Assembly: GCA_964424265.1 (NCBI GenBank)
Contig: CAYRHX010000004.1
Location: forward strand, 4,081-68,080
Length of the DNA stretch: 64,000 nucleotides
Direction: 5' to 3'
Source: an uncultured Candidatus Saccharibacteria bacterium
Lineage (GTDB): Bacteria > Patescibacteriota > Minisyncoccia > Phycocordibacterales > UBA2100
Part shown: positions 1 through 64,000 of the stretch, piece after piece
How positions within the stretch are numbered: position 1 is the first letter of the stretch
Layout of the letters: the number at the start of each line of letters is the position of its first letter
Translations under genes and position numbers: made by a program
Notes under the pieces: generated by a model
The model's database searches: none
Seen by the model: the letters and a program-made list of their open reading frames with translations, nothing else
What the model was told of the DNA's origin: nothing

Positions 1-550
1 TGGTTGCGGTGGGCGCTTGTGTGATATCAGTCATCACCACTTCCTGACGGAAGGGATTGATGAATTTAGGGTACACCACAAATATTCTCGCATATCCGCT
101 GGCACGCGAGAATACTTTTTGTAATTCCTCTGCATGCGACGCGTCGTCATCGAACTCGATACACTCAATAATTTTTGACACCATACTCTCTCGCACGTAT
201 TGGGATCCCGTCAGGCCGATCATGAGAAAATCACTTTTCTTATTTGTTCCTGCGATAGTAACAAGCGCTCGTGCAACATCCCTGTTCAAAGTACCGTAAA
301 ATCGCTTGTTCGATGTAAGGCCGATGTAAATATCGCGTGCCTGTGCCGGCTGCTCTGACAAACGACTACCCTTCTCTTTATCTGCGAACGCATGCGCCTT
401 TACAATCCCATACACTTCGTTGATTCCCGAAAAGAAGCGGGCATTTTGTTCGAATCGCAAACGAAGTTCTTGCATTTTTCCGGAACTAATATTTTGCAGG
501 GTACCGGTAATAAGCGACGCGATTCGGTAATCCTCTACGAAATCCTGCAT
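1..550 (-). CDS. atpG: F0F1 ATP synthase gamma subunit, 5' portion (gene runs off window start)
   Basis: Minus-strand ATG at 548-550, 5 nt downstream of the atpA stop. Own translation MQDFVEDYRIASLITGTLQNISSGKMQELRLRF...IYIGLTSNKRFYGTLNRDVARAL fits the gamma N-terminal helix and the following segment. Operon position after atpA. Confidence 0.7.
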   Translation of the reverse strand, partial: MQDFVEDYRIASLITGTLQNISSGKMQELRLRFEQNARFFSGINEVYGIVKAHAFADKEKGSRLSEQPAQARDIYIGLTSNKRFYGTLNRDVARALVTIAGTNKKSDFLMIGLTGSQYVRESMVSKIIECIEFDDDASHAEELQKVFSRASGYARIFVVYPKFINPFRQEVVMTDITQAPTAT

Positions 551-555
551 TTCAG

Positions 556-2016
556 TTATGCGCGACATACGTCTTCAAATATCTCCTTTTTATCCTCAAG
601 GAGAGCCAAATATGTCTCGAGTGGCATGCCAGAGAGCGCACCGGCTCGCAAGTCCTGCAAATCAGACCTATTCTCGAGTGCGTTGAGTATTTTACGTCGT
701 TGCGCAACGAAGAAATCATTATCGCGTCCGTGCAAAAACGAAGTAAGTACGAGCGCAACGAACGGCACTTGGACGTCGACTGACACGGTCTCAGAAGGGT
801 CTTGCTGGAGAGCCTGTTCAAGGAGCTCACCAAAATGTAGGGCCGCACGTACTTCATCTTTGAGCTGCACACTGAAGTCGGCGTAATTTCGCTGCTGTCG
901 GTATCGACCCAGCAATTGTCGGACTCTCATCGAAAGTTGTTTTTGTGTCAGATTTTGGGTCTGACGTCCCATTCGCGTTACCGACCTCTCGATACTCACC
1001 GCTGGATATACACCTTCTCCCTGAAGCTCCGGCAAAAAAAGTAGGTGCCCATCGGTACACGACATGAGATTTGTAGGGATGATGCTCGAAAAGCTCTCTA
1101 TGTCGACGGCGACCACGGGAAACGTTGTAATGGAACCACCACCGGCACTCTCGACAAACGTCCCCGACCGCTCCATGAGATGCGCTTGCTGATAAAACAA
1201 ATCGCCTGGATACGATTCCCGACCTGGCAGGCGCTTCTCCAAGAGCGCAATCTCACGAAGATATTTCGCGTGTGCGTCGAGGTCGTCAAGTACCACGAGG
1301 ACGTCTTTTCCTTGCCGCTGAAAATATTCGGCAATCGTAAACGCGACTGAGGGGGCAATAGAAATACGCGGGGGCAACTCGCCCGAGAGAGCCGCAACTA
1401 TAATCGATCGAGTATGCCCTCCTGCCGAATCAAAAATTGCGCTGGAAACGCGGTTAAGCTCGCTTACCGATTTTCCGATAAGCACGTAGATGCTTATATG
1501 CCCCTCATCGCGCTGATGACGTACCACATTCGTGAGAAATGATGTCTTGCCCGCATGATCACCCCCGAAAATCAGCTGTCTCTGGCCTCTTGCAATCGGG
1601 AGCAGCGTGTCGACAAGCGTATATCCAGTATACAATTGGTACTTTGCCGATGTACGCATATCAATCCCTGGCGCATCAGTACCGAGCAGGAATGGCACAT
1701 TCCCGGGTGGAAATATCTTTGTCCTATCTACCGATTCCCCAAGGGCGTTTATCACGCAACCAAATAAATGCTCTCCAACAGAAAGCTGATACTTTTGCGC
1801 CAACATCGTATATCGTGCGCCCGTTCGTACGTCCACTGGGTCGAGCGCAAGTGCCACTAGATGGCTATCGGAAAGCGACTGAACTAGTGCGCGGTTCCCC
1901 TCTTCGTCCAGGATGACGTCGTTGATCCGCGCAGACGGAAGTCCTTCAACAAAGAAGACATAGCTTTTTGCTTGCGTAACAAATCCTATCTCGCGAATTG
2001 GCTCTTTTTCATTCAT
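556..2016 (-). CDS. atpA: F0F1 ATP synthase alpha subunit
   Basis: 486 aa. P-loop region GGDHAGKTS. Alpha-specific block IYVLIGKSVSELNRV...PGRESYPGDLFYQQAHLMERSG closely parallels canonical alpha ([21 protein letters not shown]). Confidence 0.9.
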   Translation of the reverse strand: MNEKEPIREIGFVTQAKSYVFFVEGLPSARINDVILDEEGNRALVQSLSDSHLVALALDPVDVRTGARYTMLAQKYQLSVGEHLFGCVINALGESVDRTKIFPPGNVPFLLGTDAPGIDMRTSAKYQLYTGYTLVDTLLPIARGQRQLIFGGDHAGKTSFLTNVVRHQRDEGHISIYVLIGKSVSELNRVSSAIFDSAGGHTRSIIVAALSGELPPRISIAPSVAFTIAEYFQRQGKDVLVVLDDLDAHAKYLREIALLEKRLPGRESYPGDLFYQQAHLMERSGTFVESAGGGSITTFPVVAVDIESFSSIIPTNLMSCTDGHLLFLPELQGEGVYPAVSIERSVTRMGRQTQNLTQKQLSMRVRQLLGRYRQQRNYADFSVQLKDEVRAALHFGELLEQALQQDPSETVSVDVQVPFVALVLTSFLHGRDNDFFVAQRRKILNALENRSDLQDLRAGALSGMPLETYLALLEDKKEIFEDVCRA

Positions 2017-2530
2017 ATGCGCGTACCAGTTTTAAGATTTCAGCTCTTTGTTTCTTCAAAAAATATGTCAACGAAACATCGTGATACACGTTATCGTATG
2101 CGAAGGCGCATCCACCAACCACCCGAGGATCAATGTGCAGATCTAATATCAAGGTTGGTTTGATGTTTGTGCGACACCAGGTACTAATACGCTCAATCTG
2201 TATCCGAGAAAGATGCGCGGGAACATACAAAATTAGTGTGGGACATGCGCGAATTGTCTGCTTGAACTCTGAGACGCGCTCGTAGAGATTGCTGGCAGTA
2301 TATGTATCAAGCACATCTGTGCCCCATGCGGCAACGGCGTTTGCATGCGTCAGTGTCTCGGGATCACCGTCCCGATAATATGTGCGCAGCAACTGCGCGC
2401 GATCACCTTCAAGAGAAGTCGCTTCGAAAAAGAAGTGCTCGAAAAATCTCTGCATAATATCGACACGTCGAAAGAAATCCCCTAAAGAGAAAGTGTTTTT
2501 GAGGACTGCCGCCGGTATTGTGTCAGCCAT
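2009..2530 (-). CDS. atpH: F0F1 ATP synthase delta (OSCP) subunit
   Basis: 173 aa, between atpF and atpA. 8-nt overlap with atpA start. Size and helical composition typical of delta/OSCP. Confidence 0.7.
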   Translation of the reverse strand: MADTIPAAVLKNTFSLGDFFRRVDIMQRFFEHFFFEATSLEGDRAQLLRTYYRDGDPETLTHANAVAAWGTDVLDTYTASNLYERVSEFKQTIRACPTLILYVPAHLSRIQIERISTWCRTNIKPTLILDLHIDPRVVGGCAFAYDNVYHDVSLTYFLKKQRAEILKLVRAYE

Positions 2531-2537
2531 ACAAGAT

Positions 2538-3320
2538 TTAAAGCATACCCGCAGAGCGTGCCTCTTTGAGTGCGTCTTCTACGAGCTCCGTGTGATCATC
2601 CGACGTCAACGCTTTGCGTAAGACCACCTTCGATGTCTCGGCAATCAGATCTACCATATGTTCGTCGACGAGCCGCTTTCTGCTATTTCGATATGCTTCT
2701 ATGTCGCTCTCTAGTATCTTAAGAAGCATCTCCACACGCTCATCGATGCGACGCTTAGATTCACTGGAAACACCTTCGAGAGTACGGCTGAAACCTTCCG
2801 CAGCGCCGTGATGAGCCTCTTCGATCGTCTTGCTTATCGTATTTGTTTGCGCCTCGATGCTTTTCGAGAGATTCTTCAGATCCTCTTGAATCTGTTCCAG
2901 ACTTGCTTTAATAGTCGCGCTTTGTCCCGATATGGCAGACGAGAATTGCCCGGCAACCTCCATTTGTCCGGTGCGAACTTTCTCAGATCCCTCTTCGATT
3001 GACAGACGAGCGTTCACTACAAGCGTGTCAAGTGCCTCCCGGTATGCATTGGTATGCGCGTCGATATCGACCCGCTGCTTGTCGAGAAGCGTCGATGCCG
3101 CCATCTCGGCGTCAGCAATCATCTTCCGCGCCATTTCTCGCGCCTGACTGATTATGTGATCGGCATCGGATTGAGATTTTGATTGCGCGTATTCGTAAAT
3201 CGGATACGTGAGACGTTGTACTCGCAAACCCGTAAGAACCTGCAGTACCAAGAGCACGACAAGTCCAATAACGAGACCGATGGTTATGAGCGCAAACATT
3301 TCTGAAGATACGGTGAGCAT
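2538..3320 (-). CDS. atpF: F0F1 ATP synthase subunit b (long form)
   Basis: 260 aa. Single N-terminal TM helix (FALITIGLVIGLVVLLVLQVL) followed by a long charged coiled-coil region. Operon position upstream of atpH. Confidence 0.7.
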   Translation of the reverse strand: MLTVSSEMFALITIGLVIGLVVLLVLQVLTGLRVQRLTYPIYEYAQSKSQSDADHIISQAREMARKMIADAEMAASTLLDKQRVDIDAHTNAYREALDTLVVNARLSIEEGSEKVRTGQMEVAGQFSSAISGQSATIKASLEQIQEDLKNLSKSIEAQTNTISKTIEEAHHGAAEGFSRTLEGVSSESKRRIDERVEMLLKILESDIEAYRNSRKRLVDEHMVDLIAETSKVVLRKALTSDDHTELVEDALKEARSAGML

Positions 3321-3373
3321 ATTTTAGATTCTTATTTTATTAAATGAATTAGTAACATGCGTCGCGATCTCAC

Positions 3374-4888
3374 TTATGCAAAGAGAATATACAAGGCTGC
3401 CAGCAATCCCAAGCTTGCGACCGCAACAGCCAGTATCGCATTAAAGAGCACTAGAGAGCGTATAGAACTTCTCGCACTCGGATTCCTTCCTATGGAAATC
3501 ACTCCATAGTTCGCGTCAGACATAAAACTCTTAAAGGCGAACGTGAGAGAGAGGATCGCTATAATTCCAGCAAGTAGATACCTGGAAATTCCAAAGACGA
3601 CCTCTGGATTGATTATACCCAACAAACGGCATGACAACGAAATACATTTAGGAGCGGATGCATTCACGTTCTCACCGACCGCAGCAATATTAACCAGGAT
3701 TGTTCCCGAGGGAATCTGTTTGCCATCGGGCCCTGCAAGTAATACGTTATTTTCTCCATTGAAATCTTCGGTAGCCACTGCAAATACGTTTTCGCCAGGA
3801 TTCGCGCGACGAGCCTTACCGGGGATTGAAGAAGACGTTAACGAATCGCCTTGGAAAACAGGCCCATTTTCCATAGTCACGTTCACCAACATTGAACCCG
3901 ATCGGGCTACGGGGACGTGCACCCCAGCCTCATCCGACGCAAATAAGATAGAAGGATCCTTGACGACCACGCCATATACACCAGGGTCGTTAGAGGTTTG
4001 TGTCTGCACAAATGAACTCGTTATCGGATCGAATGCAACAATATCACCGTAGGCAACGCGCGAACCACTGAATGGAACCTCTGTAGCGGTCAACCCAGGC
4101 AGTTGGATCAGAGCAGCTTGATTCGACGGACTTTCCGCCGCTAACACTCCTGCGGCAGCAGCCTGACTTGTTCGGATATTCTTTTGTGCGGCAACAGATG
4201 TATCTGACGTCGACGGGACGAAGTCCGAGTCGTGGCTCACCGCTGCCATATCTCCTCCGACATATGTGGCAAAAGATGTTGATGCGTATCGTTGTAAATA
4301 ATTCCACGAAAGCCGTACAGTATCCGTATAAGAAACTAAAAACCCTGAAAAAACCATGAAAACGACGACGACTGTCAACGATCGGCCCCAAAAATAAGCG
4401 CGTCGTACTCCCGCCGTAGTGCCTAAAAAACGCGCGCGATGCGTGCTCCTCCTGGATTCATTGACCGCGTAGGAGACTTGACCTTTATCCACGGCAGTTC
4501 GATCTGCGGCTGCGTCCACCATGAGCTCACGAACTTTTTCGAAACCTTCAGTCGGATTGTAGTAGCTAATACTCTGCGCAGGTAGAATCGAGCCCGGCAT
4601 AACAGAAGCTTCAGCAGCCTGATCAGCGGAAGGTACTTTTTTCAGGATGTACTCACGCCGCCTTATCTCCGCCAAGGATTTGTACCGTAGGCGCTCATAC
4701 TCGCGTTGTTGGGACAAGTAATTGCGAAGCTCCTCAGGCTCAACATACCAATTCTTGCCCACTCGACGACCGTGAACTTTATTTTCGCGACAAAGACGAG
4801 CGGCATAATCCTGTGTGATACCCTCTTTCAAAGAAGCTTCACTCGTTGTGATGTAGATCACCCCATCCAAAATTATGTCATCGCTCAT
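3374..4888 (-). CDS. Membrane protein with N-terminal HTH_17 (excisionase/MerR-like) domain, TM helix, extracytoplasmic domain and C-terminal two-helix hairpin
   Basis: 504 aa. N-term MSDDIILDGVIYITTSEASLKEGITQDYAARLCRENKVHGRRVGKNWYV is a paralog of the repeats in the 5377-6309 protein. TM at RSLTVVVVFMVFSGFLVSY. C-terminal hairpin ...GVISIGRNPSARSSIRSLVLFNAILAVAVASLGLLAALYILFA. Confidence 0.6.
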   Translation of the reverse strand: MSDDIILDGVIYITTSEASLKEGITQDYAARLCRENKVHGRRVGKNWYVEPEELRNYLSQQREYERLRYKSLAEIRRREYILKKVPSADQAAEASVMPGSILPAQSISYYNPTEGFEKVRELMVDAAADRTAVDKGQVSYAVNESRRSTHRARFLGTTAGVRRAYFWGRSLTVVVVFMVFSGFLVSYTDTVRLSWNYLQRYASTSFATYVGGDMAAVSHDSDFVPSTSDTSVAAQKNIRTSQAAAAGVLAAESPSNQAALIQLPGLTATEVPFSGSRVAYGDIVAFDPITSSFVQTQTSNDPGVYGVVVKDPSILFASDEAGVHVPVARSGSMLVNVTMENGPVFQGDSLTSSSIPGKARRANPGENVFAVATEDFNGENNVLLAGPDGKQIPSGTILVNIAAVGENVNASAPKCISLSCRLLGIINPEVVFGISRYLLAGIIAILSLTFAFKSFMSDANYGVISIGRNPSARSSIRSLVLFNAILAVAVASLGLLAALYILFA

Positions 4889-5376
4889 GTAAGTAAAGAT
4901 CCGATTTAACTATCATTTTACTAGATATTCCGGATATTTTCTGCAAAAGGAAAACAAGCAGTTGTGGATAAGAAGACACCTATCTCTGCACGATCTAATT
5001 AGCCCCTCAATGTGTTCCCCGCCTCATGAATGCGGCCTTAATTTAGCTCAAACATGGCCCGTACGTAATCAGTGAAGAGGTGTTCGATAAGAACATGTCA
5101 CTAATTCATCACGTACAGCACGCGCATAGCGTGTAATGTAGGACGAACAGCCTGGTTCATTCTTCCTTTATTGGCCTCCCTCCCCGCATCTTCGATCAAT
5201 TTTGTATTACTGAACACGCGGAGCATCCCGATAATACGGCCAGGTTTGACCCGAATTGTGTACTACGTATGTTGATCTCGATTATACGAGATACGCATCA
5301 TGGGCATATCTCGGCTGGTTTATTCCTGTCGTTCGTCTCCTTAACCACGCAACATCGGCATTAAGCGTTGCCCTAG

Positions 5377-6309
5377 CTATGGGCGTATATAGTGGAGCGT
5401 CGGCACAATTATGTCCTCCACGACATCGCCTACCGATGAAAGCACTGCACCAATGCTTTGTGCAAAATCCAGGCCGATAGAGCCATCTTGTGTACCGCTA
5501 CGCAATACTGCCCAAGTACCAATTAGTGAAACGGCCAGTACAGCGCCGAGTATGGTTACGAATTTAGATGTGATCCATCGAGGAAATGCTGGGCTACTGT
5601 GCGGGTGTCTGGGACTTTCCCACGCTGCATTCCTTAAATCGCCGCGTATAGCAACATTTCGCACTCGTATAGGAATTGGTTGATCTGCACTCTCTTCTAC
5701 ATTCTGTCTTTTTTGCGTACTCGAATCTTCCAGGGCCCGGACGGGTATTTCAGGGTGCAGCATTCCTTCCTCGTTTGTATAGGTAAAGTAGCTTGTGGGA
5801 CTTTCGTCTGCTTCAATCAACTGCTTGGCACTTGTCCCGCGATCTATGCCCACCGATGAAGCCTGCACGGCACCTAAGAGGCGATCTTTTTCTGCCTTGT
5901 GAGTCATGATTGATTCGCGCCCTACATACCAACGACTCCCTACCTGACGTGCGGATACGGCTCCAGATCGAGCAAGCTGCCCAACATAATCCTGATGATA
6001 GCCAGTCAGATTTGCCGCACGCGAGGCAGGCACGTAATCAACTCCATCGAACGAGACTAGAGACTCCGCTTCAGCAGGTTGAATTCGTTGATGAAGTTGT
6101 ACAGATTGCTGGCTTTTTGAGATCTCAGCCGCCTTTTCGTGTTCCTGAATTGAGGCTAGAGATACGTGCCAAAGGCCCCCGATTCGACGCGCGTCGATGT
6201 ATCCTCCTCGCGCAAGCTGACCAATGTAATCCTGAGCATAACCACTCAATTCCGAAGCTCGCTTGGACGAGATGTACGTCTTCCCATCTATATGTATCTC
6301 GTCTGACAT
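5377..6309 (-). CDS. Tandem HTH_17-domain protein with C-terminal TM anchor
   Basis: 310 aa. Two internal repeats: IHIDGKTYISSKRASELSGYAQDYIGQLARGGYIDARRIGGLWHVSLASI and VSFDGVDYVPASRAANLTGYHQDYVGQLARSGAVSARQVGSRWYVGRESI. TM FVTILGAVLAVSLIGTWAVL near C-terminus. Same MSD(D/E)I start as the adjacent 504-aa gene. Confidence 0.6.
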   Translation of the reverse strand: MSDEIHIDGKTYISSKRASELSGYAQDYIGQLARGGYIDARRIGGLWHVSLASIQEHEKAAEISKSQQSVQLHQRIQPAEAESLVSFDGVDYVPASRAANLTGYHQDYVGQLARSGAVSARQVGSRWYVGRESIMTHKAEKDRLLGAVQASSVGIDRGTSAKQLIEADESPTSYFTYTNEEGMLHPEIPVRALEDSSTQKRQNVEESADQPIPIRVRNVAIRGDLRNAAWESPRHPHSSPAFPRWITSKFVTILGAVLAVSLIGTWAVLRSGTQDGSIGLDFAQSIGAVLSSVGDVVEDIIVPTLHYIRP

Positions 6310-6375
6310 GAAGTAATTATATCCGTGCCTTCGGCAATGTACCAGCGACCATCTCGGGACTCAGGGGACAAGAAT

Positions 6376-7812
6376 CTACACCAAGTCGATCATTTGCAGT
6401 AAAAGCGCTTTGACCGATGAGGGGTCGGCAGTCCCCTTACTCGTCTTCATGGCTTTTCCTATAAGAAACTGGAGAGCCGGCGCCTTGCCCGATCTGTAAT
6501 CCGATACAACGGAGGCATTTTCTAAAAGGATGACCTCTATTAAGGTCTTTAGATCGTCTGGTGAACCCGATTGTAAGAGATTTTTATCATTGGCCAACAT
6601 CTCAGGGTCCTTCTTTGTTTTGAAACACTGGATGAGTAATTGCTTAGCAACGCTTGAAGACACTTTTCTGGTAGCAAGCATATCTATGATGGTATTGAAA
6701 TTGCGTGCCGAGATGGCTATCTCGGCATTACTTTCTGTATCTGGTTTCTCGGTATCTCGGATCAGCGCAACTAGATCGTTTGCTACGTAGTTACTTGCCA
6801 AAATAACCCAATCCCGATCCTCTACATGGTTAGCTATGACTGTTTCGAAAAAGTCACCGAGATCTTTGCTACGAACGAAACTCTCGGCGTCCTGGTATTT
6901 GATACCAATGTCCAAATAACGCCGCCTCCGCTCAAAGGGTAACTCTGGCATGTCCTTGGCCAAACTGCTCGGTAGGTACTCTTTGATTTCCGAGAGCCTG
7001 AGACTTGGCAAATCGGGATCTGGGAAGTAGCGATAATCGGCACTCCCCTCCTTTGCGCGTTGTGAAAATGTCGATTGCTTCCCCTCATCCCACCCACGAG
7101 TTTCTTGCACGACTACCTCGCCCCTTTCGAGGATCGACGCCTGACGCTTGATTTCGAATTCAATAGCGCGTTCCATCGCGCGAAAAGAATTTAGATTTTT
7201 TACCTCGACCTTCGTGCCACGCACGTTATTTTTACTTATTGAGATATTTGCTTCTACACGCATCTCTCCTTTCTCCATATTTGCATCACTTGCGCATAGA
7301 TATTTCAAAAGCAACTGAAGCTCACGGGCAAAATCTCCCGCTTGTTTTGAGCTCGTGATAATAGGCTCTGTCACTAATTCCATGAGAGGGACCCCGGAGC
7401 GATTGTAATCGATAACCGTCCCGACCCCCTCTTCATGTGATGAGCTTGCGGTATCCTCTTCAAGGTGCACACGCGTCACCGCCACTCCGTGCAATTCTCC
7501 ACCTGAAACGAGTGGGTACTCATATTGACTCAACTGATACCCTTTCGGCTGGTCGGGGTAAAAGTAATTTTTTCGATCAAATTCTGTGTAGTCTGCAAGC
7601 GTACCCCGCAAAGCGAGACCGACACGCAAGACATGCCTTACAGCCTCCCTATTGATAACGGGGAGTGTTCCTGGGTGCGCAAGACAAACCGGACAAACAT
7701 TGGTATTTGCTTCCGCGCTATATGCATCATTTCTTGAGTGGCAAAACATCTTTGTAGTCGTTCTTAACTCAGCATGAATCTCAAGGCCAATGGTTGGCAC
7801 GTACTCACTCAT
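6376..7812 (-). CDS. gatB: Asp-tRNA(Asn)/Glu-tRNA(Gln) amidotransferase subunit B
   Basis: 478 aa. N-term MSEYVPTIGLEIHAEL...KMFC...NTNVCPVCLAHPGTLPV is the GatB signature. Confidence 0.85.
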   Translation of the reverse strand: MSEYVPTIGLEIHAELRTTTKMFCHSRNDAYSAEANTNVCPVCLAHPGTLPVINREAVRHVLRVGLALRGTLADYTEFDRKNYFYPDQPKGYQLSQYEYPLVSGGELHGVAVTRVHLEEDTASSSHEEGVGTVIDYNRSGVPLMELVTEPIITSSKQAGDFARELQLLLKYLCASDANMEKGEMRVEANISISKNNVRGTKVEVKNLNSFRAMERAIEFEIKRQASILERGEVVVQETRGWDEGKQSTFSQRAKEGSADYRYFPDPDLPSLRLSEIKEYLPSSLAKDMPELPFERRRRYLDIGIKYQDAESFVRSKDLGDFFETVIANHVEDRDWVILASNYVANDLVALIRDTEKPDTESNAEIAISARNFNTIIDMLATRKVSSSVAKQLLIQCFKTKKDPEMLANDKNLLQSGSPDDLKTLIEVILLENASVVSDYRSGKAPALQFLIGKAMKTSKGTADPSSVKALLLQMIDLV

Positions 7813-7858
7813 ATACTAACTAATGTAGCATCTACACATCACTTCCCCCAAATACAAC

Positions 7859-10381
7859 CTACTCAACTACCTTCCAAACGCCGCCAGCCAACAGCGGTTC
7901 AGCTTTTTTAAATTTCATCTCTTTAGTGTCCGTTCCGTTTGTAATGGTGACCCTATCATTTCTTCCGTATTCCTTCTTTGGGGAGCCTCCCGAAACTGCC
8001 GATATTGCCGAGACTGCCCGTTGGACAGCTATTTGGGCTCCGCTCGCCGAAGCGCCATCGCCGAGAAGCCGCGGGAGCACGTTTGCTACCTGTGTCGCAA
8101 AAGAATCCTCCATCGTTTGGAAGAGTCTCAACCCCTCTTTCTTGTATTCGACAAGTGGGTCCCGCTGACCGTACGCGCGCAAATTTACGGAATTGCGCAA
8201 GTATTCCATAGCCTCCAAGTGTTCAACCCAAAGAAAGTCGATGGTCTGCAAGAGAAATCGACGAGATGCGGTATAGAAAGATCTACCCAGCTCTTTCTTC
8301 TTATTCTCAATAATGTCAACTAGTGCACTATTGCGTTCGGAGACACGTGCGAGCTCTTCATCTATGGCCACACTTTCCCCCGTGAGAAGTCCGCGCCGTC
8401 TTCCGTACACACTTTGCCGCTGAATATTCAGAATATCGTCGTATGCGAGGACGTGCTTGCGCGCATCAAAATTCAACTCCTCGATTCGAGTTTGAGCCTT
8501 TTCTAGAGCCCGCGTAATCATCGAGTTGTGGATCGGCTCGTCTTCCGGAATCTTGAAAGTCCCCATGACTCGCTTGATGATGTCGGAGGCAAAAACACGC
8601 ATAAGTGAATCTTCGAGAGAGACAAAAAACTGCGTCTCGCCGGGATCCCCCTGTCTTCCAGAGCGTCCACGCAGCTGATTATCGATCCGTCGCGCCTCGT
8701 GTCGTTCTGTCCCCAAGACAAAGAGACCTCCGACCTTTTTGATCTCCTCATATAATTCTGGACTACCTGGATTGCCCCCTAGTTTTATATCTACCCCGCG
8801 ACCGGCCATGTTCGTCGCGATCACGACGGCACCCCGTTTCCCTGCTTGCGCTATGATCTCTCCTTCGCGTTCGTGATTCTTGGCGTTCAAGATCTCATGT
8901 GGAATTCCCTCTTGTTTGAAATAGACTGAGAGCAATTCATTTTTCTCTACTGATACAGTACCCACAAGCACGGGCTGGCCTTTTTCATGAAGTCCAGCAA
9001 CATGACGAGCAATAGCCTTCATCTTTCCAGCTTCTGTCTGAAAGATGAGGTCGTCGTGATCTTTCCGCTGCGCTTGCTTGTTGGTCGGTACAACAACCGT
9101 ATTCAGTCCGTATACCTTATAGAACTCTTCAGACGAGGTAGCCGCCGTTCCTGTCATGCCAGCAAGCTTGCCGTACAGGCGAAAATAATTCTGGAAAGTG
9201 ATCGAAGCAAATGTGCGTGACTCTTGCTGGATCTCTACACCCTCCTTCGCTTCTATCGCCTGGTGGAGACCTTCACTCCAGCGCCGCCCTGGCTGCAAAC
9301 GGCCCGTCGATTCATCGACGATAACAATCTGCCCATCCTTCACAACGTACTCCTTGTCTCGGCCAAAAAGCGCCCGAGCACGAACGGCAGTCTCCAGATG
9401 ATGAACGTATTTAATACCCGCGTCGGTATAGATATTTTCAACACCGAGGATTCTTTCTGCCTTCTCGATGCCACTATCAGTGAGTACGATCTGCTTATGC
9501 TTATGCTCCACGGTATAGTCTTCATCTTCGACAAATCCAGCGGCTATCGACGCGAAACGACCGTAGAGCGACTCCGCGTCCGAAACGGGAGCAGAGATGA
9601 TAAGGGGCGTACGCGCCTCGTCTATAAGAATGGAGTCGATCTCGTCTACAATGGCAAAATTGTATCCTCCATTTTGAGGAAGCCGCTGACGGAGCAATGA
9701 CACATCGTACTCAAGGTTGTCGCGCAAATAGTCGAAACCAAATTCGTTGTTGGTGCCATAGGTAATATCGGCGGCATACGCTTCACGACGGGTGCAAGGA
9801 CGCAAAAAATCGTACATAACCTTAAAGCTACCGAGATTGTCACGGTCCTCATCCTCCTTCGCCAAAGCTTCGGACGACAGGTGTGAAGGATCGTAGAGAT
9901 ACGACGACTCATGATTGATAACGCCGACAGAAAGGCCGAGCGCGTGATAAATCTGCCCCATCCATACCGCATCGCGGCGAGATAGGTAGTCGTTGACAGT
10001 TACGATGTGAACACCCTTTCCACTCAACCCATTAAGATACGCGGGCAGTGTCGCTACCAGGGTCTTTCCCTCCCCCGTGCGCATCTCGGCAATATCGCCA
10101 CGATGCAAAATCATACCTCCCAACAGCTGGACATCGAAATGACGCTGGCGGAGCGTGCGTCGGCTTGCTTCGCGGACTACCGCGAAGGCTTCTGGGGCGA
10201 TATCCTCAAGGGAATCTCCTGAGAGAAGCCGGCGTTTGAATTCTTCAGTCTTTGATTTGAGCGCTTCATCTGAGAGCGCTTGTATTGCACTTTCATGTGC
10301 GTTCGTCGCCGTGATAATAGGCTCTGCAGCACGCAGCGCCGAGAGATTCTCATCCCCTAAGAGTCGCTTCCAGAAAGCCAT
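7859..10381 (-). CDS. secA: Preprotein translocase ATPase SecA
   Basis: 840 aa. GEGKTLVATLPAYLNGLSGKGVHIVTVNDYLSRRDAVWMGQIY DEAD-like motor region and full-length SecA architecture. Confidence 0.95.
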   Translation of the reverse strand: MAFWKRLLGDENLSALRAAEPIITATNAHESAIQALSDEALKSKTEEFKRRLLSGDSLEDIAPEAFAVVREASRRTLRQRHFDVQLLGGMILHRGDIAEMRTGEGKTLVATLPAYLNGLSGKGVHIVTVNDYLSRRDAVWMGQIYHALGLSVGVINHESSYLYDPSHLSSEALAKEDEDRDNLGSFKVMYDFLRPCTRREAYAADITYGTNNEFGFDYLRDNLEYDVSLLRQRLPQNGGYNFAIVDEIDSILIDEARTPLIISAPVSDAESLYGRFASIAAGFVEDEDYTVEHKHKQIVLTDSGIEKAERILGVENIYTDAGIKYVHHLETAVRARALFGRDKEYVVKDGQIVIVDESTGRLQPGRRWSEGLHQAIEAKEGVEIQQESRTFASITFQNYFRLYGKLAGMTGTAATSSEEFYKVYGLNTVVVPTNKQAQRKDHDDLIFQTEAGKMKAIARHVAGLHEKGQPVLVGTVSVEKNELLSVYFKQEGIPHEILNAKNHEREGEIIAQAGKRGAVVIATNMAGRGVDIKLGGNPGSPELYEEIKKVGGLFVLGTERHEARRIDNQLRGRSGRQGDPGETQFFVSLEDSLMRVFASDIIKRVMGTFKIPEDEPIHNSMITRALEKAQTRIEELNFDARKHVLAYDDILNIQRQSVYGRRRGLLTGESVAIDEELARVSERNSALVDIIENKKKELGRSFYTASRRFLLQTIDFLWVEHLEAMEYLRNSVNLRAYGQRDPLVEYKKEGLRLFQTMEDSFATQVANVLPRLLGDGASASGAQIAVQRAVSAISAVSGGSPKKEYGRNDRVTITNGTDTKEMKFKKAEPLLAGGVWKVVE

Positions 10382-10468
10382 TGAGGCATCGTACCTTAAA
10401 ATGAAATATTTCGCGATGCGTTGCGGTGTCGTACCTCGACGTACTGATGACCTCGGAAACCAAAAAAC

Positions 10469-10490
10469 AATCCCCCAGGAGGGGGATTGT
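10469..10490. terminator. Bidirectional intrinsic terminator hairpin (stem 9 bp, loop AGGA)
   Basis: caatccccc-agga-gggggattg perfect inverted repeat. A6 tract upstream (10463-10468) gives TTTTTTGG after the hairpin on the minus strand. T-rich tttcttctct follows on the plus strand. Confidence 0.7.
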
Positions 10491-10516
10491 TTCTTCTCTA
10501 GCTAGAGAAACACCAA

Positions 10517-10564
10517 CTATCGGCGCTTCTTTGCCTTTGCCTTTGCCTTCTTTTTCTTTGCCAT
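10517..10564 (-). CDS. Tiny lysine-rich ORF (MAKKKKAKAKAKKRR, 15 aa) overlapping a ctttgc x3 hexanucleotide repeat
   Basis: ATG at 10564, TAG at 10517-10519. About 25 nt upstream of the terminator hairpin on the minus strand. No obvious SD. May be a non-coding repeat. Confidence 0.2.
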   Translation of the reverse strand: MAKKKKAKAKAKKRR

Positions 10565-11022
10565 ATAAATATTTTTATTGAGTGCTAAGTTCGACCCGCA
10601 TGTGCGCAATAATGCGAAGATGCGACTACTGATTCATTATCACACCGAGGTGCTCGCAAAACTCAACACACACTCGTGAATGTGGATAACTTTTACACGA
10701 ATCGCGAGAAAACATTTCAAGAAATTTTTCTATCTTAAAATATATTTCTCCAATACTTCTTATGTCAGATACAATGTGGAGGACGGGTGCGAGCTCCAAA
10801 GTGAAAGTCTTATGTGAGTGCCGCCGCCCTCCACGCTATATCCCACCTGCATAAAGCGTATCACCCAGTCAAAACCATGCAAGGTATTCATAAACACAAA
10901 TCCCACCTTGCGGCGGGATCTGTGCGACTTTCAATCGAAACCACACTTCACACGAATGTGTGGCACTCACAGCGGCATTTTAACAAACCATATCATTCGC
11001 GCAATAGCCCTGCGGACTTCCC

Positions 11023-13410
11023 TTACAACTTCACGGTACCCGCTTTCACTTGCTGAATGAGGTCTGAGGCTTGCACAGCAGCTTCGGGAGAAATTTTGGA
11101 AGCAGCCTCAAGCGTCGAGATAGATTTAGCAATATTTCCCATTCCATAATACGCCGCCGCTAAAGTGAAATACCCCTGTGGATCGTTTGGTTGCGCTTTC
11201 ACGCGCCCCTCCCAGACGAGCGCAATCTTCGCATACTGCTTACCCGCCAGGTATGCTGATGTGATTCGTGGATCGGCAGCTTCGCCCGTCGCGATGATTG
11301 GCGCGAGGATGTCGTCGGCCAGCGCTCCGTTACCTGTCTGAATGAGGAGAGCTGCATACAAAATTCGTGCCTGAACATTCGAGGGCTCAAGCTCGTACGC
11401 AGTCTTCAGCGCATTCAATGCCTCGTTTACATCACCGCGAGCCTGTGCATTGAGAGCGATCTCAAAAAGGATCGTCTGTTTTTTTGGTGAATTGGCATGT
11501 GCGGCTTGCAATGCCTCCGCCCCCGCGGCGTAGTTTCCAAATGAATTGTAGACGATTCCCAGAAAGAGAGGGAAGCGTGCATCGAGGGGCGACTCGGTCT
11601 GCTGCAGCTTCATCTCTGAAACAGCGGTGTCGTAGAATGCCTGTTTTTGCGCCCGATCTATTTCTGCCATGCTCGCGATACGTGATGCTATTTGCGACAA
11701 CTGTTCACGCGCTTCTTGAGTGCCGAAAGCACCGACCGCAATTGCCGCTTTTATCATTTCCAAATTTTTGGCAACACCCCCTTGCTGTGGAATGATCGCC
11801 TGTATGAGTAATTTGTTTTGTGCAATCGCTCCCACGTTTACCCAATATAAAGCCCCACACACAACGGCCGTTGCTATACACACCACAATCCAGCCAGCCT
11901 TTCTGTTGAGATCTTTTTTCCAGAGTGGGGGCTCACCTGCTGCGGCGGCGCTGCGCCATGCAATGTACCCAAGGATGGTGCCAAACAAAATGTAGCTGGT
12001 AACATTGTCAAAAACAAAGAAATTATGTACGAAGTATCCTGCCAATAAGCCCGTCAAAATACTCGCCTCAACCCTTGAGAATGCCTTGCTCCACAGTGCC
12101 CAAAGCGCAGCCATAAAAATTGCGAGATAACTCAAAAGCCCTACAAAGCCGCCTGCAATAAGCCAATCGAAAATAATGTTGTGCACGCGGTCAAACCACG
12201 GCTCTTGCGCGTACATGCGTGGATCGTAATATTTATCAAACACCAAGGCGAAATTCTCCTGCCCCCATCCCAATACAGGGCGCTCTTTCACGCCTTCCCA
12301 TGCGATAGACCAATTTATGAGACGTGATTTTGAGGTACTCTCTGAAAGCGAGATCGTCGCGAGCCTGCTCAGAAACCCTATACTATTCAACCCTTGTGTA
12401 TTTCGTAACGCCAAGAAACCCCCGAAGGCGATGACAACGAAAGCGAGGTACCCTGCCGCAACGCGCCACGTTGTCGAAGATGCCCGCACGCCCCCAGTCG
12501 GGCGTTCAAAAAACGTGATGAGAAGCGCGGCAAGGACCGATCCACCAAATAGGCCGAGAATCGTTCCACGTGTACTTGTCTGCAATAACGCGACGGCATC
12601 AAGCATCAAAATCAGGGTAAGAACATGCGCTTGTCTCAGGAACATCAACGACATCACGATGACGTCAAGCGTCATGAGGCCCACGTACAGTGGCCACCCT
12701 GCCCCTGCCTCCTTGAAAATGCTCGCAAAAATACCTGAGACGACGATCAGAAATAAGGCTACCGCGATACGCTCTACCGAATTCCATTCTTTCTTATTTG
12801 ATTGATAAATAAGGAGCACCGCTATGAAAACATGAAAAAGCATGAAGGCAGCGAGGTAAATTGGATTGCCGAATGTACTATCGATGCGAGCCGAAAGACC
12901 TGCAGCAACGTTGTTGCCAGTCGCGACAATTCCAATCGTCTGTAACAACCCGTATATTGATATGCAGGAGGATAATGCTAAGAGGACTTGTAAGAATCGT
13001 CGCCAAAGTACCTCGCTTGTGATCATAGATGACACTACAAAGAGATACGCGAGGACGTGAGCGAGAGTCACCCACCCATCCATGCGTTCGTAGTTACTCC
13101 AAAGACTCTTAAAAGGATACGCCCCGAGTGTATCGGCAAGTCCAATGATGAGGACGAAAACGGTGAAAGCAGTGAGTACCCACGATCGACGGGGTCGGTA
13201 TGCGGAATTTAGTAAGGCGAGTGCAATCCAAGCACCCGCCATCATTTCCACAATAATTCGAAACGCGAAATTCTTACCCGTGATATACGGGAAGAAGAGA
13301 GTCCCATCGACAATGAACGGAACGAGCGCAAGGGAAAATATTGTCCCGAGGACGAAAAAACGAAGCGTCTTTTCTAGTATCATGCGCGGCATTCTACCAT
13401 ACAGCCCCAC
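11023..13410 (-). CDS. O-antigen ligase/polymerase-like (Wzy_C family) polytopic membrane protein with C-terminal TPR repeats
   Basis: 795 aa. About 12 TM helices. Wzy_C-like motif RIDSTFGNPIYLAAFM. C-terminal about 250 aa alanine-rich TPR-like repeats. Confidence 0.7.
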   Translation of the reverse strand: MGLYGRMPRMILEKTLRFFVLGTIFSLALVPFIVDGTLFFPYITGKNFAFRIIVEMMAGAWIALALLNSAYRPRRSWVLTAFTVFVLIIGLADTLGAYPFKSLWSNYERMDGWVTLAHVLAYLFVVSSMITSEVLWRRFLQVLLALSSCISIYGLLQTIGIVATGNNVAAGLSARIDSTFGNPIYLAAFMLFHVFIAVLLIYQSNKKEWNSVERIAVALFLIVVSGIFASIFKEAGAGWPLYVGLMTLDVIVMSLMFLRQAHVLTLILMLDAVALLQTSTRGTILGLFGGSVLAALLITFFERPTGGVRASSTTWRVAAGYLAFVVIAFGGFLALRNTQGLNSIGFLSRLATISLSESTSKSRLINWSIAWEGVKERPVLGWGQENFALVFDKYYDPRMYAQEPWFDRVHNIIFDWLIAGGFVGLLSYLAIFMAALWALWSKAFSRVEASILTGLLAGYFVHNFFVFDNVTSYILFGTILGYIAWRSAAAAGEPPLWKKDLNRKAGWIVVCIATAVVCGALYWVNVGAIAQNKLLIQAIIPQQGGVAKNLEMIKAAIAVGAFGTQEAREQLSQIASRIASMAEIDRAQKQAFYDTAVSEMKLQQTESPLDARFPLFLGIVYNSFGNYAAGAEALQAAHANSPKKQTILFEIALNAQARGDVNEALNALKTAYELEPSNVQARILYAALLIQTGNGALADDILAPIIATGEAADPRITSAYLAGKQYAKIALVWEGRVKAQPNDPQGYFTLAAAYYGMGNIAKSISTLEAASKISPEAAVQASDLIQQVKAGTVKL

Positions 13411-14222
13411 TATTTTGTCTTCGCCTTTTCGATCCGGCCGTGATCATCTTCGAGCCGAACAATGTCGCTTTCATCAAATTTCCCATACGCAACTTCTACC
13501 ACAACACCGCCTTTTCTCGATGAAAGTCTGTGGACCTGTTGTTTCCCAACCCGAAATACTTCCCCTTTTTTAAGAGGAATCTCTTTCACGACCTTACCTT
13601 CGTGAACAGTTGCCAATGCGTCACCTTCGACAAGCAGCCACCATTCTTCGCGATTATTATGATATTGAAGGCTCAATCGCTTTTTTGGTTTAATGTAAAT
13701 CGTTTTCAGGTTCCACCCGCCGCCTTGATCCCATCCGAAATACTCACCCCATGGACGAACCGATTTCGATGCCGGACGCCGCGCTGCGTTAACCATCCAT
13801 GAAGACGACTGGACCTTCCCTCCTACCCCAACATTAAAAACCATTTTGATTCCGAGTTCTCTGCATACAGAAACCTCCGGGACATTCTTCGAAACTCTGT
13901 CGCCGCCATTCGCAAAAACGGTCGGTCGTATATTCGCAAGCGTTCGAGAAACGCTCCGATCCTCATCGTCTTTTTTGTGATCTGTAAAAACAACCTTATC
14001 GACAAATGGTAAGTGCCTGATGATCTCAGCGCGCTCTTTTTGAGGCATGAACACAAAACCCTTTTTCATGCGTAGCCAATGGTCGTTGTTCATGATGACG
14101 AGGAGTCTATCGCCGAGTTTTCGCGCCTCGCGAAACATTCGCACGTGCCCAATGTGCAGAGGATCAAACCCCCCAGACACGGCAACCCATCTCACCCCCC
14201 CTGCATCCCTCTTTCCCTTCAT
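13410..14222 (-). CDS. Cytidylyltransferase-like nucleotidyltransferase (HxGH) fused to type II mannose-6-phosphate isomerase-like cupin
   Basis: Start taken at MKGKRDAGGVRWVAVSGGFDPLHIGHVRM (TagD/RfaE-domain-II-like FDxxHxGH). C-terminal WGEYFGWDQGGGWNLKTIYIKPKKRLSLQYHNNREEWWLLVEGDA matches the ManC C-terminal cupin. ORF extends to 14345 but that N-extension looks non-coding. Confidence 0.65.
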   Translation of the reverse strand: MKGKRDAGGVRWVAVSGGFDPLHIGHVRMFREARKLGDRLLVIMNNDHWLRMKKGFVFMPQKERAEIIRHLPFVDKVVFTDHKKDDEDRSVSRTLANIRPTVFANGGDRVSKNVPEVSVCRELGIKMVFNVGVGGKVQSSSWMVNAARRPASKSVRPWGEYFGWDQGGGWNLKTIYIKPKKRLSLQYHNNREEWWLLVEGDALATVHEGKVVKEIPLKKGEVFRVGKQQVHRLSSRKGGVVVEVAYGKFDESDIVRLEDDHGRIEKAKTK

Positions 14223-14316
14223 GCGCAGAAGTATGCACGTCCGGCACTCACTATGCAAATTTCTATTTCCTTGCGAATAACATCGACCGAGGCTACCATG
14301 CACGAAACACGACACC

Positions 14317-15366
14317 ATGAAAAAAGCACTCATTACGGGCATCACCGGGCAAGATGGTTCTTACCTCGCGGAACTTCTGATTGAAAAGGGATACGAAGTT
14401 CATGGCATTATCAGACGCTCAAGCTCGTTTAATACGGGACGAATCGATCATATCCTCAAAGATCCTCATGCAAAAAACAGGCGCCTCATTCTCCATTATG
14501 GAGATCTCTCAGATACGAGCAGCCTCAACCGTATTCTCGAAAGGGTGAAGCCAGCGGAGATCTACCACCTCGGCGCGCAAAGCCACGTGCGCGTCAGCTT
14601 CGACATACCTGAATATACGGCGGATGTCGATGCGATCGGCACTCTCCGTATGCTCGACGCAATTCGCGAGACCGGCATTAAAACGCGCTTCTACCAGGCT
14701 TCCTCGTCTGAAATGTTTGGCAAAGTCGCAGAAATTCCCCAACGAGAGACTACGCCGTTTCATCCCCGATCCCCCTATGGCTGTGCGAAAGTGTTCGGAT
14801 ACTGGATCGCGAAAAATTATCGCGAGAGCTACGGCCTCTTTGCGTGCAACGGAATTCTTTTCAACCACGAATCTCCCAGACGAGGCGAGACGTTTGTAAC
14901 GCGTAAGGTGACTGCTGGTCTCTCACGTATCAAACGAGGTCTGCAGGAAAAAATCTATTTGGGAAATCTCGATGCGAAGCGTGACTGGGGATATGCTAAA
15001 GACTACGTCGAGGGCATGTGGCTTATGCTGCAACAAGACCAGCCCGACGACTACGTACTCGCCACGGGCGAAACTCATTCTGTACGAGAACTTGTGGAGG
15101 TCGCGGGCGAGATCCTTGGCTTCGACATTGGCTGGCGAGGGAAGGGGCGTGCCGAAAAAGGATTCGATAAAAAAACAGGAAAGGTACTCATCGCGATTGA
15201 CCCTCACTACTACCGACCCGCAGAAGTTGACATTCTCCTGGGGGACGCACGTAAGGCTCGCAAGAAACTGGGCTGGAAACCGAAAGTAACGTTCAAAGAC
15301 CTCATCCGGATTATGGTAGAGTCAGACCTAGAGCTCATCGACAAAAATATAGGCATGGAGCATTGA
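14317..15366 (+). CDS. gmd: GDP-mannose 4,6-dehydratase
   Basis: 349 aa. [46 protein letters not shown] is the canonical Gmd N-terminus. Confidence 0.9.
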
Positions 15367-15412
15367 CGCGCGAAGAGATGTATACTTTCGACATACCTCT
15401 CAAAAACGCATC

Positions 15413-16348
15413 ATGAATAAGGACGCAAAAATATACATCGCTGGCCATCGGGGCCTCGTCGGATCCGCGATTATTCGGGCCCTCAAAGACGCCGGATATT
15501 CTAACATCCTCATAAAAACACACACTGAACTTGATCTGACCCAGCAACAAGCTGTGCGTGCCTTTTTTGAATCCGAACGACCGGAGTATGTTTTCCTCGC
15601 GGCGGCAAAAGTCGGCGGTATCCTTGCAAATCGTGACTATCCCGCAGATTTCATTCGCGAGAATCTCCAGATCGAGACCAACGTGATAGAGAGCGCGCAT
15701 GCCGCTTGTATCGAAAAACTCCTCTTCCTTGGCACTTCTTGCATCTATCCAAAACTGGCCCCGCAACCTATTCGAGAGGAATACCTCATGACTGGGCCGC
15801 TGGAGGAGACAAATCGCGCCTACGCAATCGCCAAAATCGCCGGAATCGAGATGTGCCAGGCGTATCACCGTCAATACGGCTCACGATTCATCAGCGCCAT
15901 GCCCACCAATCTCTATGGCCCCAACGACAACTTCCACCCCCAAAATTCGCACGTCCTCCCCGCCCTCATTCGGCGCTTCCACGACGCCAAAGTGGCAGGA
16001 GACAAGGAGGTGGTGGTATGGGGCACAGGAGCACCGTTGCGTGAATTCCTACATGTCGATGACCTCGGACGAGCATGTGCATTTCTCATGGAAAAGTACG
16101 AAGATTCTAGTATCATCAACATCGGGACGGGAGAAGAGATATCGATTGATGGTCTTGCTGGGCTCGTGAAAAAGACGGTGGGCTATAGTGGAGCTATTAC
16201 GTGGGATTCATCGAGGCCGGACGGAACCCAACGCAAACTTCTTGATATCTCCAAAATACATCGTCTTGGGTGGAAACATGAAATCACGCTTTCCGACGGG
16301 CTGGCACAAACGTATAAATGGTTTATCAACAATGCAAAGACTACATGA
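15413..16348 (+). CDS. fcl: GDP-L-fucose synthase (GDP-4-keto-6-deoxymannose 3,5-epimerase/4-reductase)
   Basis: 311 aa. [19 protein letters not shown]...[14 protein letters not shown]...[14 protein letters not shown] is the Fcl/WcaG signature. Immediately downstream of gmd. Confidence 0.9.
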
Positions 16349-16404
16349 AAACGGGACGTGCAATATGTGGGGCCGGTAGAGAGCGCACTCCACAGTAAAA
16401 AACT

Positions 16405-17052
16405 ATGAATTTACTTCAAGCAGCACATAACAGAAAGAGCGGCACACTCTCGAAGTACGCCAATTATTTTGCCGAATACGACTCACACTTTAAAGAATAC
16501 CTTGATAAACCGATACGACTTATAGAAATTGGCGTACAGGGTGGTGGTTCACTTTCCATGTGGAAAGAATACTTTCCAAAAGCAAAGATTGTCGGTGTGG
16601 ATATAGATGATTGCTCTCGCTTCGCGACTGAAGATATCCAAATCTTCCGAGGAGATCAGGCTGATCCCAAGTTTCTCACTTCAATCCCTGGCACCTTCGA
16701 CATCATTATAGATGACGGCGGCCACACGATGAAGCAGCAGCAAGTGTCGTTCAAGCACCTCTTCCCGCGCCTCAACGAAGGTGGAATGTATGTGATAGAA
16801 GACCTGCACACTTCTTACTGGCCCGAGTTTGGCGGAGGGTATACTACAATGCATTTTTTGAAGGATGTCATTGACGACATGCACGATTGGGCTCGAAAGA
16901 GCCACCGCGCAAGTATATTCCGCGGGCGCCTACGACATTTTCATCGAGAAAAACCCTCGTTAAACAACGAAATCCGCAGTATCACATTTGCGGATAGCAT
17001 ATGCTTCATTAAAAAAGAGTCGGTGGGGAAGGGGCAGAAGATTAAACTGTAG
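16405..17052 (+). CDS. SAM-dependent sugar O-methyltransferase, CmcI/Methyltransf_24-like
   Basis: 215 aa. IEIGVQGGGSLSMWKEYFP...DIIIDDGGH is CmcI-family-like. Confidence 0.6.
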   Translation: MNLLQAAHNRKSGTLSKYANYFAEYDSHFKEYLDKPIRLIEIGVQGGGSLSMWKEYFPKAKIVGVDIDDCSRFATEDIQIFRGDQADPKFLTSIPGTFDIIIDDGGHTMKQQQVSFKHLFPRLNEGGMYVIEDLHTSYWPEFGGGYTTMHFLKDVIDDMHDWARKSHRASIFRGRLRHFHREKPSLNNEIRSITFADSICFIKKESVGKGQKIKL

Positions 17053-17074
17053 ACGACGCCCCAGTGATAGAAGC

Positions 17075-17680
17075 CTATTTAATCGCAAGTACGTAATATC
17101 CTGCGGTCGTGTTACGTTTGTCGGTTTGAAATGACAAGTCGAGAATACGCGCAAGTGGATTTAGGAACCAGCGAAGTTTATGCTGCATCGGCACAAAAAA
17201 AGATAAGGCTAAGAAGTAACCGCCTCGCTTGCGGACGTCGACTTCAGAAAATCCGGCAAAGAGGATCTCATGCAGAGTGTCGTCGAAAAACCTCCAATAA
17301 TCCGGATAGTGTCCCTTGCGCGCATGATATGGATACGTTGACGGGACGTAAAGAAACATAACGCCCCCTTTGCGTAAAACACGCCGCATCTCATCCATTG
17401 CGCGAATCGGGTCACGCACATGCTCTAGAACGGACGAACAGATTATTGCATCACATGACGCATCACCCATCGGTATGGCGTGAATATCTCCGATGATGCT
17501 TGCGCCGGTTGTTGCATCAAAATCAAACGTCCGATAGTCGCACCCATTGAAGAGGTTTGAGTACTCTCCAAGCCACTTCCCAAAACGTTCCCCGCCTCCA
17601 AAATCTACAACGAGGCCGTTTGTACCACCAACCTTCTCCATTGCTGAACGTATGAACACTCTATTGTTTTCCTCGGCCAT
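17075..17680 (-). CDS. Class I SAM-dependent methyltransferase (Methyltransf_11-like)
   Basis: 201 aa. VVDFGGGERFGKWL (motif I) and AIICSSVLEHVRDP (motif post-II). Confidence 0.65.
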   Translation of the reverse strand: MAEENNRVFIRSAMEKVGGTNGLVVDFGGGERFGKWLGEYSNLFNGCDYRTFDFDATTGASIIGDIHAIPMGDASCDAIICSSVLEHVRDPIRAMDEMRRVLRKGGVMFLYVPSTYPYHARKGHYPDYWRFFDDTLHEILFAGFSEVDVRKRGGYFLALSFFVPMQHKLRWFLNPLARILDLSFQTDKRNTTAGYYVLAIK

Positions 17681-17779
17681 AACATCCTGTTTTTAAATAA
17701 ATCTTTCTCCGGAGTATACAAGTCTTACTGCTCGCGGCTCATCTTATCACTTTCATTACAAGTGTGCAGAGGCAAGGAA

Positions 17780-18832
17780 CTACGTCATTAGTTCTTGAAG
17801 CACATCTACCAAGTCTCGCCCTACAAAGACTGGCGTTAACCTTGATTTGAACAGGTCGTATCCATTACGGGCAATGTCCTCCCTCATTTTTCCGTTGTTT
17901 CTTATTTCCAGAATCGCACGCGCCAAGTCTTCCGCACTACCTGCTTCGCAAAACAGAACGTCTTTTTTATCAGTAAGCAACTCCTGAGCTCCCGGTGTTC
18001 TGCTCGTAATGATGGGTGAGCGTGCTGCCAGCGCCTCATACACTTTATTCGGTATGGCTCGCTGAGCTTGACTGGCCTTCCCAAAAAGGCCCAAACTAAT
18101 ACTGGCCCGACTAATATAGTTCATCAACTGCTCGTACGGAATGTGACCAAGCAACCTGACATTTCGAACATCGAGATCCCGAACCAACTGTCTAATGCTA
18201 TCAGAAGACTGACCATCTCCTATGATCTGGAAGATAATCTTTTCGCGTTCAAGAATTTTGGCAGCACGTACAATATAATCGACTCCTTGTAGAGGGCTGA
18301 GTGCGCCATGGAAATGAACAATAAATTCAGATGTGCCGACCTGCTTAGGACAAAAAACATCGTCGTCCGATCCAATAAAAATGCGCCGAAATTTATTTGG
18401 ATTGAGATGAAAAGATCTGGAAAAGTACTCGCGATGCGCATTCGTATCAACAATAATCCGGTGCGCCAATATTAGGGAAAACCATTCAAGGAGCCAGTAA
18501 TACACTCCTCGGATACTCAGACGCTTGAGTAGTCCCCTAGAATACACTAGCGATTCGTGAAGAGGGACGAGCGCATCGACGACGATCGGTTTGCGAGTGA
18601 GAAACTTCGCCACTATAGCCGCTTGCTGACCAGGATATCCGACGATCATTATATCGTACTGTTTCCGCATTCTGTGATGTTTTTTTATAAGATCAACGTA
18701 CTTTGCGATACCGCGAAGACGGCTGACGCACTCAATAACCTCGATACCATTTTGCCTCAAACCTTTTATAAAGATTCTGTTCCGGCTATACCCGGGATTA
18801 TAGATCCCAAAATAACAAATTGTCATTTTCAT
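17780..18832 (-). CDS. Glycosyltransferase family 4 (GT-B, group 1)
   Basis: 350 aa. C-terminal GDGQ...RLLGHIPYEQLMNYISRASISLGLFGKASQAQRAIPNKVYEALAARSPIITS is typical GT4. Confidence 0.8.
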   Translation of the reverse strand: MKMTICYFGIYNPGYSRNRIFIKGLRQNGIEVIECVSRLRGIAKYVDLIKKHHRMRKQYDIMIVGYPGQQAAIVAKFLTRKPIVVDALVPLHESLVYSRGLLKRLSIRGVYYWLLEWFSLILAHRIIVDTNAHREYFSRSFHLNPNKFRRIFIGSDDDVFCPKQVGTSEFIVHFHGALSPLQGVDYIVRAAKILEREKIIFQIIGDGQSSDSIRQLVRDLDVRNVRLLGHIPYEQLMNYISRASISLGLFGKASQAQRAIPNKVYEALAARSPIITSRTPGAQELLTDKKDVLFCEAGSAEDLARAILEIRNNGKMREDIARNGYDLFKSRLTPVFVGRDLVDVLQELMT

Positions 18833-18886
18833 TGTTGATTGGAAATTCCTTGGACGCCATCAGCCCCACACTGAAGAAGTGTCAGA

Positions 18887-19294
18887 TTATTTTATAGGTA
18901 TTTCCCATTCAGATGGATCAGTCGGTCGTCTATGCTCATCGTCAGAGTTAAATTTTTGGTCTATGTAGAATAGTAAAATCGATGGCTCCAGCGATCGATA
19001 TCCGTGCCATATGCCAGGCTTGATGATGAGAGTCTTACGGCTCTGCTCACTCAACAATACACGCTCTTCTCGTCCGTTTTCTGAAACAAGGCGGAAAAGG
19101 ACGCTGCCTTTTGCTACGGTAAAATAATCAGTCTGCCGCGTATGCATATGCATGCCGGCAATAATGCCTGCCTGCATATATGAGAAGTTCATGTCTCCCG
19201 TGAGCCCTGGAACGATATCGTATAGTCCCCGACGCCTCTCGTCTTCATGGAAACGATGCGCATGAAATTCGGTCAACTTTTCTGAATCGGTCAT
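18887..19294 (-). CDS. RmlC-like cupin, probable NDP-4-keto-6-deoxyhexose 3,4-ketoisomerase (FdtA/WxcM-like)
   Basis: 135 aa. GMHMHTRQTDYFTVAKGSVLF His-x-His cupin motif and size typical of FdtA-type isomerases. Confidence 0.55.
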   Translation of the reverse strand: MTDSEKLTEFHAHRFHEDERRRGLYDIVPGLTGDMNFSYMQAGIIAGMHMHTRQTDYFTVAKGSVLFRLVSENGREERVLLSEQSRKTLIIKPGIWHGYRSLEPSILLFYIDQKFNSDDEHRRPTDPSEWEIPIK

Positions 19295-19301
19295 GGTATT
19301 T

Positions 19302-20189
19302 CTATACTATTATATCTAAATATCGCCTTAAAGCATCCCCCCACTCAGGAAGTAGGCTAATGCCTTGATCCCGCAACGCCGTGTTCGCAAGGACGCTCAT
19401 CCGAGGCCGACGTATCTTGCTTCCAGACTCCTTCGTCGGTATCGGCACAATATGCGGCGAAAGCTTAGCTTGGCGGAAAATCTCCTGAGCAAACTTGTAC
19501 CACGATGTCTGCCCCTGATTTGTAACATGGTAGACTCCGTATGGGATACGTCGTACCAAGATCTCTATGATCTTTTCGGCCAAATCAAGAGTGAAAGTAG
19601 GGGCAGTAATCTGATCGTCTACTACTCGTATATCCTTTCCCTCTCGCGCTAATCGCAGCATGACTTGTACAAAATTCTTCTTAGATCCCTCAGCGACCCC
19701 GAACAGGGCGCTCGTTCTCACGATGTAATACGCGGGCGTGGCGATTTGCACCAGAGTTTCTCCGGCATATTTTGATGCTCCATATACATTTATGGGGTGC
19801 GGCAAATCCTTCTCATCGAAAGATGTTCTCGTGCCGTCAAATACATAATCCGTACTCACGTGTACACAAAGCGCCCCAATATCCTTGCATGCCAGAGCAA
19901 CGTAATACGGGCCAAACGCATTCACCTCATAGGCAGAGACGGGGTTGCGCTCCGATTCCTCAACAAGGTTGTACGCCGCGCAATTAATAACAACATCCGG
20001 TTTCTGTGCAACAATGATGTCGCGCACCATGTGAGGATTAGTTATGTCAAAATCCTCGTGATGATAACGCAAGACCTCCATCATCGAGGGCAGTTTGAGG
20101 GCGAGATCAGATCCGAGCTGACCATATCCGCCGATAATGAGCACCTTTTTAATAGTAGCGCCCGTGTCGTTGCTTTTCATAATGATCAC
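19302..20189 (-). CDS. rmlD: dTDP-4-dehydrorhamnose reductase
   Basis: 295 aa. VLIIGGYGQLGSDL...DVVINCAAYNLVEESERNPVSAYEVNAFGPYYVALACKDIGALCVHVSTDYVFDG. Confidence 0.85.
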   Translation of the reverse strand: MIIMKSNDTGATIKKVLIIGGYGQLGSDLALKLPSMMEVLRYHHEDFDITNPHMVRDIIVAQKPDVVINCAAYNLVEESERNPVSAYEVNAFGPYYVALACKDIGALCVHVSTDYVFDGTRTSFDEKDLPHPINVYGASKYAGETLVQIATPAYYIVRTSALFGVAEGSKKNFVQVMLRLAREGKDIRVVDDQITAPTFTLDLAEKIIEILVRRIPYGVYHVTNQGQTSWYKFAQEIFRQAKLSPHIVPIPTKESGSKIRRPRMSVLANTALRDQGISLLPEWGDALRRYLDIIV

Positions 20190-21195
20190 GAAAAATCTCC
20201 TTTGTCTTTATAACCTTCCACCAAGTTGGATTTTTAATATACCAATCCACAATCGCCGACAATGAGTCGTCCAAAGGATGCTGCGGTTTCCAATCGAGTT
20301 CCTTGGTCAACTTTGCCGAATGTGGCGCATAACGCATATCAGCGCCGGGCCTGTCGTCGACGTAGGAAATCATGTTCGTGTGATTCTTACCGAGAATACG
20401 AGCAACTATTTTGATAATTTCGATATTTTTCTTCTCAGTACCGGCAACATTGTAAATACTGCCCGGTCGCGCCTTATGCATGATAAGATCGACGGCCCTA
20501 CAAAAATCTTCTACATGAATCCATGTGCGCACATGCTCACCTGTGCCGTGCACGGGAACGGGCACCCCCTCTAAGAGATTTGTAATCGCGAGAGGAATAA
20601 GTTTTTCTGGATATTGATAGGGTCCGAAATTATTTGAACCGCGAACGATAATCGCAGGCACTGCATGACTTCGAATGTATGACTGCACTAGAAGATCCGC
20701 ACCTGCCTTGGAGGCCGCATATGGATTGGATGGCCGCATGGGAGACATTTCATCCGAGGAACCTTCGCGAATATCGCCGTAAATTTCGTCAGTCGAGATC
20801 TGAATAAATGTCTCAATGTGATGCCTGCGTACCAGATTCAACAAAACGTGCACTCCGGTGATGTTGCTGCGGACAAATTCGGCCGAATCAACAAGAGATC
20901 GGTCAACGTGGCTTTCTGCGGCAAAGTTGACAACAACATTTACACGCTCCTTCAGGAGAAGCGCATTGAGTTTCCCTGCATCACATATATCGCCATGTAC
21001 AAATACATACCTCCTTTCCTCAACTTTTTTTCCCGCTTCCAACTTCTCAATGTCTGAAAGATTGTCCGGATTCCCCGCATATGTCAAAAGATCGTAATTG
21101 ATAATCTTATAATCAGGGTAAAGTGTGTACATACGACGAATAAAATTCGATCCCATGAAGCCGGAGCCGCCCGTAACAAGAATCTTTTTACTCAT
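20149..21195 (-). CDS. rmlB: dTDP-glucose 4,6-dehydratase
   Basis: 348 aa. MSKKILVTGGSGFMGSNFIRRM...YAGNPDNL...NFAAESHVDRS. Confidence 0.9.
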   Translation of the reverse strand: MSKKILVTGGSGFMGSNFIRRMYTLYPDYKIINYDLLTYAGNPDNLSDIEKLEAGKKVEERRYVFVHGDICDAGKLNALLLKERVNVVVNFAAESHVDRSLVDSAEFVRSNITGVHVLLNLVRRHHIETFIQISTDEIYGDIREGSSDEMSPMRPSNPYAASKAGADLLVQSYIRSHAVPAIIVRGSNNFGPYQYPEKLIPLAITNLLEGVPVPVHGTGEHVRTWIHVEDFCRAVDLIMHKARPGSIYNVAGTEKKNIEIIKIVARILGKNHTNMISYVDDRPGADMRYAPHSAKLTKELDWKPQHPLDDSLSAIVDWYIKNPTWWKVIKTKEIFRDHYEKQRHGRYY

Positions 21196-22421
21196 ATAAT
21201 CTGCATGTCGCCGATGGGAATGATGAATTTACCACCCTTACTTCTATACTCCGCTTCTTTCTGCAAGATTTTATCCTTATAATTCCATGCAAGCATGAGG
21301 AAATAATCAGGGGGATCCTTGCGCGCCTCCCTCACGTCAACCACAGGAATATGCATGCCGGGACTGTACGAGCCAATCTTTGTGGGAAGTTCTTCGGTAA
21401 GGTAATCGAGTGTTCCGGTACCGATTTTGAAATAATTGAGCAAGGTATTCCCTTTGGCCGGCGCTCCATATCCCGCGATCCTCTTCCCTTGCGCTTTGAG
21501 TTCAGATAACAGTCTGAGTAGTTTTTCTTTCGACGCTGCAATACGTTCGGCAAGCCTTGTATATGCATCAATCGAATCCATGCCGAGCGATATCTCTTTT
21601 TTGACGAGATCTGCAACGGTCGGCATGACTTTGCGCGTTCCGGAGCGCGCAGCAAATACCCGAATTGACGTCCCTTGAGTTTCCTGAAGTTCTACATCAA
21701 AAATCTCTAGCCCGAATTGGCTGCACAGCCGCTGCAACGGTCGAATCGCAAGAAAACACACGTGCTCGTGATAGATGGTGTCAAACGCGAGATTCTCGAA
21801 CATATCTACCAAATACGGAGCCTCGAAAACAAATACTCCGTCCTCGGCAAGCAGCGCGGTAACACCTCGCATAAGATCATGTTTATCATCAATGTGCGCA
21901 ACTACATTATTGCCAATAATAACTTTTGCCTTCCCGTGACTCGCGAGTATCCTTCGAGCGCACTTTTCTCCAAAGAAGTCGACGATGGTCGGCACATGAC
22001 GATCTTCCGCCGCTTCTGCAATATTCCTCGCGGGATCGACACCTAGTATGCGGATTCCTTCAGGAAGGAATGCGGATAGAAGTAGTCCGTCATTGCTCCC
22101 AATTTCGACGACAAGATCCTCGTTCCGCTTCAATCGAAATCGTTTTGTCACATTCTTTGCATATTCGACAAAATGCTGCGGGGTCGGCATGTGCGATGTG
22201 AAGTATACATATTGAGAAAACAGCTCCTCTTTATCAACGACGTGACACAACTGGACGTGATTGCACTCATCACAAAAATACACCTGAAGCGGGTAGAAAG
22301 GTTCCTGAGCAACGGGAATGGCACTCACAAACGCGTTCGCAAGTGGCTGTTCCCCAAGATCAAGAAACTTGGTGAGATGCGATGACCCGCAGATACGACA
22401 TTCTTTCTTAAGAGTATACAT
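21192..22421 (-). CDS. NDP-hexose C-methyltransferase (TylCIII/NovU-like; Zn-ribbon + class I MTase + C-MeTrfase C-terminal domain)
   Basis: 409 aa. N-terminal CRICGS...CDECNHVQL. MTase core VVEIGSNDG. C-terminal ...GGKFIIPIGD. Confidence 0.75.
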   Translation of the reverse strand: MYTLKKECRICGSSHLTKFLDLGEQPLANAFVSAIPVAQEPFYPLQVYFCDECNHVQLCHVVDKEELFSQYVYFTSHMPTPQHFVEYAKNVTKRFRLKRNEDLVVEIGSNDGLLLSAFLPEGIRILGVDPARNIAEAAEDRHVPTIVDFFGEKCARRILASHGKAKVIIGNNVVAHIDDKHDLMRGVTALLAEDGVFVFEAPYLVDMFENLAFDTIYHEHVCFLAIRPLQRLCSQFGLEIFDVELQETQGTSIRVFAARSGTRKVMPTVADLVKKEISLGMDSIDAYTRLAERIAASKEKLLRLLSELKAQGKRIAGYGAPAKGNTLLNYFKIGTGTLDYLTEELPTKIGSYSPGMHIPVVDVREARKDPPDYFLMLAWNYKDKILQKEAEYRSKGGKFIIPIGDMQII

Positions 22422-22526
22422 AGTGGTGATCTCCCCGGTTCTAGCAGCACGTCATTCTATCGTCTGGCGCGTCTTTTACAAAACCGTCAAACGGGGCAAG
22501 CGAAAGCGCTTGCCGCCCCCCGCCCT

Positions 22527-23768
22527 TCATTTGGGTGGCATGATCACAAATACCGTATCATATATATCCTGGAGCGGTTTCTGATAGCGCACAATGTTCA
22601 CGACCTTACCATCCTTGTATTCGAGATACGTGGTCTTAAAAAGGCGTAATAACGGCTCCACAAAATGATTAAATACGAAGAGTCCAAGAGAGCCGCGGAA
22701 TTCGTTCTTAGGAAGCCCTCCCCCTTCATTTTCATAGGTGAAGTAATACCAGCGATTCTCTGTCATGAGAATGGAGCGAACGTCGTACCAGGAGAGGATG
22801 CAATTCTCCGCAAACTGCTCATGCGCAAAACTAATGAGTGTATCGCCGCGCTTAATGGGAAGACGCGAAAGAGAAAAGGCCGCGAGGAGCGCCTTCACAA
22901 TCCCTATCGGGCGCGCAGTTTGCCATACGAACGGGACAGTGATCATAGTATCAAAAACACTAAACAATGGATCATTTTTGACGAGATCCCAACGAGTGTG
23001 CTCGATCATGAGCAAGCCCGTTTTGAGATCGCGTGTTCGACGGAGGTTGGCGATAATGATGGCATCGCGCATTACATACGCTGGATCAGAAGCGATAAAC
23101 CAGAGTGTTTCCGGTTTCCCCACCGCCTCCATAATCTTCTCCATTGTTTTCGCTTCGTCTTCAATATACTTTCGACGTGAATCGGGAAGCGGAGCATCGA
23201 ACGAGCGGATAAAAAATGAATCCGGAAGACCCTTGAAATAGCTCCGATATCCTTCTATCGTCTCATCGGGAACAGATCCTTTCATAAGGTCGAGAAAGAT
23301 CGCTGCACGATACCCCATCGCATATGCGGAAGCTGCTGCCCAAGAACATGAGGCGAACACCCAGTCTATTTCTCCCTCACCGTGGAAGAGCAAGAAATCG
23401 GCGACGGTGCGCTTTCCCACTTCAAATCCAGAAAGGTTGAGTTTGGTGTATTCGTCGGTTTCATTCGGATGCTGCTGGTAAAGAAGACGGTGCGTGGGGA
23501 GATTTTCTTTAATATATGCGAGCATCGCATTAGTCTGCCTGATGAAAGACTCATGGTCCGAGCCAAGCGGCAGATTATAAAAATCTGTTCCAAAAAAGAC
23601 CGCGGTCTTGGCCCCCGGGTTATGTTTGAGCAAATATGGGAAAATGATCTTTTGTATACTTCCATGCTTCATCTGGAACAGCCTACCATAGCCGCGCCAT
23701 ACGTTAAAAATAGCGGGAATATAATCTCCGTGATAGATTATGCGAACCGGGAACATGAAAATGATCAA
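22527..23768 (-). CDS. Hypothetical protein, possible polysaccharide-modifying/glycosyltransferase-like
   Basis: 413-aa ORF, no confidently recognisable motifs. Longest ORF overlaps the divergent 23740 gene head-to-head by 29 nt, so the true start is likely internal (e.g. MKHGSIQ at about 23672). Confidence 0.4.
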   Translation of the reverse strand: MIIFMFPVRIIYHGDYIPAIFNVWRGYGRLFQMKHGSIQKIIFPYLLKHNPGAKTAVFFGTDFYNLPLGSDHESFIRQTNAMLAYIKENLPTHRLLYQQHPNETDEYTKLNLSGFEVGKRTVADFLLFHGEGEIDWVFASCSWAAASAYAMGYRAAIFLDLMKGSVPDETIEGYRSYFKGLPDSFFIRSFDAPLPDSRRKYIEDEAKTMEKIMEAVGKPETLWFIASDPAYVMRDAIIIANLRRTRDLKTGLLMIEHTRWDLVKNDPLFSVFDTMITVPFVWQTARPIGIVKALLAAFSLSRLPIKRGDTLISFAHEQFAENCILSWYDVRSILMTENRWYYFTYENEGGGLPKNEFRGSLGLFVFNHFVEPLLRLFKTTYLEYKDGKVVNIVRYQKPLQDIYDTVFVIMPPK

Positions 23769-24597
23769 GTTGTATCTCCGAAAGGTTGCTTACATGGTGC
23801 CAGGGGCTCAGGCACTCTGGATTAAACTAAACACCTGGCAAAAAAAGCATCCAGAATTTAGAGGGTGGGGCATGACCACCAATTCTTTTCCTCCTTGGTA
23901 TAAGGGCGGTGGTGATGATGTGTCGAAGGATTTTCTGAAGGCACACGAGGGCATCTTCGCCAACGTTTCAAAAGGACGATTTAAGCTCACTCAGTACGAG
24001 AACGTACAAGACAAGGCCGCCCGACTTCGTGAGTTGATGTGGCGGCACTACGTCGTTTTCTGGACCGTACAGTATGCCTCTTATGCGGCACGCGATAAAA
24101 CGATCAACCTCGTCGAATGCGGAGTGTGTGATGGATTAACGGTGTATTTCGCAATGAGCGCACTTCCGGAAGGAACGCAATTCAAGGCATATCTCTACGA
24201 CGCGTGGGAAAGAATGGAGGATGAAGACCTATTGGAGTCAGAAAAAAAACACGCTGGAGACTACGCCTACCTTGAGCTCGAAAATGCGAAGAGAAACCTC
24301 GTCGCGTTCGAACGAGAAACAGTCTTTATTAAGGGCTTCATTCCAGAGTCATTTAAAAACACCGAATCTCCAACAGAGGTGGTTTGGATGCACATCGATC
24401 TCAACGCATCTCTTCCCACTACGGCAGCCCTTCGACGATACTTCGACGCAATCCCACCTGGCGGCGTCATTCTCTTCGACGACTACGCATGGCGCGGATA
24501 CGAGGACACCAAAGTGGCCGTCGACAGGTTCTTCTCGGATAAAAAGGGTGTCCTTTTGCCGATGCCCACCGGCCAGGCGATCTTTTTCAAACATTAA
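23740..24597 (+). CDS. TylF/MycF-family sugar O-methyltransferase
   Basis: 285 aa. LVECGVCDGLTVYFAM and GGVILFDDYAW match the macrocin-O-methyltransferase family. Alternative starts at 23755/23761. Confidence 0.7.
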   Translation: MRTGNMKMIKLYLRKVAYMVPGAQALWIKLNTWQKKHPEFRGWGMTTNSFPPWYKGGGDDVSKDFLKAHEGIFANVSKGRFKLTQYENVQDKAARLRELMWRHYVVFWTVQYASYAARDKTINLVECGVCDGLTVYFAMSALPEGTQFKAYLYDAWERMEDEDLLESEKKHAGDYAYLELENAKRNLVAFERETVFIKGFIPESFKNTESPTEVVWMHIDLNASLPTTAALRRYFDAIPPGGVILFDDYAWRGYEDTKVAVDRFFSDKKGVLLPMPTGQAIFFKH

Positions 24598-24613
24598 TTT
24601 GCAAACTGTAGAC

Positions 24614-26542
24614 TTATAGATTCGGATTGATTTTCTTCAAATTATACATTGCTTTCATAAAGCCCTCACCGCCAAATTTGTGACCCTGCCATATCTCCGG
24701 AACCATCCAGAGATCCGTCTTTGAGATCAAATCGAGTATTGGCTTCCACGGGACAGAACCGTCGCCGATCTGAAGTCCTTCTCCGTTAATGCGGGCAGCA
24801 TCCGATATATGCAAATATCTTGCGACTGGCAGTATCTTCTTCGCATAACTTAGAATGTCTTTCTCGTACTGATTGCAATACAAAGCGGCGTGAGACGTAT
24901 CAAACACGACACCGTAACCGTGTTCATTTGAAAACTGCGCAATCTCCTCCGCGTTCATAAAATTCGTGTGATACCACTGGCCCCCGAAGCACCAAGCGCA
25001 GCCGGGCATGTTTTCCACAAGCAGCTCGAAGCCGTCAGCGTCGAGTTTGTGGAGGGAATCTGCAAAATTCCGATTCAGTCGAGGTATATCATCCATTTTC
25101 GGCAATTGCATATTCATGCCGCCCGGATGGACGACAAACATTACTTTCTCATCCTTATTGACAAACAGTCTTTTTAGCGTGCGTGCGTACGCCAGCGCTT
25201 TATTGAAAAAGGCAATCGAGTGTTTCCGAAGGTCGTCGTCCAAGCTGGAGAGGTCGAGGAGCGTATCGCCATCATACTCTGGGCCGTGTACCGTCATCAT
25301 AAGAGGATATTTCTTGGTATATTTTCGAGCACTCGATACGTCCGAGCCGGTCAAGTGAATCTCGGCGAAATCCGAACCGCAGTGCATGAGCGTGTCAATA
25401 TCGCTCATGCGCGCAACAACTCCCCATGCATGACGTACGTCCACTGCACCGAAGAGGTCGCGAGGGCGCAGATTGATGTCCGATTCGAGAACGTAGTCGT
25501 CTTTTTTAATGCTTCTCGCCGTCAATTTTTTACCGATAAAAAGATCGAGCTTCATGGGGCTCGTACCCTTGCCAGGACTCTTGAGATTCAAATGCGCTTG
25601 CGTTAGTACGGTCCCTTTCTTCAGGTCCTTCGCGGCAACGATACTCTTCGCGAGAGTCTCACGATTGATGTACTCTCCGCGTGACGGTATACGCACACCG
25701 TCGCCCAAGGACGTTTCGACAACACGGATTTGCTTCACGAGCTCTGCGAATTCGGCGGGCTCAAGACTTGCCTTATGGTCGGGCCCGACCATCTCTCGAT
25801 CTAGCGTGATGTGGCGTTCAATCACGCATGCACCGAGCGCAACCGCAGCCGCTGAGACCGAGATCCCCGCCTCGTGTCCCGAATAGCCGACGAGACAGTG
25901 GAACCGCTTCTGAAGCGTATTTATAAACCTCAGATTTACGTCGTGAAATGGTGTCGGGTAGGTGCTGTTAGTGTGGAGCAGAACGTACTGGGCTTTAATC
26001 TTGTCGAGATACCCGAAGAGCTGTTCAACTTCAGACATAAATGACATGCCAGTTGATATGAGGATTGGCTTCTTGAGTTCCGCCACCGCACCGATGAGCG
26101 GTAGATTGAACATGTCGGCGGACGCAATTTTGTACGCGGGCAAATCAAGTGTATTAAGAAATGCGAGACTCTCCTCATCCCAAGCGGTACAGAGAAACTC
26201 TACCCCCATCGTGCGCGCATACTGGCACAGCGTACGCATCTCCGCTTCGCTCAGTTCACTCTTTTGGATGTGTCGCAAGCTATAGTGTGTGGCATTCTCT
26301 TCGGATGCAGAATTCTTCAGAGCCTTGGCCGCGTAGACGCTTTTTAAATCGCGCTTTTGAAACTTGACCGCATCGACGTGAGCCGCCACAGCATGATCAA
26401 TCAGCTTCTTTGCGAGTGTAACATCGCCCTGATGATTTAGGCCGATCTCAGCAATGATATACGTCGGATGACCATCGCCAATGCGCTTCTTCCCGATACG
26501 TATTTCAGTCATAGGCACTACCGTACCACAACACACGACCAC
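24614..26542 (-). CDS. Fusion: NeuB-family nonulosonic acid (sialic/legionaminic/pseudaminic acid) synthase + xylose-isomerase-like TIM-barrel domain
   Basis: 642 aa. N-terminal IGDGHPTYIIAEIGLNHQGDVTLAKKLIDHAVAAHVDAVKFQ with SAF domain (KDLKKGTVL). C-terminal about 300 aa sugar-phosphate isomerase/epimerase-like. Probable start MTEIRIG at about 26512. Confidence 0.75.
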   Translation of the reverse strand: MVVCCGTVVPMTEIRIGKKRIGDGHPTYIIAEIGLNHQGDVTLAKKLIDHAVAAHVDAVKFQKRDLKSVYAAKALKNSASEENATHYSLRHIQKSELSEAEMRTLCQYARTMGVEFLCTAWDEESLAFLNTLDLPAYKIASADMFNLPLIGAVAELKKPILISTGMSFMSEVEQLFGYLDKIKAQYVLLHTNSTYPTPFHDVNLRFINTLQKRFHCLVGYSGHEAGISVSAAAVALGACVIERHITLDREMVGPDHKASLEPAEFAELVKQIRVVETSLGDGVRIPSRGEYINRETLAKSIVAAKDLKKGTVLTQAHLNLKSPGKGTSPMKLDLFIGKKLTARSIKKDDYVLESDINLRPRDLFGAVDVRHAWGVVARMSDIDTLMHCGSDFAEIHLTGSDVSSARKYTKKYPLMMTVHGPEYDGDTLLDLSSLDDDLRKHSIAFFNKALAYARTLKRLFVNKDEKVMFVVHPGGMNMQLPKMDDIPRLNRNFADSLHKLDADGFELLVENMPGCAWCFGGQWYHTNFMNAEEIAQFSNEHGYGVVFDTSHAALYCNQYEKDILSYAKKILPVARYLHISDAARINGEGLQIGDGSVPWKPILDLISKTDLWMVPEIWQGHKFGGEGFMKAMYNLKKINPNL

Positions 26543-26578
26543 ACATCAACGCAGACCCGCAGACCCGTGGACTTTTAT

Positions 26579-27265
26579 TTACCACGCAGTCCAACCACCA
26601 TCGACGTACACCTCAGTACCCGTGACATAGCTAGACTTCTCGCTGAGGAGAAATTCGAAAGCGGAAACCGTCTCGTCGATATGCATCATTCGCTTCATCG
26701 GGGTATGAGAGCTGTATTTCTCGACAAAAACCGGGTCTTGCGCGGGATCGGCGACACCCCCAAAAACTACCGTGTTGACCCGAATATCTGGCGCATAGTA
26801 GGCGGCTAGATACTTGGACAGTATGATCACACTCGCCTTGGAAAGCGAGTACCCGACATGCTTCACAAAATCTGTGTAGATCGCATGCTTCGGAGATACA
26901 ACACCGTACAGCGAGCTCACGTTCACTATAGTCCCCTTCGAATTATTTCGAATGAATTCTCTGCATACACTAAATGCACTCACGACATTCACTTCCAAGT
27001 ACTCGCGAATTTCTGAAAGTGGAGTATCGATGGGTTCGATCTTTACCGAACCTTTCGTTGGCACGGGATTGTATGCGTGACACACGATCAGACCGTACAA
27101 ATCTTGATTTTCACTGAACCACTTCTTCACAAACTCCTCATTTGAGAGCTCGTGCCCCAGTACACGATCTAGCTTAAGAACCTCGTACTCGTTTTCGAAG
27201 TGACGAACAAGTTTTGAACCGATAAGACCTTCACTCCCCGTGATGACGAGTTTCTTTCTTTTCAT
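26579..27265 (-). CDS. Short-chain dehydrogenase/reductase (SDR) family oxidoreductase
   Basis: 228 aa. LVITGSEGLIGSKL Rossmann motif and YSLSK catalytic motif. Confidence 0.75.
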   Translation of the reverse strand: MKRKKLVITGSEGLIGSKLVRHFENEYEVLKLDRVLGHELSNEEFVKKWFSENQDLYGLIVCHAYNPVPTKGSVKIEPIDTPLSEIREYLEVNVVSAFSVCREFIRNNSKGTIVNVSSLYGVVSPKHAIYTDFVKHVGYSLSKASVIILSKYLAAYYAPDIRVNTVVFGGVADPAQDPVFVEKYSSHTPMKRMMHIDETVSAFEFLLSEKSSYVTGTEVYVDGGWTAW

Positions 27266-28536
27266 GCGGCAGATTGCGCGTCGAAAAAGGCAATCGTCTT
27301 CTTGAGCGCATTCATCTGAAGATTCATGTCCTTCTCGATACCCTGATTCGTGGTGAATTGCATGATGCGCGGTTGCAGTTTCTCAGCCTGCGGACAATGT
27401 ACTCCTTTCAGATATCCCTTATGATACTTCGCCTGCCCGGGAAGATCAGGAAAGAATCTCCCCTTCTCGTGGATGAGTCGCATGATAGGTTCGTTATAGA
27501 CGAGGGCCCACGCAGAGTAAATGCCGTCGCCGCCAAACTCCATAAATTTACGCCGGAAGTCGTACCAGCTCACTCCGCGCTTCTCTTCTCCCTCGTAGCG
27601 AACGGCAAATGTATAGTACGAATTCACGTATCCCTTGGGAGTTTTCTGGGGTAATACCCAATCGCACCCTTTAAGGGCTGCAAAATATTTAGCCGCGATC
27701 TGCTGGCGTTTCTTCACCAGAAAGTTTATACGCTCGACCTGTGCGAGCCCGATTGCCGCAGCCACTTCAGGTAAGCGGTAATTGTATCCAAACGTGTCGT
27801 GACGCAGGTACATCGGATCCTGAAAAGTATCTTTATTTTTCCGTACCTGGCCTGAAAGCGCCTTGATATTCTTGAAGCCCATCCCCCCAAACTTTCGCAT
27901 TCTCTCTGCGAGCAATTCGCTGTCCGTTATGAGGATACCGCCATCGCCTGTCGAGATGTGCTTTGAATTCTCTGTGCTAAAACTACCCACATCGCCGACG
28001 GTACCTCCAATCCGGCCCTGATCATCGGTCCCTAGATAACACTGCGCGCAGTCCTCAACAACAAAGAGTTTGTGCTTCTTGGAAATCCGCATGATGCTCT
28101 TCATGTCACACACTTGTCCGTAGAGATGCACCGGCATTATGGCCTTGGTGCGCTTCGTGATCTTACGTTCAATATCCTTTGGATCGATCAGGAAAGTGTC
28201 AGGATCCACATCAGCAAATACGGGACGCGCACCCGCCATAATCACGGCGTAGCCGCACATGACCACCGTGAGCGCAGGCACAATCACTTCGTCCCCCGGC
28301 CCCACGCCAAAAGCCATGAGGGCCTGATGAAGCGTTGAAGTACCAGAGTTTGAAGTTACAGCATATTGCATGCCAAGACGCTCTGAAAAGGCCCGCTCAT
28401 AGCGTTGATTCATGTTACCCGAGGTAGAGCTGCCAAAACCCGAATTGAGAACCTCTCGGACGTACTTCACCTCGTTGCCCACAAAGCGCCAGCTATTACT
28501 CGTCTTTCTAATCTTTTCACCAACAGGTTTTTTCAT
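27262..28536 (-). CDS. DegT/DnrJ/EryC1/StrS-family PLP-dependent sugar aminotransferase
   Basis: 424 aa. AVTSNSGTSTLHQALMAFGVGPGDEVIVPALT...FSTENSKHISTGDGGIL. Confidence 0.8.
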   Translation of the reverse strand: MKKPVGEKIRKTSNSWRFVGNEVKYVREVLNSGFGSSTSGNMNQRYERAFSERLGMQYAVTSNSGTSTLHQALMAFGVGPGDEVIVPALTVVMCGYAVIMAGARPVFADVDPDTFLIDPKDIERKITKRTKAIMPVHLYGQVCDMKSIMRISKKHKLFVVEDCAQCYLGTDDQGRIGGTVGDVGSFSTENSKHISTGDGGILITDSELLAERMRKFGGMGFKNIKALSGQVRKNKDTFQDPMYLRHDTFGYNYRLPEVAAAIGLAQVERINFLVKKRQQIAAKYFAALKGCDWVLPQKTPKGYVNSYYTFAVRYEGEEKRGVSWYDFRRKFMEFGGDGIYSAWALVYNEPIMRLIHEKGRFFPDLPGQAKYHKGYLKGVHCPQAEKLQPRIMQFTTNQGIEKDMNLQMNALKKTIAFFDAQSAA

Positions 28537-28539
28537 AGT

Positions 28540-29349
28540 TTATATTTTGAGCTTGAGGGACGTTTTCTTCTTTTGGTTTTCGAGAAATTCCTGCTGTCGA
28601 AAGAAGTTCATCGCTGCAATTTCGGGTTTCCCGCCCAACATCTGCAAGATATCACGGAGAGGCACCGTGTTGCTAGCCATGTCCATTTCCTCAAAAACTC
28701 GCTTAAAAAACTCGTAATCCTCCGGATAGTCAAGCGTCAATCGGATTTTTTCATTCCAATAGATGGGGTCGGCAACTTTAAAATCTGAAACGTTAAAAAG
28801 TCCCGTATCAGTGAAATACACCCACATCATCTCGGTCTCCTTTGTATCTTTAATCTCGCACACTTTCTCGAGAGCCGTTGTCTTGATCCCGAACTCAGGT
28901 CCGCCGCAGACAAGTCCCTTTGGGATATTGAGAAAATCCGGCCGCTCTGTTTTTATCTGCTGTATCTCCATCTCGATAAGCTCCGAACCAAAGAACGGAT
29001 CGTCGCCGTCAAGTGTAATAATGTAATCTGCTTCAAATCTTCTGGCAGCACCAAGCCATCGATCGAGCTTATCCTCGAGACTGCCGCGGAAACACAAAAT
29101 TCCTTCTTTCGACGCGATTTCCTCTAGAACATCGTCCTGCTCCCTATCTGAGGTACAGAGCACAATGCCATCGAGTCCTCGTACCGACTTCGCGCGGTCA
29201 ATCACATGCTCAACCACCCTTCTTCCCCGAATTGGCAAAAGCGCCTTCTGCGGAAGACGCGACGAATCGGATCGCACAGTGATTAGTCCAAGAATCTTCA
29301 TATACCCTGTAGTATCCCACTGGCGCGGTGCCCGGTCTAGCGGTAGCAT
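28540..29349 (-). CDS. Acylneuraminate cytidylyltransferase-like CMP-nonulosonic acid synthetase (CTP_transf_3)
   Basis: MKILGLITVRSDSSRLPQKALLPIRGRRVVEHVIDRA. Probable start at about 29301. Confidence 0.75.
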   Translation of the reverse strand: MLPLDRAPRQWDTTGYMKILGLITVRSDSSRLPQKALLPIRGRRVVEHVIDRAKSVRGLDGIVLCTSDREQDDVLEEIASKEGILCFRGSLEDKLDRWLGAARRFEADYIITLDGDDPFFGSELIEMEIQQIKTERPDFLNIPKGLVCGGPEFGIKTTALEKVCEIKDTKETEMMWVYFTDTGLFNVSDFKVADPIYWNEKIRLTLDYPEDYEFFKRVFEEMDMASNTVPLRDILQMLGGKPEIAAMNFFRQQEFLENQKKKTSLKLKI

Positions 29350-29357
29350 GACCTCAC

Positions 29358-30614
29358 ATGCTTCAGTCTCTTAAAAACCGCACACTCGCCCTTCTGCGGT
29401 GGAGCGAGACCTACACCAAGACCGATATGTTGTATGCAGTACACGGAGGATTCTGGCTTGTCGTTGCCAAAATGGTCGCACTCGGATCATCGCTGCTCCT
29501 TGCTGTCGCGATGGCAAATTTTATTTTGCCGCAGACGTTCGGGGTCTATAAATTCGTGTTGTCAGCAACGGGTATACTCGGCGCCATTACTCTAACGGGC
29601 GCGGGGGCTGCAATCGTGCAGTCGGTTGCACGCGGATACGAAGGCGCATTTCGCTCTGGAACAATCGAGTACATCAAGTGGAGTTTGGGTTCTGTCGCAC
29701 TCGCAATCTCGATGGCCATCTACTATTTAGTCAACGAGAACTACACTCTTGCGGCATCTTTTTTTATCGTCGCGATCTGTAACCCGATACTCGTGAGCTC
29801 CTCCTTCTTCACACAATTCATCTCTGCAAAGAAGGATTTCCGAACTGGATCAATATTTGATAGCATTGCAGACATCGTTCCCGTATCTATTTTGATCGCC
29901 GCAACGCTCCTCACTCAAAATCCCGTATTCCTTATTGCGACCTACTTCTTATCGGGGACAGGCATCAATCTCGTGTTGCGACACGCCACAATCAGAAAAT
30001 ATCGTCCCAATGATCGAGTCGATCCCGAGACCATTCCATATGCCCGACACTTAAGCCTCATAGGTATGATCGGAAAGATCGCTGAAAACGTCGATAAAAT
30101 ACTTGTCTTTCATTATCTCGGGGCGGCGCAATTGGCGATTTACGCATTCGCTCAAACGCCGATTGCTCAATTGAAGCTCTTCAACGACATCCCAGCGAGA
30201 CTCGCCCTCCCGAAGTTGAGTGCAAGAAATCTCTCCGAACTAAAAGATTCACTCCCTAGAAAGATTCTCTTGCTGGTCGGAGTTATGACAGTCGTCGTGA
30301 TTATATATATTGCTCTTGCTCCGTTTCTTTTTAGACTCCTGTTTCCTCAGTATCTAGAATCTATCGTCCTTACGCAAGTACTTGCACTTTCTCTCATCTT
30401 TGCCCCAGGTTCAATGTTTGGAGAAGCTTTGACTGCGCACATGCGAAAGAAAGAACTATACATCTCACAAACGATTCTTCCAATTGCGAAAATTGGTCTT
30501 TTTATGTTGCTATTGCCAGCATGGGGAATCTGGGGCGCTGTATGCACAACGATCGTCTCACAATGTCTCATGTTTATAATCTATTCCTACCTCTTTTTGC
30601 GGACACAGCGTTAA
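29358..30614 (+). CDS. Wzx-type oligosaccharide flippase (MOP superfamily polysaccharide biosynthesis protein)
   Basis: 418 aa, about 12-14 TM helices with the Wzx arrangement. Confidence 0.75.
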   Translation: MLQSLKNRTLALLRWSETYTKTDMLYAVHGGFWLVVAKMVALGSSLLLAVAMANFILPQTFGVYKFVLSATGILGAITLTGAGAAIVQSVARGYEGAFRSGTIEYIKWSLGSVALAISMAIYYLVNENYTLAASFFIVAICNPILVSSSFFTQFISAKKDFRTGSIFDSIADIVPVSILIAATLLTQNPVFLIATYFLSGTGINLVLRHATIRKYRPNDRVDPETIPYARHLSLIGMIGKIAENVDKILVFHYLGAAQLAIYAFAQTPIAQLKLFNDIPARLALPKLSARNLSELKDSLPRKILLLVGVMTVVVIIYIALAPFLFRLLFPQYLESIVLTQVLALSLIFAPGSMFGEALTAHMRKKELYISQTILPIAKIGLFMLLLPAWGIWGAVCTTIVSQCLMFIIYSYLFLRTQR

Positions 30615-30645
30615 AAACGACTCTTCCGGTACTCGAAACAAACGC

Positions 30646-32529
30646 ATGAGAAACCTTCGAGATATCTATCTAGCGCTTTGCGCATCGTATGCAACACAGA
30701 TGCGTATCGCCAGGTTCATTATTTCCGGTGGCACTGCAACAGCTGTCAATCTTGGAGCACTATTCATACTCACACACTTATTCCACATCTGGTATCTCTT
30801 TTCTTCAGTACTTGCATTTGGCGCGTCATTCCTCGTCAGCTTCACATTGCACAAATTCTGGACATTCGGTGACACCTCTCAGGATCGCATACACGTCCAA
30901 GCATCTCTATTCTTCCTCGTCATCGTTACGGCGCTCGGAATCAACACTGGTCTGCTCTATACGTTTGTCGAGTACGCACATCTGCACTACCTCGTCGCAC
31001 AATTTATAAGCGGTATTTTCATCGCATTCATCAACTACTTCAGCTACAAGCACCTTGTGTTTCGTGTGGAAGATCCATCAACTGCGCCGACAGAAAACTC
31101 CAGACCTGTGCTTACACGCCTCTTTTTCCTTGCATGTGCCACGGTGACATTTCTCATTCTCGCGCTCTACCGCCTGCCAGAAAATCCACCGACATGGTTG
31201 GATGAAGGGGCCATAACGCAGGTGTCTATCAATCTCGCACACAGCGGAACCTATGGTCTTCAGACAGCGCCTGGACATTTCGTCTCGACCGATTTTCTCA
31301 CCACGAGCCTCCCGGTCATCTATCCTGTCGCTCTCTCGTTTTTCCTTTTTGGCACATCGATTTTGGATGCGCGGATGGTCATGGTTATTTTCATGGGACT
31401 CCTGTGCGTCTTTTCGTATTTTCTGATCCGGATGCTCGCCACCGAAAGGAAACGCGAGTTACCCATCCTCTCTCTGTACTTACTAGTCACATTTGCGCCG
31501 CTCTACGGACACGGAAAAAATGTGCTCGGCGAAGTACCCGGACTCATGTTCTTCGTCGCCTCTCTTGTCGCCTTTCATTTCGCGGAAAGACGTTCGGGTC
31601 TGTGGCTTTGGATACTTTCAGGTGCGTTTTTGGGTCTCTCGGCGACCACCAAACCAATCTACCTGTTTATTATTGCGCCATCCGCACTATTGACACTCCT
31701 GATATATCGCAAACGATTCTCTCTCAAAAACATCGGCGTCTACGCCGTGAGCGCTTCGAGCATTCTCATGTTGTGGTTTTTCGTACACGTCACGAATGTC
31801 GTCGCCCTTAAAGAGATTCTTCTTTCAGCCAACACGAACAACGTCGCGCTCTCCACTCGTCTTTTTGAAAATGGCATTCGATTCGTTTCCGAACCTCAAC
31901 CACTTTACTTCCTCGCTCTCCTTGCTCTTTGGTGGATCGCCTTGGTATACCGCAGATGGAAGAGGATTGAGATCTCAAGCGTTGAGCTCTTTGCTGGTAT
32001 TTTTGCTGTGACAAATCTCATTCTGTATCTTGCAAGTCGAGGTTTTTATCGTTACTTTTTCCCCGCGGAGATACTCGCGCTGATTTTCTTACCACTCGCT
32101 CTATACACCATGCCGCTCAAAGAACAGTACCGAGCCATATTCCTTAAAGCCTGTACCGCGTTCATCGTATTTCTTGTCCTCCTCCAAGGCTATCAAACAT
32201 TTTTCCGTTCATGGATATCTGAATACAGATCGAGTGCTCGCTCTGCCCTTCTTTCTGAACACCTGCGCGGTATCCCCGGTGAAAGAAGCGTCTTTTTCTA
32301 CAATGTTCCCGAAGCCGTCATATTTTTGCCATCTCAAAACTACTACCAGTACTTGTGGTTCGGCGACAACACCATCCGAGGAGAAGAAAATCTGCCGATA
32401 CTCTTTCGAGGTGAGCCCGATTTCGTCTTAGTAGATGGAAAATTCCCTGATACTGACAAAATATCGCCTCTATATATTGAGATTTCGCGATTCGACAAAT
32501 ATGTTCTCTACGAAAAAAAGCGCAAGTAA
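30646..32529 (+). CDS. GtrA-like domain fused to GT-C (GT39/GT83, ArnT/PMT-like) membrane glycosyltransferase
   Basis: 627 aa. N-terminal 4-TM GtrA (FIISGGTATAVNLGALFILTHL...LHKFWTF) then about 11 TM helices typical of polyprenyl-phosphate-sugar-dependent GT-C enzymes. Confidence 0.75.
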   Translation: MRNLRDIYLALCASYATQMRIARFIISGGTATAVNLGALFILTHLFHIWYLFSSVLAFGASFLVSFTLHKFWTFGDTSQDRIHVQASLFFLVIVTALGINTGLLYTFVEYAHLHYLVAQFISGIFIAFINYFSYKHLVFRVEDPSTAPTENSRPVLTRLFFLACATVTFLILALYRLPENPPTWLDEGAITQVSINLAHSGTYGLQTAPGHFVSTDFLTTSLPVIYPVALSFFLFGTSILDARMVMVIFMGLLCVFSYFLIRMLATERKRELPILSLYLLVTFAPLYGHGKNVLGEVPGLMFFVASLVAFHFAERRSGLWLWILSGAFLGLSATTKPIYLFIIAPSALLTLLIYRKRFSLKNIGVYAVSASSILMLWFFVHVTNVVALKEILLSANTNNVALSTRLFENGIRFVSEPQPLYFLALLALWWIALVYRRWKRIEISSVELFAGIFAVTNLILYLASRGFYRYFFPAEILALIFLPLALYTMPLKEQYRAIFLKACTAFIVFLVLLQGYQTFFRSWISEYRSSARSALLSEHLRGIPGERSVFFYNVPEAVIFLPSQNYYQYLWFGDNTIRGEENLPILFRGEPDFVLVDGKFPDTDKISPLYIEISRFDKYVLYEKKRK

Positions 32530-32535
32530 CCTATT

Positions 32536-32979
32536 ATGAATGCACCAAAACGACTAACGGACGAGGAATACAACTTCATATTTGACCGCGTCGCGCGCCT
32601 CAGTATTGACCTAGTTATAACTTCAAACGAAGGAATTCTCCTATCGCTTCGAGACATCGAACCGTTTAAGGGTATGTGGCACCTGCCTGGTGGAATGATC
32701 TATAAAAATGAGTCGGTGAGCGAAGCGGCTCAAAGAATTGCCCGGGCAGAAACTGGTTTGGAGGTAAAGATTGGCTCATGTATTGGCTATATTGAGTACA
32801 TCCATGCGTCTCAAGACGATCACGACCGCCACACCGTAAGTATTGTGCTCAGCGCCCTTCCCAGAGAAAATGAGCCAAAAACGGACTACCAGGCGCAAAG
32901 GATCCAATTCCACCCAAAAGCACCCAATAACATTATCGAGCAGCAAAAAAGATTCCTCGTGGAACACAACCTGATCTAA
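32536..32979 (+). CDS. NUDIX hydrolase (GDP-mannose mannosyl hydrolase-like)
   Basis: 147 aa. Nudix box GGMIYKNESVSEAAQRIARAETGLEV. Confidence 0.75.
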   Translation: MNAPKRLTDEEYNFIFDRVARLSIDLVITSNEGILLSLRDIEPFKGMWHLPGGMIYKNESVSEAAQRIARAETGLEVKIGSCIGYIEYIHASQDDHDRHTVSIVLSALPRENEPKTDYQAQRIQFHPKAPNNIIEQQKRFLVEHNLI

Positions 32980-33018
32980 CAGGGAGGATTAGCAAGCGAA
33001 GGTCTTTTCCACGGGGAC

Positions 33019-34293
33019 TCACCGCCCGATGATCCGCACATCTGGCAAAGGAACGATGAATTTCGTCCCCTCCGCCATAAGATCCGATTCTCTTTTTATA
33101 AAACCTCCTATAAAACTGTACGGTAGGGCAAGCAAATAATCTGGCTTCGCGGCGCGCATTTCAACCTCATCTTTAATGAGTATATCTGAACCGATGATAA
33201 ATTTGCCGTGTTTGAAGGGATTTGAATCAGCCGCAGCCGCGATTGTCTCACGCCCGATTCCACAATATTGGAGAATGGTGTTCCCCTTGGTAGAAGCTCC
33301 ATACACCCAAATAGTTTTTCCCTCCGCACTTATCTTTGCACATAAATCTTGGAGGTCTGTGCGCGTCTTTTCGATCCTCCGCATAAATTTCTGGTACGTT
33401 TCCAGCTCAAACACCCCATCATCGAGCTCGTTCTGGAGAAGCCCACGCAAGCGCTCCGTCAGAGGAAATCTTTTACACCCCTTCTTCTTTACAAACACCC
33501 GGAAGCTCCCCCCGTACACATCATTCTCCGTCACGTCGAACACCTCGAGACCCACCTGCTCCATGAGCCATTTCATATGGACAGTCGCGTAATATCCAGC
33601 GTGTTCATGGACGATGTTGTCATACATATTCGTCCGGATCATTGCGGGAAGGTAGGCCATTTGGATCACCCATACCCCCTCATCGTCGAGGCATGTCGCG
33701 GCATCCCGCGCGAGCTTGAGAGGATCGTCGAGATGATAGAACATCGCGATGCTAAAGATGAGTTTCGCTTTCTTCTTCGAGTTCTTTCGAAACGCTGCCG
33801 CATTAAAAAAATCATGCACTGCCGTATAATTCGGAGAATCGAGAAGCGACCTTACATTCTTCGCCGGATCAATATTGATGAGCTCGAAAGGATCGTCGCG
33901 AAAAAAGGAGAGGAGTGTGCCATCGTTACCTCCGATGTCGAGAATGACATCACCCGACTCGAGATTCTTGAGCGCACGCCTGCTCTGTGCCACATCCTCG
34001 AGAATACGCGCCATGGATGAGTTTGTGCTGCTCGTATATGGATACGCATCATACATGGCCGAAAGATCGAGCCTGTGGCCAAGCTGGACGAGGCCGCACG
34101 TTTTGTCCGTTTTACGGCACATCACGAGATCGAGTGGATATTTAATAGCATCTTTCCGATATTCGAGATTCTCGGGAAATACCGACGAAAGATATTGCTC
34201 GCCAATATCAATGCAAGGCACGAGGTCGGAGTTTCCGCATACTCGGCATCGCTCAATCCTCGGGACCACCTGTGCGATTGATCTTTTTTGCAT
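33019..34293 (-). CDS. NDP-hexose C-methyltransferase paralog (TylCIII-like)
   Basis: 424 aa. CRVCGNS...C Zn-ribbon, VILDIGGNDGTL MTase core, C-terminal KFIVPLPD. Same architecture as the 21192-22421 gene. Confidence 0.75.
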   Translation of the reverse strand: MQKRSIAQVVPRIERCRVCGNSDLVPCIDIGEQYLSSVFPENLEYRKDAIKYPLDLVMCRKTDKTCGLVQLGHRLDLSAMYDAYPYTSSTNSSMARILEDVAQSRRALKNLESGDVILDIGGNDGTLLSFFRDDPFELINIDPAKNVRSLLDSPNYTAVHDFFNAAAFRKNSKKKAKLIFSIAMFYHLDDPLKLARDAATCLDDEGVWVIQMAYLPAMIRTNMYDNIVHEHAGYYATVHMKWLMEQVGLEVFDVTENDVYGGSFRVFVKKKGCKRFPLTERLRGLLQNELDDGVFELETYQKFMRRIEKTRTDLQDLCAKISAEGKTIWVYGASTKGNTILQYCGIGRETIAAAADSNPFKHGKFIIGSDILIKDEVEMRAAKPDYLLALPYSFIGGFIKRESDLMAEGTKFIVPLPDVRIIGR

Positions 34294-34308
34294 GGAGTTC
34301 CGACAATC

Positions 34309-35004
34309 TTACGGTGTAGGCTCCCAATTATCAAGAAAGGTGAGTACGTCGCGGGCATCCGGAAAGTCCGGTTTAGGATTCACTATTTCCTGGACGTCCA
34401 CCGGCCCATCAAATTCCACTTTCACGCCTAGGTGATCTGCGATTTCCCGCAATGAGATGGTGTTGCGTGCTCCCACTTCGATAATGCCGCTTTTACCCAA
34501 ATTTCCCGAAATCCACTCCCCGACGAATTCTAGCGGAGTAAAACAGTAGCGGCTCTCCGCGCCTACATACACTTTCTTCCCTCGTTTGATATCCAAGAGC
34601 GCACCTTTCGTGATATTGGGGCTGTACATGGCACTCAGGCGCACGATTAGATTGTCTCCGAAGTCACAGATTTTCTCGGCGGCTGCTTTGTGTCGGCCGT
34701 AGACCGTATTAAGCTGACACCGTGCGGAAATCGTGCTTATCTGGATGAACTTCTTGTATTTCCATCTGTAGACGAGGTCGGCCGTCTTCTGCACCGTTTC
34801 TATAAAATCCTCTGCCGGATGATTCTTGGCAAAAAAACGTGCTCCTGGCATCGCCGCATTTATGACCACGCTGTACTCATGCGTCTGCATCTCGCCATAA
34901 TTCTCGCGCGTGACCCACACGACAGAATTCGGGGTTTGCGCGAGTGCGGTACACAAGGCACTCCCTACATATCCTTTTGCGCCGACAACGGCAACAGATG
35001 CCAT
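34309..35004 (-). CDS. NAD(P)-dependent sugar reductase/epimerase (atypical short SDR)
   Basis: 231 aa. MASVAVVGAKGYVGSAL Rossmann motif. Confidence 0.6.
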   Translation of the reverse strand: MASVAVVGAKGYVGSALCTALAQTPNSVVWVTRENYGEMQTHEYSVVINAAMPGARFFAKNHPAEDFIETVQKTADLVYRWKYKKFIQISTISARCQLNTVYGRHKAAAEKICDFGDNLIVRLSAMYSPNITKGALLDIKRGKKVYVGAESRYCFTPLEFVGEWISGNLGKSGIIEVGARNTISLREIADHLGVKVEFDGPVDVQEIVNPKPDFPDARDVLTFLDNWEPTP

Positions 35005-35007
35005 GAG

Positions 35008-35445
35008 CTATTTCTTCACCTTGGAGCCCTGGAGGTCTTCCACTCGAACGATCGGAGGATTACAATCGTCCCACCTTTTAGAGAGCATCGCAACGGCCGT
35101 GACAGCGGTTATGGCATAGAACGCGTGAGAAGTGCCCATTGGCGTACGCACGCATGATCCGCGACTCATATGGATCTGCTCCTCCGGAGCGTCAGGAGAA
35201 TCTTTTGTCACCATCACGCCCGATCCGTCGACGACCAGAAAATATTCATTAAATTCCGGATGGTAGTGGTGGCCTCTCGTTTTCCCCGGCTGGAAATAGA
35301 GCATATTGAACTCGACGAGCGGATCCTTTGGCAGCCATGTGAAAATCCCCCCTCGACCATCCCGAACGGTCTCCAGATTGCACGACGGGCTTAATATCTC
35401 GATTTTCATAAGTTCCAGTGTACGTAGTGCTTCGGTAAGCGTCAA
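35008..35445 (-). CDS. FdtA/WxcM-like cupin, NDP-4-keto-6-deoxyhexose 3,4-ketoisomerase
   Basis: 145 aa. TRGHHYHPEFNEYFLVVDGS His-cluster cupin motif. Confidence 0.65.
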   Translation of the reverse strand: MTLTEALRTLELMKIEILSPSCNLETVRDGRGGIFTWLPKDPLVEFNMLYFQPGKTRGHHYHPEFNEYFLVVDGSGVMVTKDSPDAPEEQIHMSRGSCVRTPMGTSHAFYAITAVTAVAMLSKRWDDCNPPIVRVEDLQGSKVKK

Positions 35446-36176
35446 GAAGACTTCTCGAAGAACACGACACGAATGAGATCCACAAAATATTTGGGAGCTT
35501 GCTGGAGAAAATTCAGTTTTGAATCTCCGAATTTGCGAGGGCGAAACATCACCGGTATTTCCGCTATTTTCGCTCCCTTCTGGTGCACCCGGAAAATGGT
35601 CTCGAACAGAAAGAAGTTACGGTCTTCGGTCGTGTGAACTTTTTTCCAGATTGATGAGCGCACTATCCGAAAATTCGTATTATATTCCCGGAGATTCCCT
35701 GTGCGGCTTATCACGCGAACGATCAAATTGCACACCCACCCGATGGGAAGCATCATCTCCTGCGTTATCACTCTCTTGCGCTTTTCCTCCGTCGTTTTGT
35801 CTACGACTTTGTAGCCCAAGACTAGGTCGTACCCGTTGCAGATCTTTTCATATAATGATTGCATGTCGGGAGTCACGAAAGATAGATCGGCATCCGACGA
35901 TAATATATATTCTCCCCTCGCCTTATTATAACCATCGCGAAGTGCGCTTCCGATTCCCAAAAGACCGGGACGTTCGAGAAGAACTATGTTGTGATATTTT
36001 GAATTTAGCCCGTGAACAAGCTCGCGCGTACCATCGTTTGAATTATCATCGACCACAACGATCTCCAGTGCCACACTCTCAAATTCTGCCTCGATCTGCG
36101 GAATAAGGAGTGCGAGATTCTCTTTTTCTTTGTACGTTGGCAAAACAACCGAAAGCTCTGGTATGACCTCTAGCAT
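35442..36176 (-). CDS. GT2 polyprenyl-phosphate sugar synthase (Dpm1/GtrB/ArnC-like)
   Basis: 244 aa. LSVVLPTYKEKENL...VVVDDNSNDGT...SSDADLS. Confidence 0.8.
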   Translation of the reverse strand: MLEVIPELSVVLPTYKEKENLALLIPQIEAEFESVALEIVVVDDNSNDGTRELVHGLNSKYHNIVLLERPGLLGIGSALRDGYNKARGEYILSSDADLSFVTPDMQSLYEKICNGYDLVLGYKVVDKTTEEKRKRVITQEMMLPIGWVCNLIVRVISRTGNLREYNTNFRIVRSSIWKKVHTTEDRNFFLFETIFRVHQKGAKIAEIPVMFRPRKFGDSKLNFLQQAPKYFVDLIRVVFFEKSS

Positions 36177-36182
36177 AATCTT

Positions 36183-37615
36183 TTAAATGAATTTGACCTT
36201 ACGCATCGCAAATGCGGTCATCTTAAGCAGGAGCCATCCGTGGCTCCAACGCTGAATGTTGGTGGTACCGTAGGTGCGCTCTCCGTAGTGCACGGGCATG
36301 TCGATGATCTTTCGGTTGAGCTTCGCTGCACCAAAGAGGAGGTCGAAATCACCAAAGGGATCGAAGTCGCCAAAAAAGGATCGGCCTGCCTGAATCTCCG
36401 CATAGTCTTCGCGCCAGAGCATCTTCGTGCCGCAGAGCGTGTCTTTCAGTCTCGAATCCAAAAGCCAGCTAAATGCCAGACCGAAAAATTTGTTGGCGAG
36501 CAAGTTCAAGAATCTCATAGATTCCTTCTCAAGCGGATACACGAGACGCGAGCCGTTGATAAAATCCCCCCTCCCCTCGACGAGCGCGCGATAAAATTTC
36601 TCCATATCGGATGCCGGAACAGTCATGTCCGCATCGTAAATAGTAAGGATATCGCCGGTCGCCATGTCAAATCCCTTTCGCACCGCGTCGCCCTTCCCCT
36701 TTCCGTCCTGTTGTGCAATCAATATTTTTCTCGCTCCTCGAGACGAGTCCGACCCGTATTTTTTGGCCACACGTTGTATCTCGTCCCACGTATTGTCCTT
36801 TGAGTGCCCCTCTATCAAGATGAGTTCGGTATATGATCCGAGCGTCGGGAGCTCCATCACAATACGTTCAATCATTCCTGCTTCATTGCGCGCGGGGACG
36901 ACGATTGAAAGAGAGGGGTTCGGCAGAGGTGAGCGCGAATCAATCTTGCGCAAGACAGCGTAGTGGTAGAGTCCGAGCCGCGTGAATGGAAAGATATTTG
37001 CGAGGTAGGTATTAAAAAAAGTGCTGATGATTGGGATGTATTTGGGGACGAGCATTCGTGTGCCGCCTCGCGCGACCTCAAGACCCGCAAGATGTGCGAA
37101 GTTCTCAAGGTCGTTGCGAGAAATCCAATTTTGCGTGCGCGATGGCATACGCAGCCCCACTGATGATGCCAGCTGCAAAAACGGCTCCCAAAGCGTACTG
37201 TGCTGCGTTACGACGATACGCCCGCGCCACGAGATGCGTTCGGAAGAATCGCGCAAGAGCGTCTCCACGTCATCAACGTACCCGAGCAGATCGGAAATAA
37301 CGGCGTACTCAAACGTTTCCTTCACGTTAGCAAGTTGCTCTTGCTTGAATGTCACATTCTCTGGCAGTTTTTGCTTTTGAATCTCAGAGATTATGCGCGC
37401 GCTCGCATGGATCCCAAGTCCGCGCTTCGGTGTAAGCAACGCGAGCAGGTCCGGAGAATCGGCACCGATGTGCAGTACCGTCGCTCCACGGGGAACGAGA
37501 AACCCGACGAAGGATTCGAGCGAGCGATGGTAGTACCTGTTTCGTTTGCGCCATCGCATCCTATCCTCAGCGTGACTGTCGAAATATTTGAGTGCCGCGT
37601 TACTGAGATGCATAG
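36183..37615 (-). CDS. Fusion: class I SAM methyltransferase-like domain + GT2 glycosyltransferase
   Basis: ORF extends to 37868, but the first 85 codons overlap the upstream gene and look non-coding. Start chosen at MHLSNAALKYFD. MTase motif ATVLHIGADSPDLLALL. GT2 motifs SIVVPARNEAGMIERIV, DADMTVP. Confidence 0.65.
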
Positions 37616-39306
37616 TTTGGGATCGAATACGGATCGCTCGCAGGGCAATAGTATACATGAGCCTCGATAGCACCCGAAGACGTGTCGAACACGCTCTCAC
37701 AGGTAGCAAAAAATCTGCTGTAAAACCCTGACATGTTGAGTTGAGGAAAATCGACGACGAGGTAGTGACCTTTGTGTTGCGCAAATCGCTCGCGATGCAC
37801 GCTCTCATTGCCAAGTACGGCATAAAATCTGCCTGCGTACTTCCCGAGGCTGTTGAGCTCGTATGCACCAGTATCGGCGTGAGTTATCACGCTTTTTATC
37901 TCGCTCGACGCGATATAAGCAACGCTCTCAGCAAGAACTTTCGGCGCGCTCCCATTAATCCTCCCCCACAAAAGCTCCTCAATAAACACTGCGCTGCCCG
38001 TGAGCCCGACCACCATTACAGCCACTAGGAGAGCAGGACGAATTTTTGGAAAGATTAGCGCACCAAGAGCCATACATCCTGCAGTAGCAAAGCTCACCGC
38101 GATAAAAAGAAACGACACGTAAAATCCGAGTGGCCCACTCCCTCCCGTAAACGGCATGAGAATATTCCAATTTCCATGCGCGACAGCTGAGATCCATTCC
38201 GTCTTTGGGTACAGAGGCACGACCTGCGGGGAGAGGAAATTGATCGATACAAGTATTGCCGCAAGAATGCCCCCAAGACTAAGCCCCTGCATCACACGGA
38301 CTCTCGGAATGTCCGCGAGCACTCGCGTGAGAATGTCGCCCACGATAGCGGCGAGGGGCACAATACTGAACATCAGATATTTATCGAGCGCTCCTTGTGA
38401 AAAATCAAACAGCACAAAGTAGAAGAACGCGCCCAGCCCCAGATATATGACAAAGATACGGTACCTTTTGAAAGTTTCTCTCGAGATGAACACAAGCGGC
38501 ACAATCAGCAAGGGCGACAAATAGAACAGCGCCTTAACCGCCTGTATAAGAATCTGCAGATACCCACGACCCTCAAAACGTACGTAGTAAAGAACGTGAG
38601 CGACCATTTTGCTCACGTCAAAGGATGGGAGAAAAAAGTGCGCACTTACGATCGCGGTAATTGCAATTGCTCCGCAGCCGAGAATGCCGATTAATGCACG
38701 AACGAAAACCCTACGCGTAAGCCTGTGGCGTACTTCTATAAGATAATCAGCGGCCAATGCACCCAAAATGAGGACAGCGCTGAGCTTGGTCAACAACCCG
38801 AGAGTGATCACAAGCGCAGCAACACATACCCACGCATACGATTCGCGAGTGGTCGCGGCACGGCGACAACGATCATACACGTACACTGCCAAGAGAAAGA
38901 GTGACGGAAGAATTGCACCATCAGTGTCCACCATGAGAGACGCCCACACGCCGTACATACAGACCGAGTAAAGCGAGAGCGCAGCAATGGCTGCATACAT
39001 TCCGGAGCGCCTACGCACCACAAGATACAGAAGTGCTGCCGAGAGTACTCCGAACGTAAGCGGAATGACGCGCAAATTATCGGCACCGATGACGTCTCCG
39101 CCCCATCGGTAAATACGCTCCGTGAGTGGAGGATGTGCGGCGAGCCCGCCAACGATATGCGAACGAACGATCTCGGCCGTTTTCCATTCATCTTGGTGAT
39201 ATGGGAGCGAGAGCCCTGGTAACCGTATAACTACGAACGCAAGAAGTAACCCAATAACTATGAACAACTCACGTTTGTGGCTCTGGATCCAACTTAAATT
39301 AATCAT
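37600..39306 (-). CDS. GT-C fold membrane glycosyltransferase (ArnT/PMT-like) with C-terminal soluble domain
   Basis: 568 aa, about 12 TM helices. N-term LPGLSLPYHQDEWK. Conserved C-terminus HKGHYLVVDFPQ...AIEAHVYYCP, shared with the 42312-43784 paralog. Confidence 0.7.
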   Translation of the reverse strand: MINLSWIQSHKRELFIVIGLLLAFVVIRLPGLSLPYHQDEWKTAEIVRSHIVGGLAAHPPLTERIYRWGGDVIGADNLRVIPLTFGVLSAALLYLVVRRRSGMYAAIAALSLYSVCMYGVWASLMVDTDGAILPSLFLLAVYVYDRCRRAATTRESYAWVCVAALVITLGLLTKLSAVLILGALAADYLIEVRHRLTRRVFVRALIGILGCGAIAITAIVSAHFFLPSFDVSKMVAHVLYYVRFEGRGYLQILIQAVKALFYLSPLLIVPLVFISRETFKRYRIFVIYLGLGAFFYFVLFDFSQGALDKYLMFSIVPLAAIVGDILTRVLADIPRVRVMQGLSLGGILAAILVSINFLSPQVVPLYPKTEWISAVAHGNWNILMPFTGGSGPLGFYVSFLFIAVSFATAGCMALGALIFPKIRPALLVAVMVVGLTGSAVFIEELLWGRINGSAPKVLAESVAYIASSEIKSVITHADTGAYELNSLGKYAGRFYAVLGNESVHRERFAQHKGHYLVVDFPQLNMSGFYSRFFATCESVFDTSSGAIEAHVYYCPASDPYSIPNYASQ

Positions 39307-39309
39307 ATT

Positions 39310-40341
39310 TTAGGCCAATTCCTCTGTCAACCGCACCCCAAGAGTTTTGAGACTATGGTTCTTGAGAACGGTTCCCCGGGGTTCTGAGGCTAAATATTTT
39401 CGTTCATCTTCTGACATCGTAAGAAGCTCTCGCAACTTATCTGCCACCGATTTCGGGTCTCCGGATACGAGATACTTGTCGCCCGCAATTGCGGCGAAAT
39501 CCTTGCTCGCAGCGATAACGAGGCAGCCACTCGCCGCAGCCTCGAACATGGTCTTATCATACGTGCCACTTGCCGCAAGGTTTACAAATACCTCATGCTC
39601 AGAGAATACCCCTGGCGCTTCGCTGTGGGGCACTCCACGATAAAATTTTACCGTTTCGGCAAGACCGAGCTCACGTGCGCGCGCAATTATTGCATCGCGA
39701 TACGCTGCATCCCGCGGCAATGCATTTCCGTAAAACGACGCTGAAAACTGAACCCCTTCTTTTGAAAGTACTCCGAGCGCCTCGAGCAACACATCGGGTT
39801 TCTTAGCCGGCGCGAATCGACTGAAGAAGAGAATGGTGCGCGGAATTCGACTATGTATACTCGGTGCAAATAACTTCTCATCAACACCGACGGGCATGAT
39901 CACCGTCTTTGAGTATTTCGCCGTGTAGGAAAATCGCGACGTGCAAAATACTTTCTCCGCGAACATTGCTGCCACGTCGGTAAGAAAACCACCGGCATAG
40001 TGATTCCGCCACATATATACTGGTTTTCGCAACATCTTCCACAACAGCCCCGCAAGCAAAATGTACTCCTGATTCATGTGCACAAACACGGAATCGTACG
40101 AGGAGCGTAGTTTCCACGCCAAAATCAGAAATCGCACTGCGTAGGCGATTTTGGAGCGGGCGCCACGCTCTTTGCCGAGCGAGGATACCTGCACATGTGC
40201 GGGAAATTCGTGTTTACCTTCGTATAGACAGATAATCTCAATATGCTCGAAATGTTTCGCGAGCTCGATGATCCATCCGTGAAAAAATCCGAGAAATGGA
40301 TCCGAGCGATCGACAACTTGTGTCGTTATGAGGAGTCTCAT
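39310..40341 (-). CDS. Glycosyltransferase family 4
   Basis: GT4 C-terminal EX7E-type region KPDVLLEALGVLSKEGVQF...EAAASGCLVIASK. Start chosen at MRLLITTQ (ORF extends to 40365). Confidence 0.75.
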   Translation of the reverse strand: MRLLITTQVVDRSDPFLGFFHGWIIELAKHFEHIEIICLYEGKHEFPAHVQVSSLGKERGARSKIAYAVRFLILAWKLRSSYDSVFVHMNQEYILLAGLLWKMLRKPVYMWRNHYAGGFLTDVAAMFAEKVFCTSRFSYTAKYSKTVIMPVGVDEKLFAPSIHSRIPRTILFFSRFAPAKKPDVLLEALGVLSKEGVQFSASFYGNALPRDAAYRDAIIARARELGLAETVKFYRGVPHSEAPGVFSEHEVFVNLAASGTYDKTMFEAAASGCLVIAASKDFAAIAGDKYLVSGDPKSVADKLRELLTMSEDERKYLASEPRGTVLKNHSLKTLGVRLTEELA

Positions 40342-40348
40342 GAAAGTT

Positions 40349-42292
40349 TCATTTTCCGTACACACCCTCTAAAAGATCGAGATCTTTGTGCGTATCGCGG
40401 AGAAGTTTTACATTCTTGTGCTCCATCGCCTTCAATACTTCAATGCCGGGCGCATCGTCGGGAAATAGCTCTTCGTACTTCGCACGAAACGCGGCAAAGT
40501 CCTTGATGAAACAATGTCCCCCTGCCCCGCGCCCCGGCGGCCCACCGTGCCCGCTTTGATGAATAGGATCGAGATGCGAGCGTCCCATACGCGGATCAGC
40601 TGCAAACGCGTCGCGCACGGCTTCATAATTCCCCCCGAGTTTTCGCACAAAATCGTAGAGAATGTTGATATACACAACCTTGATATAGAGCCAATTATTG
40701 CCGGCATATTTGATAAATTCCGCTTCTACGGCTGAGCAAATAAGCTCGAACGGCGCGGGAGGAAGAATCGAGATGACCCTTTGCGCGAGTGCCCGAACTT
40801 CTGAAGTATCTGTGCAGATGCCGACGATGTTGCGATCGGGATGTGCGGCGTCGTACGCAGCTGTGGCCTCGCGCAAAAATTCTGGCGAATGCATTACCAC
40901 TTTTGTCGGATACTGCTTCTGAATGCTCTCAGTCATGCCCGGCAACATAGTGGATTTGATTACGGCAACCTTGCCCTCTCCAACCAGTGATACTGCTTCG
41001 CGAACGATTGCATCGCTAAATCCGCTGGGAGTAGTCGGTGTCGGCACCGCGATAAACACAATGTCGCAATCTTTTATTTTGTCCTTATTATTTCGGTACT
41101 GCTCTTCGAGAGAGTATCGAATTGGAGTAAATCCACGCGCCTCCAGTTCGTCGGCATAATTTTTGCCAATAAACCCCTGGCCTACATATCCAACGGTCGG
41201 TCGGTCCGTATCTTTTTGCTTTTTCTCGCCCGCACGCGCCTCCACACCCGAAGCAGAAAGCGATATGTCTGCGTACCACAGATCTCGATATTCAGCCTCA
41301 TTCGGAAAATTCAGAGTCAACGTGCCACGTTTTCCCTCCGAAAGCACCGCGATAGCAACGCGCGCCATGCCCTCGGGTGATGCAACAATCGCCCCCGCCT
41401 CCTTCGCAAGCCCTACGTCATAAGAAACGACGGGGCACCCAGCGGCAAGCGCTTCCATAATCACCATACCGAAACCTTCATACGACGAGGTGAGAAGAAA
41501 GATATCTGCGACTTTGTAATATGGAAATGAATCCTGAGCGCCTTCAAAGGCCACCCTATCGGCGAGTCCCAATTCATGCACTAGTGCCTCGAGTGGCGCA
41601 CGCTCAGAGCCGCTTCCCACAATAACAAGGCCCGCGGTGGGGTCCGCTTTCGCGATCTCTGCAAACGCGCGAATCGAAGCGGCGACGTTTTTTTCTTTTT
41701 CCAACCGCGCCACGATGAGAACGATCTTTTTGAAATTCGGAAATCGCGTGCGTCTGTCCAATGGCTCTGCTTTCATGAGATTCTCGAGATCAACAAAAAC
41801 AGGGAGCACGGTGACAGGGGCTTTGATCCCACGTGCCGTCAGTGAATCCTGAATGCGCTTTGAGACGACGCGTACGGCATCCGCCCGCGACAAGAGAAAC
41901 TGCGCGAGAAGGACCCTCAAGCGGTTTCCAAGCGAATGACCTCGAAAATTCGGATCGAAGAGATCGGTGTGGACCTGAAGATGCAATTTACTTCCACGCA
42001 AGCGAGCAATCGTCCAGGCGACTAACCCCGTCAAAAATGGATCTTGCGAAGTCACTACGTCCGGTCGTTGGATCCTCCAACCTGCTGCAATAGTGCGCAG
42101 AGAGCCCAAAACGCGCCCGAGACCAAACCCCCGCACCGCAGCGTTCCCTGATATCTGGACGAGCTGCAGAGGCCCATGAGGCACCAAAACATCCATTCGC
42201 TCGACAGTTCGCGCCTGCATCCGCAGGCGCCGGGCAACAGAGCTCGTCTCATTAAAAGCGTTCCAATCCGTGGAGAGTACCAATACCCGCAT
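40349..42292 (-). CDS. Fusion: GT4 glycosyltransferase + UDP-glucose/GDP-mannose dehydrogenase-family NAD-binding and catalytic-Cys domains
   Basis: 647 aa. N-term about 370 aa GT4 (GFGMVIMEALAAGCPVVSYD). C-term VGYVGQGFIGKNYA (Rossmann) and GGHCFIKD (UDPGDH catalytic GGSCFPKD equivalent). About 280 aa, apparently lacking the C-terminal UDP-binding domain. Confidence 0.65.
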   Translation of the reverse strand: MRVLVLSTDWNAFNETSSVARRLRMQARTVERMDVLVPHGPLQLVQISGNAAVRGFGLGRVLGSLRTIAAGWRIQRPDVVTSQDPFLTGLVAWTIARLRGSKLHLQVHTDLFDPNFRGHSLGNRLRVLLAQFLLSRADAVRVVSKRIQDSLTARGIKAPVTVLPVFVDLENLMKAEPLDRRTRFPNFKKIVLIVARLEKEKNVAASIRAFAEIAKADPTAGLVIVGSGSERAPLEALVHELGLADRVAFEGAQDSFPYYKVADIFLLTSSYEGFGMVIMEALAAGCPVVSYDVGLAKEAGAIVASPEGMARVAIAVLSEGKRGTLTLNFPNEAEYRDLWYADISLSASGVEARAGEKKQKDTDRPTVGYVGQGFIGKNYADELEARGFTPIRYSLEEQYRNNKDKIKDCDIVFIAVPTPTTPSGFSDAIVREAVSLVGEGKVAVIKSTMLPGMTESIQKQYPTKVVMHSPEFLREATAAYDAAHPDRNIVGICTDTSEVRALAQRVISILPPAPFELICSAVEAEFIKYAGNNWLYIKVVYINILYDFVRKLGGNYEAVRDAFAADPRMGRSHLDPIHQSGHGGPPGRGAGGHCFIKDFAAFRAKYEELFPDDAPGIEVLKAMEHKNVKLLRDTHKDLDLLEGVYGK

Positions 42293-42311
42293 CTGCGCAT
42301 TCTAGCGGTTT

Positions 42312-43784
42312 TTAGGGCTTTTTCAAAACGACAGGACACTCGTAGACATGCCCCCTTATGACGCCGGAAGCAGAAGTGAATGTACTTGCACAGTGAGAAA
42401 AGAAGTCTTCGTAAAAACTGTGCTGGTCCCATCGGGGGATATCGACAACAAGATAGTGGCCCCTGAACGTGGAAAAAAGCTCTTTGTACCGCTCTTCATA
42501 TTGTGGAACCGCATAAAAGCGCTCCGCAAATTTGCCCATCTGCCAGAGCTCAAACGCGCCTGTCGCGCCATGAGTAATGACCGATGTCACCTTGTCCGAC
42601 TGCCGTATATATTCGATGGAGTCATTGAGTACATCTCGAGTACTTCCGTTGATCTTCCCGAAATATAATTCTTCTGTAAAAATGCCGGCATACAGGATGC
42701 TAAGAAACAACAGCGCGGTAACAAGTTGGCGTCGCCATTGTGGCCTGATAAGCGCAAACAGGGTGATCCCACCTGCGACAAGAAACGAGGCGGCGATAAA
42801 AAGGAATGACACATAAAACCCTGCCGGGCCCGAGCCGCCCACGAAAGGAATCAATATGTTCCAGTGAAGTCCGAGAATTTCTTTCACCCATGCCGACTTC
42901 GGATACAGAGACAACGCTTCCTGTGGCAAGAAGTTGAGCGCAAGAAGCCCGATGCCACCGAGAAGTAGGGCTGCACAATACGCGGGTCGGAGATCAGAGA
43001 TCCTCGAAATCTGCGTCGCAAGTGTCACCCCGATAATCGCACACAGGGGTGCCACAATGAGCAAAAGACACTTGTCGAGACCGCCCGTTGAAAAATCGAA
43101 GAGCACAAAATAGAAAAGAAATGCGAACGTAAGATATGCGAAGAAAACGCGCGTTCGATCAAAGACATCGCCAGTCACAAATGCAAGCGCGTATAAAAGT
43201 GGCCCGACATAAAGCAGCACTCTCCCCGTCTGCACGGCGATCTGCCCCCAATCTCGCGAGACATCAAAAACGAGCGCCGATGTGCGCGGCACTACCAACG
43301 AAAACAAAGCGCCAATCGAGAGAATCAGAAGTAGCGCAAATGGAATACGCGAGCGCCCTCCCCGCGCCATTCGATCATATGCAAAGACTGCGAGGAGAAA
43401 AAAGAACGGCAGTATCGCTCCGTCGAGATCAAACATTGTTGCACCAAGCGCTCCATACGCAACAGTGCCGAAGAGGAACAACGAAAGTAGCGCGGCGCGC
43501 GCCCCAGCGCGCGCCGCTACGATCACGTACAAGAGTACATACGAAAGCACAGTTAAGAAAAGCGGCAGCAAACGAAAATAATCTGGCTGTAGCGTTGCCC
43601 CAGCTGCGCTAAACAAGAATTCGGCAAGCGGTGACCCGTGGAAATACGGCTCCACTACCGTTGCCCCCTCCACCGCAAACCGCGCCGCCTTCCATTCACC
43701 TTGATGAAATGGCAAATCGAGACCAGGCAATTTAAGTACGAGGAGAAATAGCACGAGGCAACCAACCATCACAATCCTTCGCAT
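42312..43784 (-). CDS. GT-C fold membrane glycosyltransferase paralog
   Basis: 490 aa. LPGLDLPFHQGEWK and FRGHYLVVDIPRWDQHSFYEDFFSHCASTFTSASGVIRGHVYECP parallel the 37600-39306 protein. Confidence 0.7.
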   Translation of the reverse strand: MRRIVMVGCLVLFLLVLKLPGLDLPFHQGEWKAARFAVEGATVVEPYFHGSPLAEFLFSAAGATLQPDYFRLLPLFLTVLSYVLLYVIVAARAGARAALLSLFLFGTVAYGALGATMFDLDGAILPFFFLLAVFAYDRMARGGRSRIPFALLLILSIGALFSLVVPRTSALVFDVSRDWGQIAVQTGRVLLYVGPLLYALAFVTGDVFDRTRVFFAYLTFAFLFYFVLFDFSTGGLDKCLLLIVAPLCAIIGVTLATQISRISDLRPAYCAALLLGGIGLLALNFLPQEALSLYPKSAWVKEILGLHWNILIPFVGGSGPAGFYVSFLFIAASFLVAGGITLFALIRPQWRRQLVTALLFLSILYAGIFTEELYFGKINGSTRDVLNDSIEYIRQSDKVTSVITHGATGAFELWQMGKFAERFYAVPQYEERYKELFSTFRGHYLVVDIPRWDQHSFYEDFFSHCASTFTSASGVIRGHVYECPVVLKKP

Positions 43785-43902
43785 GAGCGCATTCTAGGGG
43801 TTTTTGAAGTTTTCTCAAAATTAACACTCGTTATACCCCATTTGCTTGAGAATTTATTAGACAACATCTTCTGCACTTCTGTGGGGTCTGACCCCATCAC
43901 CT

Positions 43903-44730
43903 TTATGAGCCACTAACTAAATCATCGTCCCACCCGGTGTCCCCAGAAACAATAGTAAAATGAGCTGCTTGAGTTGGTGGCGATGTTTCAGCGTTCCTAA
44001 GCGCACGGAATCCCCAAGAGTAGGCATCGCCCGCATATCGGGTGAACACTTCGTCGAGAGTAGCCGTTTGGTACGGACGTTGCGCATCCTCTTTTTCCCA
44101 CACGATTATGTCTCCATGAGAATTGTGACCGAGCACAAGGCACGTATGATCAACTGCCTGGTCATGTATATATTTTGCGAATAGCACGGATGGAAAGCCG
44201 AAATTCTCTAAAAAAATCCGAAGATCCGCCGCTGATGTATATTGCCTATATTCCGCGTCAAAAAATTCCGCGGGAGGTCGCTCTGGAGTGGCTGCGTAGA
44301 GGCCCTGTTCTCGTTCGAGATTTTGAATGGCCACATGACAGTACCAGTCTCTAATGTGCAAGACACTTGGCTGATAGTGGGCGTTGCTAGAAACGCGATC
44401 GAAAGCGCGGACACCTTCTTCGATAACACGCATTTCCTCGGGCGTACGTTCAATATACGGCTTACGCGTGAGAAGACTCCATGATTTATCAGAAAGATCT
44501 TTAGCCCGTTCTTTTTCTTTGATCTGTTCCGGGCTTATTCGTGACGCCCTGCTTTGTATGTAGAAGGACTGCCGAATGATCTTTTGTTGCCGGGGAGTCA
44601 GCCTGGCAAAACCCTCTGTGCCCCGAACCATCTCCATAGTTTTCCGGCTTGCTTCCGCAGCACCTTCTTTCTGCGCTTTCAGTGATTTCTCTGCCTCCAT
44701 TAAGAACCATTGTAACAGGCGCCTCCCCAA
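43903..44730 (-). CDS. Hypothetical protein
   Basis: 275 aa, no recognisable family. Possible Cys/His pair (DWYCHV...GHNSHGD). Confidence 0.4.
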   Translation of the reverse strand: MGRRLLQWFLMEAEKSLKAQKEGAAEASRKTMEMVRGTEGFARLTPRQQKIIRQSFYIQSRASRISPEQIKEKERAKDLSDKSWSLLTRKPYIERTPEEMRVIEEGVRAFDRVSSNAHYQPSVLHIRDWYCHVAIQNLEREQGLYAATPERPPAEFFDAEYRQYTSAADLRIFLENFGFPSVLFAKYIHDQAVDHTCLVLGHNSHGDIIVWEKEDAQRPYQTATLDEVFTRYAGDAYSWGFRALRNAETSPPTQAAHFTIVSGDTGWDDDLVSGS

Positions 44731-44761
44731 GGAAACTGGGGCGGGTTGGGGAAGGGCGATG

Positions 44762-45550
44762 TCAAGGAGAACGCATTGTATCTTTGCATAGGAACAGTAT
44801 GGCTCGATGGTCGCTAAGCGGGTGGTCTTCGCAGGTGTAGCCGGGAAAGAGTCGCAGGAAGTCTTCCTTGGATTTTGCCATCAAATCATAGTGCACCTCT
44901 CCAATGCATATCGCAGGAAGCATTGAGGCGTCTGCGGACGCAAACATGCTGTACTCCCCTCCCTCAATATCAAACTTCATCAAGTCTGTCTTCCCATCCC
45001 GCAACACATCATGAATCGACACGGAACGTACTGATATTTTCTCCTCATTCCTACTGCGTCTCATGAGAGACGATGAGATCGAGCTTTCAGCATTCCTAAA
45101 AAAAGAAACTTCGCCGGAGATTGATGACACGGCAGCCTGAACGCACGTAATGTTTTGGAATTGCTGCATATTTTTCACCAACAAGTCGAAATTTTCGGGG
45201 TCAGGTTCGTAGGCAGTAACGATTGCGTGTGGGTACGTGCACGCAAAAAAAGCCACCGAGGCTCCTATATGACTTCCAATATCGACTAATTTCTTAGGCT
45301 CAATACTAGACGGTATCCGATATTCACCGCCCACAAACACCTCCTTCAGTACAGCGATATCAGCGCCGTCACGCACATTGAAAACAAATTCCCTGCCTTG
45401 GTACGTCAGTCGTAAAGGAACTGGTTTTCGGCCAAAAACCCTTTTGCGCAGCGGGACCCCAAAGAGCGCAGCGGGACCCCAAAGAGCGCAGCGGTAAGAC
45501 GTATACGATCTGCTGTGCCTCTTCCGCCAAGCGTTGATCCTATACCCCAA
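44762..45550 (-). pseudogene. FkbM-family methyltransferase, N-terminus frameshifted by a 20-bp tandem duplication (original start likely 45594)
   Basis: FkbM motifs DIGSHIGASVAFF...TAYEPDPENF...KFDIEGGEY. ORF 45406-45594 (MIGNMMFLIRKIQEYWG...AALFGVPLR) is in the frame reached by deleting one 20-nt repeat unit (45446-45485). Its ATG overlaps the stop of the upstream GT4 by 4 nt. Confidence 0.65.
45446..45494. repeat. 20-nt direct tandem repeat gcgcagcgggaccccaaaga x2.45
   Basis: Copies at 45446-45465 and 45466-45485, partial third at 45486-45494. Read directly from the sequence. Confidence 0.9.
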
Positions 45551-45590
45551 TACTCTTGTATTTTTCGGATGAGAAACATCATATTACCGA

Positions 45591-46703
45591 TCACCCTCGA
45601 AGCGCATTAATCGTGCCCTGTACCATACGGTCGACCGTGAAGCTCGCAGACTTTCTTTGCGCTGCGGCGACTATGCGCTCCGTACGTGCGTTGTCCTGGA
45701 GCAGTGCTCGTATAGCAACCTCAAGCTCTTGCTCGTTGTTATACGATACCAGGATACCTTCCGTGTCTTGTTCCAAGAGCTCCGGGTTGCCACCAACGTT
45801 TGTAGTAATGATCGGAGTACCTATAGACATGACTTCAAGCAGTTGGTGCGAGAACCCCTCATATCCTGTATTCAAAACGAAAAGATCGGCTGCCTTGATA
45901 CGTTGGTAAAGATGTTCATGTGAAAGACGTCCGAGAAATTGCACGTGTTCAACAACGCCTTCTGCCACTGCACACTCCCTCAAGCGATCGCGCTCTGGCC
46001 CCTCACCAGCAATGAATAAGCTGACCGTAGGGAAATCTTTGATCAAACGCGAAAGAATACCGATCAGCGTGTGCATACCTTTCCAAGAAACAAGGCGTCC
46101 CGCTGTGAGAAGAGATGGGTGAGACATGTTGAATCTGAGTGCAAGCTCTGTCTTAGATTCCCGCACCTCCACGGGATCAAATGCGTTGTACACAATAGTT
46201 ATTTTCATCGGAGTGACCCCCCACTTTTCGACAATGCTTTTAAGGTATTGGCTTGGAACAATTATTCTATCGGCTCGACGCGCCACGAAAGATTGGAGAA
46301 AGATCAGAAAACGTACGGCAATTGGATGCTTGCCCTGATACCGTACAAATTCATCCAGGCTTTCCCGAATTCCAAAACGTTGTGTTCCTTGCTCCCACGC
46401 ATAATCACCTCCAACACGTAAAATGTATCGAGTGCGCAATACTCTCGCTGCTATAAATGCGGGCAAACCAGTACTCACGGGATCAAGCGCAAGAACACAA
46501 TCCGCTCGACGCCCCCGCAAAACAACGAGAAAGAAATAGATCACGTGACGAAGGACCTTTGGATAACGACTTACCAATTTAAAATGGACGACCTCAACCT
46601 CTATACCTCTCCGAGGAAGTTCTTCAACAAGGATCTTCGCATATGTGGCGGGCCCGCCAATGTCCGGAGGAAACGGTCCGGCGGCAAGAAGGATACGCTT
46701 CAT
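45591..46703 (-). CDS. Glycosyltransferase family 4
   Basis: 370 aa. MKRILLAAGPFPPDIGGPATYAKIL. C-terminal GEGPERDRL...FVLNTGYEGFSHQLLEVMSIGTPIITTNVGG. Confidence 0.8.
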   Translation of the reverse strand: MKRILLAAGPFPPDIGGPATYAKILVEELPRRGIEVEVVHFKLVSRYPKVLRHVIYFFLVVLRGRRADCVLALDPVSTGLPAFIAARVLRTRYILRVGGDYAWEQGTQRFGIRESLDEFVRYQGKHPIAVRFLIFLQSFVARRADRIIVPSQYLKSIVEKWGVTPMKITIVYNAFDPVEVRESKTELALRFNMSHPSLLTAGRLVSWKGMHTLIGILSRLIKDFPTVSLFIAGEGPERDRLRECAVAEGVVEHVQFLGRLSHEHLYQRIKAADLFVLNTGYEGFSHQLLEVMSIGTPIITTNVGGNPELLEQDTEGILVSYNNEQELEVAIRALLQDNARTERIVAAAQRKSASFTVDRMVQGTINALRG

Positions 46704-46739
46704 GGCGTTACTATAACAAAAGTGGAGGAAAGAAGGAGA

Positions 46740-47786
46740 TCAACTAATCACGCCCGCAATGACATCCTTGTTGTCCGCAATCCACTCGTGCATACGCCCG
46801 ATACCGGCCTTGATCCCAACTTCTGGTTTCCATTTTAGATCACGCGCGAGTGCGCGAATGTCCGCGACGAAAATCGGCTGATCGCCGGCGCGAATGTCCG
46901 CGTGGGAAACATCGGGATTATACCCAAATTCTTTTTTCAAATGTTCGAGCAATTCAAGAAGTGAAATGGTGTTACTCGGTCCACCGCCGACATTGTATGC
47001 TCGATGCGGAAGCACATCGATGTTCTCAAAACCAAGTTCGTACAAACGCGCTAAGTCATCCACAAAAAGCCCGTCGCGCACCTGAAATCCTGAGCCGTAG
47101 ATCGTAAGCGGTTTTCCTCGCATCGCGGCGATAGTAAACCACGCAATCCATCCCTGATCCTCAACGCCGAATTGGTGTAATCCGTAAATGCACGACTGAC
47201 GAAACACCAATGTTTTCAGACCGTAAATACGGCCGTAATCAATCACATATTGATCGGCGGCACCCTTAGAACAGCCGTAGGGCGAATGGAAATCGAGCGT
47301 CTGCGACTCTGGTACACCGTATGCGCGATATGTGTCATCGACAAACTCATACCTCGTCAAAGCTTCTCGAACGGGATACCCTTCAAGCGCTCCGTATACT
47401 TTATTGGTCGAAGAGTAGATGATTGGTGGTTTGTTGTCGCTCGTTCGCACCGCCTCGAGCACGTTAAACGTCCCTACGATATTTTGCACCATGTCGTTGC
47501 GCGGGTCGGCGATGGACGTGGTAACGGCCACTTGCGCAGCGAGATGAAGAACGGCATCATTTGCCGCGACCGCACCATTCAGCGCATCCTGATCAGTACA
47601 AACATCTGCCCGTACCACACGTACATTGGGAAACTCCTTGAGAAGATTCTTTTCATTTATATCAGTACCCTTCCTCGAAAAGTTGTCGAGAAGAGTAACG
47701 CTCCATCCTTTCTTGAGAAAATGCCGCGCTGCATTGACTCCTATGAATCCTGCGCCGCCCGTGATGAGTAGTCTCCTTTTTTCCAT
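46740..47786 (-). CDS. NAD-dependent nucleotide-sugar epimerase/dehydratase (CDP-paratose 2-epimerase-like)
   Basis: 348 aa. LLITGGAGFIGVNAARHF...YSSTNKVYG...YGCSK. Confidence 0.7.
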   Translation of the reverse strand: MEKRRLLITGGAGFIGVNAARHFLKKGWSVTLLDNFSRKGTDINEKNLLKEFPNVRVVRADVCTDQDALNGAVAANDAVLHLAAQVAVTTSIADPRNDMVQNIVGTFNVLEAVRTSDNKPPIIYSSTNKVYGALEGYPVREALTRYEFVDDTYRAYGVPESQTLDFHSPYGCSKGAADQYVIDYGRIYGLKTLVFRQSCIYGLHQFGVEDQGWIAWFTIAAMRGKPLTIYGSGFQVRDGLFVDDLARLYELGFENIDVLPHRAYNVGGGPSNTISLLELLEHLKKEFGYNPDVSHADIRAGDQPIFVADIRALARDLKWKPEVGIKAGIGRMHEWIADNKDVIAGVIS

Positions 47787-47853
47787 ACGCGCTGTTCATA
47801 CTACCAAACCCACGCGAAATGAAAATGGCAACATATGCTATGCTTTCGTCACT

Positions 47854-48954
47854 ATGGAACGCGGTAAGAACCTCACGAAAAAGGTCGTTTATGTGTCACC
47901 CTACTACGATCCCGCAGTCCCCTCCGGCGCAAACCGCCGATTCGATGAAATAACCCGACGATTCTCACGCGACTTGGGCCAAGATTTCACACTCATCGTC
48001 GCGAAAGAGAAAGCGCCCACGTGGTGGAATACGAGAAGTGGCAATCTCGTTGAGGTCAATTATCATTTCAATCACGTGAGCAAATTCGCAGCAGCGCGGG
48101 AAATCAGCGCGGCGCTCGACAGACTCCCTCCGTCTATCGTCATCATCGAATCCATCCCCATCCCCTACCGCGCACTCAAACGCCACGCGCATTTTCAGGT
48201 CGCATATGACTTTCGATACTTCGCAAGCGAGAGTAAGGGATTTTTCTATCGGCTCATATTCTCAGCGTACCTCAAAAGCCAGTGGCGACGCGCGCAGTAT
48301 TTCGTGACCTGCAGCGACTTTTCCATCGCCGAGTTGCAGAAGCACGTCGGTTTCGATCCCGCACGCGTCGTCAAGAGCTACTTCGGTATTGACGAACGAC
48401 TTCTTGCTGAAGAGCCGATCCTCGAACAGAAAAACATCGATGTGATCTACGTAGGACATTTCGAAGCGCGAAAGAACCACGCGCCGCTCTTACGGGCGGT
48501 CGCGGAAGTAAATAAAGATCTACGAGTGTGCCTCGTTGGTGTCGACAATGGTCTCAAAAAGTCGTTGCAAGATCTCTCACAAACACTTGGCCTCACGAAT
48601 GTATCATTTGAGACGATCAACGACGACGTCGCCCTCTGGAAACTCTACCGACAAAGTAGAGTGTTCGCCTATCCCTCGCTCTACGAAGGATTTGGTATTC
48701 CCCTCATCGAGGCGCTTGCTCTCCATGTCCCCGTCATCGCCTCAGACATACCAATCTTTCACGAGGTAGGAGGCGAATTTGCTTCATATTTCAATCCACG
48801 CGATCCACACGATATTGCGCGCTCACTTCGCACCGCCCTCGACGCCCCACCCCAACTCGATCACGCTCGTGTCCGAGAACACCTCGAAAAATTCGTCTGG
48901 GAAAACATCTACACCAAATTCTCCTCCGACCTCCATCGTCTGAGCAACAGCTGA
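47854..48954 (+). CDS. Glycosyltransferase family 4
   Basis: Start at ATG 47854 (MERGKNLTKKVVYVSPYY). GT4 C-terminal VGHFEARKNHAPLL...YPSLYEGFGIPLIEALALHVPVIASD. Divergent from the 46740 gene. Confidence 0.75.
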   Translation: MERGKNLTKKVVYVSPYYDPAVPSGANRRFDEITRRFSRDLGQDFTLIVAKEKAPTWWNTRSGNLVEVNYHFNHVSKFAAAREISAALDRLPPSIVIIESIPIPYRALKRHAHFQVAYDFRYFASESKGFFYRLIFSAYLKSQWRRAQYFVTCSDFSIAELQKHVGFDPARVVKSYFGIDERLLAEEPILEQKNIDVIYVGHFEARKNHAPLLRAVAEVNKDLRVCLVGVDNGLKKSLQDLSQTLGLTNVSFETINDDVALWKLYRQSRVFAYPSLYEGFGIPLIEALALHVPVIASDIPIFHEVGGEFASYFNPRDPHDIARSLRTALDAPPQLDHARVREHLEKFVWENIYTKFSSDLHRLSNS

Positions 48955-49032
48955 CATCGGTACCTGATACCGCTCACGCTCTGAAAAAGAAAAAACATGG
49001 GCAACTGCACCCACGTCCGCAGTACGTGATAC

Positions 49033-49245
49033 GTGCGCGGCGATGTCCACATCAACAGCGTGGAATCATTCTGGGCGCACGTAAAGCGTTCAGTGAAAGA
49101 AACGCACAAAGTTATCTCGAGGAAGCATTTGCAGGCGTACTTGGACGGCGGCACTACAATGCTCGCACTTACAGCGACTCTGAGCGTTTTTCGCCCTACT
49201 TGGTGCCTTATTACAGCCTACAAAATAGACTTCAGTGCCGTTGAC
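49033..49245 (+). mobile_element. IS1595-family (ISXO2-like) transposase C-terminal relic, frameshifted
   Basis: GTG-initiated fragment VRGDVHINSVESFWAHVKRSVKETHKVISRKHLQAYL matches the conserved DDE_Tnp_IS1595 C-terminal block (N.IESFWs.lKRg..GthH.vs.khLq.Yl). Continuation YLEEAFAGVLGRRHYNAR is in another frame. No N-terminal part. Lies in 1.1 kb of noncoding DNA. Confidence 0.55.
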
Positions 49246-50086
49246 ATTTGTCGGGATTGTACCATGGAGCTGTGCAAAACTTGTGTTGACAGAAAAACCG
49301 ATGGTATCATTCAGGTACCACAAAAGGCTGTGGGGGCTAAATAGAAAAGGGCCCGGAGCAAACCGAACCCTTTTCCTCTCGATACAGGCTACGACTCGGT
49401 CGTGGCCTTTGTCGTTTTTTGCTCATCTAGCTTGCGCCAGATGGGAAAACATCTAAAGCCAAACTTGCGAGCATGCAACCGCCTCCCATTTTTGAGCCGA
49501 CGATACGGCACACACGCAACCAAGACGTACCCACGAGCTTTGCGCTCTTGTGAATCCATACATGTATTGGATTAACTCCAAACTGTCCCTATTTCTGCCC
49601 AGCCAATGATCGACCACTGAACGTCAACAGGAATTAATCGAGCCTGACCTGCCCGGAACTCGCGGCAGGTGGAGCCCGACCTATGAAATCAAAGAGCCTT
49701 ACACGCAGGTACTTGAGGTCGGCAACGATGACTCGTTAGCAACCCTGCTCTCGCAAGGTCTTTCAACCCTGCAAGTACCAGCGTCTAAGGCTTTTGAGTG
49801 AACAAAACTTATTCCTGGTAATTGCACACGTACCTGCGTCCTCTTTCGAGGCTCTTATATCATCGCAAGTCTAGCGAAGAAGTACAGTGTTTCGCGCTCC
49901 AAAGTGTGAATAACTTTTTCCCTAGTGATTAGGCTGTGAGGGAGTAGGTAAGGACATCGAAACAATCTTGCCTCAAATGCCCTATATAACTCCTGCGTAC
50001 AAGGAGCTTGCGGAACGATTATAGCGGCTCGAACATCGCACCAAACACCCAGCCACTTTGAAATAGATTCGGACTCTGAGAAGGTG

Positions 50087-50953
50087 TTACAAAGTTGTCC
50101 CTATATATTCTTCGAGCGTGATCTTCGGCTCCCATCCCAAAGCCCGTGATTTCGAGGTATCGATACCTGATCCGAGCCGATTGCCCGCTCTCTCCGGCAG
50201 CATCGTAATTTCACCTCCGATCATCTTTGCCACCTCAAGAATCGAATACTCGCGCCCCACGCCGAGTCCGTAGTCATCCCCCTCGCCCTTTTCTCCGACG
50301 AGAATGAGGCCACTCACGATATCATCTACGTGCGTGAAATTGCGCTTTTGGGTCCCCGGTGATACGACGGTGAGCGGCTCGCCTCGTGCGTGCTGTTGGC
50401 GAAAAATCTCGATGACGGTCCCATACTCTCCTGCTCTTTCACCCGGCCCGTAGACATTGTAAAAATACGTAATTGCATATGGGAGCTTGTACCAACGTGC
50501 ATAGTTGCACACGAGCTCGGTATTTGTGGCCTTGGTCCACGCATAGGGGCTCTGATCGCGCCCTACGCCGCCATCGCCGAATTTGGTGGAAGAGCCCGCG
50601 TAGACGAGTTTGCATTCCTGACCGGACAGGTTTCGTTTGCGCCAATATTCTGCAACGCCAAATGTCCCCGTCACATTGAGATCCCACACGACGGCTGGTT
50701 CCTCTACACTTTTCTCAACGCGCGAATACTCACCAAGGTGATATATGAGATCGGGTGTTTCCGGCACGTGTTTTTCTATATCTTTTGTGTGTCCCTCTCG
50801 GTACTCGACGCCCGACACGTGATTATCACGCGAACCCGTAAAATAATTGTCGAGCGAAATTACAGAGTGTCCCTCATTCACCAAACGCTTGCATAAATGC
50901 GAGCCGATAAACCCCGCGCCACCAGTCACCAAAATTATCTGTTTGACGCTCAT
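50087..50953 (-). CDS. NAD-dependent epimerase/dehydratase family nucleotide-sugar enzyme
   Basis: Start chosen at MSVKQIILVTGGAGFIGSHLCKRL (ORF extends to 51004). YxxxK region ...SPYAWTK. Confidence 0.75.
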   Translation of the reverse strand: MSVKQIILVTGGAGFIGSHLCKRLVNEGHSVISLDNYFTGSRDNHVSGVEYREGHTKDIEKHVPETPDLIYHLGEYSRVEKSVEEPAVVWDLNVTGTFGVAEYWRKRNLSGQECKLVYAGSSTKFGDGGVGRDQSPYAWTKATNTELVCNYARWYKLPYAITYFYNVYGPGERAGEYGTVIEIFRQQHARGEPLTVVSPGTQKRNFTHVDDIVSGLILVGEKGEGDDYGLGVGREYSILEVAKMIGGEITMLPERAGNRLGSGIDTSKSRALGWEPKITLEEYIGTTL

Positions 50954-50963
50954 TCTCCACAGA

Positions 50964-51791
50964 CTATCCTGTTTCGTCGGTTTCTTCAATGATGTTCCAC
51001 TCATGTTTACTCAAACGCTTCGCATAAAATATTGCGGCGGCCGCAAAGAGGGCAACGGCGCATACGCCCAACAACCACAGAAAAGGACTGCTCGAAGCAG
51101 TATTCGCAGCAGCTACATTTTCTGGCGTTGTGCTGGTCGCAATGTCACCTTTCTCACCACTTTCTAATGCAAGAGGCTCTGCCGTATCGACAGACGATTC
51201 TGCAACAACTTTTGCCACCACTTTTGGTTTTGATGCAGCCTTGGTGGGCTCTTTGGGCGAAAGCACAAGAGCGTTCGGTAACATGGCCGCGCCTGGACTA
51301 GGCGAACGAGGGACAAACGAGGATTCTGCGCTTGCGCGATTCAAAGAATTTCCATCTCCCGCAGCTCCCATCGAACTTTGGTAGATGATCGTATCGACAT
51401 CGGTGCTACTCGCGTTGCGCAGAGAGATCGTCTCACCGCTATTGCTCAAACTAAACGCACTGTCAAAAAGCGGACCGCGGTAATCTGGCCAATCAATTTT
51501 ATAACTCGTCGCATTATCGGCGATGATGGCGTACGCACCTGGCAGAAGCATGGCGCCATGAGAGACTGCCGTAATCTTGTGCGCGGTCCCATTCTCGAAC
51601 AATCTATACGTACTCAAGGACACTTCTATGGTTCCTGCGTTATATACCTCTACCCATTCTCTTCCACCATCAGCTCCTGATTGAAGATCGTACATCAGCT
51701 CGGTAACGACAACCTGCGCATTCACAATACCTGGAAATACACAGAATAATCCCAAAATGAGAATGGTTGGTTTACCGATCAAGATTGTCAT
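50964..51791 (-). CDS. Lamin-tail-domain (LTD) protein with signal peptide and C-terminal TM anchor
   Basis: Start at MTILIGKPTILILGLFCVFPGIVNA (signal peptide). LTD block VVVTELMYDLQSGADGGREWVEVYNAGT...ETISLRNASSTDVDTIIY. C-terminal FLWLLGVCAVALFAAAAIFYAKRL. Confidence 0.7.
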   Translation of the reverse strand: MTILIGKPTILILGLFCVFPGIVNAQVVVTELMYDLQSGADGGREWVEVYNAGTIEVSLSTYRLFENGTAHKITAVSHGAMLLPGAYAIIADNATSYKIDWPDYRGPLFDSAFSLSNSGETISLRNASSTDVDTIIYQSSMGAAGDGNSLNRASAESSFVPRSPSPGAAMLPNALVLSPKEPTKAASKPKVVAKVVAESSVDTAEPLALESGEKGDIATSTTPENVAAANTASSSPFLWLLGVCAVALFAAAAIFYAKRLSKHEWNIIEETDETG

Positions 51792-53595
51792 CCTCTCGAA
51801 GGAGGCGCTGGAGAACTTCTGGAGAAACTTCGCTACTTCGTTCATCCCGTACAGTATCTCGCGAATTCTGGTGACGCGGAGGAAGCGCAGAACGAGACTG
51901 TGGATGCGGTCGAGGGGCATGCTCATGCACTTGCGCGCGGTCATGACGTTGACTCATTTTGTTGGCATTTTTCTCGCGCAAAATGTCCGCTGGCGAACGA
52001 ATCGGCCCGGCACTCGAAACATCCTGAAGTGGCGTCGCTCGAACATGCCTGAGTGCCGCGCGGAGCGCATCGCGTGGATCAGAAGCAGATTGAGTCACCC
52101 TGTTCGGAGTACCATGCGCATGCGGTGGAGGATGTACCGCAAATCCTTTCGTCTGCAGTGCGCTCTGTTGGATGTGCGAAGATACCCCAGGTGGTGACTG
52201 TGTGGGACGTGCCGCAGGGCTCTCAGGACGCGGCCGCGTTCCGTATGCGCTTCCAGAATTCGACTCCTTTGGTTTTTTGGGCGGCGGCTGAAATTCGAGT
52301 TGGCGCCTATTGACCCCCGCCTCGACCTCAGCGCGCGACCGACCGTAGAGTGCACGCGAATTCCGCACGCAATCGTCACGATATGAGATCGGGGGTGTAT
52401 CGATGGGAGGAATTGTCTCTGCCGAAAACGGTTTGGTGCCGACGCCGTCTACCATAAGCGTAAGATATATCTGGCCGATACCGAGCCCCACGAGATCCGC
52501 CGGCAAAAAGATCGGATCAAACACGGGTTCGAGCACCGCGGCGTCGAAGGGGCCGACACGAAATACGATCAGTGTGCCGACGTTGCCAAACACCGCATCG
52601 CGCACCTCCTCTTCCATCTGCTCGATATATTGGTTGGCGAGCGTCAGCGCCAATTTGTATTTGCGCGATTCCGAAAGAATGTCGGCAAACGCTTCGTTCA
52701 TCATCGATTGAAACTCGTCGACGTAAAAATAGTGGCGCGGCAATTTCGCCATACGCACGGCAGGCTCATCGGCGCGCGACATCGCGGCAAGATAAATCTT
52801 CACGACGAGCATACTGCCAAGCAAAGATGCGTTGGTCTCGCCCATGCGCCCCTTCGAGAGGTTGACGATAAAGATCTTCTTTTCATCCATGATCTTCCGG
52901 AGGTCGAAAGAGGATTTCCCTTGCCCCACGATGTTTCGTATCAGCGGATTAGCGGTAAATTGACCGATCTTGTTTTGGATCGCGGGTGTTGCTTCTCGCG
53001 TATAGGTATCGGTAAACGCCGCAAACTCTTCCACCCAAAACCCGCGTACGATAGGATCGGTTATTTTTTCCACAACGGACGCGCGAAACGCCTTATTGGT
53101 GAGCATGCGATTCACATCGAGCAGTGTCGAATCCGGGTACTCTAGAAGTGCCAAGAGCGTATTCTGCAAAATATATTCCATTCTCGCGCTCCACGTATCC
53201 ACCCATATGCGCTTGAGCGCACCCATGAGTCCGGAGACCACCAGGTGACGCTTGTCGTAGCCGACGTCCTCCATCACATTGAATCCAATCGGGTGATCGG
53301 TATCAAACGGAGCAAAATACACAACGTCTTTAATGCGGTCATGAGGCACAAAATCAAGCAATTTTTCTGCCGTCGCACCGTGGGGATCGATAAACGATAT
53401 GCCCTCGCCGTTTTGTATATCCTGTATCGCCATGTTTTCGAGCATGGTCGATTTTCCCATGCCCGTCTTTCCGATCACGTATATGTGTTTGCCGCGATCG
53501 GCGGCGCGTATACCAAATATCTCGCGCTTGCCGCGCGTATGCGTCGCCGCAAAATACGTTATACGGCGATCATCGCTTTGATGATCGGGATGCAT
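51772..53595 (-). CDS. TraD/TraG/VirD4-like type IV secretion coupling ATPase homolog (TrwB_AAD_bind-type), cytoplasmic form with disordered Pro/Arg-rich tail
   Basis: 607 aa. Walker A IYVIGKTGMGKST, Walker B YFYVDEFQ. C-terminal about 170 aa low-complexity. Confidence 0.6.
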   Translation of the reverse strand: MHPDHQSDDRRITYFAATHTRGKREIFGIRAADRGKHIYVIGKTGMGKSTMLENMAIQDIQNGEGISFIDPHGATAEKLLDFVPHDRIKDVVYFAPFDTDHPIGFNVMEDVGYDKRHLVVSGLMGALKRIWVDTWSARMEYILQNTLLALLEYPDSTLLDVNRMLTNKAFRASVVEKITDPIVRGFWVEEFAAFTDTYTREATPAIQNKIGQFTANPLIRNIVGQGKSSFDLRKIMDEKKIFIVNLSKGRMGETNASLLGSMLVVKIYLAAMSRADEPAVRMAKLPRHYFYVDEFQSMMNEAFADILSESRKYKLALTLANQYIEQMEEEVRDAVFGNVGTLIVFRVGPFDAAVLEPVFDPIFLPADLVGLGIGQIYLTLMVDGVGTKPFSAETIPPIDTPPISYRDDCVRNSRALYGRSRAEVEAGVNRRQLEFQPPPKKPKESNSGSAYGTRPRPESPAARPTQSPPGVSSHIQQSALQTKGFAVHPPPHAHGTPNRVTQSASDPRDALRAALRHVRATPLQDVSSAGPIRSPADILREKNANKMSQRHDRAQVHEHAPRPHPQSRSALPPRHQNSRDTVRDERSSEVSPEVLQRLLREDDNLDR

Positions 53596-53630
53596 GCTTG
53601 CAGTATATCGTATTTTGCTTAGCCGCAGAG

Positions 53631-55193
53631 TTATCGCCCTACGCCCTGTGACTCACCGGGTGCATACAAACTATGTACGAAGTTCAATAGCTTTCGCACA
53701 TCACTTTCTGAATCTTGGGAACCAAGAACGATAACAGCAATCTCGCGCTCCTCGTCCCCGATTTTGACATTGAATATGCCGGCGTAGGTCTCGAACGCTT
53801 CTCTCGTTTGGCCCACCTTCCCTCCTAGCAATGTCGCGGGGGCGTTTTTGATAAGATTGAAATTGCGAACGTTTTTAAACTCCGGTGTTCCATATACACT
53901 GTCTTTTATATCGCCCGAGGTAATGCCAAAAACAAAACGCCTGTTATCGCGAATATATCGCAGAAGCATGAAAAGATCTTGCGGCGTAGAATAATCGCCT
54001 TTTGCACCCGAAGGATCTGAAAAAATCGTGTGCGTGAGGCCGATCGCTTTCGCCTTCTCATTCATGTATTTCACAAATTGATCCCGACCTGTAATTGCGG
54101 CCAATGTTTCCGCGGCCTCATTGGAAGATTCCTGTAGAAGGAGAAACAAGAGGTCGTATACGCGCGCATCAGTGCCAACGCGCAACCGCGGAACTGATGT
54201 GTACACGATGGCATCCTCCGGGACTGCGATGGTTTTGTCGAGATTTATATACTCAGTGGCCACGAGCGCGCTCACGAGTTTGGAAATCGAAGCAATGGGT
54301 GCCGCTATCGAGGCTCCTTTCTCCGATAGGACCGTCCCGTTTTTCGCATCAGCCACGAGATACGAAGTCGCCGACACTGCTGGCGCTTTGAGCTGGTAGC
54401 CGAAAGAATCTTCCACGGGCGGAGCATTGTAGACGACCACTGACATCTCGGCAGATGCCAAGTCATATACTCGCTTCGCATCTTCGGTAGAAAGTCTGAT
54501 GCAACCACCAGAATAGGATGAGGCAACGGGAGTACCGTCTTCATAGTACGGCCACCCATGTATGAAGAAATTGCCCTGGAACGCGATGCTCCATGGTTGA
54601 TACACTTTTCCAAATGTTGAGAAGTGATTTTTCTCTTTTGTCTGGACGCGATAAATGCCCGCTGGCGTTTCCCACCACGAACCAGCTTTTCCTTTCGCGA
54701 GTATTGGCACTTCGAGCGCCACGACGCCATCGACGTTTACGCGCAGAAGCATGAGCGAGAGGTCGGCATCGATAAAAGAAACCTTGCTTGCCGTGAGTGA
54801 GGCCTTCACATCTTCGTAGTATCCTCGATCGGAGAGGGTCGCGAGCGCTCCGTAGACAAGAGGAAGGGTGGTTGATGCTGTCGAGGAGGGAATAGAAATG
54901 GAGTATACGGTTGGGGGTTTGTAGAGCACGTATCCGGAAAAACCGAGTGCCGCAAATGAAAGTACCGCGAGTATTGTGGTCGAGGCAGGTAGTGGCCAAC
55001 TCAACCCTCGATGAAGCTCTGCACGCGGCGGCGCGACGTCCTTTTGTGCAGTTGAGTGTCCCGACGCGAGCGAGGTCAAAAGTGCCTCACTCGTCCAGCC
55101 CTCAATCATGAGGCGACTCAATATTGCACCGTCCGACATTCCTTGCCTTCGAAGAAATTCGATACGTACCGTCGGATCGTCGATTCGTGTCAT
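53631..55193 (-). CDS. Bifunctional L,D-transpeptidase (YkuD) + serine D-Ala-D-Ala carboxypeptidase (S11/PBP5-like)
   Basis: Start chosen at MTRIDDPT (ORF extends to 55454). YkuD catalytic HGWPYYEDGTPVASSYSGGCIRLS. SxxK motif SISKLVSAL and S11-like C-terminal half. TM near N-terminus. Confidence 0.7.
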   Translation of the reverse strand: MTRIDDPTVRIEFLRRQGMSDGAILSRLMIEGWTSEALLTSLASGHSTAQKDVAPPRAELHRGLSWPLPASTTILAVLSFAALGFSGYVLYKPPTVYSISIPSSTASTTLPLVYGALATLSDRGYYEDVKASLTASKVSFIDADLSLMLLRVNVDGVVALEVPILAKGKAGSWWETPAGIYRVQTKEKNHFSTFGKVYQPWSIAFQGNFFIHGWPYYEDGTPVASSYSGGCIRLSTEDAKRVYDLASAEMSVVVYNAPPVEDSFGYQLKAPAVSATSYLVADAKNGTVLSEKGASIAAPIASISKLVSALVATEYINLDKTIAVPEDAIVYTSVPRLRVGTDARVYDLLFLLLQESSNEAAETLAAITGRDQFVKYMNEKAKAIGLTHTIFSDPSGAKGDYSTPQDLFMLLRYIRDNRRFVFGITSGDIKDSVYGTPEFKNVRNFNLIKNAPATLLGGKVGQTREAFETYAGIFNVKIGDEEREIAVIVLGSQDSESDVRKLLNFVHSLYAPGESQGVGR

Positions 55194-55197
55194 AGCT

Positions 55198-56430
55198 TTA
55201 TTCTTTACCGAGGACCACCCTAAGGCTTCGATATTTGTTTGCCGGGTCCCAAAAGAGATATGAATCGAGCCCAGCGTCTTCGTTTGCCTTAATCTGCTCT
55301 TGCACCATCGCTGGCGTGTAGGTAACGGGATAATCAAAGCTTTGGAGCCAGGGGCGTATTTTAGACGCAGGATACGCGGGCTTCGAGTACACCGCGGGAG
55401 TTGAGGTCCCAATACGTTCGTAGGCGAATGATGCGATCGGCGTTGTCGTTGCAAGGGTTCGTCTTACCGCCTCGACCATGGAAAGATGTACTATGTCGTA
55501 CGAATGGGAGTTCACATCCTTATACCCATTGAATCCGCTTGGATAGTGCGAGGGATACACCATTGGATCAATGAAGTCGAAGTACGGCAGTGCGCGCTCC
55601 AGTACTTGACCAATATTCAGATCATCTTGATTTGTGGCCGTCATCCCAAAGAGATCCGCCGATGTAACGACCCCTATAGGCTCGAGTTGCTCAGACAGAT
55701 ACTTGAAAAAACTCTCGAGTACTTCCGGCTTTGTGCGGCCATCGGCCCACGAATACACCGCCTCTTTCATCGGACCGTCTGAGGGAAAGCGGATGTAGTC
55801 AAAGTTGAGTTCATCAAAACCAATCGCGTACGATTCTTTGGCCAATTCCACGACGTTGTCCCAGTATGGTTTTGCCCCCACGTCTACAAACGCGAGACCT
55901 TTGTGATCCTTCCACACGCCTCCACCACTCTTTTGCACTGCTTCGTCAGGATGGACTTTTGTGTACGCGGGATTTTGAAACGTGGTGATGCGGCCGATGA
56001 CATAAATATCTTTTTCGTGCAGCTCTTTGATAAACGCCTTCATATCACGTGCCCCACAGGCATCCGACACATAGTCTTTGAGTGAAGGATTGTCTGTAGG
56101 AAACGCTATCTTTCCTGTGTAATCTCGAATATCGATAAGGAGGGCATTGATCTCCGTAGTGTCAACAAGCTCAATCAAATCTTTGCGAAACGAAGGCGTG
56201 CCAGCCGCGCATTGCGACATATACACCGCCTTCACTGTGGGCGGCGTAGCAAGATGCTGCACCTCTGGCTCTGTAGGTGTGATCACGCCATTTGAACCTA
56301 CGACTTGAGCAACATTGCCGCCACGAATATACGAAACTTTCGGCATAGCAGAAGCCACTGCGGCTACAACACCAACAGAAAGGAGAAACAGTACTCCGAG
56401 TATCAATATCCTACTGCGCCAATTCTTCAT
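55198..56430 (-). CDS. Secreted glycoside-hydrolase-like TIM-barrel protein (DUF4015/GHL-type)
   Basis: 410 aa. Signal/TM ILILGVLFLLSVGVVAAVASA. GFDELNFDYIRFP motif typical of this hypothetical GH-like family. Confidence 0.55.
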   Translation of the reverse strand: MKNWRSRILILGVLFLLSVGVVAAVASAMPKVSYIRGGNVAQVVGSNGVITPTEPEVQHLATPPTVKAVYMSQCAAGTPSFRKDLIELVDTTEINALLIDIRDYTGKIAFPTDNPSLKDYVSDACGARDMKAFIKELHEKDIYVIGRITTFQNPAYTKVHPDEAVQKSGGGVWKDHKGLAFVDVGAKPYWDNVVELAKESYAIGFDELNFDYIRFPSDGPMKEAVYSWADGRTKPEVLESFFKYLSEQLEPIGVVTSADLFGMTATNQDDLNIGQVLERALPYFDFIDPMVYPSHYPSGFNGYKDVNSHSYDIVHLSMVEAVRRTLATTTPIASFAYERIGTSTPAVYSKPAYPASKIRPWLQSFDYPVTYTPAMVQEQIKANEDAGLDSYLFWDPANKYRSLRVVLGKE

Positions 56431-56635
56431 GTCGGTGAGCGCTTTCGGCGTATGTCTCTCCAGTTCTTGAGGCAGCTGACTGTCCGCTGCCTCGTCTGCG
56501 CACCACGATCCCCAACGCCACTACCAAAATCCCTGCAATCAAGAAAAGCACGGTATCCCAGCTCTGTGGAAATCCCAAAAACGGCAACGTAGCCACAAAC
56601 GCCCCCAACGTCATAAGAAGTGTGTCGACTGTCAT
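56411..56635 (-). CDS. Small two-TM membrane protein
   Basis: 74 aa. LLMTLGAFVATLPFLGF and VLFLIAGILVVALGIVV. Start overlaps RT stop region. Confidence 0.4.
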   Translation of the reverse strand: MTVDTLLMTLGAFVATLPFLGFPQSWDTVLFLIAGILVVALGIVVRRRGSGQSAASRTGETYAESAHRHEELAQ

Positions 56636-57666
56636 GCGGAAATTATACCATTACTTTTTCCCACCTGTCTTTTGCTCAATAATGACAACAAATTCTCCGT
56701 CAGCATCCACGCATTCCCATGCTCCAACATACCCGCATAAGATTGTATCGTCGGGCTTTCTTTCTCAAGTCTTGAGACACGTTTCTGCATCCTCCTCTTC
56801 GTACTCGTGCGAAGAACGCGATGATCGGGAAAGTGCACCCACCCGAGGAAATCAATGCCGGATGCGAAGGTCTGAATGGATACCTTATCGGGATGCAACG
56901 CAAGGCTGAGCTTCGCATCAAGAAACGTCTGGATGCGCGGCAGCAGTACTTCGAGGTCCGAACGTGAGGCAGAGAGAATCACAAAATCATCCGCATACCG
57001 AACGTAATGGTTTATTCGAAGCCGATGCTTCACGAATTGGTCAAATTCATTCATGTATACGTTCACGAGCAGCTGCGAGGTGAGGTTGCCGAGAGGCAGC
57101 CCTTTCCCTTCTTTGGTCGAATGAAAGCTACCGATGACTTCGGCGACAAGGGCGCAGATCCTCTCGTCAGGAATATAACGACCTACGATGTCGTTAATGA
57201 TGCGGTGGTCAATCGAGGCGAAGAACTTCTTGATGTCGCACTTGAGTACCCAGCACGTGCGGGTGTGGTTGCGGGAGACTTTCGCGGCAAGCTGCATGAA
57301 GCGTCCCATCGCTCGATGTGTTCCCTTTCCCTTCCTACATGAATATGAATCTGCGATCCATGTGCGGTCGAAGAATGGGTACAGTTTCCTGTACAGAGCG
57401 TGATGCAATAGTCGATCACGAACTGTCGCCTTGTGGATGTCTCGGGGCTTCGGATCGCTGATCTTGAATGCCTCGTACAGCCCGTGACGATACTTCCCAC
57501 CCGTAAGGTCACAATGGAGTGCGAAGACGTTGCCCATCAACTTGTATTGAAACTCTTGCACGTCTTGCTTCTTGCGTTTGCCTCTCACAAACTCCTTCCA
57601 TGCTGCGAGGAGATTCTCTACGCAAATGATATCCTCGTAGGTATGAGTGAGTTGGATGCGAGCCAT
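56632..57666 (-). CDS. Diversity-generating retroelement reverse transcriptase
   Basis: 344 aa. DGR-diagnostic LPLGNLTSQLLVNVYM ((I/L)GxxxSQ replacing QGxxxSP). Catalytic YVRYADDFVIL. TR located 418 bp upstream on the same strand. Confidence 0.9.
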   Translation of the reverse strand: MARIQLTHTYEDIICVENLLAAWKEFVRGKRKKQDVQEFQYKLMGNVFALHCDLTGGKYRHGLYEAFKISDPKPRDIHKATVRDRLLHHALYRKLYPFFDRTWIADSYSCRKGKGTHRAMGRFMQLAAKVSRNHTRTCWVLKCDIKKFFASIDHRIINDIVGRYIPDERICALVAEVIGSFHSTKEGKGLPLGNLTSQLLVNVYMNEFDQFVKHRLRINHYVRYADDFVILSASRSDLEVLLPRIQTFLDAKLSLALHPDKVSIQTFASGIDFLGWVHFPDHRVLRTSTKRRMQKRVSRLEKESPTIQSYAGMLEHGNAWMLTENLLSLLSKRQVGKSNGIISA

Positions 57667-57722
57667 CCCAGAAACCGTACCCCCCCCCCGCCCGATTCCG
57701 CAACAACAATTCGTGCCCGTCG

Positions 57723-58069
57723 TATCTAAACTTAAAGACGCATATCTAATCTGGCAAAGCTTTCTTCCCCATGTCGCGAAAGCTCATCGGCAAACGATTG
57801 CACACAGGATCGATACAGAGCTTTTAGAAACGCTGTCGTCGAGTTTTAGAGCTGCTTATCTAAAAGATGAGCGGAAGATTGCCGCTATAGAAGCCGCTCT
57901 TGCACGACTTGATCTTGCAAAATTCTTTTTGATTATTGGTTGGGAAATGAAAATGTTGACGGATTCACAATACGCACAGATCTCAGAGTATCTCGTGGAG
58001 GCAAGCAAAATGCTGGTGGGATGGAAAAACTATCTTGAAAAGAAAACTCCCGCGCAACGAGAACGTTGA
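57723..58069 (+). CDS. avd: Avd-like accessory variability determinant (four-helix-bundle / 23S rRNA IVS-protein family)
   Basis: About 115 aa from GTG 57723 (alternative ATG at 57656 would overlap the RT start head-to-head). C-terminal ISEYLVEASKMLVGWKNYLEKK matches the Avd hallmark (E.G+mLGGW.k). Sits between RT and TR but on the opposite strand. Confidence 0.65.
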
Positions 58070-58083
58070 TGGGAGAAAGACGT

Positions 58084-58197
58084 GAGTTTCTGACAACAAG
58101 GCGATTCTCGCGATTCCAGACGTTGTCGTTGTCGAGCGAGTTCACGTTGCGGTTCCACTGCCTGCCATTGCGATTCGCGTAGGCCACGGAGACTTTT
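58084..58197 (-). repeat. DGR template repeat (TR)
   Basis: 114-bp alignment with 58461-58574. All 21 mismatches (18 in the 58084-58193 core, plus 58194-58196) are at T on the plus strand, i.e. A on the minus/TR-sense strand. No non-A substitutions. Encodes Asn-rich ...VSVAYANRNGRQWNRNVNSLDNDNVWNRENRLVVRNS. Confidence 0.9.
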
Positions 58198-58415
58198 GTA
58201 CTCTGCGCCATCTGTACCACCGCCCATTGAGTTCTCTCCAGGCTGTATCTGATGCGGGGTCGTGAGCCCTCGAGCGTAGAGCACCAACTCATTTCTTTTT
58301 TGCGGGAATTGCACCCGAAACCTCGCCATTCCAAGCCAAAATAATAATTTGGGCCGAAAATGCCAGCGTGTTCTAAATAATTGTACCCCACCCGCGCGAT
58401 TGCGGATGGGGTACG

Positions 58416-58460
58416 GGACGCTCGAAGAAAGTGACCAAGGGTCACAGGTTCGAAGCGTCC
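58416..58460. promoter_or_regulatory. Nested GC hairpin immediately 3' of VR (DGR hairpin/cruciform-like). Second hairpin at 58383-58414.
   Basis: gtgacc-aag-ggtcac (58431-58445) nested within ggacgctcgaag...cttcgaagcgtcc arms. Adjacent gtacccca...tggggtac hairpin (58383-58414). Target gene stop codon lies inside the hairpin. Confidence 0.6.
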
Positions 58461-59083
58461 GAGTTGCTGACAACAAGGCGATGCCCGCGATCCCAGACGC
58501 GGCCGTGGCCGAGCGAGTACACGTCGCGGAGCCACTGCCTGCCACCGCGACCCGCGTAGGCCACGGAGACCGATCCGTCTGCGTTTTCGACGGGAAAGAA
58601 GTTGGCGAATCCGTCGGTTCGGAAGCCGAAGTCCTCACCGCCCTCCTGCTTCTTGACGAACTTCTCCTGCTTCTCGATCATCAGATCGATTTTCTGGGAG
58701 GCCAGTGTATGGCCTCCCTGCTTGAGGCGATTGGCGATCTCCTCGATCGTCGCGGTTTCGGGCAGCTTGAGGAGCGCGCGGAACATTTGCGCGAACATCA
58801 TGTTTTGACGGAGTCCGAATGTGGTCACCGACGTCGACCCGAGCGTCGTCTGCTTGACCGCGACGAACAGCGAGGGCTTTGGTTCGGAAGCCGCTGCCGG
58901 ATCCTTCGGGGCAAGAAGCTGGTCGAAGGCAACGGCAAGCAGCTCTTGAAGCTCGGCCCCCCTGGTATTGCAAGTCTTGATAACCTGGGCCGGATCACGA
59001 CCCTCGACCACTTGGGCGAGCGCTTTCGCGACTGGCCCGATGACTTCCGCGAATTGCGGGTTAGTGAAGGCTGTTCCACCCAT
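58442..59083 (-). CDS. DGR target protein (variable C-terminal about 38 aa)
   Basis: 213 aa. VR occupies the last about 38 codons. GAGGG RBS-like motif 8 nt upstream of ATG. No obvious signal peptide. Confidence 0.8.
   Translation of the reverse strand: MGGTAFTNPQFAEVIGPVAKALAQVVEGRDPAQVIKTCNTRGAELQELLAVAFDQLLAPKDPAAASEPKPSLFVAVKQTTLGSTSVTTFGLRQNMMFAQMFRALLKLPETATIEEIANRLKQGGHTLASQKIDLMIEKQEKFVKKQEGGEDFGFRTDGFANFFPVENADGSVSVAYAGRGGRQWLRDVYSLGHGRVWDRGHRLVVSNSDASNL
58461..58574 (-). repeat. DGR variable repeat (VR) within 3' end of target gene
   Basis: Counterpart of the TR. Encodes ...VSVAYAGRGGRQWLRDVYSLGHGRVWDRGHRLVVSNS. AAC/AAT codons of the TR appear as GGT/CTC/GAC/TAC/CAC/CGC/GAT/CAT. 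Confidence 0.9.
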
Positions 59084-59254
59084 GGTGGCTGTTCCCTCTG
59101 ATGCTGCCGCATGATTGCGTTTAAGGCATTGTCGATTGACTTTGCCACAGCGGAAAAAGGCCTATTTTAAGCCGCTTTCCGCCATGGCAAAATCCACCTT
59201 TTCTCAAAGAACGAGGGTAAATTTATACCACGAGATTTAGGTATCTCCAAATTT

Positions 59255-59974
59255 TCATTTTGTTTTTGAGCGAGAGCGGATTTCAATGATGACAACAAAC
59301 TCACCCCGGACACCTTTCTTTTTCTCCAACCGATCTGCTAGTTCGAGCGGCGTACCGACGAGCACTTCTTCGTGCATTTTAGTGATCTCACGCGCAATGG
59401 TCACACGAGCGTTCGGAATGAATTTTTCGATTTCAGAAAGTAGCTTGATGACTCGGTGCGGTGACTCGTAGAGCACGACTGTATATTCTGAAGTTGCGAT
59501 CTTTTTGAGTGCGGTCTGCCTTCCCTTCTTATGCGGAAGAAATCCCAGAAACGTAAAAGCGTCTCCTGTCATTCCCGCAATCGAGAGCGCGGCGGTAAGT
59601 GCGGACGGTCCTGGGATCGCATCGATCTTTGCTTCTGGAAGATTCTCGCGGATATACGCGACCAATCGCGCACCCGGATCAGAGACCCCAGGCGTTCCAG
59701 CATCGGAAACGTACACTACGTGTTCTCCCTTCTCAAGCCGATCAGCAATTTCTTTTGCCTTCGTGACTTCGGTCGATGCGTCGAGTCGAAATACCGACGT
59801 GCGAAGTCCGTAATGCGCGAGAAGCTTCGCAATCACGCGCGTGTCTTCAGCATAAATCGCATGTGCCTCTTTCAGATTCCATAATCCTCGAAAGGTAATA
59901 TCTCCCATGTTGCCAATGGGCGTCGCAACTATCGAAAGAGTGCCGGTGGTCGAAGAATCGTGCTCGTTCATCAA
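59255..59974 (-). CDS. rsmI: 16S rRNA (cytidine1402-2'-O)-methyltransferase
   Basis: 239 aa. LSIVATPIGNMGDITFRGLWNLKEAHAIYAEDTR is the RsmI/tetrapyrrole-methylase-fold signature. Confidence 0.85.
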   Translation of the reverse strand: MMNEHDSSTTGTLSIVATPIGNMGDITFRGLWNLKEAHAIYAEDTRVIAKLLAHYGLRTSVFRLDASTEVTKAKEIADRLEKGEHVVYVSDAGTPGVSDPGARLVAYIRENLPEAKIDAIPGPSALTAALSIAGMTGDAFTFLGFLPHKKGRQTALKKIATSEYTVVLYESPHRVIKLLSEIEKFIPNARVTIAREITKMHEEVLVGTPLELADRLEKKKGVRGEFVVIIEIRSRSKTK

Positions 59975-59980
59975 TCCACA

Positions 59981-61264
59981 CTACTCCCCTACAATCTGTT
60001 CTGCAACCTTGTAGATGTCACCCGCACCCATCGTAATAACGAGAGCATCTGTTTCCTCGAGTAAGCGACCTCGAATCTCATCGAATGAATCGATAGCCTC
60101 TACATCTCCCCCTAGCTTCTGCGCCGCCTCTGCGAGAATGCGATGCGAGACAGTGGGATCGAGCGTCTCGCGTGCCGCATAAATAGGAGCAACAAACGCC
60201 ACGTCCGCTGTCGCAAGTGCACCGGCAAACTCGTGGAGCAGCGATTTGGTACGGCTATAGAGGTGCGGATGGAAGGCGACGACGATCTTTTTACCGGTGA
60301 ACCTTTCGCGTGCCGCTTCAATGGTCTTCGCAATCGCGGTGGGATGGTGCGCGTAGTCATCGTACACGAGAGCACCATTCGGCGTCTCCCCCTTATATTC
60401 AAATCGTCGCCACGAACCCTTAAAACCCTCAAGGGCGAGATCCGCGACATCGCCGGGAATATCTGGAAACGCCACTAATGCGGCAGTCTTCGCAGCCCGC
60501 GCGTTCATGCGATTAAACTCACCAATCTGAGAAAGCGCCGGCACGTCGATTCGAGTATGGTCGATGACTTTCGCACGAATATTTTTGAGAACGGGAGCAA
60601 TGTTCTCATCGTTTGGATCGGCGATAATACATCCGTGCGCGGGTATTTTCTCCGCGGCTGCTCTAAACGTCTCTTGCAATGCTGCGAGATCGGGGAAGTA
60701 ATCGGTATGGTCAAGCTCGATGTTGGTAATGACAAGAATTTCCGGTGAGAGCTTGAGGATGTGATCACGATACTCGCACGCCTCAACAACAAAAAGGTCG
60801 GACTGGCCCGGGAGAAAATTTGATCCAAAATCGCGCACGATGGAACCGACGATCGCGGTGGGTTCTTTCTTTGCCTGCGCCAAAATGAGGGCGAGCATGC
60901 CGGTCGTCGTTGTCTTCCCGTGCGTCCCGGCGACTGCAATCGTCCGCGCACCATCTGAAACCGCACCAAGCGCTTCAAAATAGGACATCTCAGGAATTCC
61001 CATCTCGCGCGCTCGCGTGCGCTCGACATTGCTCTCTGGTATCGCGTCGCTATATACAAGAAGCTCAGCGTCGGCGGGAATATTGCATTGATCGTGCCCT
61101 ATCACCACGTCAATCCCAACTTCCGCGAGCATGACAGTAACGGGCGATTCGTCTCGATCCGACCCACTGACCTTGCGCCCAGTGTGTTTCAAAAATTGCG
61201 CGAGCGCCGACATTCCAATGCCCCCGATGCCGACCATGTATATCGAATCAGGTACCTGCATCAT
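59981..61264 (-). CDS. murC: UDP-N-acetylmuramate--L-alanine ligase
   Basis: 427 aa. IYMVGIGGIGMSALAQFLKHTGRKVSGSD...AVAGTHGKTTTTGMLA. Confidence 0.9.
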   Translation of the reverse strand: MMQVPDSIYMVGIGGIGMSALAQFLKHTGRKVSGSDRDESPVTVMLAEVGIDVVIGHDQCNIPADAELLVYSDAIPESNVERTRAREMGIPEMSYFEALGAVSDGARTIAVAGTHGKTTTTGMLALILAQAKKEPTAIVGSIVRDFGSNFLPGQSDLFVVEACEYRDHILKLSPEILVITNIELDHTDYFPDLAALQETFRAAAEKIPAHGCIIADPNDENIAPVLKNIRAKVIDHTRIDVPALSQIGEFNRMNARAAKTAALVAFPDIPGDVADLALEGFKGSWRRFEYKGETPNGALVYDDYAHHPTAIAKTIEAARERFTGKKIVVAFHPHLYSRTKSLLHEFAGALATADVAFVAPIYAARETLDPTVSHRILAEAAQKLGGDVEAIDSFDEIRGRLLEETDALVITMGAGDIYKVAEQIVGE

Positions 61265-61306
61265 TTCAGACTATCATGTCCCGACGAAACGATATACAAT
61301 CGGACT

Positions 61307-61570
61307 ATGAGCAAAGGCGAGAAGAAACCAAAATTCAATTTCGAAGAATTGAAAGCAGCCGCCACGAGCGCGGACGCAAAAATCCGGAAAAGAGTTTTTG
61401 AAGAATACTTTGAACAATTCGAAGAATTCCCGTCCTACCTCTTCGACAACACCAACGGCATCGATAGTCGACTCCAGGAGACAATAGAGGATCTGAAAAA
61501 AGATCCGGATACGTCGAAAAGCCTGCAGAAAGGAATCCTCGCCCTCATGCAGCGTCTTCCATCGTCCTAA
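61307..61570 (+). CDS. Small hypothetical protein (87 aa, acidic/helical)
   Basis: ATG at 61307. MSKGEKKPKFNFEELKAAATSADAKIRKRVFEEYFEQFEEF... Convergent with murD. Confidence 0.4.
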   Translation: MSKGEKKPKFNFEELKAAATSADAKIRKRVFEEYFEQFEEFPSYLFDNTNGIDSRLQETIEDLKKDPDTSKSLQKGILALMQRLPSS

Positions 61571-62900
61571 CTATCCCCAAAAACTGGTCGTTGCGCTCGT
61601 ATTCGTTTTTGAACATTCCAAACGACGCAAAAGCCGGACTGAAGAGAATGACCTCGCTTCTTTTGGTAACGGCAACATCCATTGCCTGCTGCAAGCTCCC
61701 CACTTCCTCATACGCAATCCCCGCCTCTTGCAAAACACCGACCAGTCGTGCGGAACCTTTGTAATTCGAGTGCATGAGTACAATAACGTGCGAAACATTT
61801 TTTTTGATTTCTGAAACAAGCTCCCCGAGCGGCAAATCCTTCTCCGAACCGCCTACAATAAGCGTACAGCTTCCTCCCACCGCACGCAGTGCCGCAATGG
61901 TGGCCTCGGGCGTCGTTGCGTTGTTGTCGTTGTAAATCTTTCCCCCCCCAACCTCGCGGACGAGTTGCAGGCGGCCTTCAACGCCTTCAAACGATTCGAC
62001 TCCTGCGCGTATTTCGTCCTCTGACAAACCAAGTGCAGAAAGCGCGGCGGCTGCAAGCGATGCATTCTCGCGGTTATGTGTACCGATGATTTTCAAACTC
62101 CAATCTGCGGGTATCGGATCGGGGACGAGCGGCGCGACCTCCGGTCGCGCCGCCTCCACGCGCTCCCGGACAGACGACCCAACAAACAAAGAATCTCCGC
62201 TTTTCTGAAACCGAAAAATATTCGCCTTGTCTGCAAAATACGCGTCCATGCTCGGATAATAATTTTGATGGTCCGGCATGAGATTGGTAAACACGGCAAT
62301 ATCGGGACTAATTTTCAAATCACCAAACCCCTGCAACTGCCACGAATCAAGCTCAAGCACGCAGATGTCACCAGCTCGAACATCGGGAAGCATAGCGAGT
62401 GTGGACTTACCGCGAATGTTGCCACCGAGAAAGATTTTTCTTTCTCGCCCCGAGCCCGGTCGAGGGGCTGCGCTTTTCAGCGCATAAAAAATCGCGTGCG
62501 TAACTGTTGATTTCCCTCGGGTACCGGTAACGCCGACAATCTGCGCTCCTGCCTCTCTGGCATATTTTGCAAAAAGCGCTGTCGACATATACACGGGCAC
62601 CTCCGCATCGCGCGCGGCAGCAATTTCTGGAGAGTCGAGCGGTATTCCCGCCGCTTTCACCACCATTTCGGTGTCGATAAAATCTTCCTTCCGATGACCG
62701 CCAAGATGGAATGTGACGTTCGGATACTTTTTTAACTTCTCAACCGATTCCATCAGTTCGGCCTCGCTTTTTTTATCAGTGACCGTCAGCTCAGCACCGC
62801 ACTGCGCCAAAAACTCAGCGTCCCCCACCCCACGCCCTAGCAGCCCAAGCCCAAGTAAAGTGATGCGCTTGCCTTTAAAAGACTCAGTATACTCTTCCAT
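61545..62900 (-). CDS. murD: UDP-N-acetylmuramoylalanine--D-glutamate ligase
   Basis: 451 aa. KRITLLGLGLLGRGVGDAEFLAQCGAELTVTD...VGVTGTRGKSTVTHAI. Confidence 0.9.
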   Translation of the reverse strand: MEEYTESFKGKRITLLGLGLLGRGVGDAEFLAQCGAELTVTDKKSEAELMESVEKLKKYPNVTFHLGGHRKEDFIDTEMVVKAAGIPLDSPEIAAARDAEVPVYMSTALFAKYAREAGAQIVGVTGTRGKSTVTHAIFYALKSAAPRPGSGRERKIFLGGNIRGKSTLAMLPDVRAGDICVLELDSWQLQGFGDLKISPDIAVFTNLMPDHQNYYPSMDAYFADKANIFRFQKSGDSLFVGSSVRERVEAARPEVAPLVPDPIPADWSLKIIGTHNRENASLAAAALSALGLSEDEIRAGVESFEGVEGRLQLVREVGGGKIYNDNNATTPEATIAALRAVGGSCTLIVGGSEKDLPLGELVSEIKKNVSHVIVLMHSNYKGSARLVGVLQEAGIAYEEVGSLQQAMDVAVTKRSEVILFSPAFASFGMFKNEYERNDQFLGIVRTMEDAA

Positions 62901-62944
62901 AAAGCCACTATAACATTCGCTGCCTTACGATTATCTCCGAAAGT

Positions 62945-63092
62945 TTCCACGCATTCCCATGTTCCAACATCCCCAGATACGAAGCCACCACATTTCAATT
63001 TCCGGATGCGATGGCATGAATAGATACCTTTTAGCTTACGAATCCACTCATCCGAAATATAACGACCTACGATGTCGTTAATGACACAAAAC
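62945..63092 (-). pseudogene. Heavily deleted remnant of a second DGR-type reverse transcriptase (3' end fragments)
   Basis: Three collinear segments match the RT gene 3' region: 62945-62979 vs 56705-56739, 62996-63032 vs 56851-56887, 63053-63083 vs 57169-57199. About 500 bp of RT collapsed to about 150 bp. Confidence 0.6.
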
Positions 63093-63096
63093 GAAA

Positions 63097-63138
63097 ACCC
63101 TCGGGCCCAAAGTACAGAAGTACAGAGGGTCCGAGGGT
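63097..63138 (-). terminator. GC-rich hairpin (12-bp stem, 18-nt loop) immediately 3' of gene 63161-63931. Terminator and/or DGR-type VR-flanking hairpin.
   Basis: accctcgggccc...gggtccgagggt (one mismatch). On the minus strand it is followed by TTTCGTTTTGTG. Confidence 0.5.
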
Positions 63139-63160
63139 CAGACGCACGAAGGGCAGAAGT

Positions 63161-63931
63161 TCAGATTGCGAGGAGCGGGGAGACATTGGCGCGATAGCGA
63201 CCAAGGACGAGCCAGCCGCAGCCCCAGCACCACGAGCCGCCGCCGCGGCGGCGGTAGAGGCACAGGAAGTACCGGCGGCCGCCCGAGCTGCGCAGCGCGG
63301 TTGCGAATTCCATCCACGAAATTCCGTGCGTATCGTAGAGGAACCGCAATGTTACTTGACCCTTCTCGTCGAGGAGGGCTTGTCCCACCCCCGCGTCGAG
63401 GCGGATTCGCGGGTCGGCCTTCATCCGATCGAGCTTCTCCTCCCCTGTGATGCGAGTCTCTCCCTCCTTGAGAAAGTGCCCGAACCCGACTTTCGAGAAG
63501 TCGATTTCGGTCAAGCCGAGCGAGCGAGGATCTTGATCCTCGTCGCCCTCCAGACCGCCCCCATCGATCGGACCCCGCCAGATGCGCGATCCTTGACCAA
63601 GAAATCTGACGGGGTCGAAAGGTTTCGAGCGATCAATAACAAGGACGCTCGTGCCTTTTATCGTGAGGCGGCAGCCATTGTTGAGGAAGACAGTAAAGCG
63701 CCGCCCCAATTCTTCCCGCGATAACGCGATGACGTTTTGTTGGAGAGGATCGTGCTCAATCGACCCCCACTTGGTGTCGGTCGAGAAGCGCGCGATGAGT
63801 TCGCGGCTCTGGTCGCCTGATGCAACTTTCATCATTACCTCCATTTGCGCTGGACCATCCTCGCACGGGACTGTGCAAGGTAGGCTGGACGCACGCTGCG
63901 GCAACTTTTCACCGCAGGACAGAAAGGCCAC
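63161..63931 (-). CDS. Hypothetical protein with VR-like Gly/Arg/Trp-rich C-terminus (candidate second DGR target)
   Basis: 256 aa. C-terminus GGRRYFLCLYRRRGGGSWCWGCGWLVLGRYRANVSP resembles diversified C-type-lectin-fold VR tails (RGGSW....R.A.R...P). No cognate TR found in the window. Confidence 0.45.
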   Translation of the reverse strand: MAFLSCGEKLPQRASSLPCTVPCEDGPAQMEVMMKVASGDQSRELIARFSTDTKWGSIEHDPLQQNVIALSREELGRRFTVFLNNGCRLTIKGTSVLVIDRSKPFDPVRFLGQGSRIWRGPIDGGGLEGDEDQDPRSLGLTEIDFSKVGFGHFLKEGETRITGEEKLDRMKADPRIRLDAGVGQALLDEKGQVTLRFLYDTHGISWMEFATALRSSGGRRYFLCLYRRRGGGSWCWGCGWLVLGRYRANVSPLLAI

Positions 63932-64000
63932 AAAGCCCCTCTATTCTGCGGTGAATGCACGCTGGACTTTCAAAGAACAGTCCGAGATTATGCTATGAAA

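What the first reader, a model, noticed from the sequence alone, without database searches (positions are those of the whole stretch)
3374..6309. ATP synthase cluster lacks adjacent a/c subunit genes, which are replaced by two paralogous HTH_17-repeat membrane proteins. C-terminus of one resembles a carboxylate-less c-subunit hairpin.
On the minus strand the order is [5377-6309] [3374-4888] atpF atpH atpA atpG. No atpB/atpE homologs occupy the expected positions upstream of atpF. Instead there are two genes that both start MSD(D/E)I and carry copies (three in total) of an approximately 50-aa excisionase/MerR-like HTH_17 domain (DGxxYIxxxxASxxxGxxQDYIxxLxRxGxIxxRRxGxxWxV), followed by TM segments. 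The 504-aa protein ends, 54 nt before atpF, in a two-helix hairpin. Its loop/helix-2 (IGRNPSARSSIRSLVLFNAILAVAVASLGLLAALYILFA) aligns without gaps to the c-subunit ARQP...LY..FA segment, but the ion-binding Asp/Glu is replaced by Val. Either the F0 proton path is encoded elsewhere or is degenerate, or this is coincidental hydrophobic similarity. DNA-binding HTH domains in membrane proteins with large extracytoplasmic parts are also unusual.
Basis: partly seen in the sequence, partly recalled or inferred. Interest (0 to 1): 0.6.

Follow-up and report, generated by a model that had tools for sequence, protein, structure and literature searches.

The report
Ion-blind rotor in ATP synthase operon
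In this small-genome (CPR/Patescibacteria) bacterium, the slot that normally holds the proton-carrying rotor subunit of ATP synthase holds a relative that has lost its proton-binding residue and carries a large domain outside the cell; thousands of related bacteria share this design, which points to an ATP-driven surface machine rather than an ordinary ATP synthase.

Summary
On the minus strand the order is gatB, a 310-aa gene, a 504-aa gene, then divergent b, delta, alpha and gamma. No a or c subunit gene lies anywhere in the 64-kb window.

The last 77 residues of the 504-aa protein are homologous to F-type subunit c. With a profile of 70 hairpins, all 24 PDB hits were c subunits (best E 7.6e-6). 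hhalign gave 93.5% probability. The loop Arg-Asn-Pro is invariant. The ion-binding Asp/Glu position is never acidic in 142 relatives.

The core module (secreted beta domain with a phage capsid-decoration fold plus the c-like hairpin, about 270 aa) is a Patescibacteria-wide family with 11,261 cluster representatives. In 72 of 75 informative genomes it sits directly upstream of b-like, delta-like, alpha, gamma, beta and epsilon genes. No a subunit lies within 10 kb.

The HTH_17 domains are real at fold level. They are a lineage-specific N-terminal HTH+TM anchor, shared with giant surface proteins encoded after epsilon.

Most likely this is an F-type-derived ATPase with an ion-blind rotor ring that displays domains on the cell surface. 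Whether canonical a/c genes exist elsewhere in the genome could not be tested.

The parts
5377..6309 (-). 310-aa membrane protein: two tandem excisionase-type HTH domains, a linker, one TM helix and a short conserved extracellular tail (GDVxE...TYxR).
   Evidence: ORF. Pfam HTH_17 E 1e-4 and NCBIfam excise E 6e-4, both below threshold. Conserved in the same position in L001-L007 and in other Paceibacteria-type loci.
6136..6297 (-). HTH repeat 1 of the 310-aa protein (aa 5-58).
   Evidence: Internal repeat, 46% identity, E 1e-17. Invariant YxQDYIGQLAR...GGLW motif.
5890..6057 (-). HTH repeat 2 of the 310-aa protein (aa 85-140).
5500..5559 (-). Single TM helix of the 310-aa protein (aa ~251-270).
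   Evidence: Hydropathy scan.
4889..5376 (.). 488-bp non-coding spacer between the two genes. Relatives have 136-200 bp here.
   Evidence: No Rfam hit. No consensus promoter or terminator on the minus strand.
3374..4888 (-). 504-aa fusion protein: cytoplasmic HTH, signal-anchor TM, disordered linker, extracellular beta domain and a c-subunit-like hairpin.
   Evidence: ORF. 17 homologs. AF2 models. Conserved synteny.
4718..4876 (-). HTH_17-like domain of the 504-aa protein (aa 5-57).
   Evidence: Pfam HTH_17 E 1e-3. pLDDT ~97 and Foldseek matches to Xis, BldC, RacA and TraN. Paralogous to the 310-aa repeats.
4313..4381 (-). TM1, an N-in signal anchor preceded by an Arg-rich segment (aa ~170-192).
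   Evidence: Hydropathy scan. AF2 helix 143-210.
3674..4087 (-). Extracellular beta domain with the phage capsid decoration/cement protein fold (aa ~268-405).
3377..3607 (-). C-terminal two-helix hairpin homologous to F-type ATP synthase subunit c (aa 428-504).
   Evidence: Profile against PDB: all 24 hits are c subunits, best E 7.6e-6. hhalign probability 93.5%, E 2.4e-7. Reciprocal phmmer. AF2 helices separated by a loop at GRN.
3479..3487 (-). Loop Arg468-Asn469-Pro470, the counterpart of the RQP/RNP loop of c subunits.
   Evidence: Invariant in 17 + 125 family members.
3425..3427 (-). Val488, at the position of the ion-binding Asp/Glu of c subunits (+20 from the loop Arg).
   Evidence: Alignments. 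The position is L/I/V/A/T/G/F/S/M in 142 of 142 sequences, never D/E.
3440..3442 (-). Asn483, a conserved membrane-embedded Asn (+15).
   Evidence: N in 128 of 142 sequences; H/S/D/E/Q/Y in the rest. Its role is unexplained.
2538..3320 (-). b-like peripheral-stalk subunit (260 aa: N-terminal TM plus a long coiled coil).
   Evidence: Architecture and position. NCBIfam F0F1 subunit B E 0.004, far below the cutoff. No Pfam hit.
2009..2530 (-). delta/OSCP-like subunit (173 aa).
   Evidence: C-terminal IDPxxVGGxxFxYxNxxHDxS motif. NCBIfam F0F1 delta E 0.009. PDB OSCP 6yny_G1 E 0.85. Position between b and alpha.
556..2016 (-). F1 alpha-like subunit (486 aa, Walker A GGDHAGKT).
   Evidence: Pfam ATP-synt_ab E 8e-57. 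PDB F1 alpha E 4e-66. NCBIfam 334 bits against a cutoff of 554.
1..568 (-). N-terminal ~189 aa of the F1 gamma subunit. The gene runs off the window start; beta, epsilon and a giant HTH-anchored surface protein follow off-window.
   Evidence: ORF 2-574. In the identical locus L088 the gene carries PF00231 and is followed by beta and epsilon.

Best explanation
The region encodes the membrane sector of a divergent, Patescibacteria-specific derivative of the F-type rotary ATPase.

SHOWN:
1. Gene 3374-4888 ends in a hairpin homologous to subunit c. It has the same out-in-out topology and an invariant R-N-P cytoplasmic loop. It has no ion-binding carboxylate.
2. The hairpin is preceded by an extracellular beta domain with a phage capsid-decoration fold.
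3. This two-part module is a very large family. It occupies the atpE slot directly upstream of b-like, delta-like, alpha, gamma, beta and epsilon genes across Microgenomates, Parcubacteria/Paceibacteria and some Saccharimonadales contigs.
4. No a subunit is encoded in the window or within 10 kb of the module in 87 loci.
5. The F1 subunits keep their catalytic motifs, yet all score below NCBI's equivalog cutoffs.
6. In this lineage an excisionase-type HTH plus TM anchor has been added to the front of the c-like protein. The same anchor forms the 310-aa protein upstream and heads the giant surface protein downstream of epsilon.

INFERRED:
- The c-like hairpins assemble into a ring that the gamma-epsilon foot grips through the RNP loops.
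- ATP hydrolysis in alpha3beta3 turns or strains this ring against the b/delta stalk.
- With no carboxylate and no a subunit, no ions are moved.
- The output is mechanical or structural work on the crown of beta domains outside the cell. This is probably linked to the neighbouring giant surface proteins, some of which carry the same beta domain.
- The 310-aa protein is an accessory membrane anchor or stator partner, or a tethered regulator, not a substitute for subunit a.
For: Homology to subunit c:
- A profile of 17 hairpins against PDB gave 12 hits, 11 of them c subunits. The best was A. woodii c2, E 1.8e-4.
- A profile of 70 diverse hairpins gave 24 of 24 hits as c subunits. The best E was 7.6e-6, and the alignment spans both helices.
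- hhalign against 7 c subunits gave probability 93.5% and E 2.4e-7 over 71 columns.
- Canonical c subunits used as queries picked the family genes out of 10,077 ORFs.
- RNP is invariant, and position +20 is never acidic in 142 sequences.

Topology:
- Short family members have AxA-type signal peptides.
- The window protein has an Arg-rich N-in anchor.

Family size: 11,261 representatives at E<=1e-3 and 3,123 at E<=1e-10.

Synteny:
- Six loci of Kaiserbacteria type and closely related loci.
- 72 of 75 informative genome loci have alpha downstream on the same strand.

No a subunit in cis. The precomputed Pfam lists for neighbouring genes never show PF00119 or PF00137. A canonical CPR a subunit is easily seen by Pfam (E 8e-45 in Southlakia; PMC10633639 supplement).

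Catalytic competence: beta has GGAGVGKT and GERTREG; alpha has the SVTRMG Arg.

Divergence: alpha, beta, gamma and epsilon score at 40-92% of the NCBIfam cutoffs.

Signs of an independent machine:
- Two paralogous complete operons occur in one Gottesmanbacteria MAG.
- One published Saccharibacteria genome has 2x alpha/beta/gamma/epsilon but 1x a/c/b/delta (PMC10656485 Suppl. Data 4).

Link to surface proteins:
- Giant proteins of 1,100-5,347 aa with the same HTH+TM head follow epsilon.
- Giant proteins with the same beta domain lie upstream in several Microgenomates loci.
Against: - No structure or stoichiometry of a ring was obtained. Only single-chain AF2 models were made, and the hairpin pLDDT is 70-83.
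- Helix 1 lacks the GxGxGxG packing motif of c subunits.
- Each subunit carries a 150-aa domain on the inner-helix end (plus, in this window, an extra TM and a cytoplasmic HTH). Fitting these into a closed ring is untested, and rotating cytoplasmic HTH domains would collide with the b stalk.
- Retention of a b/delta stator without a membrane stator partner is unexplained.
- Absence of a and c elsewhere in the genome was not tested. COG-based tables report a and c in many CPR genomes, including a Kaiserbacterium with a single F1 set. That table may, however, count the c-like protein as c, since JGI names P0024 'subunit c'.
- There are no expression or biochemical data.
Confidence: 0.5

Rival explanations
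1. Ordinary ion-coupled ATP synthase with a split gene set. Canonical a and c (and perhaps b) are encoded elsewhere in the genome. The F1 of this operon docks on that Fo. The beta-domain/c-like protein is then an accessory: a minority member of a mixed c-ring, a ring cap, or an assembly/anchoring factor.
For: - COG table of PMC10656485: most CPR genomes with F1 also score a, c and b. Kaiserbacteria RIFOXYB1_FULL_46_14 has single alpha/beta/gamma/epsilon plus a, c and b but no delta.
- The operon keeps delta- and b-like stator subunits, which make most sense with a membrane stator.
- There is a precedent for a carboxylate-less hairpin inside a working ring: the A. woodii c1 subunit, PDB 4bem, which was itself among the hits (the ring composition is from my own knowledge).
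Against: - No a or canonical c lies within 10 kb in any of 87 loci or in the 64-kb window. Yet the c-like gene keeps the exact atpE position.
- All F1 subunits fall below the equivalog cutoffs.
- Two full paralogous operons occur in one MAG.
- One genome has two F1 sets and one Fo set.
- The COG 'c' calls may be this very protein.
- A ring cap or minority subunit would not need its own dedicated b, delta, alpha, gamma, beta and epsilon.
Confidence: 0.2
2. A non-rotary use of the F1-like ATPase. The c-like ring or oligomer is a static membrane dock. The ATPase powers export, insertion or tensioning of the adjacent giant HTH-anchored surface proteins, in the way FliI/FliJ-type relatives energise type III export.
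For: - Giant surface-protein genes directly follow epsilon in Paceibacteria-type loci and share the HTH+TM head with the 310-aa and 504-aa proteins.
- F1 alpha and beta are homologous to T3SS/flagellar export ATPases (one search lists them as weaker hits).
- The lack of an a subunit removes the usual torque partner.
Against: - Full gamma, epsilon, delta-like and b-like subunits are conserved. These are the parts needed specifically for rotary coupling, and export ATPases lack them.
- The RNP loop that couples the ring to gamma/epsilon is invariant.
- Many Microgenomates loci have the operon without an adjacent giant gene.
Confidence: 0.15
3. A decaying relic. The cluster is a degenerating ATP synthase in a reduced genome, and the c-like hairpin is a non-functional remnant fused by accident to a surface protein.
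For: - CPR genomes are reduced, and many lack ATP synthase altogether (PMC10656485, PMC11738941).
- The F1 subunits are divergent.
Against: - The fusion family has over 11,000 cluster representatives, with invariant RNP and strongly conserved hairpin and beta-domain residues.
- ORFs are intact and catalytic motifs are preserved.
- The gene order is conserved across classes.
Confidence: 0.03
4. Chance or convergent resemblance. The C-terminus is just a two-helix membrane anchor (or a VirB2/TrbC-type pilin-like hairpin) of a surface protein that happens to sit next to ATPase genes.
For: - Single-sequence Pfam scans give no ATP-synt_C hit.
- Structure searches return only generic hairpins.
- T4SS pilins of Saccharibacteria are structurally c-subunit-like (PMC10633639 supplement).
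Against: - Profile searches hit only c subunits and no pilins.
- hhalign gives 93.5% probability.
- The match includes the diagnostic loop xIExIGRNPxA, compared with xVEGIARQPEA in c subunits.
- The gene is in the atpE slot in 72 of 75 loci.
Confidence: 0.02

Closest known systems
F-type ATP synthase subunit c (AtpE; Pfam ATP-synt_C, COG0636)
   Same: Two-helix hairpin with an out-in-out topology. Cytoplasmic R-(Q/N)-P loop preceded by an xVE/IExI motif. Similar helix lengths. Gene immediately upstream of b, delta, alpha, gamma, beta and epsilon. Profile-level sequence homology.
   Different: No Asp/Glu in helix 2 (L/I/V/A instead). A conserved Asn five residues earlier. No GxGxGxG in helix 1. 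Not a free 70-90-aa protein but the C-terminus of a secreted ~240-aa (here 504-aa) protein with a large extracellular domain. No a subunit next to it.
Heteromeric or duplicated proteolipid rings with carboxylate-less hairpins (A. woodii c1 in PDB 4bem; V/A-type K/c subunits). ProAD also lists 20 F/N-type 'non-catalytic' c subunits (PMC11738941).
   Same: c-type hairpins that have lost the ion-binding residue yet remain in a rotary ATPase context.
   Different: In those systems other hairpins in the same ring keep the carboxylate, and an a/I subunit is present (my own knowledge for A. woodii). Here no family member of 142 has the carboxylate, and no a subunit is in cis.
Mycoplasma F1-like ATPases: Type 2 (M. 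mobile gliding motor G1-ATPase, MMOB1660/1670; PDB 9io5) and Type 3 (MSC_0618/0619)
   Same: Divergent alpha/beta(/gamma) paralogs of F1, taken out of ion-coupled ATP synthesis and embedded in clusters with lineage-specific membrane or surface proteins. The window alpha scores 272 bits on the MMOB1660 model, against 274 on atpA.
   Different: Scores are far below those families' cutoffs (600 and 850 bits), so this is not a member. The mycoplasma clusters lack recognisable c-, b- and delta-like genes (my own knowledge). The CPR operon keeps all of them in the canonical order.
Phage capsid decoration/cement proteins (Sf11 gp40, phi29 head-fibre gp8.5 base, HFTV1, TW1, Pam3 gp6, XM1 gp53; Pfam PF23982, PF22758)
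   Different: Sequence identity is 13-18%. The domain is fused to a membrane hairpin in a cellular operon, not part of a capsid. The same domain also occurs in giant CPR surface proteins.
Excisionase/MerR-type HTH_17 domains (Xis, BldC, RacA, TraN) and membrane-tethered HTH regulators (ToxR/CadC type)
   Same: Fold of the three ~50-aa repeats. N-terminal cytoplasmic HTH followed by one TM and an outside part, as in ToxR-like proteins (my own knowledge).
   Different: All scores are below the curated thresholds. ToxR/CadC use an OmpR-type winged helix, not the excisionase type. Here the HTH+TM module heads structural surface proteins of up to 5,347 aa, which suggests an anchoring or docking role. 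DNA binding is untested.
N-ATPase (alternate F1Fo, atpDCQRBEFAG)
   Same: A second, divergent F-type operon that can coexist with the housekeeping one.
   Different: NCBIfam alt_F1F0 alpha scores 275 against a cutoff of 750, and beta 391 against 752. N-ATPases keep a, a carboxylate-bearing c, AtpQ and AtpR, lack delta, and have a different gene order (my own knowledge).

Membership tests
F-type ATP synthase subunit c (ATP-synt_C) | Two transmembrane helices joined by a short cytoplasmic loop, with N and C termini outside. | tested here: met
   AF2 helices 166-204 and 208-241 of the C-terminal construct. Hydropathy. Signal peptides or an N-in anchor upstream place the hairpin N-terminus outside.
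F-type ATP synthase subunit c (ATP-synt_C) | Conserved polar loop R-Q/N-P. | tested here: met
   RNP is invariant in 142 sequences.
F-type ATP synthase subunit c (ATP-synt_C) | Significant sequence/profile similarity to known c subunits. | tested here: met
   Profile against PDB E 7.6e-6, with 24 of 24 hits c subunits. hhalign 93.5%. Single-sequence Pfam scans do not reach ATP-synt_C, so the relation is remote.
F-type ATP synthase subunit c (ATP-synt_C) | Essential ion-binding Asp/Glu in the middle of helix 2. | tested here: not met
   Val488 in the window. L/I/V/A/T/G/F/S/M in 142 of 142 family members.
F-type ATP synthase subunit c (ATP-synt_C) | Gly-rich GxGxGxG packing motif in helix 1. 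| tested here: not met
   Helix 1 consensus is RYxxAAxxAxxSxxxAF. It is rich in small residues but has no GxGxG.
F-type ATP synthase subunit c (ATP-synt_C) | Assembles into a homo-oligomeric ring contacted by gamma/epsilon. | not testable with these tools
   Only single-chain structure prediction was available.
F1Fo ATP synthase (complete complex) | alpha, beta, gamma and epsilon with catalytic motifs. | tested here: met
   All are below the NCBIfam equivalog cutoffs (alpha 334/554, beta 427/463, gamma 79/194, epsilon 42/67).
F1Fo ATP synthase (complete complex) | Peripheral stalk subunits b and delta. | tested here: inconclusive
   Position and architecture fit. Profile support is weak: b E 0.004; delta E 0.009 and 0.85, with the DPxxxGG...D.S motif.
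F1Fo ATP synthase (complete complex) | Subunit a with the conserved Arg, adjacent to c. | tested here: not met
   Absent from the 64-kb window and from +/-10 kb in 87 loci. Presence elsewhere in the genome is not testable here.
HTH_17 / excisionase-type DNA-binding domain | Profile match above the curated threshold. | tested here: not met
   Pfam 19.8 and 22.8 bits against a cutoff of 27. NCBIfam excise 20.1 against 28.8. The homologous head of the giant protein in L092 reaches 26.3 bits, E 9e-6.
HTH_17 / excisionase-type DNA-binding domain | Winged-helix fold of the Xis/MerR N-terminal type. | tested here: met
   AF2 pLDDT ~97. Foldseek to Xis 4j2n, BldC 6ama/6amk, RacA 5i44, TraN 4pm3 and RdfS 8dgl, with TM(target) 0.5-0.73 and probability 0.85-0.99.
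HTH_17 / excisionase-type DNA-binding domain | Binds DNA. | not testable with these tools
The membrane-tethered context leaves the role open.
Mycoplasma F1-like ATPases (MMOB1660/1670, MSC_0618/0619) | alpha/beta score above the family cutoffs. | tested here: not met
   272 against 600, 353 against 850, 187 against 520 and 329 against 570 bits.
N-ATPase (alternate F1Fo) | alt_F1F0 alpha/beta models above cutoff, and an atpQ/atpR-a-c gene set. | tested here: not met
   275 against 750 and 391 against 752 bits. No a, Q or R genes. A delta-like gene is present.
Phage capsid decoration protein (XM1_gp53_minor_capsid PF23982) | Profile match above threshold / shared fold. | tested here: inconclusive

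The most novel reading that the evidence does not exclude
Patescibacteria have turned the F-type rotary ATPase inside out. It would be an ATP-powered motor whose rotor ring carries no ions. Instead it projects a crown of phage-decoration-like domains through the membrane and turns or tensions extracellular structures, namely the giant surface proteins encoded beside it. That would give bacteria without a respiratory chain or reliable proton-motive force an ATP-driven engine for surface movement, attachment or host interaction. It would be a third functional class of F-type machinery, after ion-coupled synthases/pumps and the mycoplasma gliding motor.
Probability: 0.25. Interest if true: 0.95.

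Novelty: new variant of a known kind. Interest (0 to 1): 0.8.

Why it matters
1. Metabolic reconstructions of CPR bacteria routinely score 'F-type ATPase present' from alpha, beta, gamma and epsilon hits. They then infer proton-motive-force coupling. JGI even labels one family member 'subunit c'. If this operon has no ion path, those inferences are wrong for a sizeable part of the radiation.

2. A c-type ring with no carboxylate and no a subunit, but with conserved F1, gamma/epsilon, b and delta, would be a natural experiment. It asks what a rotary ATPase does when torque is not spent on ions.

3. The extracellular domain on every rotor subunit, and the link to giant surface proteins, offer a concrete and testable lead on how episymbiotic ultra-small bacteria power their surface. 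A DCCD-insensitive ATPase, cryo-ET of CPR envelopes and multimer modelling could each test it.

4. The recurrent 'cytoplasmic excisionase-type HTH + TM' head on CPR surface proteins is an unexplained architecture in its own right.

Tried and rejected
- Single-sequence Pfam scans of the full protein and of four isolated hairpins gave no ATP-synt_C hit. Profiles were needed.
- The search for subunit a found nothing.
- The 74-aa two-TM ORF at 56411-56635 was checked as a possible stray c subunit. It has no Pfam hit and no RQP/RNP loop.
- The search for related loci with the 125-sequence alignment failed because no stretch was conserved enough. A 16-sequence subset worked.
- Genome-wide presence of atpB/atpE could not be tested. 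The COG table of PMC10656485 was read instead, but it is ambiguous because COG0636 can call the c-like protein itself.
- Rfam and tRNA scans of the window, and a sensitive Rfam scan of the 488-bp spacer, gave nothing.
- Ten literature searches found no description of this family or operon variant. Subscription journals are not covered, so prior description cannot be excluded.
- A VirB2/TrbC pilin origin was considered because such pilins look c-like structurally. It was rejected because profile searches hit only c subunits.
- N-ATPase membership and mycoplasma F1-like membership were rejected on NCBIfam scores.

Full report
**What is in the window.**

The window has about 50% G+C with genes mostly on the minus strand. 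The closest protein relatives are named Candidatus Kaiserbacteria or Paceibacterota, so it comes from a Patescibacteria (CPR) genome. Read on the minus strand, the region contains:
- secA (7859-10381) and gatB (6376-7812).
- A 310-aa gene (5377-6309), then a 488-bp spacer.
- A 504-aa gene (3374-4888), then a 53-nt gap.
- A 260-aa gene (2538-3320) and a 173-aa gene (2009-2530).
- F1 alpha (556-2016) and the start of gamma, which runs off the window.

In identical or near-identical contigs the cluster continues with gamma, beta, epsilon and a very large gene.

**Check of the observation.**

- The two focal proteins both begin MSD(D/E)I.
- The 310-aa protein contains two copies, and the 504-aa protein one copy, of a ~50-aa domain. 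Pairwise E values are 1e-17, 2e-10 and 8e-10.
- Pfam HTH_17 matches at E 1e-4 and 1e-3, and NCBIfam 'excise' at E 6e-4. All are below the curated thresholds.
- The AF2 model of this domain is very confident (pLDDT ~97). It superposes on Xis, BldC, RacA, TraN and RdfS. The fold assignment therefore holds, though strict family membership does not.
- Hydropathy gives one TM helix in the 310-aa protein and three in the 504-aa protein.
- No a-subunit-like or further c-like sequence exists in any frame of the 64-kb window.

**The hairpin is a c-subunit relative.**

Single-sequence Pfam scans see nothing, but profiles do.
- A profile of the 17 closest hairpins, searched against all PDB sequences, returned 12 hits at E<=10. 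Eleven are ATP synthase c subunits, and the best is A. woodii c2 at E 1.8e-4.
- A profile of 70 diverse hairpins returned 24 hits at E<=1, all c subunits. The best E is 7.6e-6, and the alignment now covers both helices.
- In the reverse direction, spinach, I. tartaricus and PS3 c subunits picked the family genes out of 10,077 ORFs from all fetched loci. The best E was 5e-4.
- The match includes the diagnostic loop: family G-I-E-A-I-G-R-N-P-L-A, c subunits A-V-E-G-I-A-R-Q-P-E-A. Mitochondrial c subunits also have R-N-P (my own knowledge).
- R-N-P is invariant in 142 sequences.
- The position of the essential Asp/Glu (+20 from the Arg; Val488 here) is L/I/V/A/T/G/F/S/M and never acidic.
- A membrane-embedded Asn at +15 (Asn483) is present in 128 of 142 sequences.
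- Helix 1 is rich in small residues but lacks GxGxGxG.

**The scale of the family, which changes the interpretation.**

An exhaustive HMM search used the beta-domain-plus-hairpin part. It found 11,261 cluster representatives at E<=1e-3, 3,123 at E<=1e-10 and 220 at E<=1e-30.

Most are proteins of about 270 aa. They have an N-terminal signal peptide with an AxA-Q type cleavage site, the beta domain, a linker and the hairpin. The mature protein therefore has its N-terminal domain outside the cell and enters the membrane with the same out-in-out topology as subunit c.

The window's 504-aa protein is a lineage-specific elaboration. The signal peptide is replaced by a cytoplasmic HTH, a long helix and an Arg-flanked N-in anchor. 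A close relative (P0015, 318 aa, same synteny) lacks this addition.

**The beta domain.**

Foldseek and weak Pfam hits agree. The same domain recurs in giant CPR surface proteins, including genes directly upstream of the operon in several Microgenomates loci and a 1,543-aa protein with three copies.

**Synteny.**

- In six loci of Kaiserbacteria type and closely related loci the order is fixed: gatB, HTH-TM protein, c-like protein, 260-aa, 173-aa, alpha, gamma, beta, epsilon, giant protein.
- A scan of one genome per GTDB species with a loop pattern confirmed 234 loci, of which 80 were fetched. They come from Gottesman-, Davies-, Chisholm-, Levy-, Roizman-, Woese-, Woyke-, Ames- and Blackburnbacteria, Paceibacterota, Kaiserbacteria and Saccharimonadales. 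Some carry obviously wrong TPA labels.
- In 72 of the 75 loci with enough flank, alpha lies within 6 kb downstream on the same strand. The b-like and delta-like genes lie between, and gamma, beta and epsilon follow.
- An iPGM gene is sometimes inserted between the c-like and b-like genes.
- No canonical c, no a, and no recurrent multi-TM family occur in any of the 87 loci. PF00119 and PF00137 never appear in the precomputed Pfam lists of the neighbours.
- By contrast, the a subunit of a canonical CPR operon (Southlakia) is detected by Pfam at E 8e-45 (PMC10633639 supplement). The absence is therefore not a sensitivity problem.

**The rest of the ATPase.**

- Alpha (E 4e-66 to Bacillus F1 alpha) and beta (E 3e-114) are clearly F-type and keep the Walker A, catalytic Glu and Arg-finger motifs.
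- All four F1 subunits nevertheless fall below NCBI's equivalog cutoffs: alpha 334/554, beta 427/463, gamma 79/194, epsilon 42/67. Alpha scores as well on the mycoplasma gliding-motor model as on atpA.
- The 260-aa protein has the b architecture (one N-terminal TM plus a coiled coil) but is ~100 aa longer than usual. It hits F0F1 subunit B at E 0.004.
- The 173-aa protein ends in the delta/OSCP signature (IDPxxVGG...HDxS). It hits F0F1 delta at E 0.009 and OSCP at E 0.85.
- Both names are therefore plausible but rest mainly on position and architecture.

**Is it an independent machine?**

Three observations point that way:
- One Gottesmanbacteria MAG carries two complete paralogous copies of the operon (c-like 51%, alpha 54%, beta 65% identity).
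- In the COG table of Mahendrarajah et al. 2023, one Saccharibacteria genome has two each of alpha, beta, gamma and epsilon but one each of a, c, b and delta. This is what a canonical operon plus this variant would give. That reading is an inference; I did not see that genome.
- Saccharibacteria are reported to hold complete canonical clusters, while Saccharimonadales contigs also carry the variant.

Against this, the same table lists a, c and b in most CPR genomes with a single F1 set, including one Kaiserbacterium. JGI annotates a family member as 'subunit c' by COG0636, so the 'c' column may partly be this protein. The 'a' column cannot be explained that way. Whether this window's genome has atpB/atpE elsewhere remains open.

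**The HTH+TM module.**

The same N-terminal head (M-[ST]-[DN]-x-I-x-[IF]-[DE]-G...Y, then the HTH, then a TM helix) starts three kinds of protein:
- The 310-aa protein.
- The 504-aa protein.
- The giant proteins directly after epsilon: 2,171 aa in L002 and 5,347 aa in L092, where Pfam HTH_17 reaches E 9e-6.

MerR/excisionase-like HTH heads were also seen at the start of giant proteins upstream of the operon in L059 and L087.

The 310-aa protein additionally has a short, conserved extracellular tail (invariant D295, V296, E298, Y307, R309).

I read this module as a cytoplasmic docking or anchoring device shared by the proteins that work with the ATPase. A membrane-tethered regulator or a DNA-tethering role cannot be excluded.

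**Most likely mechanism.**

Shown:
- A c-derived, carboxylate-less hairpin with an extracellular domain sits in the atpE slot of a conserved, divergent F-type operon.
- That operon has no a subunit in cis.

Inferred:
- The hairpins form a ring gripped by gamma/epsilon through the invariant RNP loops.
- ATP hydrolysis drives or strains the ring against the b/delta stalk.
- No ions are translocated.
- The work is delivered to the crown of decoration-like domains outside the cell and, through them, to surface structures such as the neighbouring giant proteins.

This would suit organisms without a respiratory chain.

Weak points:
- Ring geometry with bulky N-terminal domains is untested.
- In this lineage the extra TM and the cytoplasmic HTH would clash with the stalk if the ring rotated.
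- There is no obvious membrane stator partner.

I put 0.5 on this package. I put about 0.9 on its 'shown' core alone.

**Rivals.**

- (i) A and c are encoded elsewhere and this is an ordinary enzyme with an accessory c-like protein (0.2).
- (ii) A non-rotary docked ATPase energises export or tensioning of the giant proteins (0.15).
- (iii) A decaying relic (0.03).
- (iv) Chance resemblance or a pilin-like anchor (0.02).

**Comparison with known systems and novelty.**

It works most like an F-type ATPase and is derived from one. It fails two defining features of the ion-coupled enzyme: the carboxylate, and an a subunit in cis.
- It is not an N-ATPase and not a member of the mycoplasma F1-like families, although conceptually it parallels the latter.
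- Carboxylate-less hairpins are known only as minority parts of otherwise functional rings.
- ProAD notes 20 'non-catalytic' F/N-type c subunits without further description.
- I found no paper describing this family, its extracellular domain or the operon variant. The searchable library excludes most subscription journals.

I class it as a new variant of a known kind, with high interest.

Noticed in passing
window 56632-57666 (-), with 56411-56635 (-) and 55198-56430 (-): A reverse transcriptase gene (Pfam RVT_1, E 3e-25) sits next to a 74-aa two-TM ORF and a DUF4015 glycosyl-hydrolase gene. It could be a retron, DGR or group II intron RT.
   Followed up: no
window 4889-5376: A 488-bp non-coding spacer lies between the 310-aa and 504-aa genes. 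Relatives have 136-200 bp here. There is no Rfam hit, no ORF and no consensus promoter or terminator on the coding strand.
   Followed up: partly
L002 17514-21665; L092 14495-18753; L001, L004, L006, L025, L026, L032, L038, L044 downstream of epsilon: Giant genes (products of 1,100 to 5,347 aa) directly follow epsilon. They begin with the same HTH_17-like domain plus TM helix as the two focal proteins. In this window the gene would lie beyond the left end.
   Followed up: partly
L011 and L018 (both Gottesmanbacteria GW2011_GWA2_43_14, contigs LCFP01000017 and LCFP01000013): One MAG holds two paralogous complete copies of the variant operon (c-like 51%, b-like 32%, delta-like 37%, alpha 54%, gamma 43%, beta 65% identity). 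Contamination of the bin by a second species is not excluded.
   Followed up: partly
L071 10639-12408; L087 10691-12388: A 2,3-bisphosphoglycerate-independent phosphoglycerate mutase-like gene is inserted between the c-like and b-like genes in two loci. The identity was judged by eye from the sequence and was not profile-tested.
   Followed up: no
window 3440-3442 (Asn483) and family-wide position +15: A membrane-embedded Asn lies five residues before the lost carboxylate position. It is N in 128 of 142 sequences and occasionally H, S, D, E, Q or Y. Its function is unknown.
   Followed up: partly
window 556-2016 (alpha N-terminus): The alpha subunit aligns from residue 7 to residue 25 of Bacillus alpha. 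The N-terminal tail that binds delta/OSCP in canonical enzymes (my own knowledge) therefore appears to be missing. Other loci have different N-terminal extensions.
   Followed up: no
window 3629-3646 (Cys415...Cys420) in the 504-aa protein: A nearly invariant Cys pair (C-x4-C) lies in the extracellular linker between the beta domain and the hairpin in the Kaiserbacteria-type proteins. It may form a disulfide.
   Followed up: no
P0024, P0021, P0012 (database names): Public annotation of the family is inconsistent. [quoted passage not shown]
   Followed up: yes
window 11023-13410 (-), 29358-32529 (+), 37600-39306 (-), 50964-51944 (-), 53631-55454 (-): The rest of the window is rich in cell-envelope genes: Wzy_C O-antigen-ligase-like with TPR repeats, a Polysacc_synt flippase, GtrA/PMT_2 glycosyltransferases, a lamin-tail-domain protein, and a YkuD L,D-transpeptidase fused to Peptidase_S11.
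   Followed up: no

What the first reader, a model, noticed from the sequence alone, without database searches (positions are those of the whole stretch)
13410..14222. TagD/RfaE-II-like cytidylyltransferase domain fused to a ManC-type mannose-6-phosphate isomerase cupin, divergent from gmd-fcl
The cupin half (WGEYFGWDQGGGW...RLSLQYHNNREEWWLLVEGDA) is the type II phosphomannose isomerase module normally found at the C-terminus of bifunctional ManC. The nucleotidyltransferase half is not the usual GlmU/ManC-type sugar-1-P nucleotidylyltransferase. It is a small HxGH (FDPLHIGH) cytidylyltransferase-like domain. Placed head-to-head with gmd-fcl, it may feed GDP-mannose/GDP-fucose synthesis through a non-canonical route. 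No conventional manC/manB is seen in the window.
Basis: partly seen in the sequence, partly recalled or inferred. Interest (0 to 1): 0.5.

Follow-up and report, generated by a model that had tools for sequence, protein, structure and literature searches.

The report
Non-canonical bifunctional GDP-mannose synthesis enzyme
This gene from a candidate-phyla-radiation (CPR) bacterium fuses a ManC-type mannose-6-phosphate isomerase barrel to a small HxGH nucleotidyltransferase that in related genomes is fused to every other GDP-mannose pathway enzyme, so it is probably an undescribed, non-homologous substitute for GDP-mannose pyrophosphorylase.

Summary
Window 13410-14222 (minus strand) encodes a 270-aa protein with PF01467 (HxGH cytidylyltransferase-like, aa 11-148) followed by PF01050 (ManC-type phosphomannose isomerase (PMI) cupin, aa 152-264). 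It is transcribed divergently from gmd-fcl. No PF00483 sugar-1-P nucleotidyltransferase and no phosphomannomutase (PMM) gene lies in the 64 kb.

The family is large: 3622 homologues, with two-domain relatives down to about 35% identity. It occurs in CPR/Patescibacteria and is annotated only generically.

The HxGH module is a distinct, highly conserved subfamily (57-70% identity across CPR classes and some DPANN archaea). It occurs in these forms:
- alone;
- fused to the PMI cupin, in both orders;
- fused to a eukaryote-type PMM (HAD) domain, in both orders;
- fused to a genuine GDP-mannose 4,6-dehydratase (GMD);
- as a triple HxGH-cupin-GMD protein.

That pattern brackets the one missing step, mannose-1-P + GTP -> GDP-mannose. 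The cupin keeps the Q-x-H...E...H metal ligands shared with E. coli ManC.

Best reading (confidence about 0.65): a bifunctional PMI / mannose-1-P guanylyltransferase, analogous to ManC but with a different nucleotidyltransferase fold. No activity has been measured. Whole-genome absence of ManC could not be tested, and cyanophage homologues sit in non-sugar contexts. I found no paper describing it.

The parts
13410..14222 (-). Complete gene for the 270-aa HxGH-nucleotidyltransferase / PMI-cupin fusion protein
   Evidence: ORF and translation; identical gene called on four public contigs; Pfam PF01467 + PF01050.
13779..14192 (-). N-terminal HxGH nucleotidyltransferase domain (aa 11-148), a Rossmann-like alpha/beta fold
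   Evidence: PF01467. AF2 model has pLDDT 80-95 here. Foldseek matches 3GLV with TMt 0.84. It is 57-70% identical to stand-alone ~150-aa proteins of other CPR and DPANN genomes.
14145..14156 (-). HIGH (HxGH) nucleotide-binding signature, H23-H26
   Evidence: Translation; H23, G25 and H26 are invariant in A1 and A3.
13797..13817 (-). KVQSSSW, the C-terminal phosphate-binding signature that corresponds to the (I)STT motif of TagD/HldC
   Evidence: K136, Q138 and S139-S141 are invariant in A1 and nearly invariant in A3. The motif aligns with the 'CSTTNI' of E. coli HldE.
13431..13769 (-). C-terminal ManC-type phosphomannose isomerase cupin (aa 152-264)
   Evidence: PF01050, 64.1 bits. 34% identical to E. 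coli ManC 371-478. Foldseek matches Thermococcus PMIs 7ZVM/7ZVY with TMt about 0.8.
13644..13667 (-). QYHNNREE: cupin motif 1, with predicted metal ligands Q186, H188 and E193
   Evidence: These residues are invariant in 21 family members and in split or fused cupins plus E. coli ManC. The spacing matches His44/His46/Glu51 of the Thermococcus PMIs (PMC9369236), with Gln in place of the first His.
13530..13532 (-). H231, predicted fourth metal ligand (cupin motif 2, VHRL)
   Evidence: Invariant in A1 and A2.
14223..14316 (.). 94-bp divergent intergenic spacer between the fusion gene and gmd
   Evidence: Sequence. The consensus scan found no sigma-70-like site inside it.
14317..15366 (+). gmd, GDP-mannose 4,6-dehydratase, the predicted consumer of the product
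   Evidence: TIGR01472 590.8 bits, cut-off 415; 62% identical to E. coli Gmd.
15413..16348 (+). fcl, GDP-L-fucose synthase-like enzyme
   Evidence: NF047922 493.5 bits, cut-off 500; 56% identical to E. coli Fcl.
11023..13410 (-). Downstream Wzy_C (O-antigen-ligase-like) + TPR membrane protein. Its mechanical GTG start overlaps the fusion gene's stop by 1 nt, so the two probably share an operon
   Evidence: Pfam PF04932 + TPR. The same gene follows the fusion gene, or the stand-alone HxGH gene, in 22 of 78 genome loci.

Best explanation
The protein is a bifunctional enzyme of GDP-mannose synthesis. Its C-terminal ManC-type cupin isomerises fructose-6-P to mannose-6-P, using a Q-x-H...E...H metal site. 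A separate HAD-type phosphomannomutase, encoded elsewhere in this genome, would convert mannose-6-P to alpha-mannose-1-P. The N-terminal HxGH domain would then transfer GMP from GTP to mannose-1-P, giving GDP-mannose. That is the reaction normally done by the unrelated NTP_transferase domain of ManC. GDP-mannose would be used by the divergently transcribed Gmd/Fcl (GDP-fucose type sugars). It would probably also supply the polyprenyl-phosphate-mannose-dependent glycosyltransferases of the adjacent glycan locus, whose products the co-transcribed Wzy_C-TPR protein would help to assemble. What is shown: the domain identities, the conserved catalytic signatures, and the fusion and neighbourhood pattern. 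What is inferred: both activities, GTP as the nucleotide, the alpha-anomer, and the link to the Wzy_C protein.
For: Fusion evidence brackets the missing step. The same HxGH subfamily (57-70% identical over aa 13-150) is found in these architectures:
- HxGH + PMI cupin: 33 genome loci, and many of the 230 50%-identity clusters at E<1e-30.
- Cupin + HxGH in reverse order: P0136, P0256.
- Split adjacent genes: L043, L054, L066, L080.
- HxGH + PMM-type HAD: L059, L065, L066, and in reverse order P0258, P0266.
- HxGH + GMD: L063/P0278.
- HxGH + cupin + GMD: L036 and seven 90%-identity clusters from NCBI, JGI and Logan.

The fused GMD is 70-75% identical to ordinary proteobacterial GMDs. The HAD domain's best solved relatives are L. 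lactis alpha-phosphoglucomutase 4BND (6e-38) and eukaryotic PMMs, and it keeps the DxDGT motif.

Neighbourhoods agree. A PMM gene lies beside the HxGH gene in L011, L037, L041, L069, L071 and L080. gmd, fcl or a gmm-like NUDIX gene lies beside it in L008, L009, L017, L020 and L021.

Catalytic signatures are intact. HxGH and K-x-Q-S-S-S are invariant, as are the cupin residues Q186/H188/E193/H231 and the ManC-specific RPWG and ExDIxR..D..GR motifs.

No PF00483 or ManB gene occurs in the 64-kb window, although gmd, fcl and a large glycan locus are there. The NTP_transferases found near four related loci are glucose-1-P cytidylyltransferases scoring above the TIGR02623 cut-off, not ManC.

The related HxGH enzyme HldC acts on a manno-configured sugar-1-P and accepts a hexose-1-P surrogate (PMC7993394).
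Against: - No biochemical data exist for any member, and literature searches found none.
- Only 64 kb of this genome was seen, so a canonical ManC elsewhere cannot be excluded. Unassigned NTP_transferases lie near L067, L069 and L071.
- The only characterised sugar-1-P enzyme of this fold, HldC, uses ATP and a beta-anomer, whereas GMD needs GDP-alpha-mannose.
- Only about a third of loci show a GDP-mannose gene within 10 kb.
- Cyanophage homologues (41-46% identity) sit between DNA polymerase and uvsX with no sugar genes nearby.
- A few HxGH fusions are to HNH, NUMOD3, a MazG-like domain or the Shedu SduA_C domain.
- The homologous cupin of E. coli ManC is not known (from my own knowledge) to have PMI activity, so the cupin could be non-catalytic.
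Confidence: 0.65

Rival explanations
1. The pathway logic is the same but the sugar is a heptose. The cupin would isomerise sedoheptulose-7-P to D-glycero-D-manno-heptose-7-P (the GmhA reaction). The PMM-like HAD would act as a heptose phosphomutase or phosphatase. The HxGH domain would be an HldC-like heptose-1-P nucleotidyltransferase, and the 'GMD' would be a DmhA-like GDP-heptose dehydratase.
For: The best named relative of the N-domain is HldC/RfaE domain II (TIGR02199 68 bits; 37% identity to E. coli HldE). Heptose is manno-configured, so every enzyme has a chemically analogous heptose reaction. From my own knowledge, DmhA-type dehydratases are GMD homologues.
Against: The score is far below the HldC equivalog cut-off (68 vs 181.5). 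No HldA/HldE-type kinase was found in any of about 80 loci. The adjacent or fused dehydratases are 62-75% identical to ordinary GMDs. They come with fcl and gmm-like NUDIX genes, as in the E. coli GDP-fucose cluster. The cupin carries ManC-specific motifs.
Confidence: 0.08
2. The HxGH domain activates mannose-1-P, or hexose-1-phosphates in general, with a nucleotide other than GTP. Alternatively it is a broad-specificity sugar-1-P nucleotidyltransferase that serves several branches of the glycan locus.
For: Characterised members of the fold use ATP or CTP (HldC, TagD, CCT/ECT). The window has a second NDP-hexose 4,6-dehydratase / C-methyltransferase / RmlD-like set (19302-22421) with no cognate NTP_transferase in 64 kb. 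The nearest solved relative of the fused HAD is an alpha-phosphoglucomutase.
Against: Direct fusion to a bona fide GMD and adjacency to gmd-fcl point to the GDP-linked product. The PMI cupin fusion points to mannose rather than glucose.
Confidence: 0.12
3. The HxGH domain is the guanylyltransferase, but the cupin is not an isomerase. It would be a regulatory or sugar-binding module, or it would act on the nucleotide sugar.
For: The homologous domain of E. coli ManC has no demonstrated PMI activity (my own knowledge). The second His of the classic cupin HxH pair is variable in the family (N/H/R/Q/G/F at position 190). Many cupins in glycan loci are NDP-sugar epimerases; two other such cupins lie in this window.
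Against: Q186, H188, E193 and H231 are invariant. They are spaced exactly as the four metal ligands of the Thermococcus PMIs, and Gln occupies the first position as in type I PMI. PF01050 scores well above its cut-off.
Confidence: 0.1
4. The N-domain has a function unrelated to sugar-1-phosphates, and the sugar-pathway fusions are incidental. Candidates are TagD-like glycerol-3-P cytidylyltransferase, RibL-like FMN adenylyltransferase, or cytidylylation of a sugar-6-phosphate as in CDP-6-fructose synthesis.
For: phmmer hits to ECT, the Thermoplasma volcanium protein 3GLV (which I take, from memory, to be RibL-like) and TagD are as good as or better than those to HldC. Cyanophage homologues sit in a replication module. 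A sugar-6-P cytidylyltransferase exists in C. jejuni (PMC10918830).
Against: Scores are far below the TagD cut-off (39.5 vs 165.4). The C. jejuni enzyme belongs to a different family, PF01128. Independent fusions, in both orders, to PMI, PMM and GMD are very unlikely to be incidental.
Confidence: 0.05

Closest known systems
Type II PMI-GMP bifunctional enzymes (ManC/CpsB, AlgA, XanB; TIGR01479)
   Same: It has the same C-terminal cupin (PF01050; 34% identity to E. coli ManC 371-478; shared RPWG, S-x-Q-x-H-x-x-R-x-E-x-W, H-R-L and E-x-D-I-x-R...D...GR motifs). The order is also nucleotidyltransferase at the N-terminus and isomerase at the C-terminus. It has the same genomic partners (gmd, fcl, gmm-like NUDIX) and the same predicted pair of reactions.
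   Different: The roughly 350-aa PF00483 NTP_transferase plus linker of ManC is absent. A 140-aa HxGH (PF01467) domain of an unrelated fold takes its place. The whole protein has 270 aa against about 480. TIGR01479 scores 55 bits against a cut-off of 373.
[quoted passage not shown]
   Same: It shares the HxGH fold and is the best-scoring named family. It is 32-37% identical to E. coli HldE domain II. The HxGH, N-x-D...K-G, GGD and S-T/S-T/S motifs line up. HldC is the only characterised member of the fold that activates a (manno-configured) sugar-1-phosphate.
   Different: It scores 68 bits against a cut-off of 181.5. It has its own signature (SGGFDP, NNDxWLxxKKG, FANGGDR, GGKxQSSSW). No HldA kinase, GmhA or GmhB context was found. 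The predicted nucleotide is GTP and the anomer alpha, against ATP and beta for HldC.
TagD / CCT / ECT cytidylyltransferases (PF01467; PDB 1COZ, 3ELB)
   Same: It shares the superfamily, the HxGH motif and the lysine pair that binds the substrate phosphate.
   Different: Those enzymes act on glycerol-3-P or phospho-bases with CTP. TIGR01518 scores 39.5 against a cut-off of 165.4, and the genomic and fusion context is entirely sugar-nucleotide.
Small archaeal cupin phosphomannose isomerases (Thermococcus TK0503/TERMP_00744; PDB 7ZVY, 7ZVM)
   Same: The best structural matches of the C-domain (TMt about 0.8). Both are roughly 110-residue single cupins with a four-ligand metal site at equivalent positions.
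   Different: Sequence identity is only about 20%. The first ligand is His in Thermococcus and Gln here and in ManC. The Thermococcus proteins are stand-alone.

Membership tests
Type II PMI-GMP (ManC/AlgA, TIGR01479) | N-terminal PF00483 NTP_transferase domain that carries the guanylyltransferase activity | tested here: not met
   No PF00483 hit. TIGR01479 matches only model positions 357-466 (55.2 bits, cut-off 372.95). BLASTP to E. coli ManC covers only residues 371-478.
Type II PMI-GMP (ManC/AlgA, TIGR01479) | C-terminal PF01050 cupin with conserved Q-x-H...E...H and flanking ManC motifs | tested here: met
   PF01050 64.1 bits, cut-off 23.6. Q186/H188/E193/H231, RPWG and ExDIxR..D..GR are invariant and shared with E. 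coli ManC.
Type II PMI-GMP (ManC/AlgA, TIGR01479) | Measured PMI and mannose-1-P guanylyltransferase activities | not testable with these tools
   This needs enzyme assays. The activities are only inferred from the fusion and neighbourhood pattern.
Cytidylyltransferase-like HxGH superfamily (PF01467 / TIGR00125) | HxGH motif in a Rossmann-like fold plus a C-terminal S/T-rich phosphate-binding motif | tested here: met
   PF01467 46.1 bits (cut-off 21) and TIGR00125 50.1 bits (cut-off 27.7). H23-I-G-H26 and K136-V-Q-S-S-S-W are present. The model superposes on 3GLV with TMt 0.84.
HldC / RfaE domain II (TIGR02199) | Score at or above the equivalog cut-off | tested here: not met
   68.1 bits against 181.5. 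A stand-alone relative, L044, scores 66.2 bits.
HldC / RfaE domain II (TIGR02199) | Genomic or physical association with the heptose-7-P kinase (HldA / HldE domain I) | tested here: not met
   blastp with the E. coli HldE kinase domain found no hit (E<1e-6) in any ORF of about 80 loci, nor, at E<=1e-3, in the window.
TagD glycerol-3-P cytidylyltransferase (TIGR01518) | Score at or above the equivalog cut-off | tested here: not met
   39.5 bits against 165.4.
Metal-dependent cupin phosphomannose isomerases | Four metal ligands at cupin motif 1 (two positions plus Glu) and motif 2 (His) | tested here: met
   Q186-x-H188-x4-E193 and H231 are invariant. The spacing equals His44/His46/Glu51/His85 of the Thermococcus PMIs. 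The position-190 His of a classic HxH pair is not conserved, and it is not the ligand position in this register.

The most novel reading that the evidence does not exclude
The small HxGH proteins of this subfamily, alone or fused to PMI, PMM or GMD, are the main or only GDP-mannose pyrophosphorylase of much of the CPR/Patescibacteria and of some DPANN archaea. That would be a non-homologous replacement of ManC, a second independent enzyme fold for EC 2.7.7.13. It would also be the first HxGH-fold enzyme that makes a GDP-alpha-hexose.
Probability: 0.5. Interest if true: 0.75.

Novelty: new variant of a known kind. Interest (0 to 1): 0.6.

Why it matters
GDP-mannose is the entry point to mannosylation and to GDP-fucose, GDP-rhamnose and GDP-perosamine sugars. 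In all textbook pathways one enzyme fold makes it. A second, unrelated fold doing this job in CPR and DPANN organisms would fill a gap in their metabolic reconstructions. These proteins are currently called 'hypothetical', 'cytidyltransferase-like' or, wrongly, 'heptose kinase/adenylyltransferase'. It would also extend the known chemistry of the HxGH nucleotidyltransferase superfamily, and give a compact 270-aa two-step enzyme for nucleotide-sugar synthesis. The prediction can be tested directly with a recombinant protein and commercial substrates.

Tried and rejected
Functions considered and rejected:
- ADP-heptose (HldC) assignment. Scores are far below the cut-off and there is no kinase context.
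- TagD-like CDP-glycerol synthesis. It scores below the cut-off and the context is wrong.
- RibL-like FAD synthetase, suggested by 3GLV being a top structural and sequence hit. It cannot explain the PMI, PMM and GMD fusions.
- Sugar-6-P cytidylylation, as in C. jejuni CDP-6-fructose synthesis. That enzyme is PF01128, a different family.

Checks made:
- I tested whether nearby RmlA-like genes could be the true ManC. In four loci they are glucose-1-P cytidylyltransferases scoring above cut-off. In three loci they remain unassigned.
- I tested whether gmd adjacency is the conserved feature. It is not. The Wzy_C-TPR/secA synteny is more conserved.

Dead ends:
- The promoter and terminator scan of the region was uninformative.
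- Rfam found nothing in the window.
- The AFDB Foldseek library was unavailable.
- The viral structure search added little.
- Eight literature searches found no description of the fusion or of an HxGH-type mannose-1-P guanylyltransferase.
- Whole-genome absence of ManC could not be tested, because only +/-10 kb around each homologue is retrievable.


Full report
**Observation.** The window's minus strand between 13410 and 14222 carries a 270-aa ORF. Public gene callers annotate the identical ORF on four contigs. Pfam finds PF01467 (CTP_transf_like) at aa 16-112 and PF01050 (MannoseP_isomer, the C-terminal cupin of ManC) at aa 152-259. Both score above their curated cut-offs, and there is no PF00483 NTP_transferase hit. 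BLASTP against E. coli K-12 proteins fetched from RefSeq aligns aa 156-264 to the last 108 residues of ManC/CpsB (34% identity). It aligns aa 9-108 to domain II of HldE (37% identity). The gene is transcribed divergently, across 94 bp, from gmd and fcl. gmd is 62% identical to E. coli Gmd and scores above the TIGR01472 cut-off. fcl is 56% identical to E. coli Fcl.

**Surroundings.** The window comes from a CPR/Patescibacteria genome; the closest named homologues are Kaiserbacteria and Parcubacteria. From about 13.4 to 47 kb it holds a large glycan locus, which contains:
- gmd and fcl;
- a second NDP-hexose 4,6-dehydratase with C-methyltransferases and an RmlD-like reductase;
- a NeuB / aminotransferase / CMP-type cytidylyltransferase set;
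- a flippase, several GT1/GT2/GT4 enzymes, and two PMT_2 (polyprenyl-phosphate-mannose-type) transferases.

No PF00483 enzyme and no phosphomannomutase was found anywhere in the 64 kb. This holds for Pfam scans, for jackhmmer with E. coli RmlA/GalF/ManC-N, and for blastp with ManB or HAD-type PMM domains. Directly downstream lies a Wzy_C (O-antigen-ligase-like) + TPR membrane protein. Its mechanical GTG start overlaps the fusion gene's stop by one base. secA and gatB follow it. This gene order recurs in related genomes, whereas the genes on the gmd side vary.

**The family.**
- There are 3622 homologues in the 5.8-billion-protein collection, and all but three of the best 120 carry both Pfam domains.
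- In the 50%-identity representative library, 230 clusters match at E<1e-30. Many are roughly 250-aa two-domain proteins down to about 35% identity.
- Public names are 'hypothetical protein', 'cytidyltransferase-like domain-containing protein', 'adenylyltransferase/cytidyltransferase family protein' or, in JGI, 'heptose 7-phosphate kinase/heptose 1-phosphate adenosyltransferase'.
- A 21-sequence alignment shows invariant HxGH (H23, G25, H26), the motifs NNDxWLxxKKG, FANGGDR and GGKxQSSS, and the cupin residues RPWG, S-L-Q186-Y-H188-x-x-R-x-E193-x-W, H231-R-L and E-x-D-I-x-R-x-x-D-D-x-x-R.
- AlphaFold2 gives a confident two-domain model (mean pLDDT 80). The cupin superposes best on the Thermococcus phosphomannose isomerases 7ZVM/7ZVY, and the N-domain on 3GLV.
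- The Thermococcus enzymes bind their metal through His44, His46, Glu51 and His85 (PMC9369236). In the same register the family has Q186, H188, E193 and H231. This is the Gln-His-Glu-His set also present in E. coli ManC and, from established knowledge of Candida PMI, in type I PMI.

**The decisive evidence.** A scan of one genome per species found at least 586 loci encoding relatives. Searching their ORFs with separate HMMs for the two halves showed that the N-domain is a module in its own right. It is 57-70% identical across CPR classes and some DPANN archaea, and it is usually a stand-alone protein of about 150 aa. Pfam scans of the longer versions and a further homology search give this set of architectures:

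| Architecture | Examples |
|---|---|
| HxGH + PMI cupin | this gene and 33 genome loci |
| PMI cupin + HxGH (reverse order) | P0136, P0256 |
| Separate adjacent HxGH and cupin genes | L043, L054, L066, L080 |
| HxGH + PMM-type HAD | L059, L065, L066 |
| PMM-type HAD + HxGH (reverse order) | P0258, P0266 |
| HxGH + GDP-mannose 4,6-dehydratase | L063 = P0278 |
| HxGH + cupin + GMD | L036 and seven 90%-identity clusters from three data sources |

The HAD domain's nearest solved relatives are the L. lactis alpha-phosphoglucomutase and eukaryotic phosphomannomutases. The fused dehydratase is 70-75% identical to ordinary bacterial GMDs. Unfused neighbours tell the same story. A PMM gene sits next to the HxGH gene in six loci, including two DPANN archaea. 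gmd, fcl or a gmm-like NUDIX gene sits next to it in others.

The pathway is PMI (fructose-6-P -> mannose-6-P), PMM (-> mannose-1-P), then the unassigned step, then GMD (GDP-mannose ->). Every enzyme has been fused to this module except the one that converts mannose-1-P and GTP to GDP-mannose. By Rosetta-stone logic the module is that enzyme.

**Mechanism proposed.**
1. The cupin uses its Q/H/E/H metal site for the aldose-ketose isomerisation.
2. A HAD-type PMM, encoded outside the window, supplies alpha-mannose-1-P.
3. The HxGH domain binds GTP through the HIGH and KxQSSS signatures and the sugar phosphate through the conserved lysines. It then releases PPi and GDP-mannose.

The domain identities, the motifs and the genomic pattern are shown. 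Both activities, the nucleotide and the anomer are inferred. I put confidence at about 0.65.

**Evidence against, and rivals.**
- HldC, the only characterised sugar-1-P enzyme of this fold, uses ATP and a beta-anomer. It does accept a hexose-1-P surrogate (PMC7993394).
- A heptose version of the same pathway is chemically possible. It lacks any kinase context and conflicts with the ordinary gmd-fcl-gmm partners.
- A different nucleotide, or broad specificity, cannot be excluded.
- The cupin might be non-catalytic, as is possibly the case in E. coli ManC.
- Canonical NTP_transferases near four related loci are glucose-1-P cytidylyltransferases, but three others are unassigned.
- I could not examine whole genomes.
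- Homologues in T4-like cyanophages (41-46% identity) lie between DNA polymerase and uvsX without sugar genes nearby.
- A few fusions are to HNH/NUMOD3, a MazG-like domain or the Shedu SduA_C domain. The wider subfamily may therefore not be functionally uniform.

**Comparison with known families.** Functionally the protein resembles type II PMI-GMP enzymes (ManC/AlgA) and shares their cupin. It fails their defining N-terminal PF00483 domain, so it is not a member. It belongs to the HxGH cytidylyltransferase-like superfamily, but it falls far below the equivalog cut-offs for HldC (68 vs 181.5 bits) and TagD (39.5 vs 165.4). It has its own sequence signature. Eight full-text searches found no description of the fusion or of an HxGH-type mannose-1-P guanylyltransferase.

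**Verdict.** This is a real, widespread and uncharacterised architecture. It is best read as a domain-swapped analogue of ManC, a new variant of a known kind of enzyme. Interest is moderate to high (0.6), because it predicts a second fold for a central nucleotide-sugar reaction and can be tested at once.

Noticed in passing
window 56632-58570: A diversity-generating-retroelement-like unit. A reverse transcriptase (RVT_1) lies at 56632-57666 on the minus strand. A 110-nt direct repeat lies at 58084-58193 and 58461-58570. All 17 mismatches between the copies fall on T of the first copy on the + strand, which is A on the RT's strand. That is the adenine-specific template-repeat / variable-repeat signature.
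   Followed up: partly
window 24614-26542 (-), 40349-42292 (-), 30646-32529 (+): Unusual fusions inside the glycan locus: NeuB + SAF + xylose-isomerase-like TIM barrel (642 aa); GT4 glycosyltransferase + UDP-glucose/GDP-mannose dehydrogenase (647 aa); GtrA + PMT_2 (627 aa).
   Followed up: no
window 18887-22421 (-): A complete-looking NDP-6-deoxyhexose branch: 4,6-dehydratase, C-methyltransferase, RmlD-like reductase and a cupin epimerase. No cognate sugar-1-P nucleotidyltransferase lies anywhere in the 64 kb.
   Followed up: partly
L091 8974-9438 (S-SSM7), L092 6977-7438 (P-TIM68), L093 5977-6438 (S-SCSM2R): T4-like cyanophages carry a roughly 150-aa homologue of the HxGH module (41-46% identity). 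It always lies between DNA polymerase gp43 and uvsX, it is annotated inconsistently (HldE-like or TagD), and no sugar genes are nearby.
   Followed up: partly
P0232, P0250, P0254, P0184 (representative library): The HxGH module also occurs fused to NUMOD3 or HNH endonuclease domains, to the Shedu SduA_C nuclease domain, and to a MazG-like domain. The GDP-mannose hypothesis does not explain these architectures.
   Followed up: no
L006 428-865 (-): One genome that has the PMI fusion also encodes a second, stand-alone HxGH paralogue, next to a B12-binding radical SAM enzyme.
   Followed up: no
window 11023-13410 (-) and loci L008-L072: The Wzy_C + TPR protein, secA and gatB keep a conserved order next to the HxGH gene across many Paceibacteria-type genomes, whether or not the cupin is fused. 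The glycan genes on the other side are hypervariable.
   Followed up: partly
window 51772-55454 (-): A TrwB/T4SS coupling-protein-like ATPase (51772-53595) lies next to a fused L,D-transpeptidase + D-Ala-D-Ala carboxypeptidase (53631-55454).
   Followed up: no

Follow-up and report, generated by a model that had tools for sequence, protein, structure and literature searches.

The window (the whole 64,000-nucleotide stretch of DNA analysed here) probably contains a cell-surface glycan locus of about 40 kb, extending from about 11 to 51 kb with the interval 16405-35445 as its core, in which the sugar precursors come from a mosaic of four modules rather than from one pathway (Table 1). The mosaic is composed of known enzyme types, namely two C-methyl-6-deoxysugar cassettes, GDP-fucose genes, and a sialic-acid-like module, which argues against one antibiotic-style pathway. 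The host is an uncultivated, ultra-small bacterium of the CPR/Patescibacteria, probably Parcubacteria/Paceibacteria-like in view of the CPR genomes that match C-MTase 1 and the Parcubacteria proteins that cluster with cupin 2 (both below); metagenome contigs that carry the window reach 80 kb. Modules 2, 3, and 4 each recur apart from one another in other CPR genomes, and the two separate cassettes for C-methyl-branched 6-deoxysugars (module 2, or cassette 1, and module 4, or cassette 2) are both widely conserved. From these gene identities, family memberships, and conserved cassettes, we infer the substrates, step order, regiochemistry, stereochemistry, and acceptors proposed below. The earlier note on this DNA had seen no rmlA, in agreement with the absence of the RmlA/ManC-type GGxGTRL motif from every frame of the window and of NTP_transferase genes from the 10 kb past one window end and the ~5 kb to the contig end past the other; the activating nucleotides are consequently assumed.

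Table 1. Features of the glycan locus (window coordinates; double colons mark fusions)
Feature	Coordinates	Strand	Basis
Wzy_C (O-antigen ligase/polymerase-like) membrane protein, C-terminal TPR repeats	11023-13410	-	Pfam Wzy_C 62.6 bits, TPR families; 13 hydrophobic segments
RfaE-domain-II-like nucleotidyltransferase :: phosphomannose-isomerase-type cupin	13410-14345	-	Pfam CTP_transf_like, MannoseP_isomer
gmd (encodes GDP-mannose 4,6-dehydratase)	14317-15366	+	TIGR01472 590.8 bits (cut-off 415)
fcl, GDP-L-fucose synthase-like	15413-16348	+	NF047922 493.5 bits (cut-off 500)
MycE/TylE-like sugar O-methyltransferase core, 215 aa; closes gmd-fcl run	16405-17052	+	Pfam Methyltransf_24
Small class I SAM methyltransferase, end of cassette 1	17075-17680	-	Pfam Methyltransf_11/23
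GT4 glycosyltransferase, cassette 1	17780-18832	-	Pfam Glycos_transf_1 85 bits
Cupin 1, 135-aa NDP-sugar cupin	18887-19294	-	CPR-centred family accompanying a C-MTase
RmlD-type dTDP-4-keto-6-deoxyhexose reductase	19302-20189	-	NCBIfam equivalog TIGR01214 300 bits (cut-off 224)
RmlB, dTDP-glucose 4,6-dehydratase	20149-21195	-	NCBIfam equivalog TIGR01181 395.7 bits (cut-off 365.1)
C-MTase 1, NDP-hexose C-methyltransferase of TylC3 type; opens cassette 1	21192-22421	-	Pfam Methyltransf_13/23/14
Candidate CMP-ulosonic-acid glycosyltransferase; soluble, of a new protein family (409-413 aa)	22527-23768	-	
Methyltransferase (Methyltransf_24, weakly TylF-like), oriented divergently to the preceding gene	23740-24597	+	Pfam Methyltransf_24 33.5, TylF 25.0 (GA 23)
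NeuB-SAF-AP_endonuc_2 fusion: ulosonic-acid synthase :: xylose-isomerase-like TIM barrel	24614-26542	-	Pfam NeuB 276.6, SAF 37.2, AP_endonuc_2 82.6
PtmA-like classical SDR, 228 aa	26579-27265	-	Pfam adh_short_C2; NCBIfam PRK09186 124.7, FlagModPtmA 79.5, below cut-offs
DegT-family sugar aminotransferase	27262-28536	-	Pfam DegT 288.5; NCBIfam LegC 221, PseC 220, below cut-offs
CTP_transf_3 cytidylyltransferase, CMP-ulosonate synthetase-like	28540-29349	-	Pfam CTP_transf_3 78.9; weak KdsB-type NCBIfam matches
MOP-family flippase	29358-30614	+	Pfam Polysacc_synt; 9 hydrophobic segments
GtrA domain :: PMT_2 GT-C glycosyltransferase	30646-32529	+	Pfam GtrA_DPMS_TM 85.5, PMT_2; 13 hydrophobic segments
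NUDIX hydrolase, weakly GDP-mannose mannosyl hydrolase-like	32536-32979	+	Pfam NUDIX; NCBIfam best PRK15434, 43.8 bits, below cut-off
C-MTase 2, NDP-hexose C-methyltransferase of TylC3 type	33019-34293	-	Pfam Methyltransf_13/23/14
Short atypical SDR, 231 aa, putative 4-ketoreductase	34309-35004	-	Pfam Epimerase 32.8; GxxGxxG and YxxxK read from sequence
Cupin 2, metal cupin of the CapF C-terminal-domain type; putative epimerase of 4-keto sugars	35008-35445	-	PF14667 35.7 bits (GA 28.7)
GT2, polyprenyl-phosphate sugar synthase-like (ArnC/GtrB/Dpm1-type)	35442-36176	-	Pfam Glycos_transf_2
Methyltransferase-GT2 fusion	36183-37868	-	Pfam Methyltransf_23 (106-265), Glycos_transf_2 (321-455); AglJ-like (NCBIfam)
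PMT_2 GT-C glycosyltransferase	37600-39306	-	Pfam PMT_2; 10 hydrophobic segments; 47% identical to L010 orthologue
GT4; GT4 :: N-terminally truncated UDP-glucose dehydrogenase-like domain; 10-TM GT-C-like protein	39310-43784	-	Pfam, NCBIfam, hydropathy, tblastn to L010 and L018
FkbM methyltransferase	44762-45550	-	NCBIfam fkbM_fam 77.3 bits
GT4	45591-46703	-	Pfam
SDR	46740-47786	-	Pfam
GT4	47626-48954	+	Pfam
SDR	50087-51004	-	Pfam

At the upstream end, the Wzy_C/TPR protein has a homologue in CPR locus L018, and the adjacent fusion protein, whose NCBIfam matches (rfaE_dom_II, 67.7 bits; GMP_PMI C-terminus, 54.7 bits) stay below the cut-offs, is possibly a non-canonical sugar-1-phosphate activation or phosphomannose isomerase enzyme. 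The gmd and fcl genes, which lie immediately upstream of the interval described in the earlier note and are not listed there, would provide GDP-L-fucose in module 1, while the adjoining methyltransferase probably O-methylates a 6-deoxyhexose after its transfer. The latter had been called CmcI-type; it is a sugar O-methyltransferase, but of the MycE/TylE-like type, as its PDB matches are 3ssm (MycE, 1e-31) and 8ia9 (demethylmacrocin O-methyltransferase, 2.4e-27) versus 9e-4 for CmcI.

In cassette 1, rmlB and rmlD both pass their equivalog cut-offs, as expected from the earlier note, and the gene order C-MTase-RmlB-RmlD-cupin recurs in loci of Saccharibacteria, Giovannonibacteria, Azambacteria, Peregrinibacteria, Curtissbacteria, and Elusimicrobia. 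Judging from their sequences, C-MTase 1 and C-MTase 2 are TylC3/TcaB9-type NDP-hexose C-methyltransferases: in each, the Methyltransf_13 Zn ribbon, the class I SAM domain, and Methyltransf_14 all exceed the Pfam gathering scores, and TylC3 is the best solved relative of both (4rv9, 1.9e-91 over the full length, with CxxC...CxxC and YHEH conserved, for C-MTase 1; 3.2e-58, with the Glu-His of 'VHEH' conserved, for C-MTase 2). The two Zn-ribbon sugar C-methyltransferases described previously are thus present, and they do not group with non-sugar methyltransferases, the outcome that had been set as a refuting test. Among solved structures, those nearest to C-MTase 1 are TylC3 (D-mycarose 3-C-methyltransferase), 5t64 (sugar 3-C-methyl transferase), and TcaB9, all of them C3-methyltransferases, and the genome matches of C-MTase 1 are all in CPR MAGs (5/5, 52-59% identity). 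Among the metagenome loci that contain a cupin-1 orthologue (at least 50% identity, at least 4.5 kb of upstream sequence), a same-strand C-MTase is found upstream in 21/21 and an RmlD homologue directly upstream in 14/21, so that the full order of cassette 1 is less uniform than the C-MTase-cupin link. Small methyltransferases resembling the one at the cassette end are found nearby in L006, L008, and L023, and DegT homologues adjoin the cassette in L008, L009, and L035.

According to the proposed scheme, RmlB would produce dTDP-4-keto-6-deoxyglucose, C-MTase 1 would methylate the carbon adjoining the keto group, most likely C3 by analogy with TylC3, the dedicated cupin would set the stereochemistry, most likely through C5 epimerisation, and RmlD would reduce C4, yielding a dTDP-C-methyl-6-deoxy-L-hexose of the 3-C-methyl-rhamnose type that the neighbouring GT4 would transfer and the small class I methyltransferase may O-methylate.

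The role of the cupin in this scheme is debatable. Two FdtA-type cupins had been reported; two cupins do exist, but cupin 2 is of the CapF-C type and cupin 1, which in both sequence profile and fold lies as close to RmlC epimerases as to QdtA/FdtA ketoisomerases, is a putative epimerase or 3,4-ketoisomerase that is not demonstrably FdtA-type. Specifically, cupin 1 exceeds the Pfam FdtA threshold, with a PF05523 match in most family members, and it aligns without gaps to QdtA, which is similar in size (144 versus 135 aa), including the H-x-H-K motif, with its HxH over the HSH of QdtA. Moreover, its distant relatives on marine contigs (32-38% identity) have a C-MTase on one side and a DegT aminotransferase on the other. 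The size of cupin 1, its alignment to QdtA, and the setting of these relatives favour a cassette in which a QdtA/FdtA-like cupin 1 would generate a dTDP-3-keto-6-deoxyhexose, the substrate of the C-MTase and the RmlD homologue, leading to a branched D-configured sugar or, with a nearby aminotransferase, a 3-amino sugar. Such a route is nevertheless unlikely, since C3 methylation needs no ketoisomerase, the cassette core includes an RmlD equivalog (a 4-ketoreductase) and lacks an aminotransferase in most loci examined, and RmlC remains the best profile match of cupin 1, whose residues aligned to the RmlC catalytic His and Tyr are conserved. Against the epimerase role, an invariant Asp occupies the RmlC lysine position (Lys72). 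To our knowledge, all characterised members of the TylC3-type family use 4-keto substrates. Alternatively, the combination of RmlB, an RmlC-like cupin, a C-MTase, and an RmlD-like reductase corresponds to the NovT/W/U/S set of the noviose pathway, and NovW appears among the weak PDB matches of cupin 1; the product would then be a 5-C-methyl rather than a 3-C-methyl sugar, with the cupin as 3-epimerase (NovW), the C-MTase acting at C5 (NovU), and the RmlD homologue in the role of NovS. Because the solved enzymes nearest to C-MTase 1 all act at C3, this outcome is distinctly improbable.

Cassette 2 has a different composition. L010-L017 conserve its GT2-cupin-SDR-C-MTase-NUDIX genes together with two PMT_2 genes and the GtrA fusion at 58-81% identity; relative to the L010 orthologues, C-MTase 2 is 68% and the short SDR 59% identical, and the GtrA::PMT_2 protein is 48% identical to the PMT_2 protein of L010. 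The NUDIX gene, convergent with C-MTase 2, holds the same relative position in these loci, where it is followed by a Gmd homologue that is 42% identical to the gmd product of the window. Cupin 2 has no FdtA match in Pfam; it matches Cap5F (1e-4), contains a complete G-x5-HxH-x4-E-x6-G motif, shares its 90% cluster with proteins from Parcubacteria that bear the names 'CapF C-terminal domain-containing' and 'AviX10', and is fused to a GT2 in P0130. In CapF, epimerisation of the 4-keto sugar falls to the cupin domain and its reduction to the SDR domain (PMC5393024); sequence similarity between the short SDR and the CapF N-terminal domain is undetectable. In NCBIfam, the GT2 comes closest to ArnC, AglJ, and dolichyl-P hexose transferase without reaching any of their cut-offs. 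Cassette 2 looks as if it draws on a GDP-sugar and routes its product through polyprenyl phosphate: Gmd would supply a GDP-4-keto-6-deoxyhexose, which C-MTase 2 would C-methylate, the CapF-like metal cupin would epimerise, and the short SDR would reduce, after which the ArnC/GtrB-like GT2 would load the sugar onto polyprenyl phosphate, the GtrA domain would flip it, and the PMT_2 GT-C enzymes would attach it outside the membrane. The distance of about 17 kb between cassette 2 and gmd within the window counts against the Gmd supply.

Three enzymes of the earlier note, its "aminotransferase", its "small reductase", and its TylF-like methyltransferase, are most likely explained by module 3. The NeuB fusion and the CTP_transf_3 gene lie inside 16405-35445 and went unlisted there. 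The first three genes of the module have stop and start codons that overlap or are at most 4 bp apart (the aminotransferase 3' end and the SDR start overlap by 4 bp), with a 36-bp gap before NeuB. The fusion scores 350.9 bits against NeuB_NnaB (cut-off 399.65), has more than 100 homologues, the named ones nearly all from Patescibacteria, and is additionally joined to CTP_transf_3 in one case (P0053). The 413-aa protein has sialyl- and Kdo-transferases as its five best folds and carries an invariant HP motif, and its homologues adjoin the NeuB-AP fusion in L021. The synthase fusion, the PtmA-like SDR, and the aminotransferase would thus generate an amino-ulosonic, sialic-acid-like sugar, activated as a CMP-sugar by the CTP_transf_3 enzyme, transferred by the 413-aa protein, and perhaps methylated by the divergent Methyltransf_24 enzyme, whose previous assignment as TylF-type is borderline (best PDB match E=0.15) even though the Pfam score passes the threshold. 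Homologues of LegB/PseB, NeuC/LegG, and acetyltransferases are all absent from the module, which is hence not a canonical nonulosonic-acid pathway. The aminotransferase could instead serve a 6-deoxyhexose branch, as its best solved relative is GDP-perosamine synthase (200 bits), followed by inosose aminotransferases and ArnB, and DegT genes occur beside cassette 1 elsewhere.

The earlier note had united the enzymes that it listed in one dTDP-6-deoxyhexose pathway of the macrolide or aminocoumarin style, in which two FdtA-type 3,4-ketoisomerases, the aminotransferase, two C-MTases, and several O-MTases would jointly yield one (amino)deoxysugar with heavy C- and O-methylation. Every enzyme class that it named is present, including the additional class I methyltransferase, the aminotransferase, the small reductase (two small SDRs are present), the methyltransferase-GT2 fusion, the flippase, the Wzy_C/TPR protein, and the PMT_2 GT-C proteins (Pfam), and the FdtA-level score of cupin 1 and the DegT neighbours of cassette 1 would suit it. 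However, the C-MTases belong to two different cassettes, each found alone in other genomes, and each is only ~30% identical to the orthologues of the other; cupin 2 does not fit the ketoisomerase role; the aminotransferase and the 228-aa SDR are translationally coupled to the cytidylyltransferase and the NeuB-family synthase, which makes their link to a deoxyhexose doubtful; and the partners of cassette 2 are Gmd, NUDIX, and polyprenyl-P GT2 genes, not dTDP enzymes. A single sugar is accordingly highly unlikely. Even less credible, and close to negligible, is the tailoring of a small-molecule natural product such as a glycosylated antibiotic, for which the homology to TylC3, to MycE/TylE, and weakly to TylF and the 'AviX10' name could be invoked: no PKS, NRPS, or aglycone genes occur among the ORFs scanned, the flippase, Wzy-like protein, GtrA, GT-C, GT2, and GT4 genes (Pfam) around the sugar modules support the surface-glycan setting previously proposed for the C-MTases, the 6-deoxyhexose enzymes, and the macrolide-type O-MTase homologues, and an envelope context also surrounds both cassettes in other CPR genomes. 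The LPS virenose of Coxiella, with a modelled pathway of gmd, a TylCIII-like methyltransferase, and a fcl-like reductase, is a precedent for TylC3-like enzymes within surface-glycan loci (PMC3539893).

Lastly, beyond cassette 2, the start of the methyltransferase-GT2 fusion is probably over-extended because the annotated ORF overlaps the next gene. The distal part of the locus spans 44762-51004 and includes the FkbM-type methyltransferase, which had been described as frameshifted; its ORF bears no sign of a frameshift, and the fkbM_fam match runs unbroken from residue 88 to 206 against model positions 2-127 of 143.

The genes between 16405 and 35445, which the earlier note had read as one antibiotic-like gene set for a methylated deoxyhexose, are largely real, and the ORF listing together with the Pfam and NCBIfam scans recovers nearly all of those it named, including rmlB and rmlD as equivalogs and a methyltransferase-GT2 fusion, both domains of which are confirmed by Pfam. 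The reading as a surface-glycan locus for 6-deoxysugars that are branched and methylated also stands, but the treatment of all genes as a single antibiotic-type pathway does not, since the cassettes occur separately in other genomes. The list of genes was, moreover, incomplete, as a sialic-acid-like module inside the interval had been overlooked, and gmd and fcl, directly upstream of it, were not included; the FkbM ORF, described as frameshifted, matches fkbM_fam without interruption and bears no sign of a frameshift.

Positions of the features of the glycan locus and of other elements in the window (bits unless stated; GA, Pfam gathering threshold)
Feature	Position	Strand	Module	Match
RfaE-domain-II-like nucleotidyltransferase fused to phosphomannose-isomerase-type cupin	13410-14345	-
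MycE/TylE-like methyltransferase, 215 aa	16405-17052		gmd-fcl	MycE 204-336 (query 23-145), E = 1e-31
Cassette 1 as a whole	18887-22421	-	cassette 1
RmlD	19302-20189	-	cassette 1	TIGR01214 300 (equivalog cut-off 224.05)
RmlB	20149-21195	-	cassette 1	TIGR01181 395.7 (equivalog cut-off 365.1)
C-MTase 1	21192-22421	-	cassette 1	Methyltransf_13 Zn ribbon 83.9 (GA 31.3), class I SAM domain, Methyltransf_14 181.2 (GA 23.5)
413-aa protein	22527-23768	-	NeuB
TylF-like methyltransferase	23740-24597			TylF 25.0 (GA 23)
NeuB-SAF-AP_endonuc_2 fusion, 642 aa	24614-26542	-	NeuB	NeuB 276.6, SAF 37.2
PtmA-like SDR	26579-27265	-	NeuB
DegT aminotransferase	27262-28536	-	NeuB	LegC and PseC top NCBIfam matches
CTP_transf_3 cytidylyltransferase	28540-29349	-	NeuB	Pfam 78.9
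GtrA::PMT_2 fusion	30646-32529
C-MTase 2	33019-34293	-	cassette 2	Methyltransf_13 Zn ribbon 50.2 (GA 31.3), class I SAM domain, Methyltransf_14 144.9 (GA 23.5)
Short SDR, 231 aa	34309-35004		cassette 2
Cupin 2	35008-35445		cassette 2	CapF C-terminal-domain family, PF14667 35.7 (GA 28.7), Cap5F E = 1e-4
GT2a	35442-36176		cassette 2	ArnC, AglJ, Dol-P-hexose synthases (NCBIfam)
Truncated dehydrogenase-like domain fused to GT4	40349-42292	-
ORF-poor stretch	48955-50086
Lamin-tail-domain protein and overlapping ATPase	50964-53595	-
Diversity-generating retroelement	56632-59083
Reverse transcriptase	56632-57666	-		RVT_1 (Pfam)
110-nt repeat, first copy	58084-58193
110-nt repeat, second copy	58461-58570
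ORF with variable repeat	58442-59083	-
Repeated RT-gene segments	62934-63084

The two C-methyltransferases, proposed as TylCIII-type enzymes with an N-terminal Zn ribbon, keep that classification: the closest solved structure of both is TylC3, the D-mycarose 3-C-methyltransferase (1.9e-91, 310 bits, residues 7-403 and thus full length for C-MTase 1; 3.2e-58, residues 13-421 for C-MTase 2), followed by two other sugar 3-C-methyltransferases and not by non-sugar enzymes. In the TylC3 alignments, the four Cys of the ribbon read CxxC...CxxC in C-MTase 1 and CxxC...Cx6C in C-MTase 2, and the YHEH stretch of TylC3 is matched by YHEH and VHEH, respectively, so that C-MTase 2 has Val for the first Tyr while both keep the Glu-His pair, the active-site E224/H225 in TcaB9 numbering. 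The three-domain architecture is common to both enzymes and to the C-3-methyltransferases of macrolide and tetronate sugars (TylC3, TcaB9, EryBIII), whereas the context is here a surface-glycan locus of the Candidate Phyla Radiation (CPR) and there an antibiotic cluster; the five genomes in which C-MTase 1 has a match (52-59% identity) are all MAGs of CPR bacteria (Niyogi-, Yanofsky-, Sacchari-, Giovannoni-, and Azambacteria). Because the locus has no 2,3-dehydratase and no 3-ketoreductase gene, the predicted substrates are 2-hydroxylated 4-keto-6-deoxyhexoses, and C-MTase 2 probably uses a GDP-sugar; for deoxysugar enzymology, the locus is thus expected to supply C-methyltransferases active on sugars that keep the 2-hydroxyl and that may be linked to GDP. 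A literature search on CPR C-methyltransferases found nothing relevant.

The order C-MTase-RmlB-RmlD-cupin 1 is a conserved unit, repeated in Saccharibacteria, Giovannonibacteria, and Azambacteria loci (tblastn) and in Peregrinibacteria, Elusimicrobia, and Curtissbacteria contigs (gene tables). Scanning metagenomes with a cupin-1 profile yielded 80 loci, 44 of them at 50% identity or more; 21 of the latter extend 4.5 kb or more upstream, and among these a C-MTase 1 homologue lies upstream on the same strand in every case (21/21) and an RmlD homologue directly precedes the cupin in 14. Below 50% identity, where relatives at 32-38% are found, the cupin directly follows the C-methyltransferase in 10 of the 25 loci with enough flank. 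The C-methyltransferase is also present in all seven informative contexts inspected singly. The cupin-1 family (~164 clusters of proteins of ~130 aa) is, in all data inspected, the partner of a C-methyltransferase, and since that enzyme accompanies it in 7/7 and 21/21 informative contexts, cupin 1 as a generic RmlC substitute for CPR rhamnose synthesis is rejected. Seven metagenome cassette-1 loci (L029, L039, L050, L057, L063, L064, and L072) have no clear RmlB between the C-methyltransferase and RmlD; in five of them an SDR with ~20-28% identity to RmlB is present, and no match at all was obtained in L029 and L072. In some lineages, cassette 1 may run on another dehydratase or nucleotide.

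Both cupins had been typed as FdtA-like 3,4-ketoisomerases; the two cupins are there, but the typing fails for cupin 2, which has no FdtA match in Pfam, and is doubtful for cupin 1, which ties between RmlC and QdtA. Cupin 1 scores higher against dTDP_sugar_isom (32.9 bits, GA 27) than against FdtA (PF05523, 27.8 bits, GA 23), and a profile of 32 cupin-1 sequences reaches 5.5e-6 with RmlC and 7.9e-6 with QdtA. Its alignment to QdtA is gap-free, HxH(K) motif included, and H49-M-H51, invariant in the 32 sequences, falls on the HSH of QdtA, a motif that is also the generic cupin metal motif. The alignment to RmlC requires three insertions and does not extend to a full-length RmlC (~180-200 aa), the Pfam match of the 135-aa protein covering profile positions 42-140 of 168. 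The catalytic set of RmlC (His62, Tyr132, the enolate-stabilising Lys72, and Asp172 of the His-Asp dyad in Mtb numbering) is kept at His and Tyr (H49, Y110), while an invariant Asp56 occupies the Lys position and the dyad Asp varies across the family. Structural comparison gave 15.9 for an uncharacterised “dTDP sugar isomerase” (3ejk), 14.6 for a proven 3,4-ketoisomerase (7n67), 13.9 for the WbcA epimerase, 13.2 for StrM/RmlC, and 12.2 for CapF, and the fold search did not discriminate an epimerase from a ketoisomerase. The core cassette of the window and of four further cassette-1 loci (L007, L023, L024, L025) consists of C-MTase, RmlB, RmlD, and cupin, with no 3-aminotransferase of the FdtB/QdtB type; a DegT gene lies beside cassette 1 in some loci only, and no N-acyltransferase partner of cupin 1 was seen in the cassette-1 loci inspected. 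A C5 epimerase is the favoured role for cupin 1, because the predicted methylation at C3 would leave C5 as the sole position open to epimerisation and because RmlD, an equivalog, serves as the reductase. Cassette 1 resembles the RmlABCD route to dTDP-L-rhamnose and its noviose/nogalose-type C-methyl derivatives in having RmlB and RmlD equivalogs and a cupin in the RmlC slot; in contrast, that slot is filled by a short cupin with HxH...D...H and without the RmlC Lys and His-Asp dyad, the C-methyltransferase is always present, and rmlA is absent from the locus.

The absence of rmlA, which had not been seen in the island, is borne out, as a search for the GGxGTRL motif of RmlA/ManC-type enzymes in the window and in five compared loci (L005-L009) found none, nor is an NTP_transferase gene contained in the adjoining sequence, which covers 10 kb past one end of the window and, past the other, the ~5 kb up to where the contig ends. 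Divergent from gmd lies a HIGH-type nucleotidyltransferase fused to a cupin, which could be a non-canonical sugar-1-phosphate nucleotidyltransferase/phosphomannose isomerase replacing the missing ManC or RmlA; a fusion of this kind might be the source of the “ADP-heptose synthesis” read in Paceibacteria (PMC9166423). The types proposed for the two O-methyltransferases are also no more than partly right: the supposed CmcI-type gene does encode a methyltransferase, but it is a core like that of the sugar 2-O-methyltransferases MycE/TylE, without the N-terminal auxiliary (tetramerisation) domain of these ~400-aa enzymes, and CmcI is only a distant relative, whereas the TylF assignment is marginal, with a partial match, a higher score for Methyltransf_24 in Pfam, and a best PDB match at E = 0.15.

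Cassette 2 (GT2a, cupin 2, short SDR, and C-MTase 2), with a NUDIX gene convergent on the opposite strand, recurs, at 58-81% identity to the window, in eight contigs that are near-identical to one another (L010-L017), two of which are NCBI MAG assemblies, and the cluster listing at 90% identity gives their cupin 2 homologue Parcubacteria names. With the CPR matches of C-MTase 1 and the mostly patescibacterial homologues of the NeuB fusion, this places the source organism in the CPR/Patescibacteria, where it is probably Parcubacteria-like. These contigs also contain two PMT_2 GT-C genes, a GtrA fusion and, after the NUDIX gene, a Gmd homologue 42% identical to that of the window; this neighbour and the weak resemblance of the window NUDIX to GDP-mannose mannosyl hydrolase (NCBIfam) point to a GDP-4-keto-6-deoxyhexose as the precursor. 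Cupin 2 carries a complete cupin metal motif (G-x5-HxH-x4-E-x6-G) and is followed, 3 bp downstream, by the gene of a short SDR with GxxGxxG and YxxxK motifs. CapF of Staphylococcus aureus (Cap5F, UDP-L-FucNAc synthesis) epimerises a 4-keto sugar in its Zn-cupin and reduces it in its SDR domain (PMC5393024); cupin 2 aligns with it over HxH...E...H and likewise adjoins an SDR, so that a similar logic, epimerisation of a 4-keto-6-deoxy sugar followed by reduction, is predicted. Unlike in CapF, the functions are split over two genes, cupin then SDR, which are coupled to a C-methyltransferase and a GT2; as the substrate, a GDP-sugar is likelier here than a UDP-HexNAc. The similarity of the short SDR to the CapF SDR domain is undetectable by phmmer, which returned only weak NDUFA9 matches; a recognisable CapF N-terminal domain is hence rejected, and “split CapF” holds for the cupin alone.

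The association of a GT2::cupin fusion (a 389-aa protein of the cupin-2 cluster), the ArnC-like GT2a, and the GtrA::PMT_2 fusion suggests a polyprenyl-phosphate route, by which the cassette-2 sugar would be attached to polyprenyl phosphate, moved across the membrane by a flipping step, and passed on at the outer side. The clustering of an ArnC/AglJ/Dol-P-hexose-type GT2, a GtrA domain, and a PMT_2 GT-C is shared with the GtrA/GtrB/GtrC, ArnC/ArnT, and Ppm1/Pmt systems, from which the locus differs in the fusion of GtrA to the GT-C and in the predicted donor, a C-methyl-6-deoxyhexose. A literature search on “AviX10” returned nothing relevant. A radical SAM protein of ~560 aa lies beside both the cassette-2 module (L010-L017, 13455-15137) and the NeuB module (L021, 6204-7919) in Parcubacteria loci, has no match among the window ORFs scanned, and may be a further sugar-modifying enzyme of the glycan system.

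A precedent for this combination is offered by virenose (6-deoxy-3-C-methyl-gulose) of the phase I LPS of Coxiella burnetii, whose synthesis has been modelled with gmd, the TylCIII-like CBU_0691, and the fcl-like CBU_0688, GDP- and dTDP-routes both being considered (PMC3539893). In both organisms, a TylC3-like C-methyltransferase accompanies gmd and fcl, and an envelope glycan locus is not a new setting for enzymes of this type. In contrast to Coxiella, there are here two separate cassettes, each with a dedicated cupin (the cupin-1 family, and a CapF-like cupin with a short SDR), one of them is coupled to the polyprenyl-phosphate/GtrA/GT-C route, and there is no LPS-type context.

Between the two cassettes, the cytidylyltransferase, DegT aminotransferase, PtmA-like SDR, and NeuB fusion form an operon in this order, whose first three genes abut by overlaps or gaps of at most 4 bp. 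The scores stay under the NCBIfam equivalog cut-offs, both for the synthase (NeuB_NnaB 350.9 against 399.65, PseI 228.5 against 340) and for the aminotransferase (LegC 221 against 420, PseC 220 against 423), and no PseB/LegB dehydratase, NeuC/LegG/PseG, or N-acetyltransferase was found among the window ORFs scanned. More than 100 clusters are homologous to the NeuB-AP_endonuc_2 fusion, their named members being nearly all Patescibacteria, and one lineage has CTP_transf_3 as an additional fusion partner (P0053, 902 aa; L021, 8001-10709); a literature search on CPR NeuB found nothing relevant. Nearby, the 413-aa protein has no Pfam or NCBIfam match and belongs to a family of 32 clusters with an invariant HPNE motif and a predicted sialyl-/Kdo-transferase-like fold. 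A homologue directly follows the CTP3-NeuB-AP fusion in L021, and several others, listed with a longest contig of equal length to that of NeuB-AP homologues, appear to share contigs with them. Three members carry a CmcI/Methyltransf_24 domain as a fusion partner; its identity with the Methyltransf_24 genes of the window was considered and discarded, as BLASTP finds no significant similarity to the TylF-like methyltransferase and a 37-residue motif match only to the MycE/TylE-like one, leaving merely a general link to that methyltransferase clan.

On these grounds (the NeuB fusion, the 413-aa neighbour in L021, the apparent shared contigs, and the HPNE motif), 22527-29349 is assigned as a putative CMP-ulosonic-acid module, with the 413-aa protein as its candidate glycosyltransferase. 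The aminotransferase and the small reductase, genes correctly recognised before, would accordingly leave the deoxyhexose pathway for the operon with NeuB and the cytidylyltransferase, probably along with the TylF-like methyltransferase. Several observations call for caution here: the closest solved relative of the aminotransferase is GDP-perosamine synthase, part of the CPR loci have a DegT gene beside cassette 1 as well, the PseB/LegB, NeuC, and acetyltransferase partners were not found, and the NCBIfam scores all stay under the equivalog cut-offs. The enzyme set is comparable to those of the Campylobacter legionaminic-acid/ptm system (LegC, LegI/NeuB, LegF/PtmB, PtmA) and of Bacillus subtilis sps (PMC7439481), here in one operon; compared with Leg/ptm, the 4,6-dehydratase, hydrolysing 2-epimerase, and N-acetyltransferase partners are missing, NeuB has a xylose-isomerase-like TIM barrel as its fusion partner, no NCBIfam score reaches an equivalog cut-off, and the candidate transferase belongs to a family without a Pfam model.

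The enzyme families of the locus are all known; three features set it apart, all of them concentrated in CPR genomes: a family of cupins (cupin 1) dedicated to this role, a CapF-like pair that is split and comes with a C-methyltransferase and polyprenyl-phosphate routing, and a NeuB fusion accompanied by a candidate new transferase family. The lineage-centred four-gene cassette has its short cupin only together with a TylC3-type C-methyltransferase in the data inspected, and the cupin-1 family may be a new functional subclass of NDP-sugar cupins for C-branched 6-deoxy sugars. Likewise, a GDP-derived C-methyl sugar may be delivered via the polyprenyl-phosphate/GtrA/GT-C route, and a non-canonical CMP-ulosonic-acid pathway may be built around the NeuB::TIM-barrel fusion with an unrecognised family of CMP-ulosonate glycosyltransferases. 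That all three hold jointly, as a glycan chemistry so far undescribed for CPR, is a tentative proposal and rather unlikely. Synthesis of dTDP-L-rhamnose is reported to be conserved in several CPR classes, and the genes have been summarised solely under this name (PMC9166423); if the proposal is true, some of these annotations might be branched-sugar synthesis. Caution is advised against reading rmlB and rmlD in CPR genomes as plain rhamnose genes. The CPR reviews searched make no mention of surface glycans. CPR bacteria attach to other microbes or depend on them for their living, and their surface is the site of that interaction and of phage recognition. With genomes of ~1 Mb, ~40 kb are given here to methyl-branched deoxysugars and a sialic-acid-like sugar, in cassettes common to many CPR classes, and concrete targets are offered by a four-gene cassette expressible in Escherichia coli and a candidate new glycosyltransferase family.

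Further along the window, a UDP-glucose/GDP-mannose dehydrogenase-like domain, truncated at the N-terminus (matching its profile from position 71), is fused to GT4; the same domain makes up a separate protein of 276 aa in a Spechtbacteria contig (L018, 4612-5442) and has a methyltransferase as fusion partner in one from Peregrinibacteria (L023, 10994-12646), and it is unlikely to be a dehydrogenase because the Rossmann N-terminus is missing. The 1.1 kb of the ORF-poor stretch contain no ORF of at least 120 aa, no Rfam match, and no tRNA, and the Rfam and tRNA scans of the whole window were equally negative. The glycan locus is immediately followed by a lamin-tail-domain protein and, overlapping with it, a TrwB/T4SS coupling-protein-like ATPase. 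Lastly, the diversity-generating retroelement comprises a reverse transcriptase, an adjoining weak bAvd match, and a 110-nt repeat pair in which, at every one of the 17 mismatches (17/17), the first copy has T, or A when read on the minus strand, and the second may have any base, a template-repeat/variable-repeat signature. The variable repeat lies at the 3' end of its ORF, and short segments of the reverse transcriptase gene are repeated at 62934-63084, where a second reverse transcriptase may be present.
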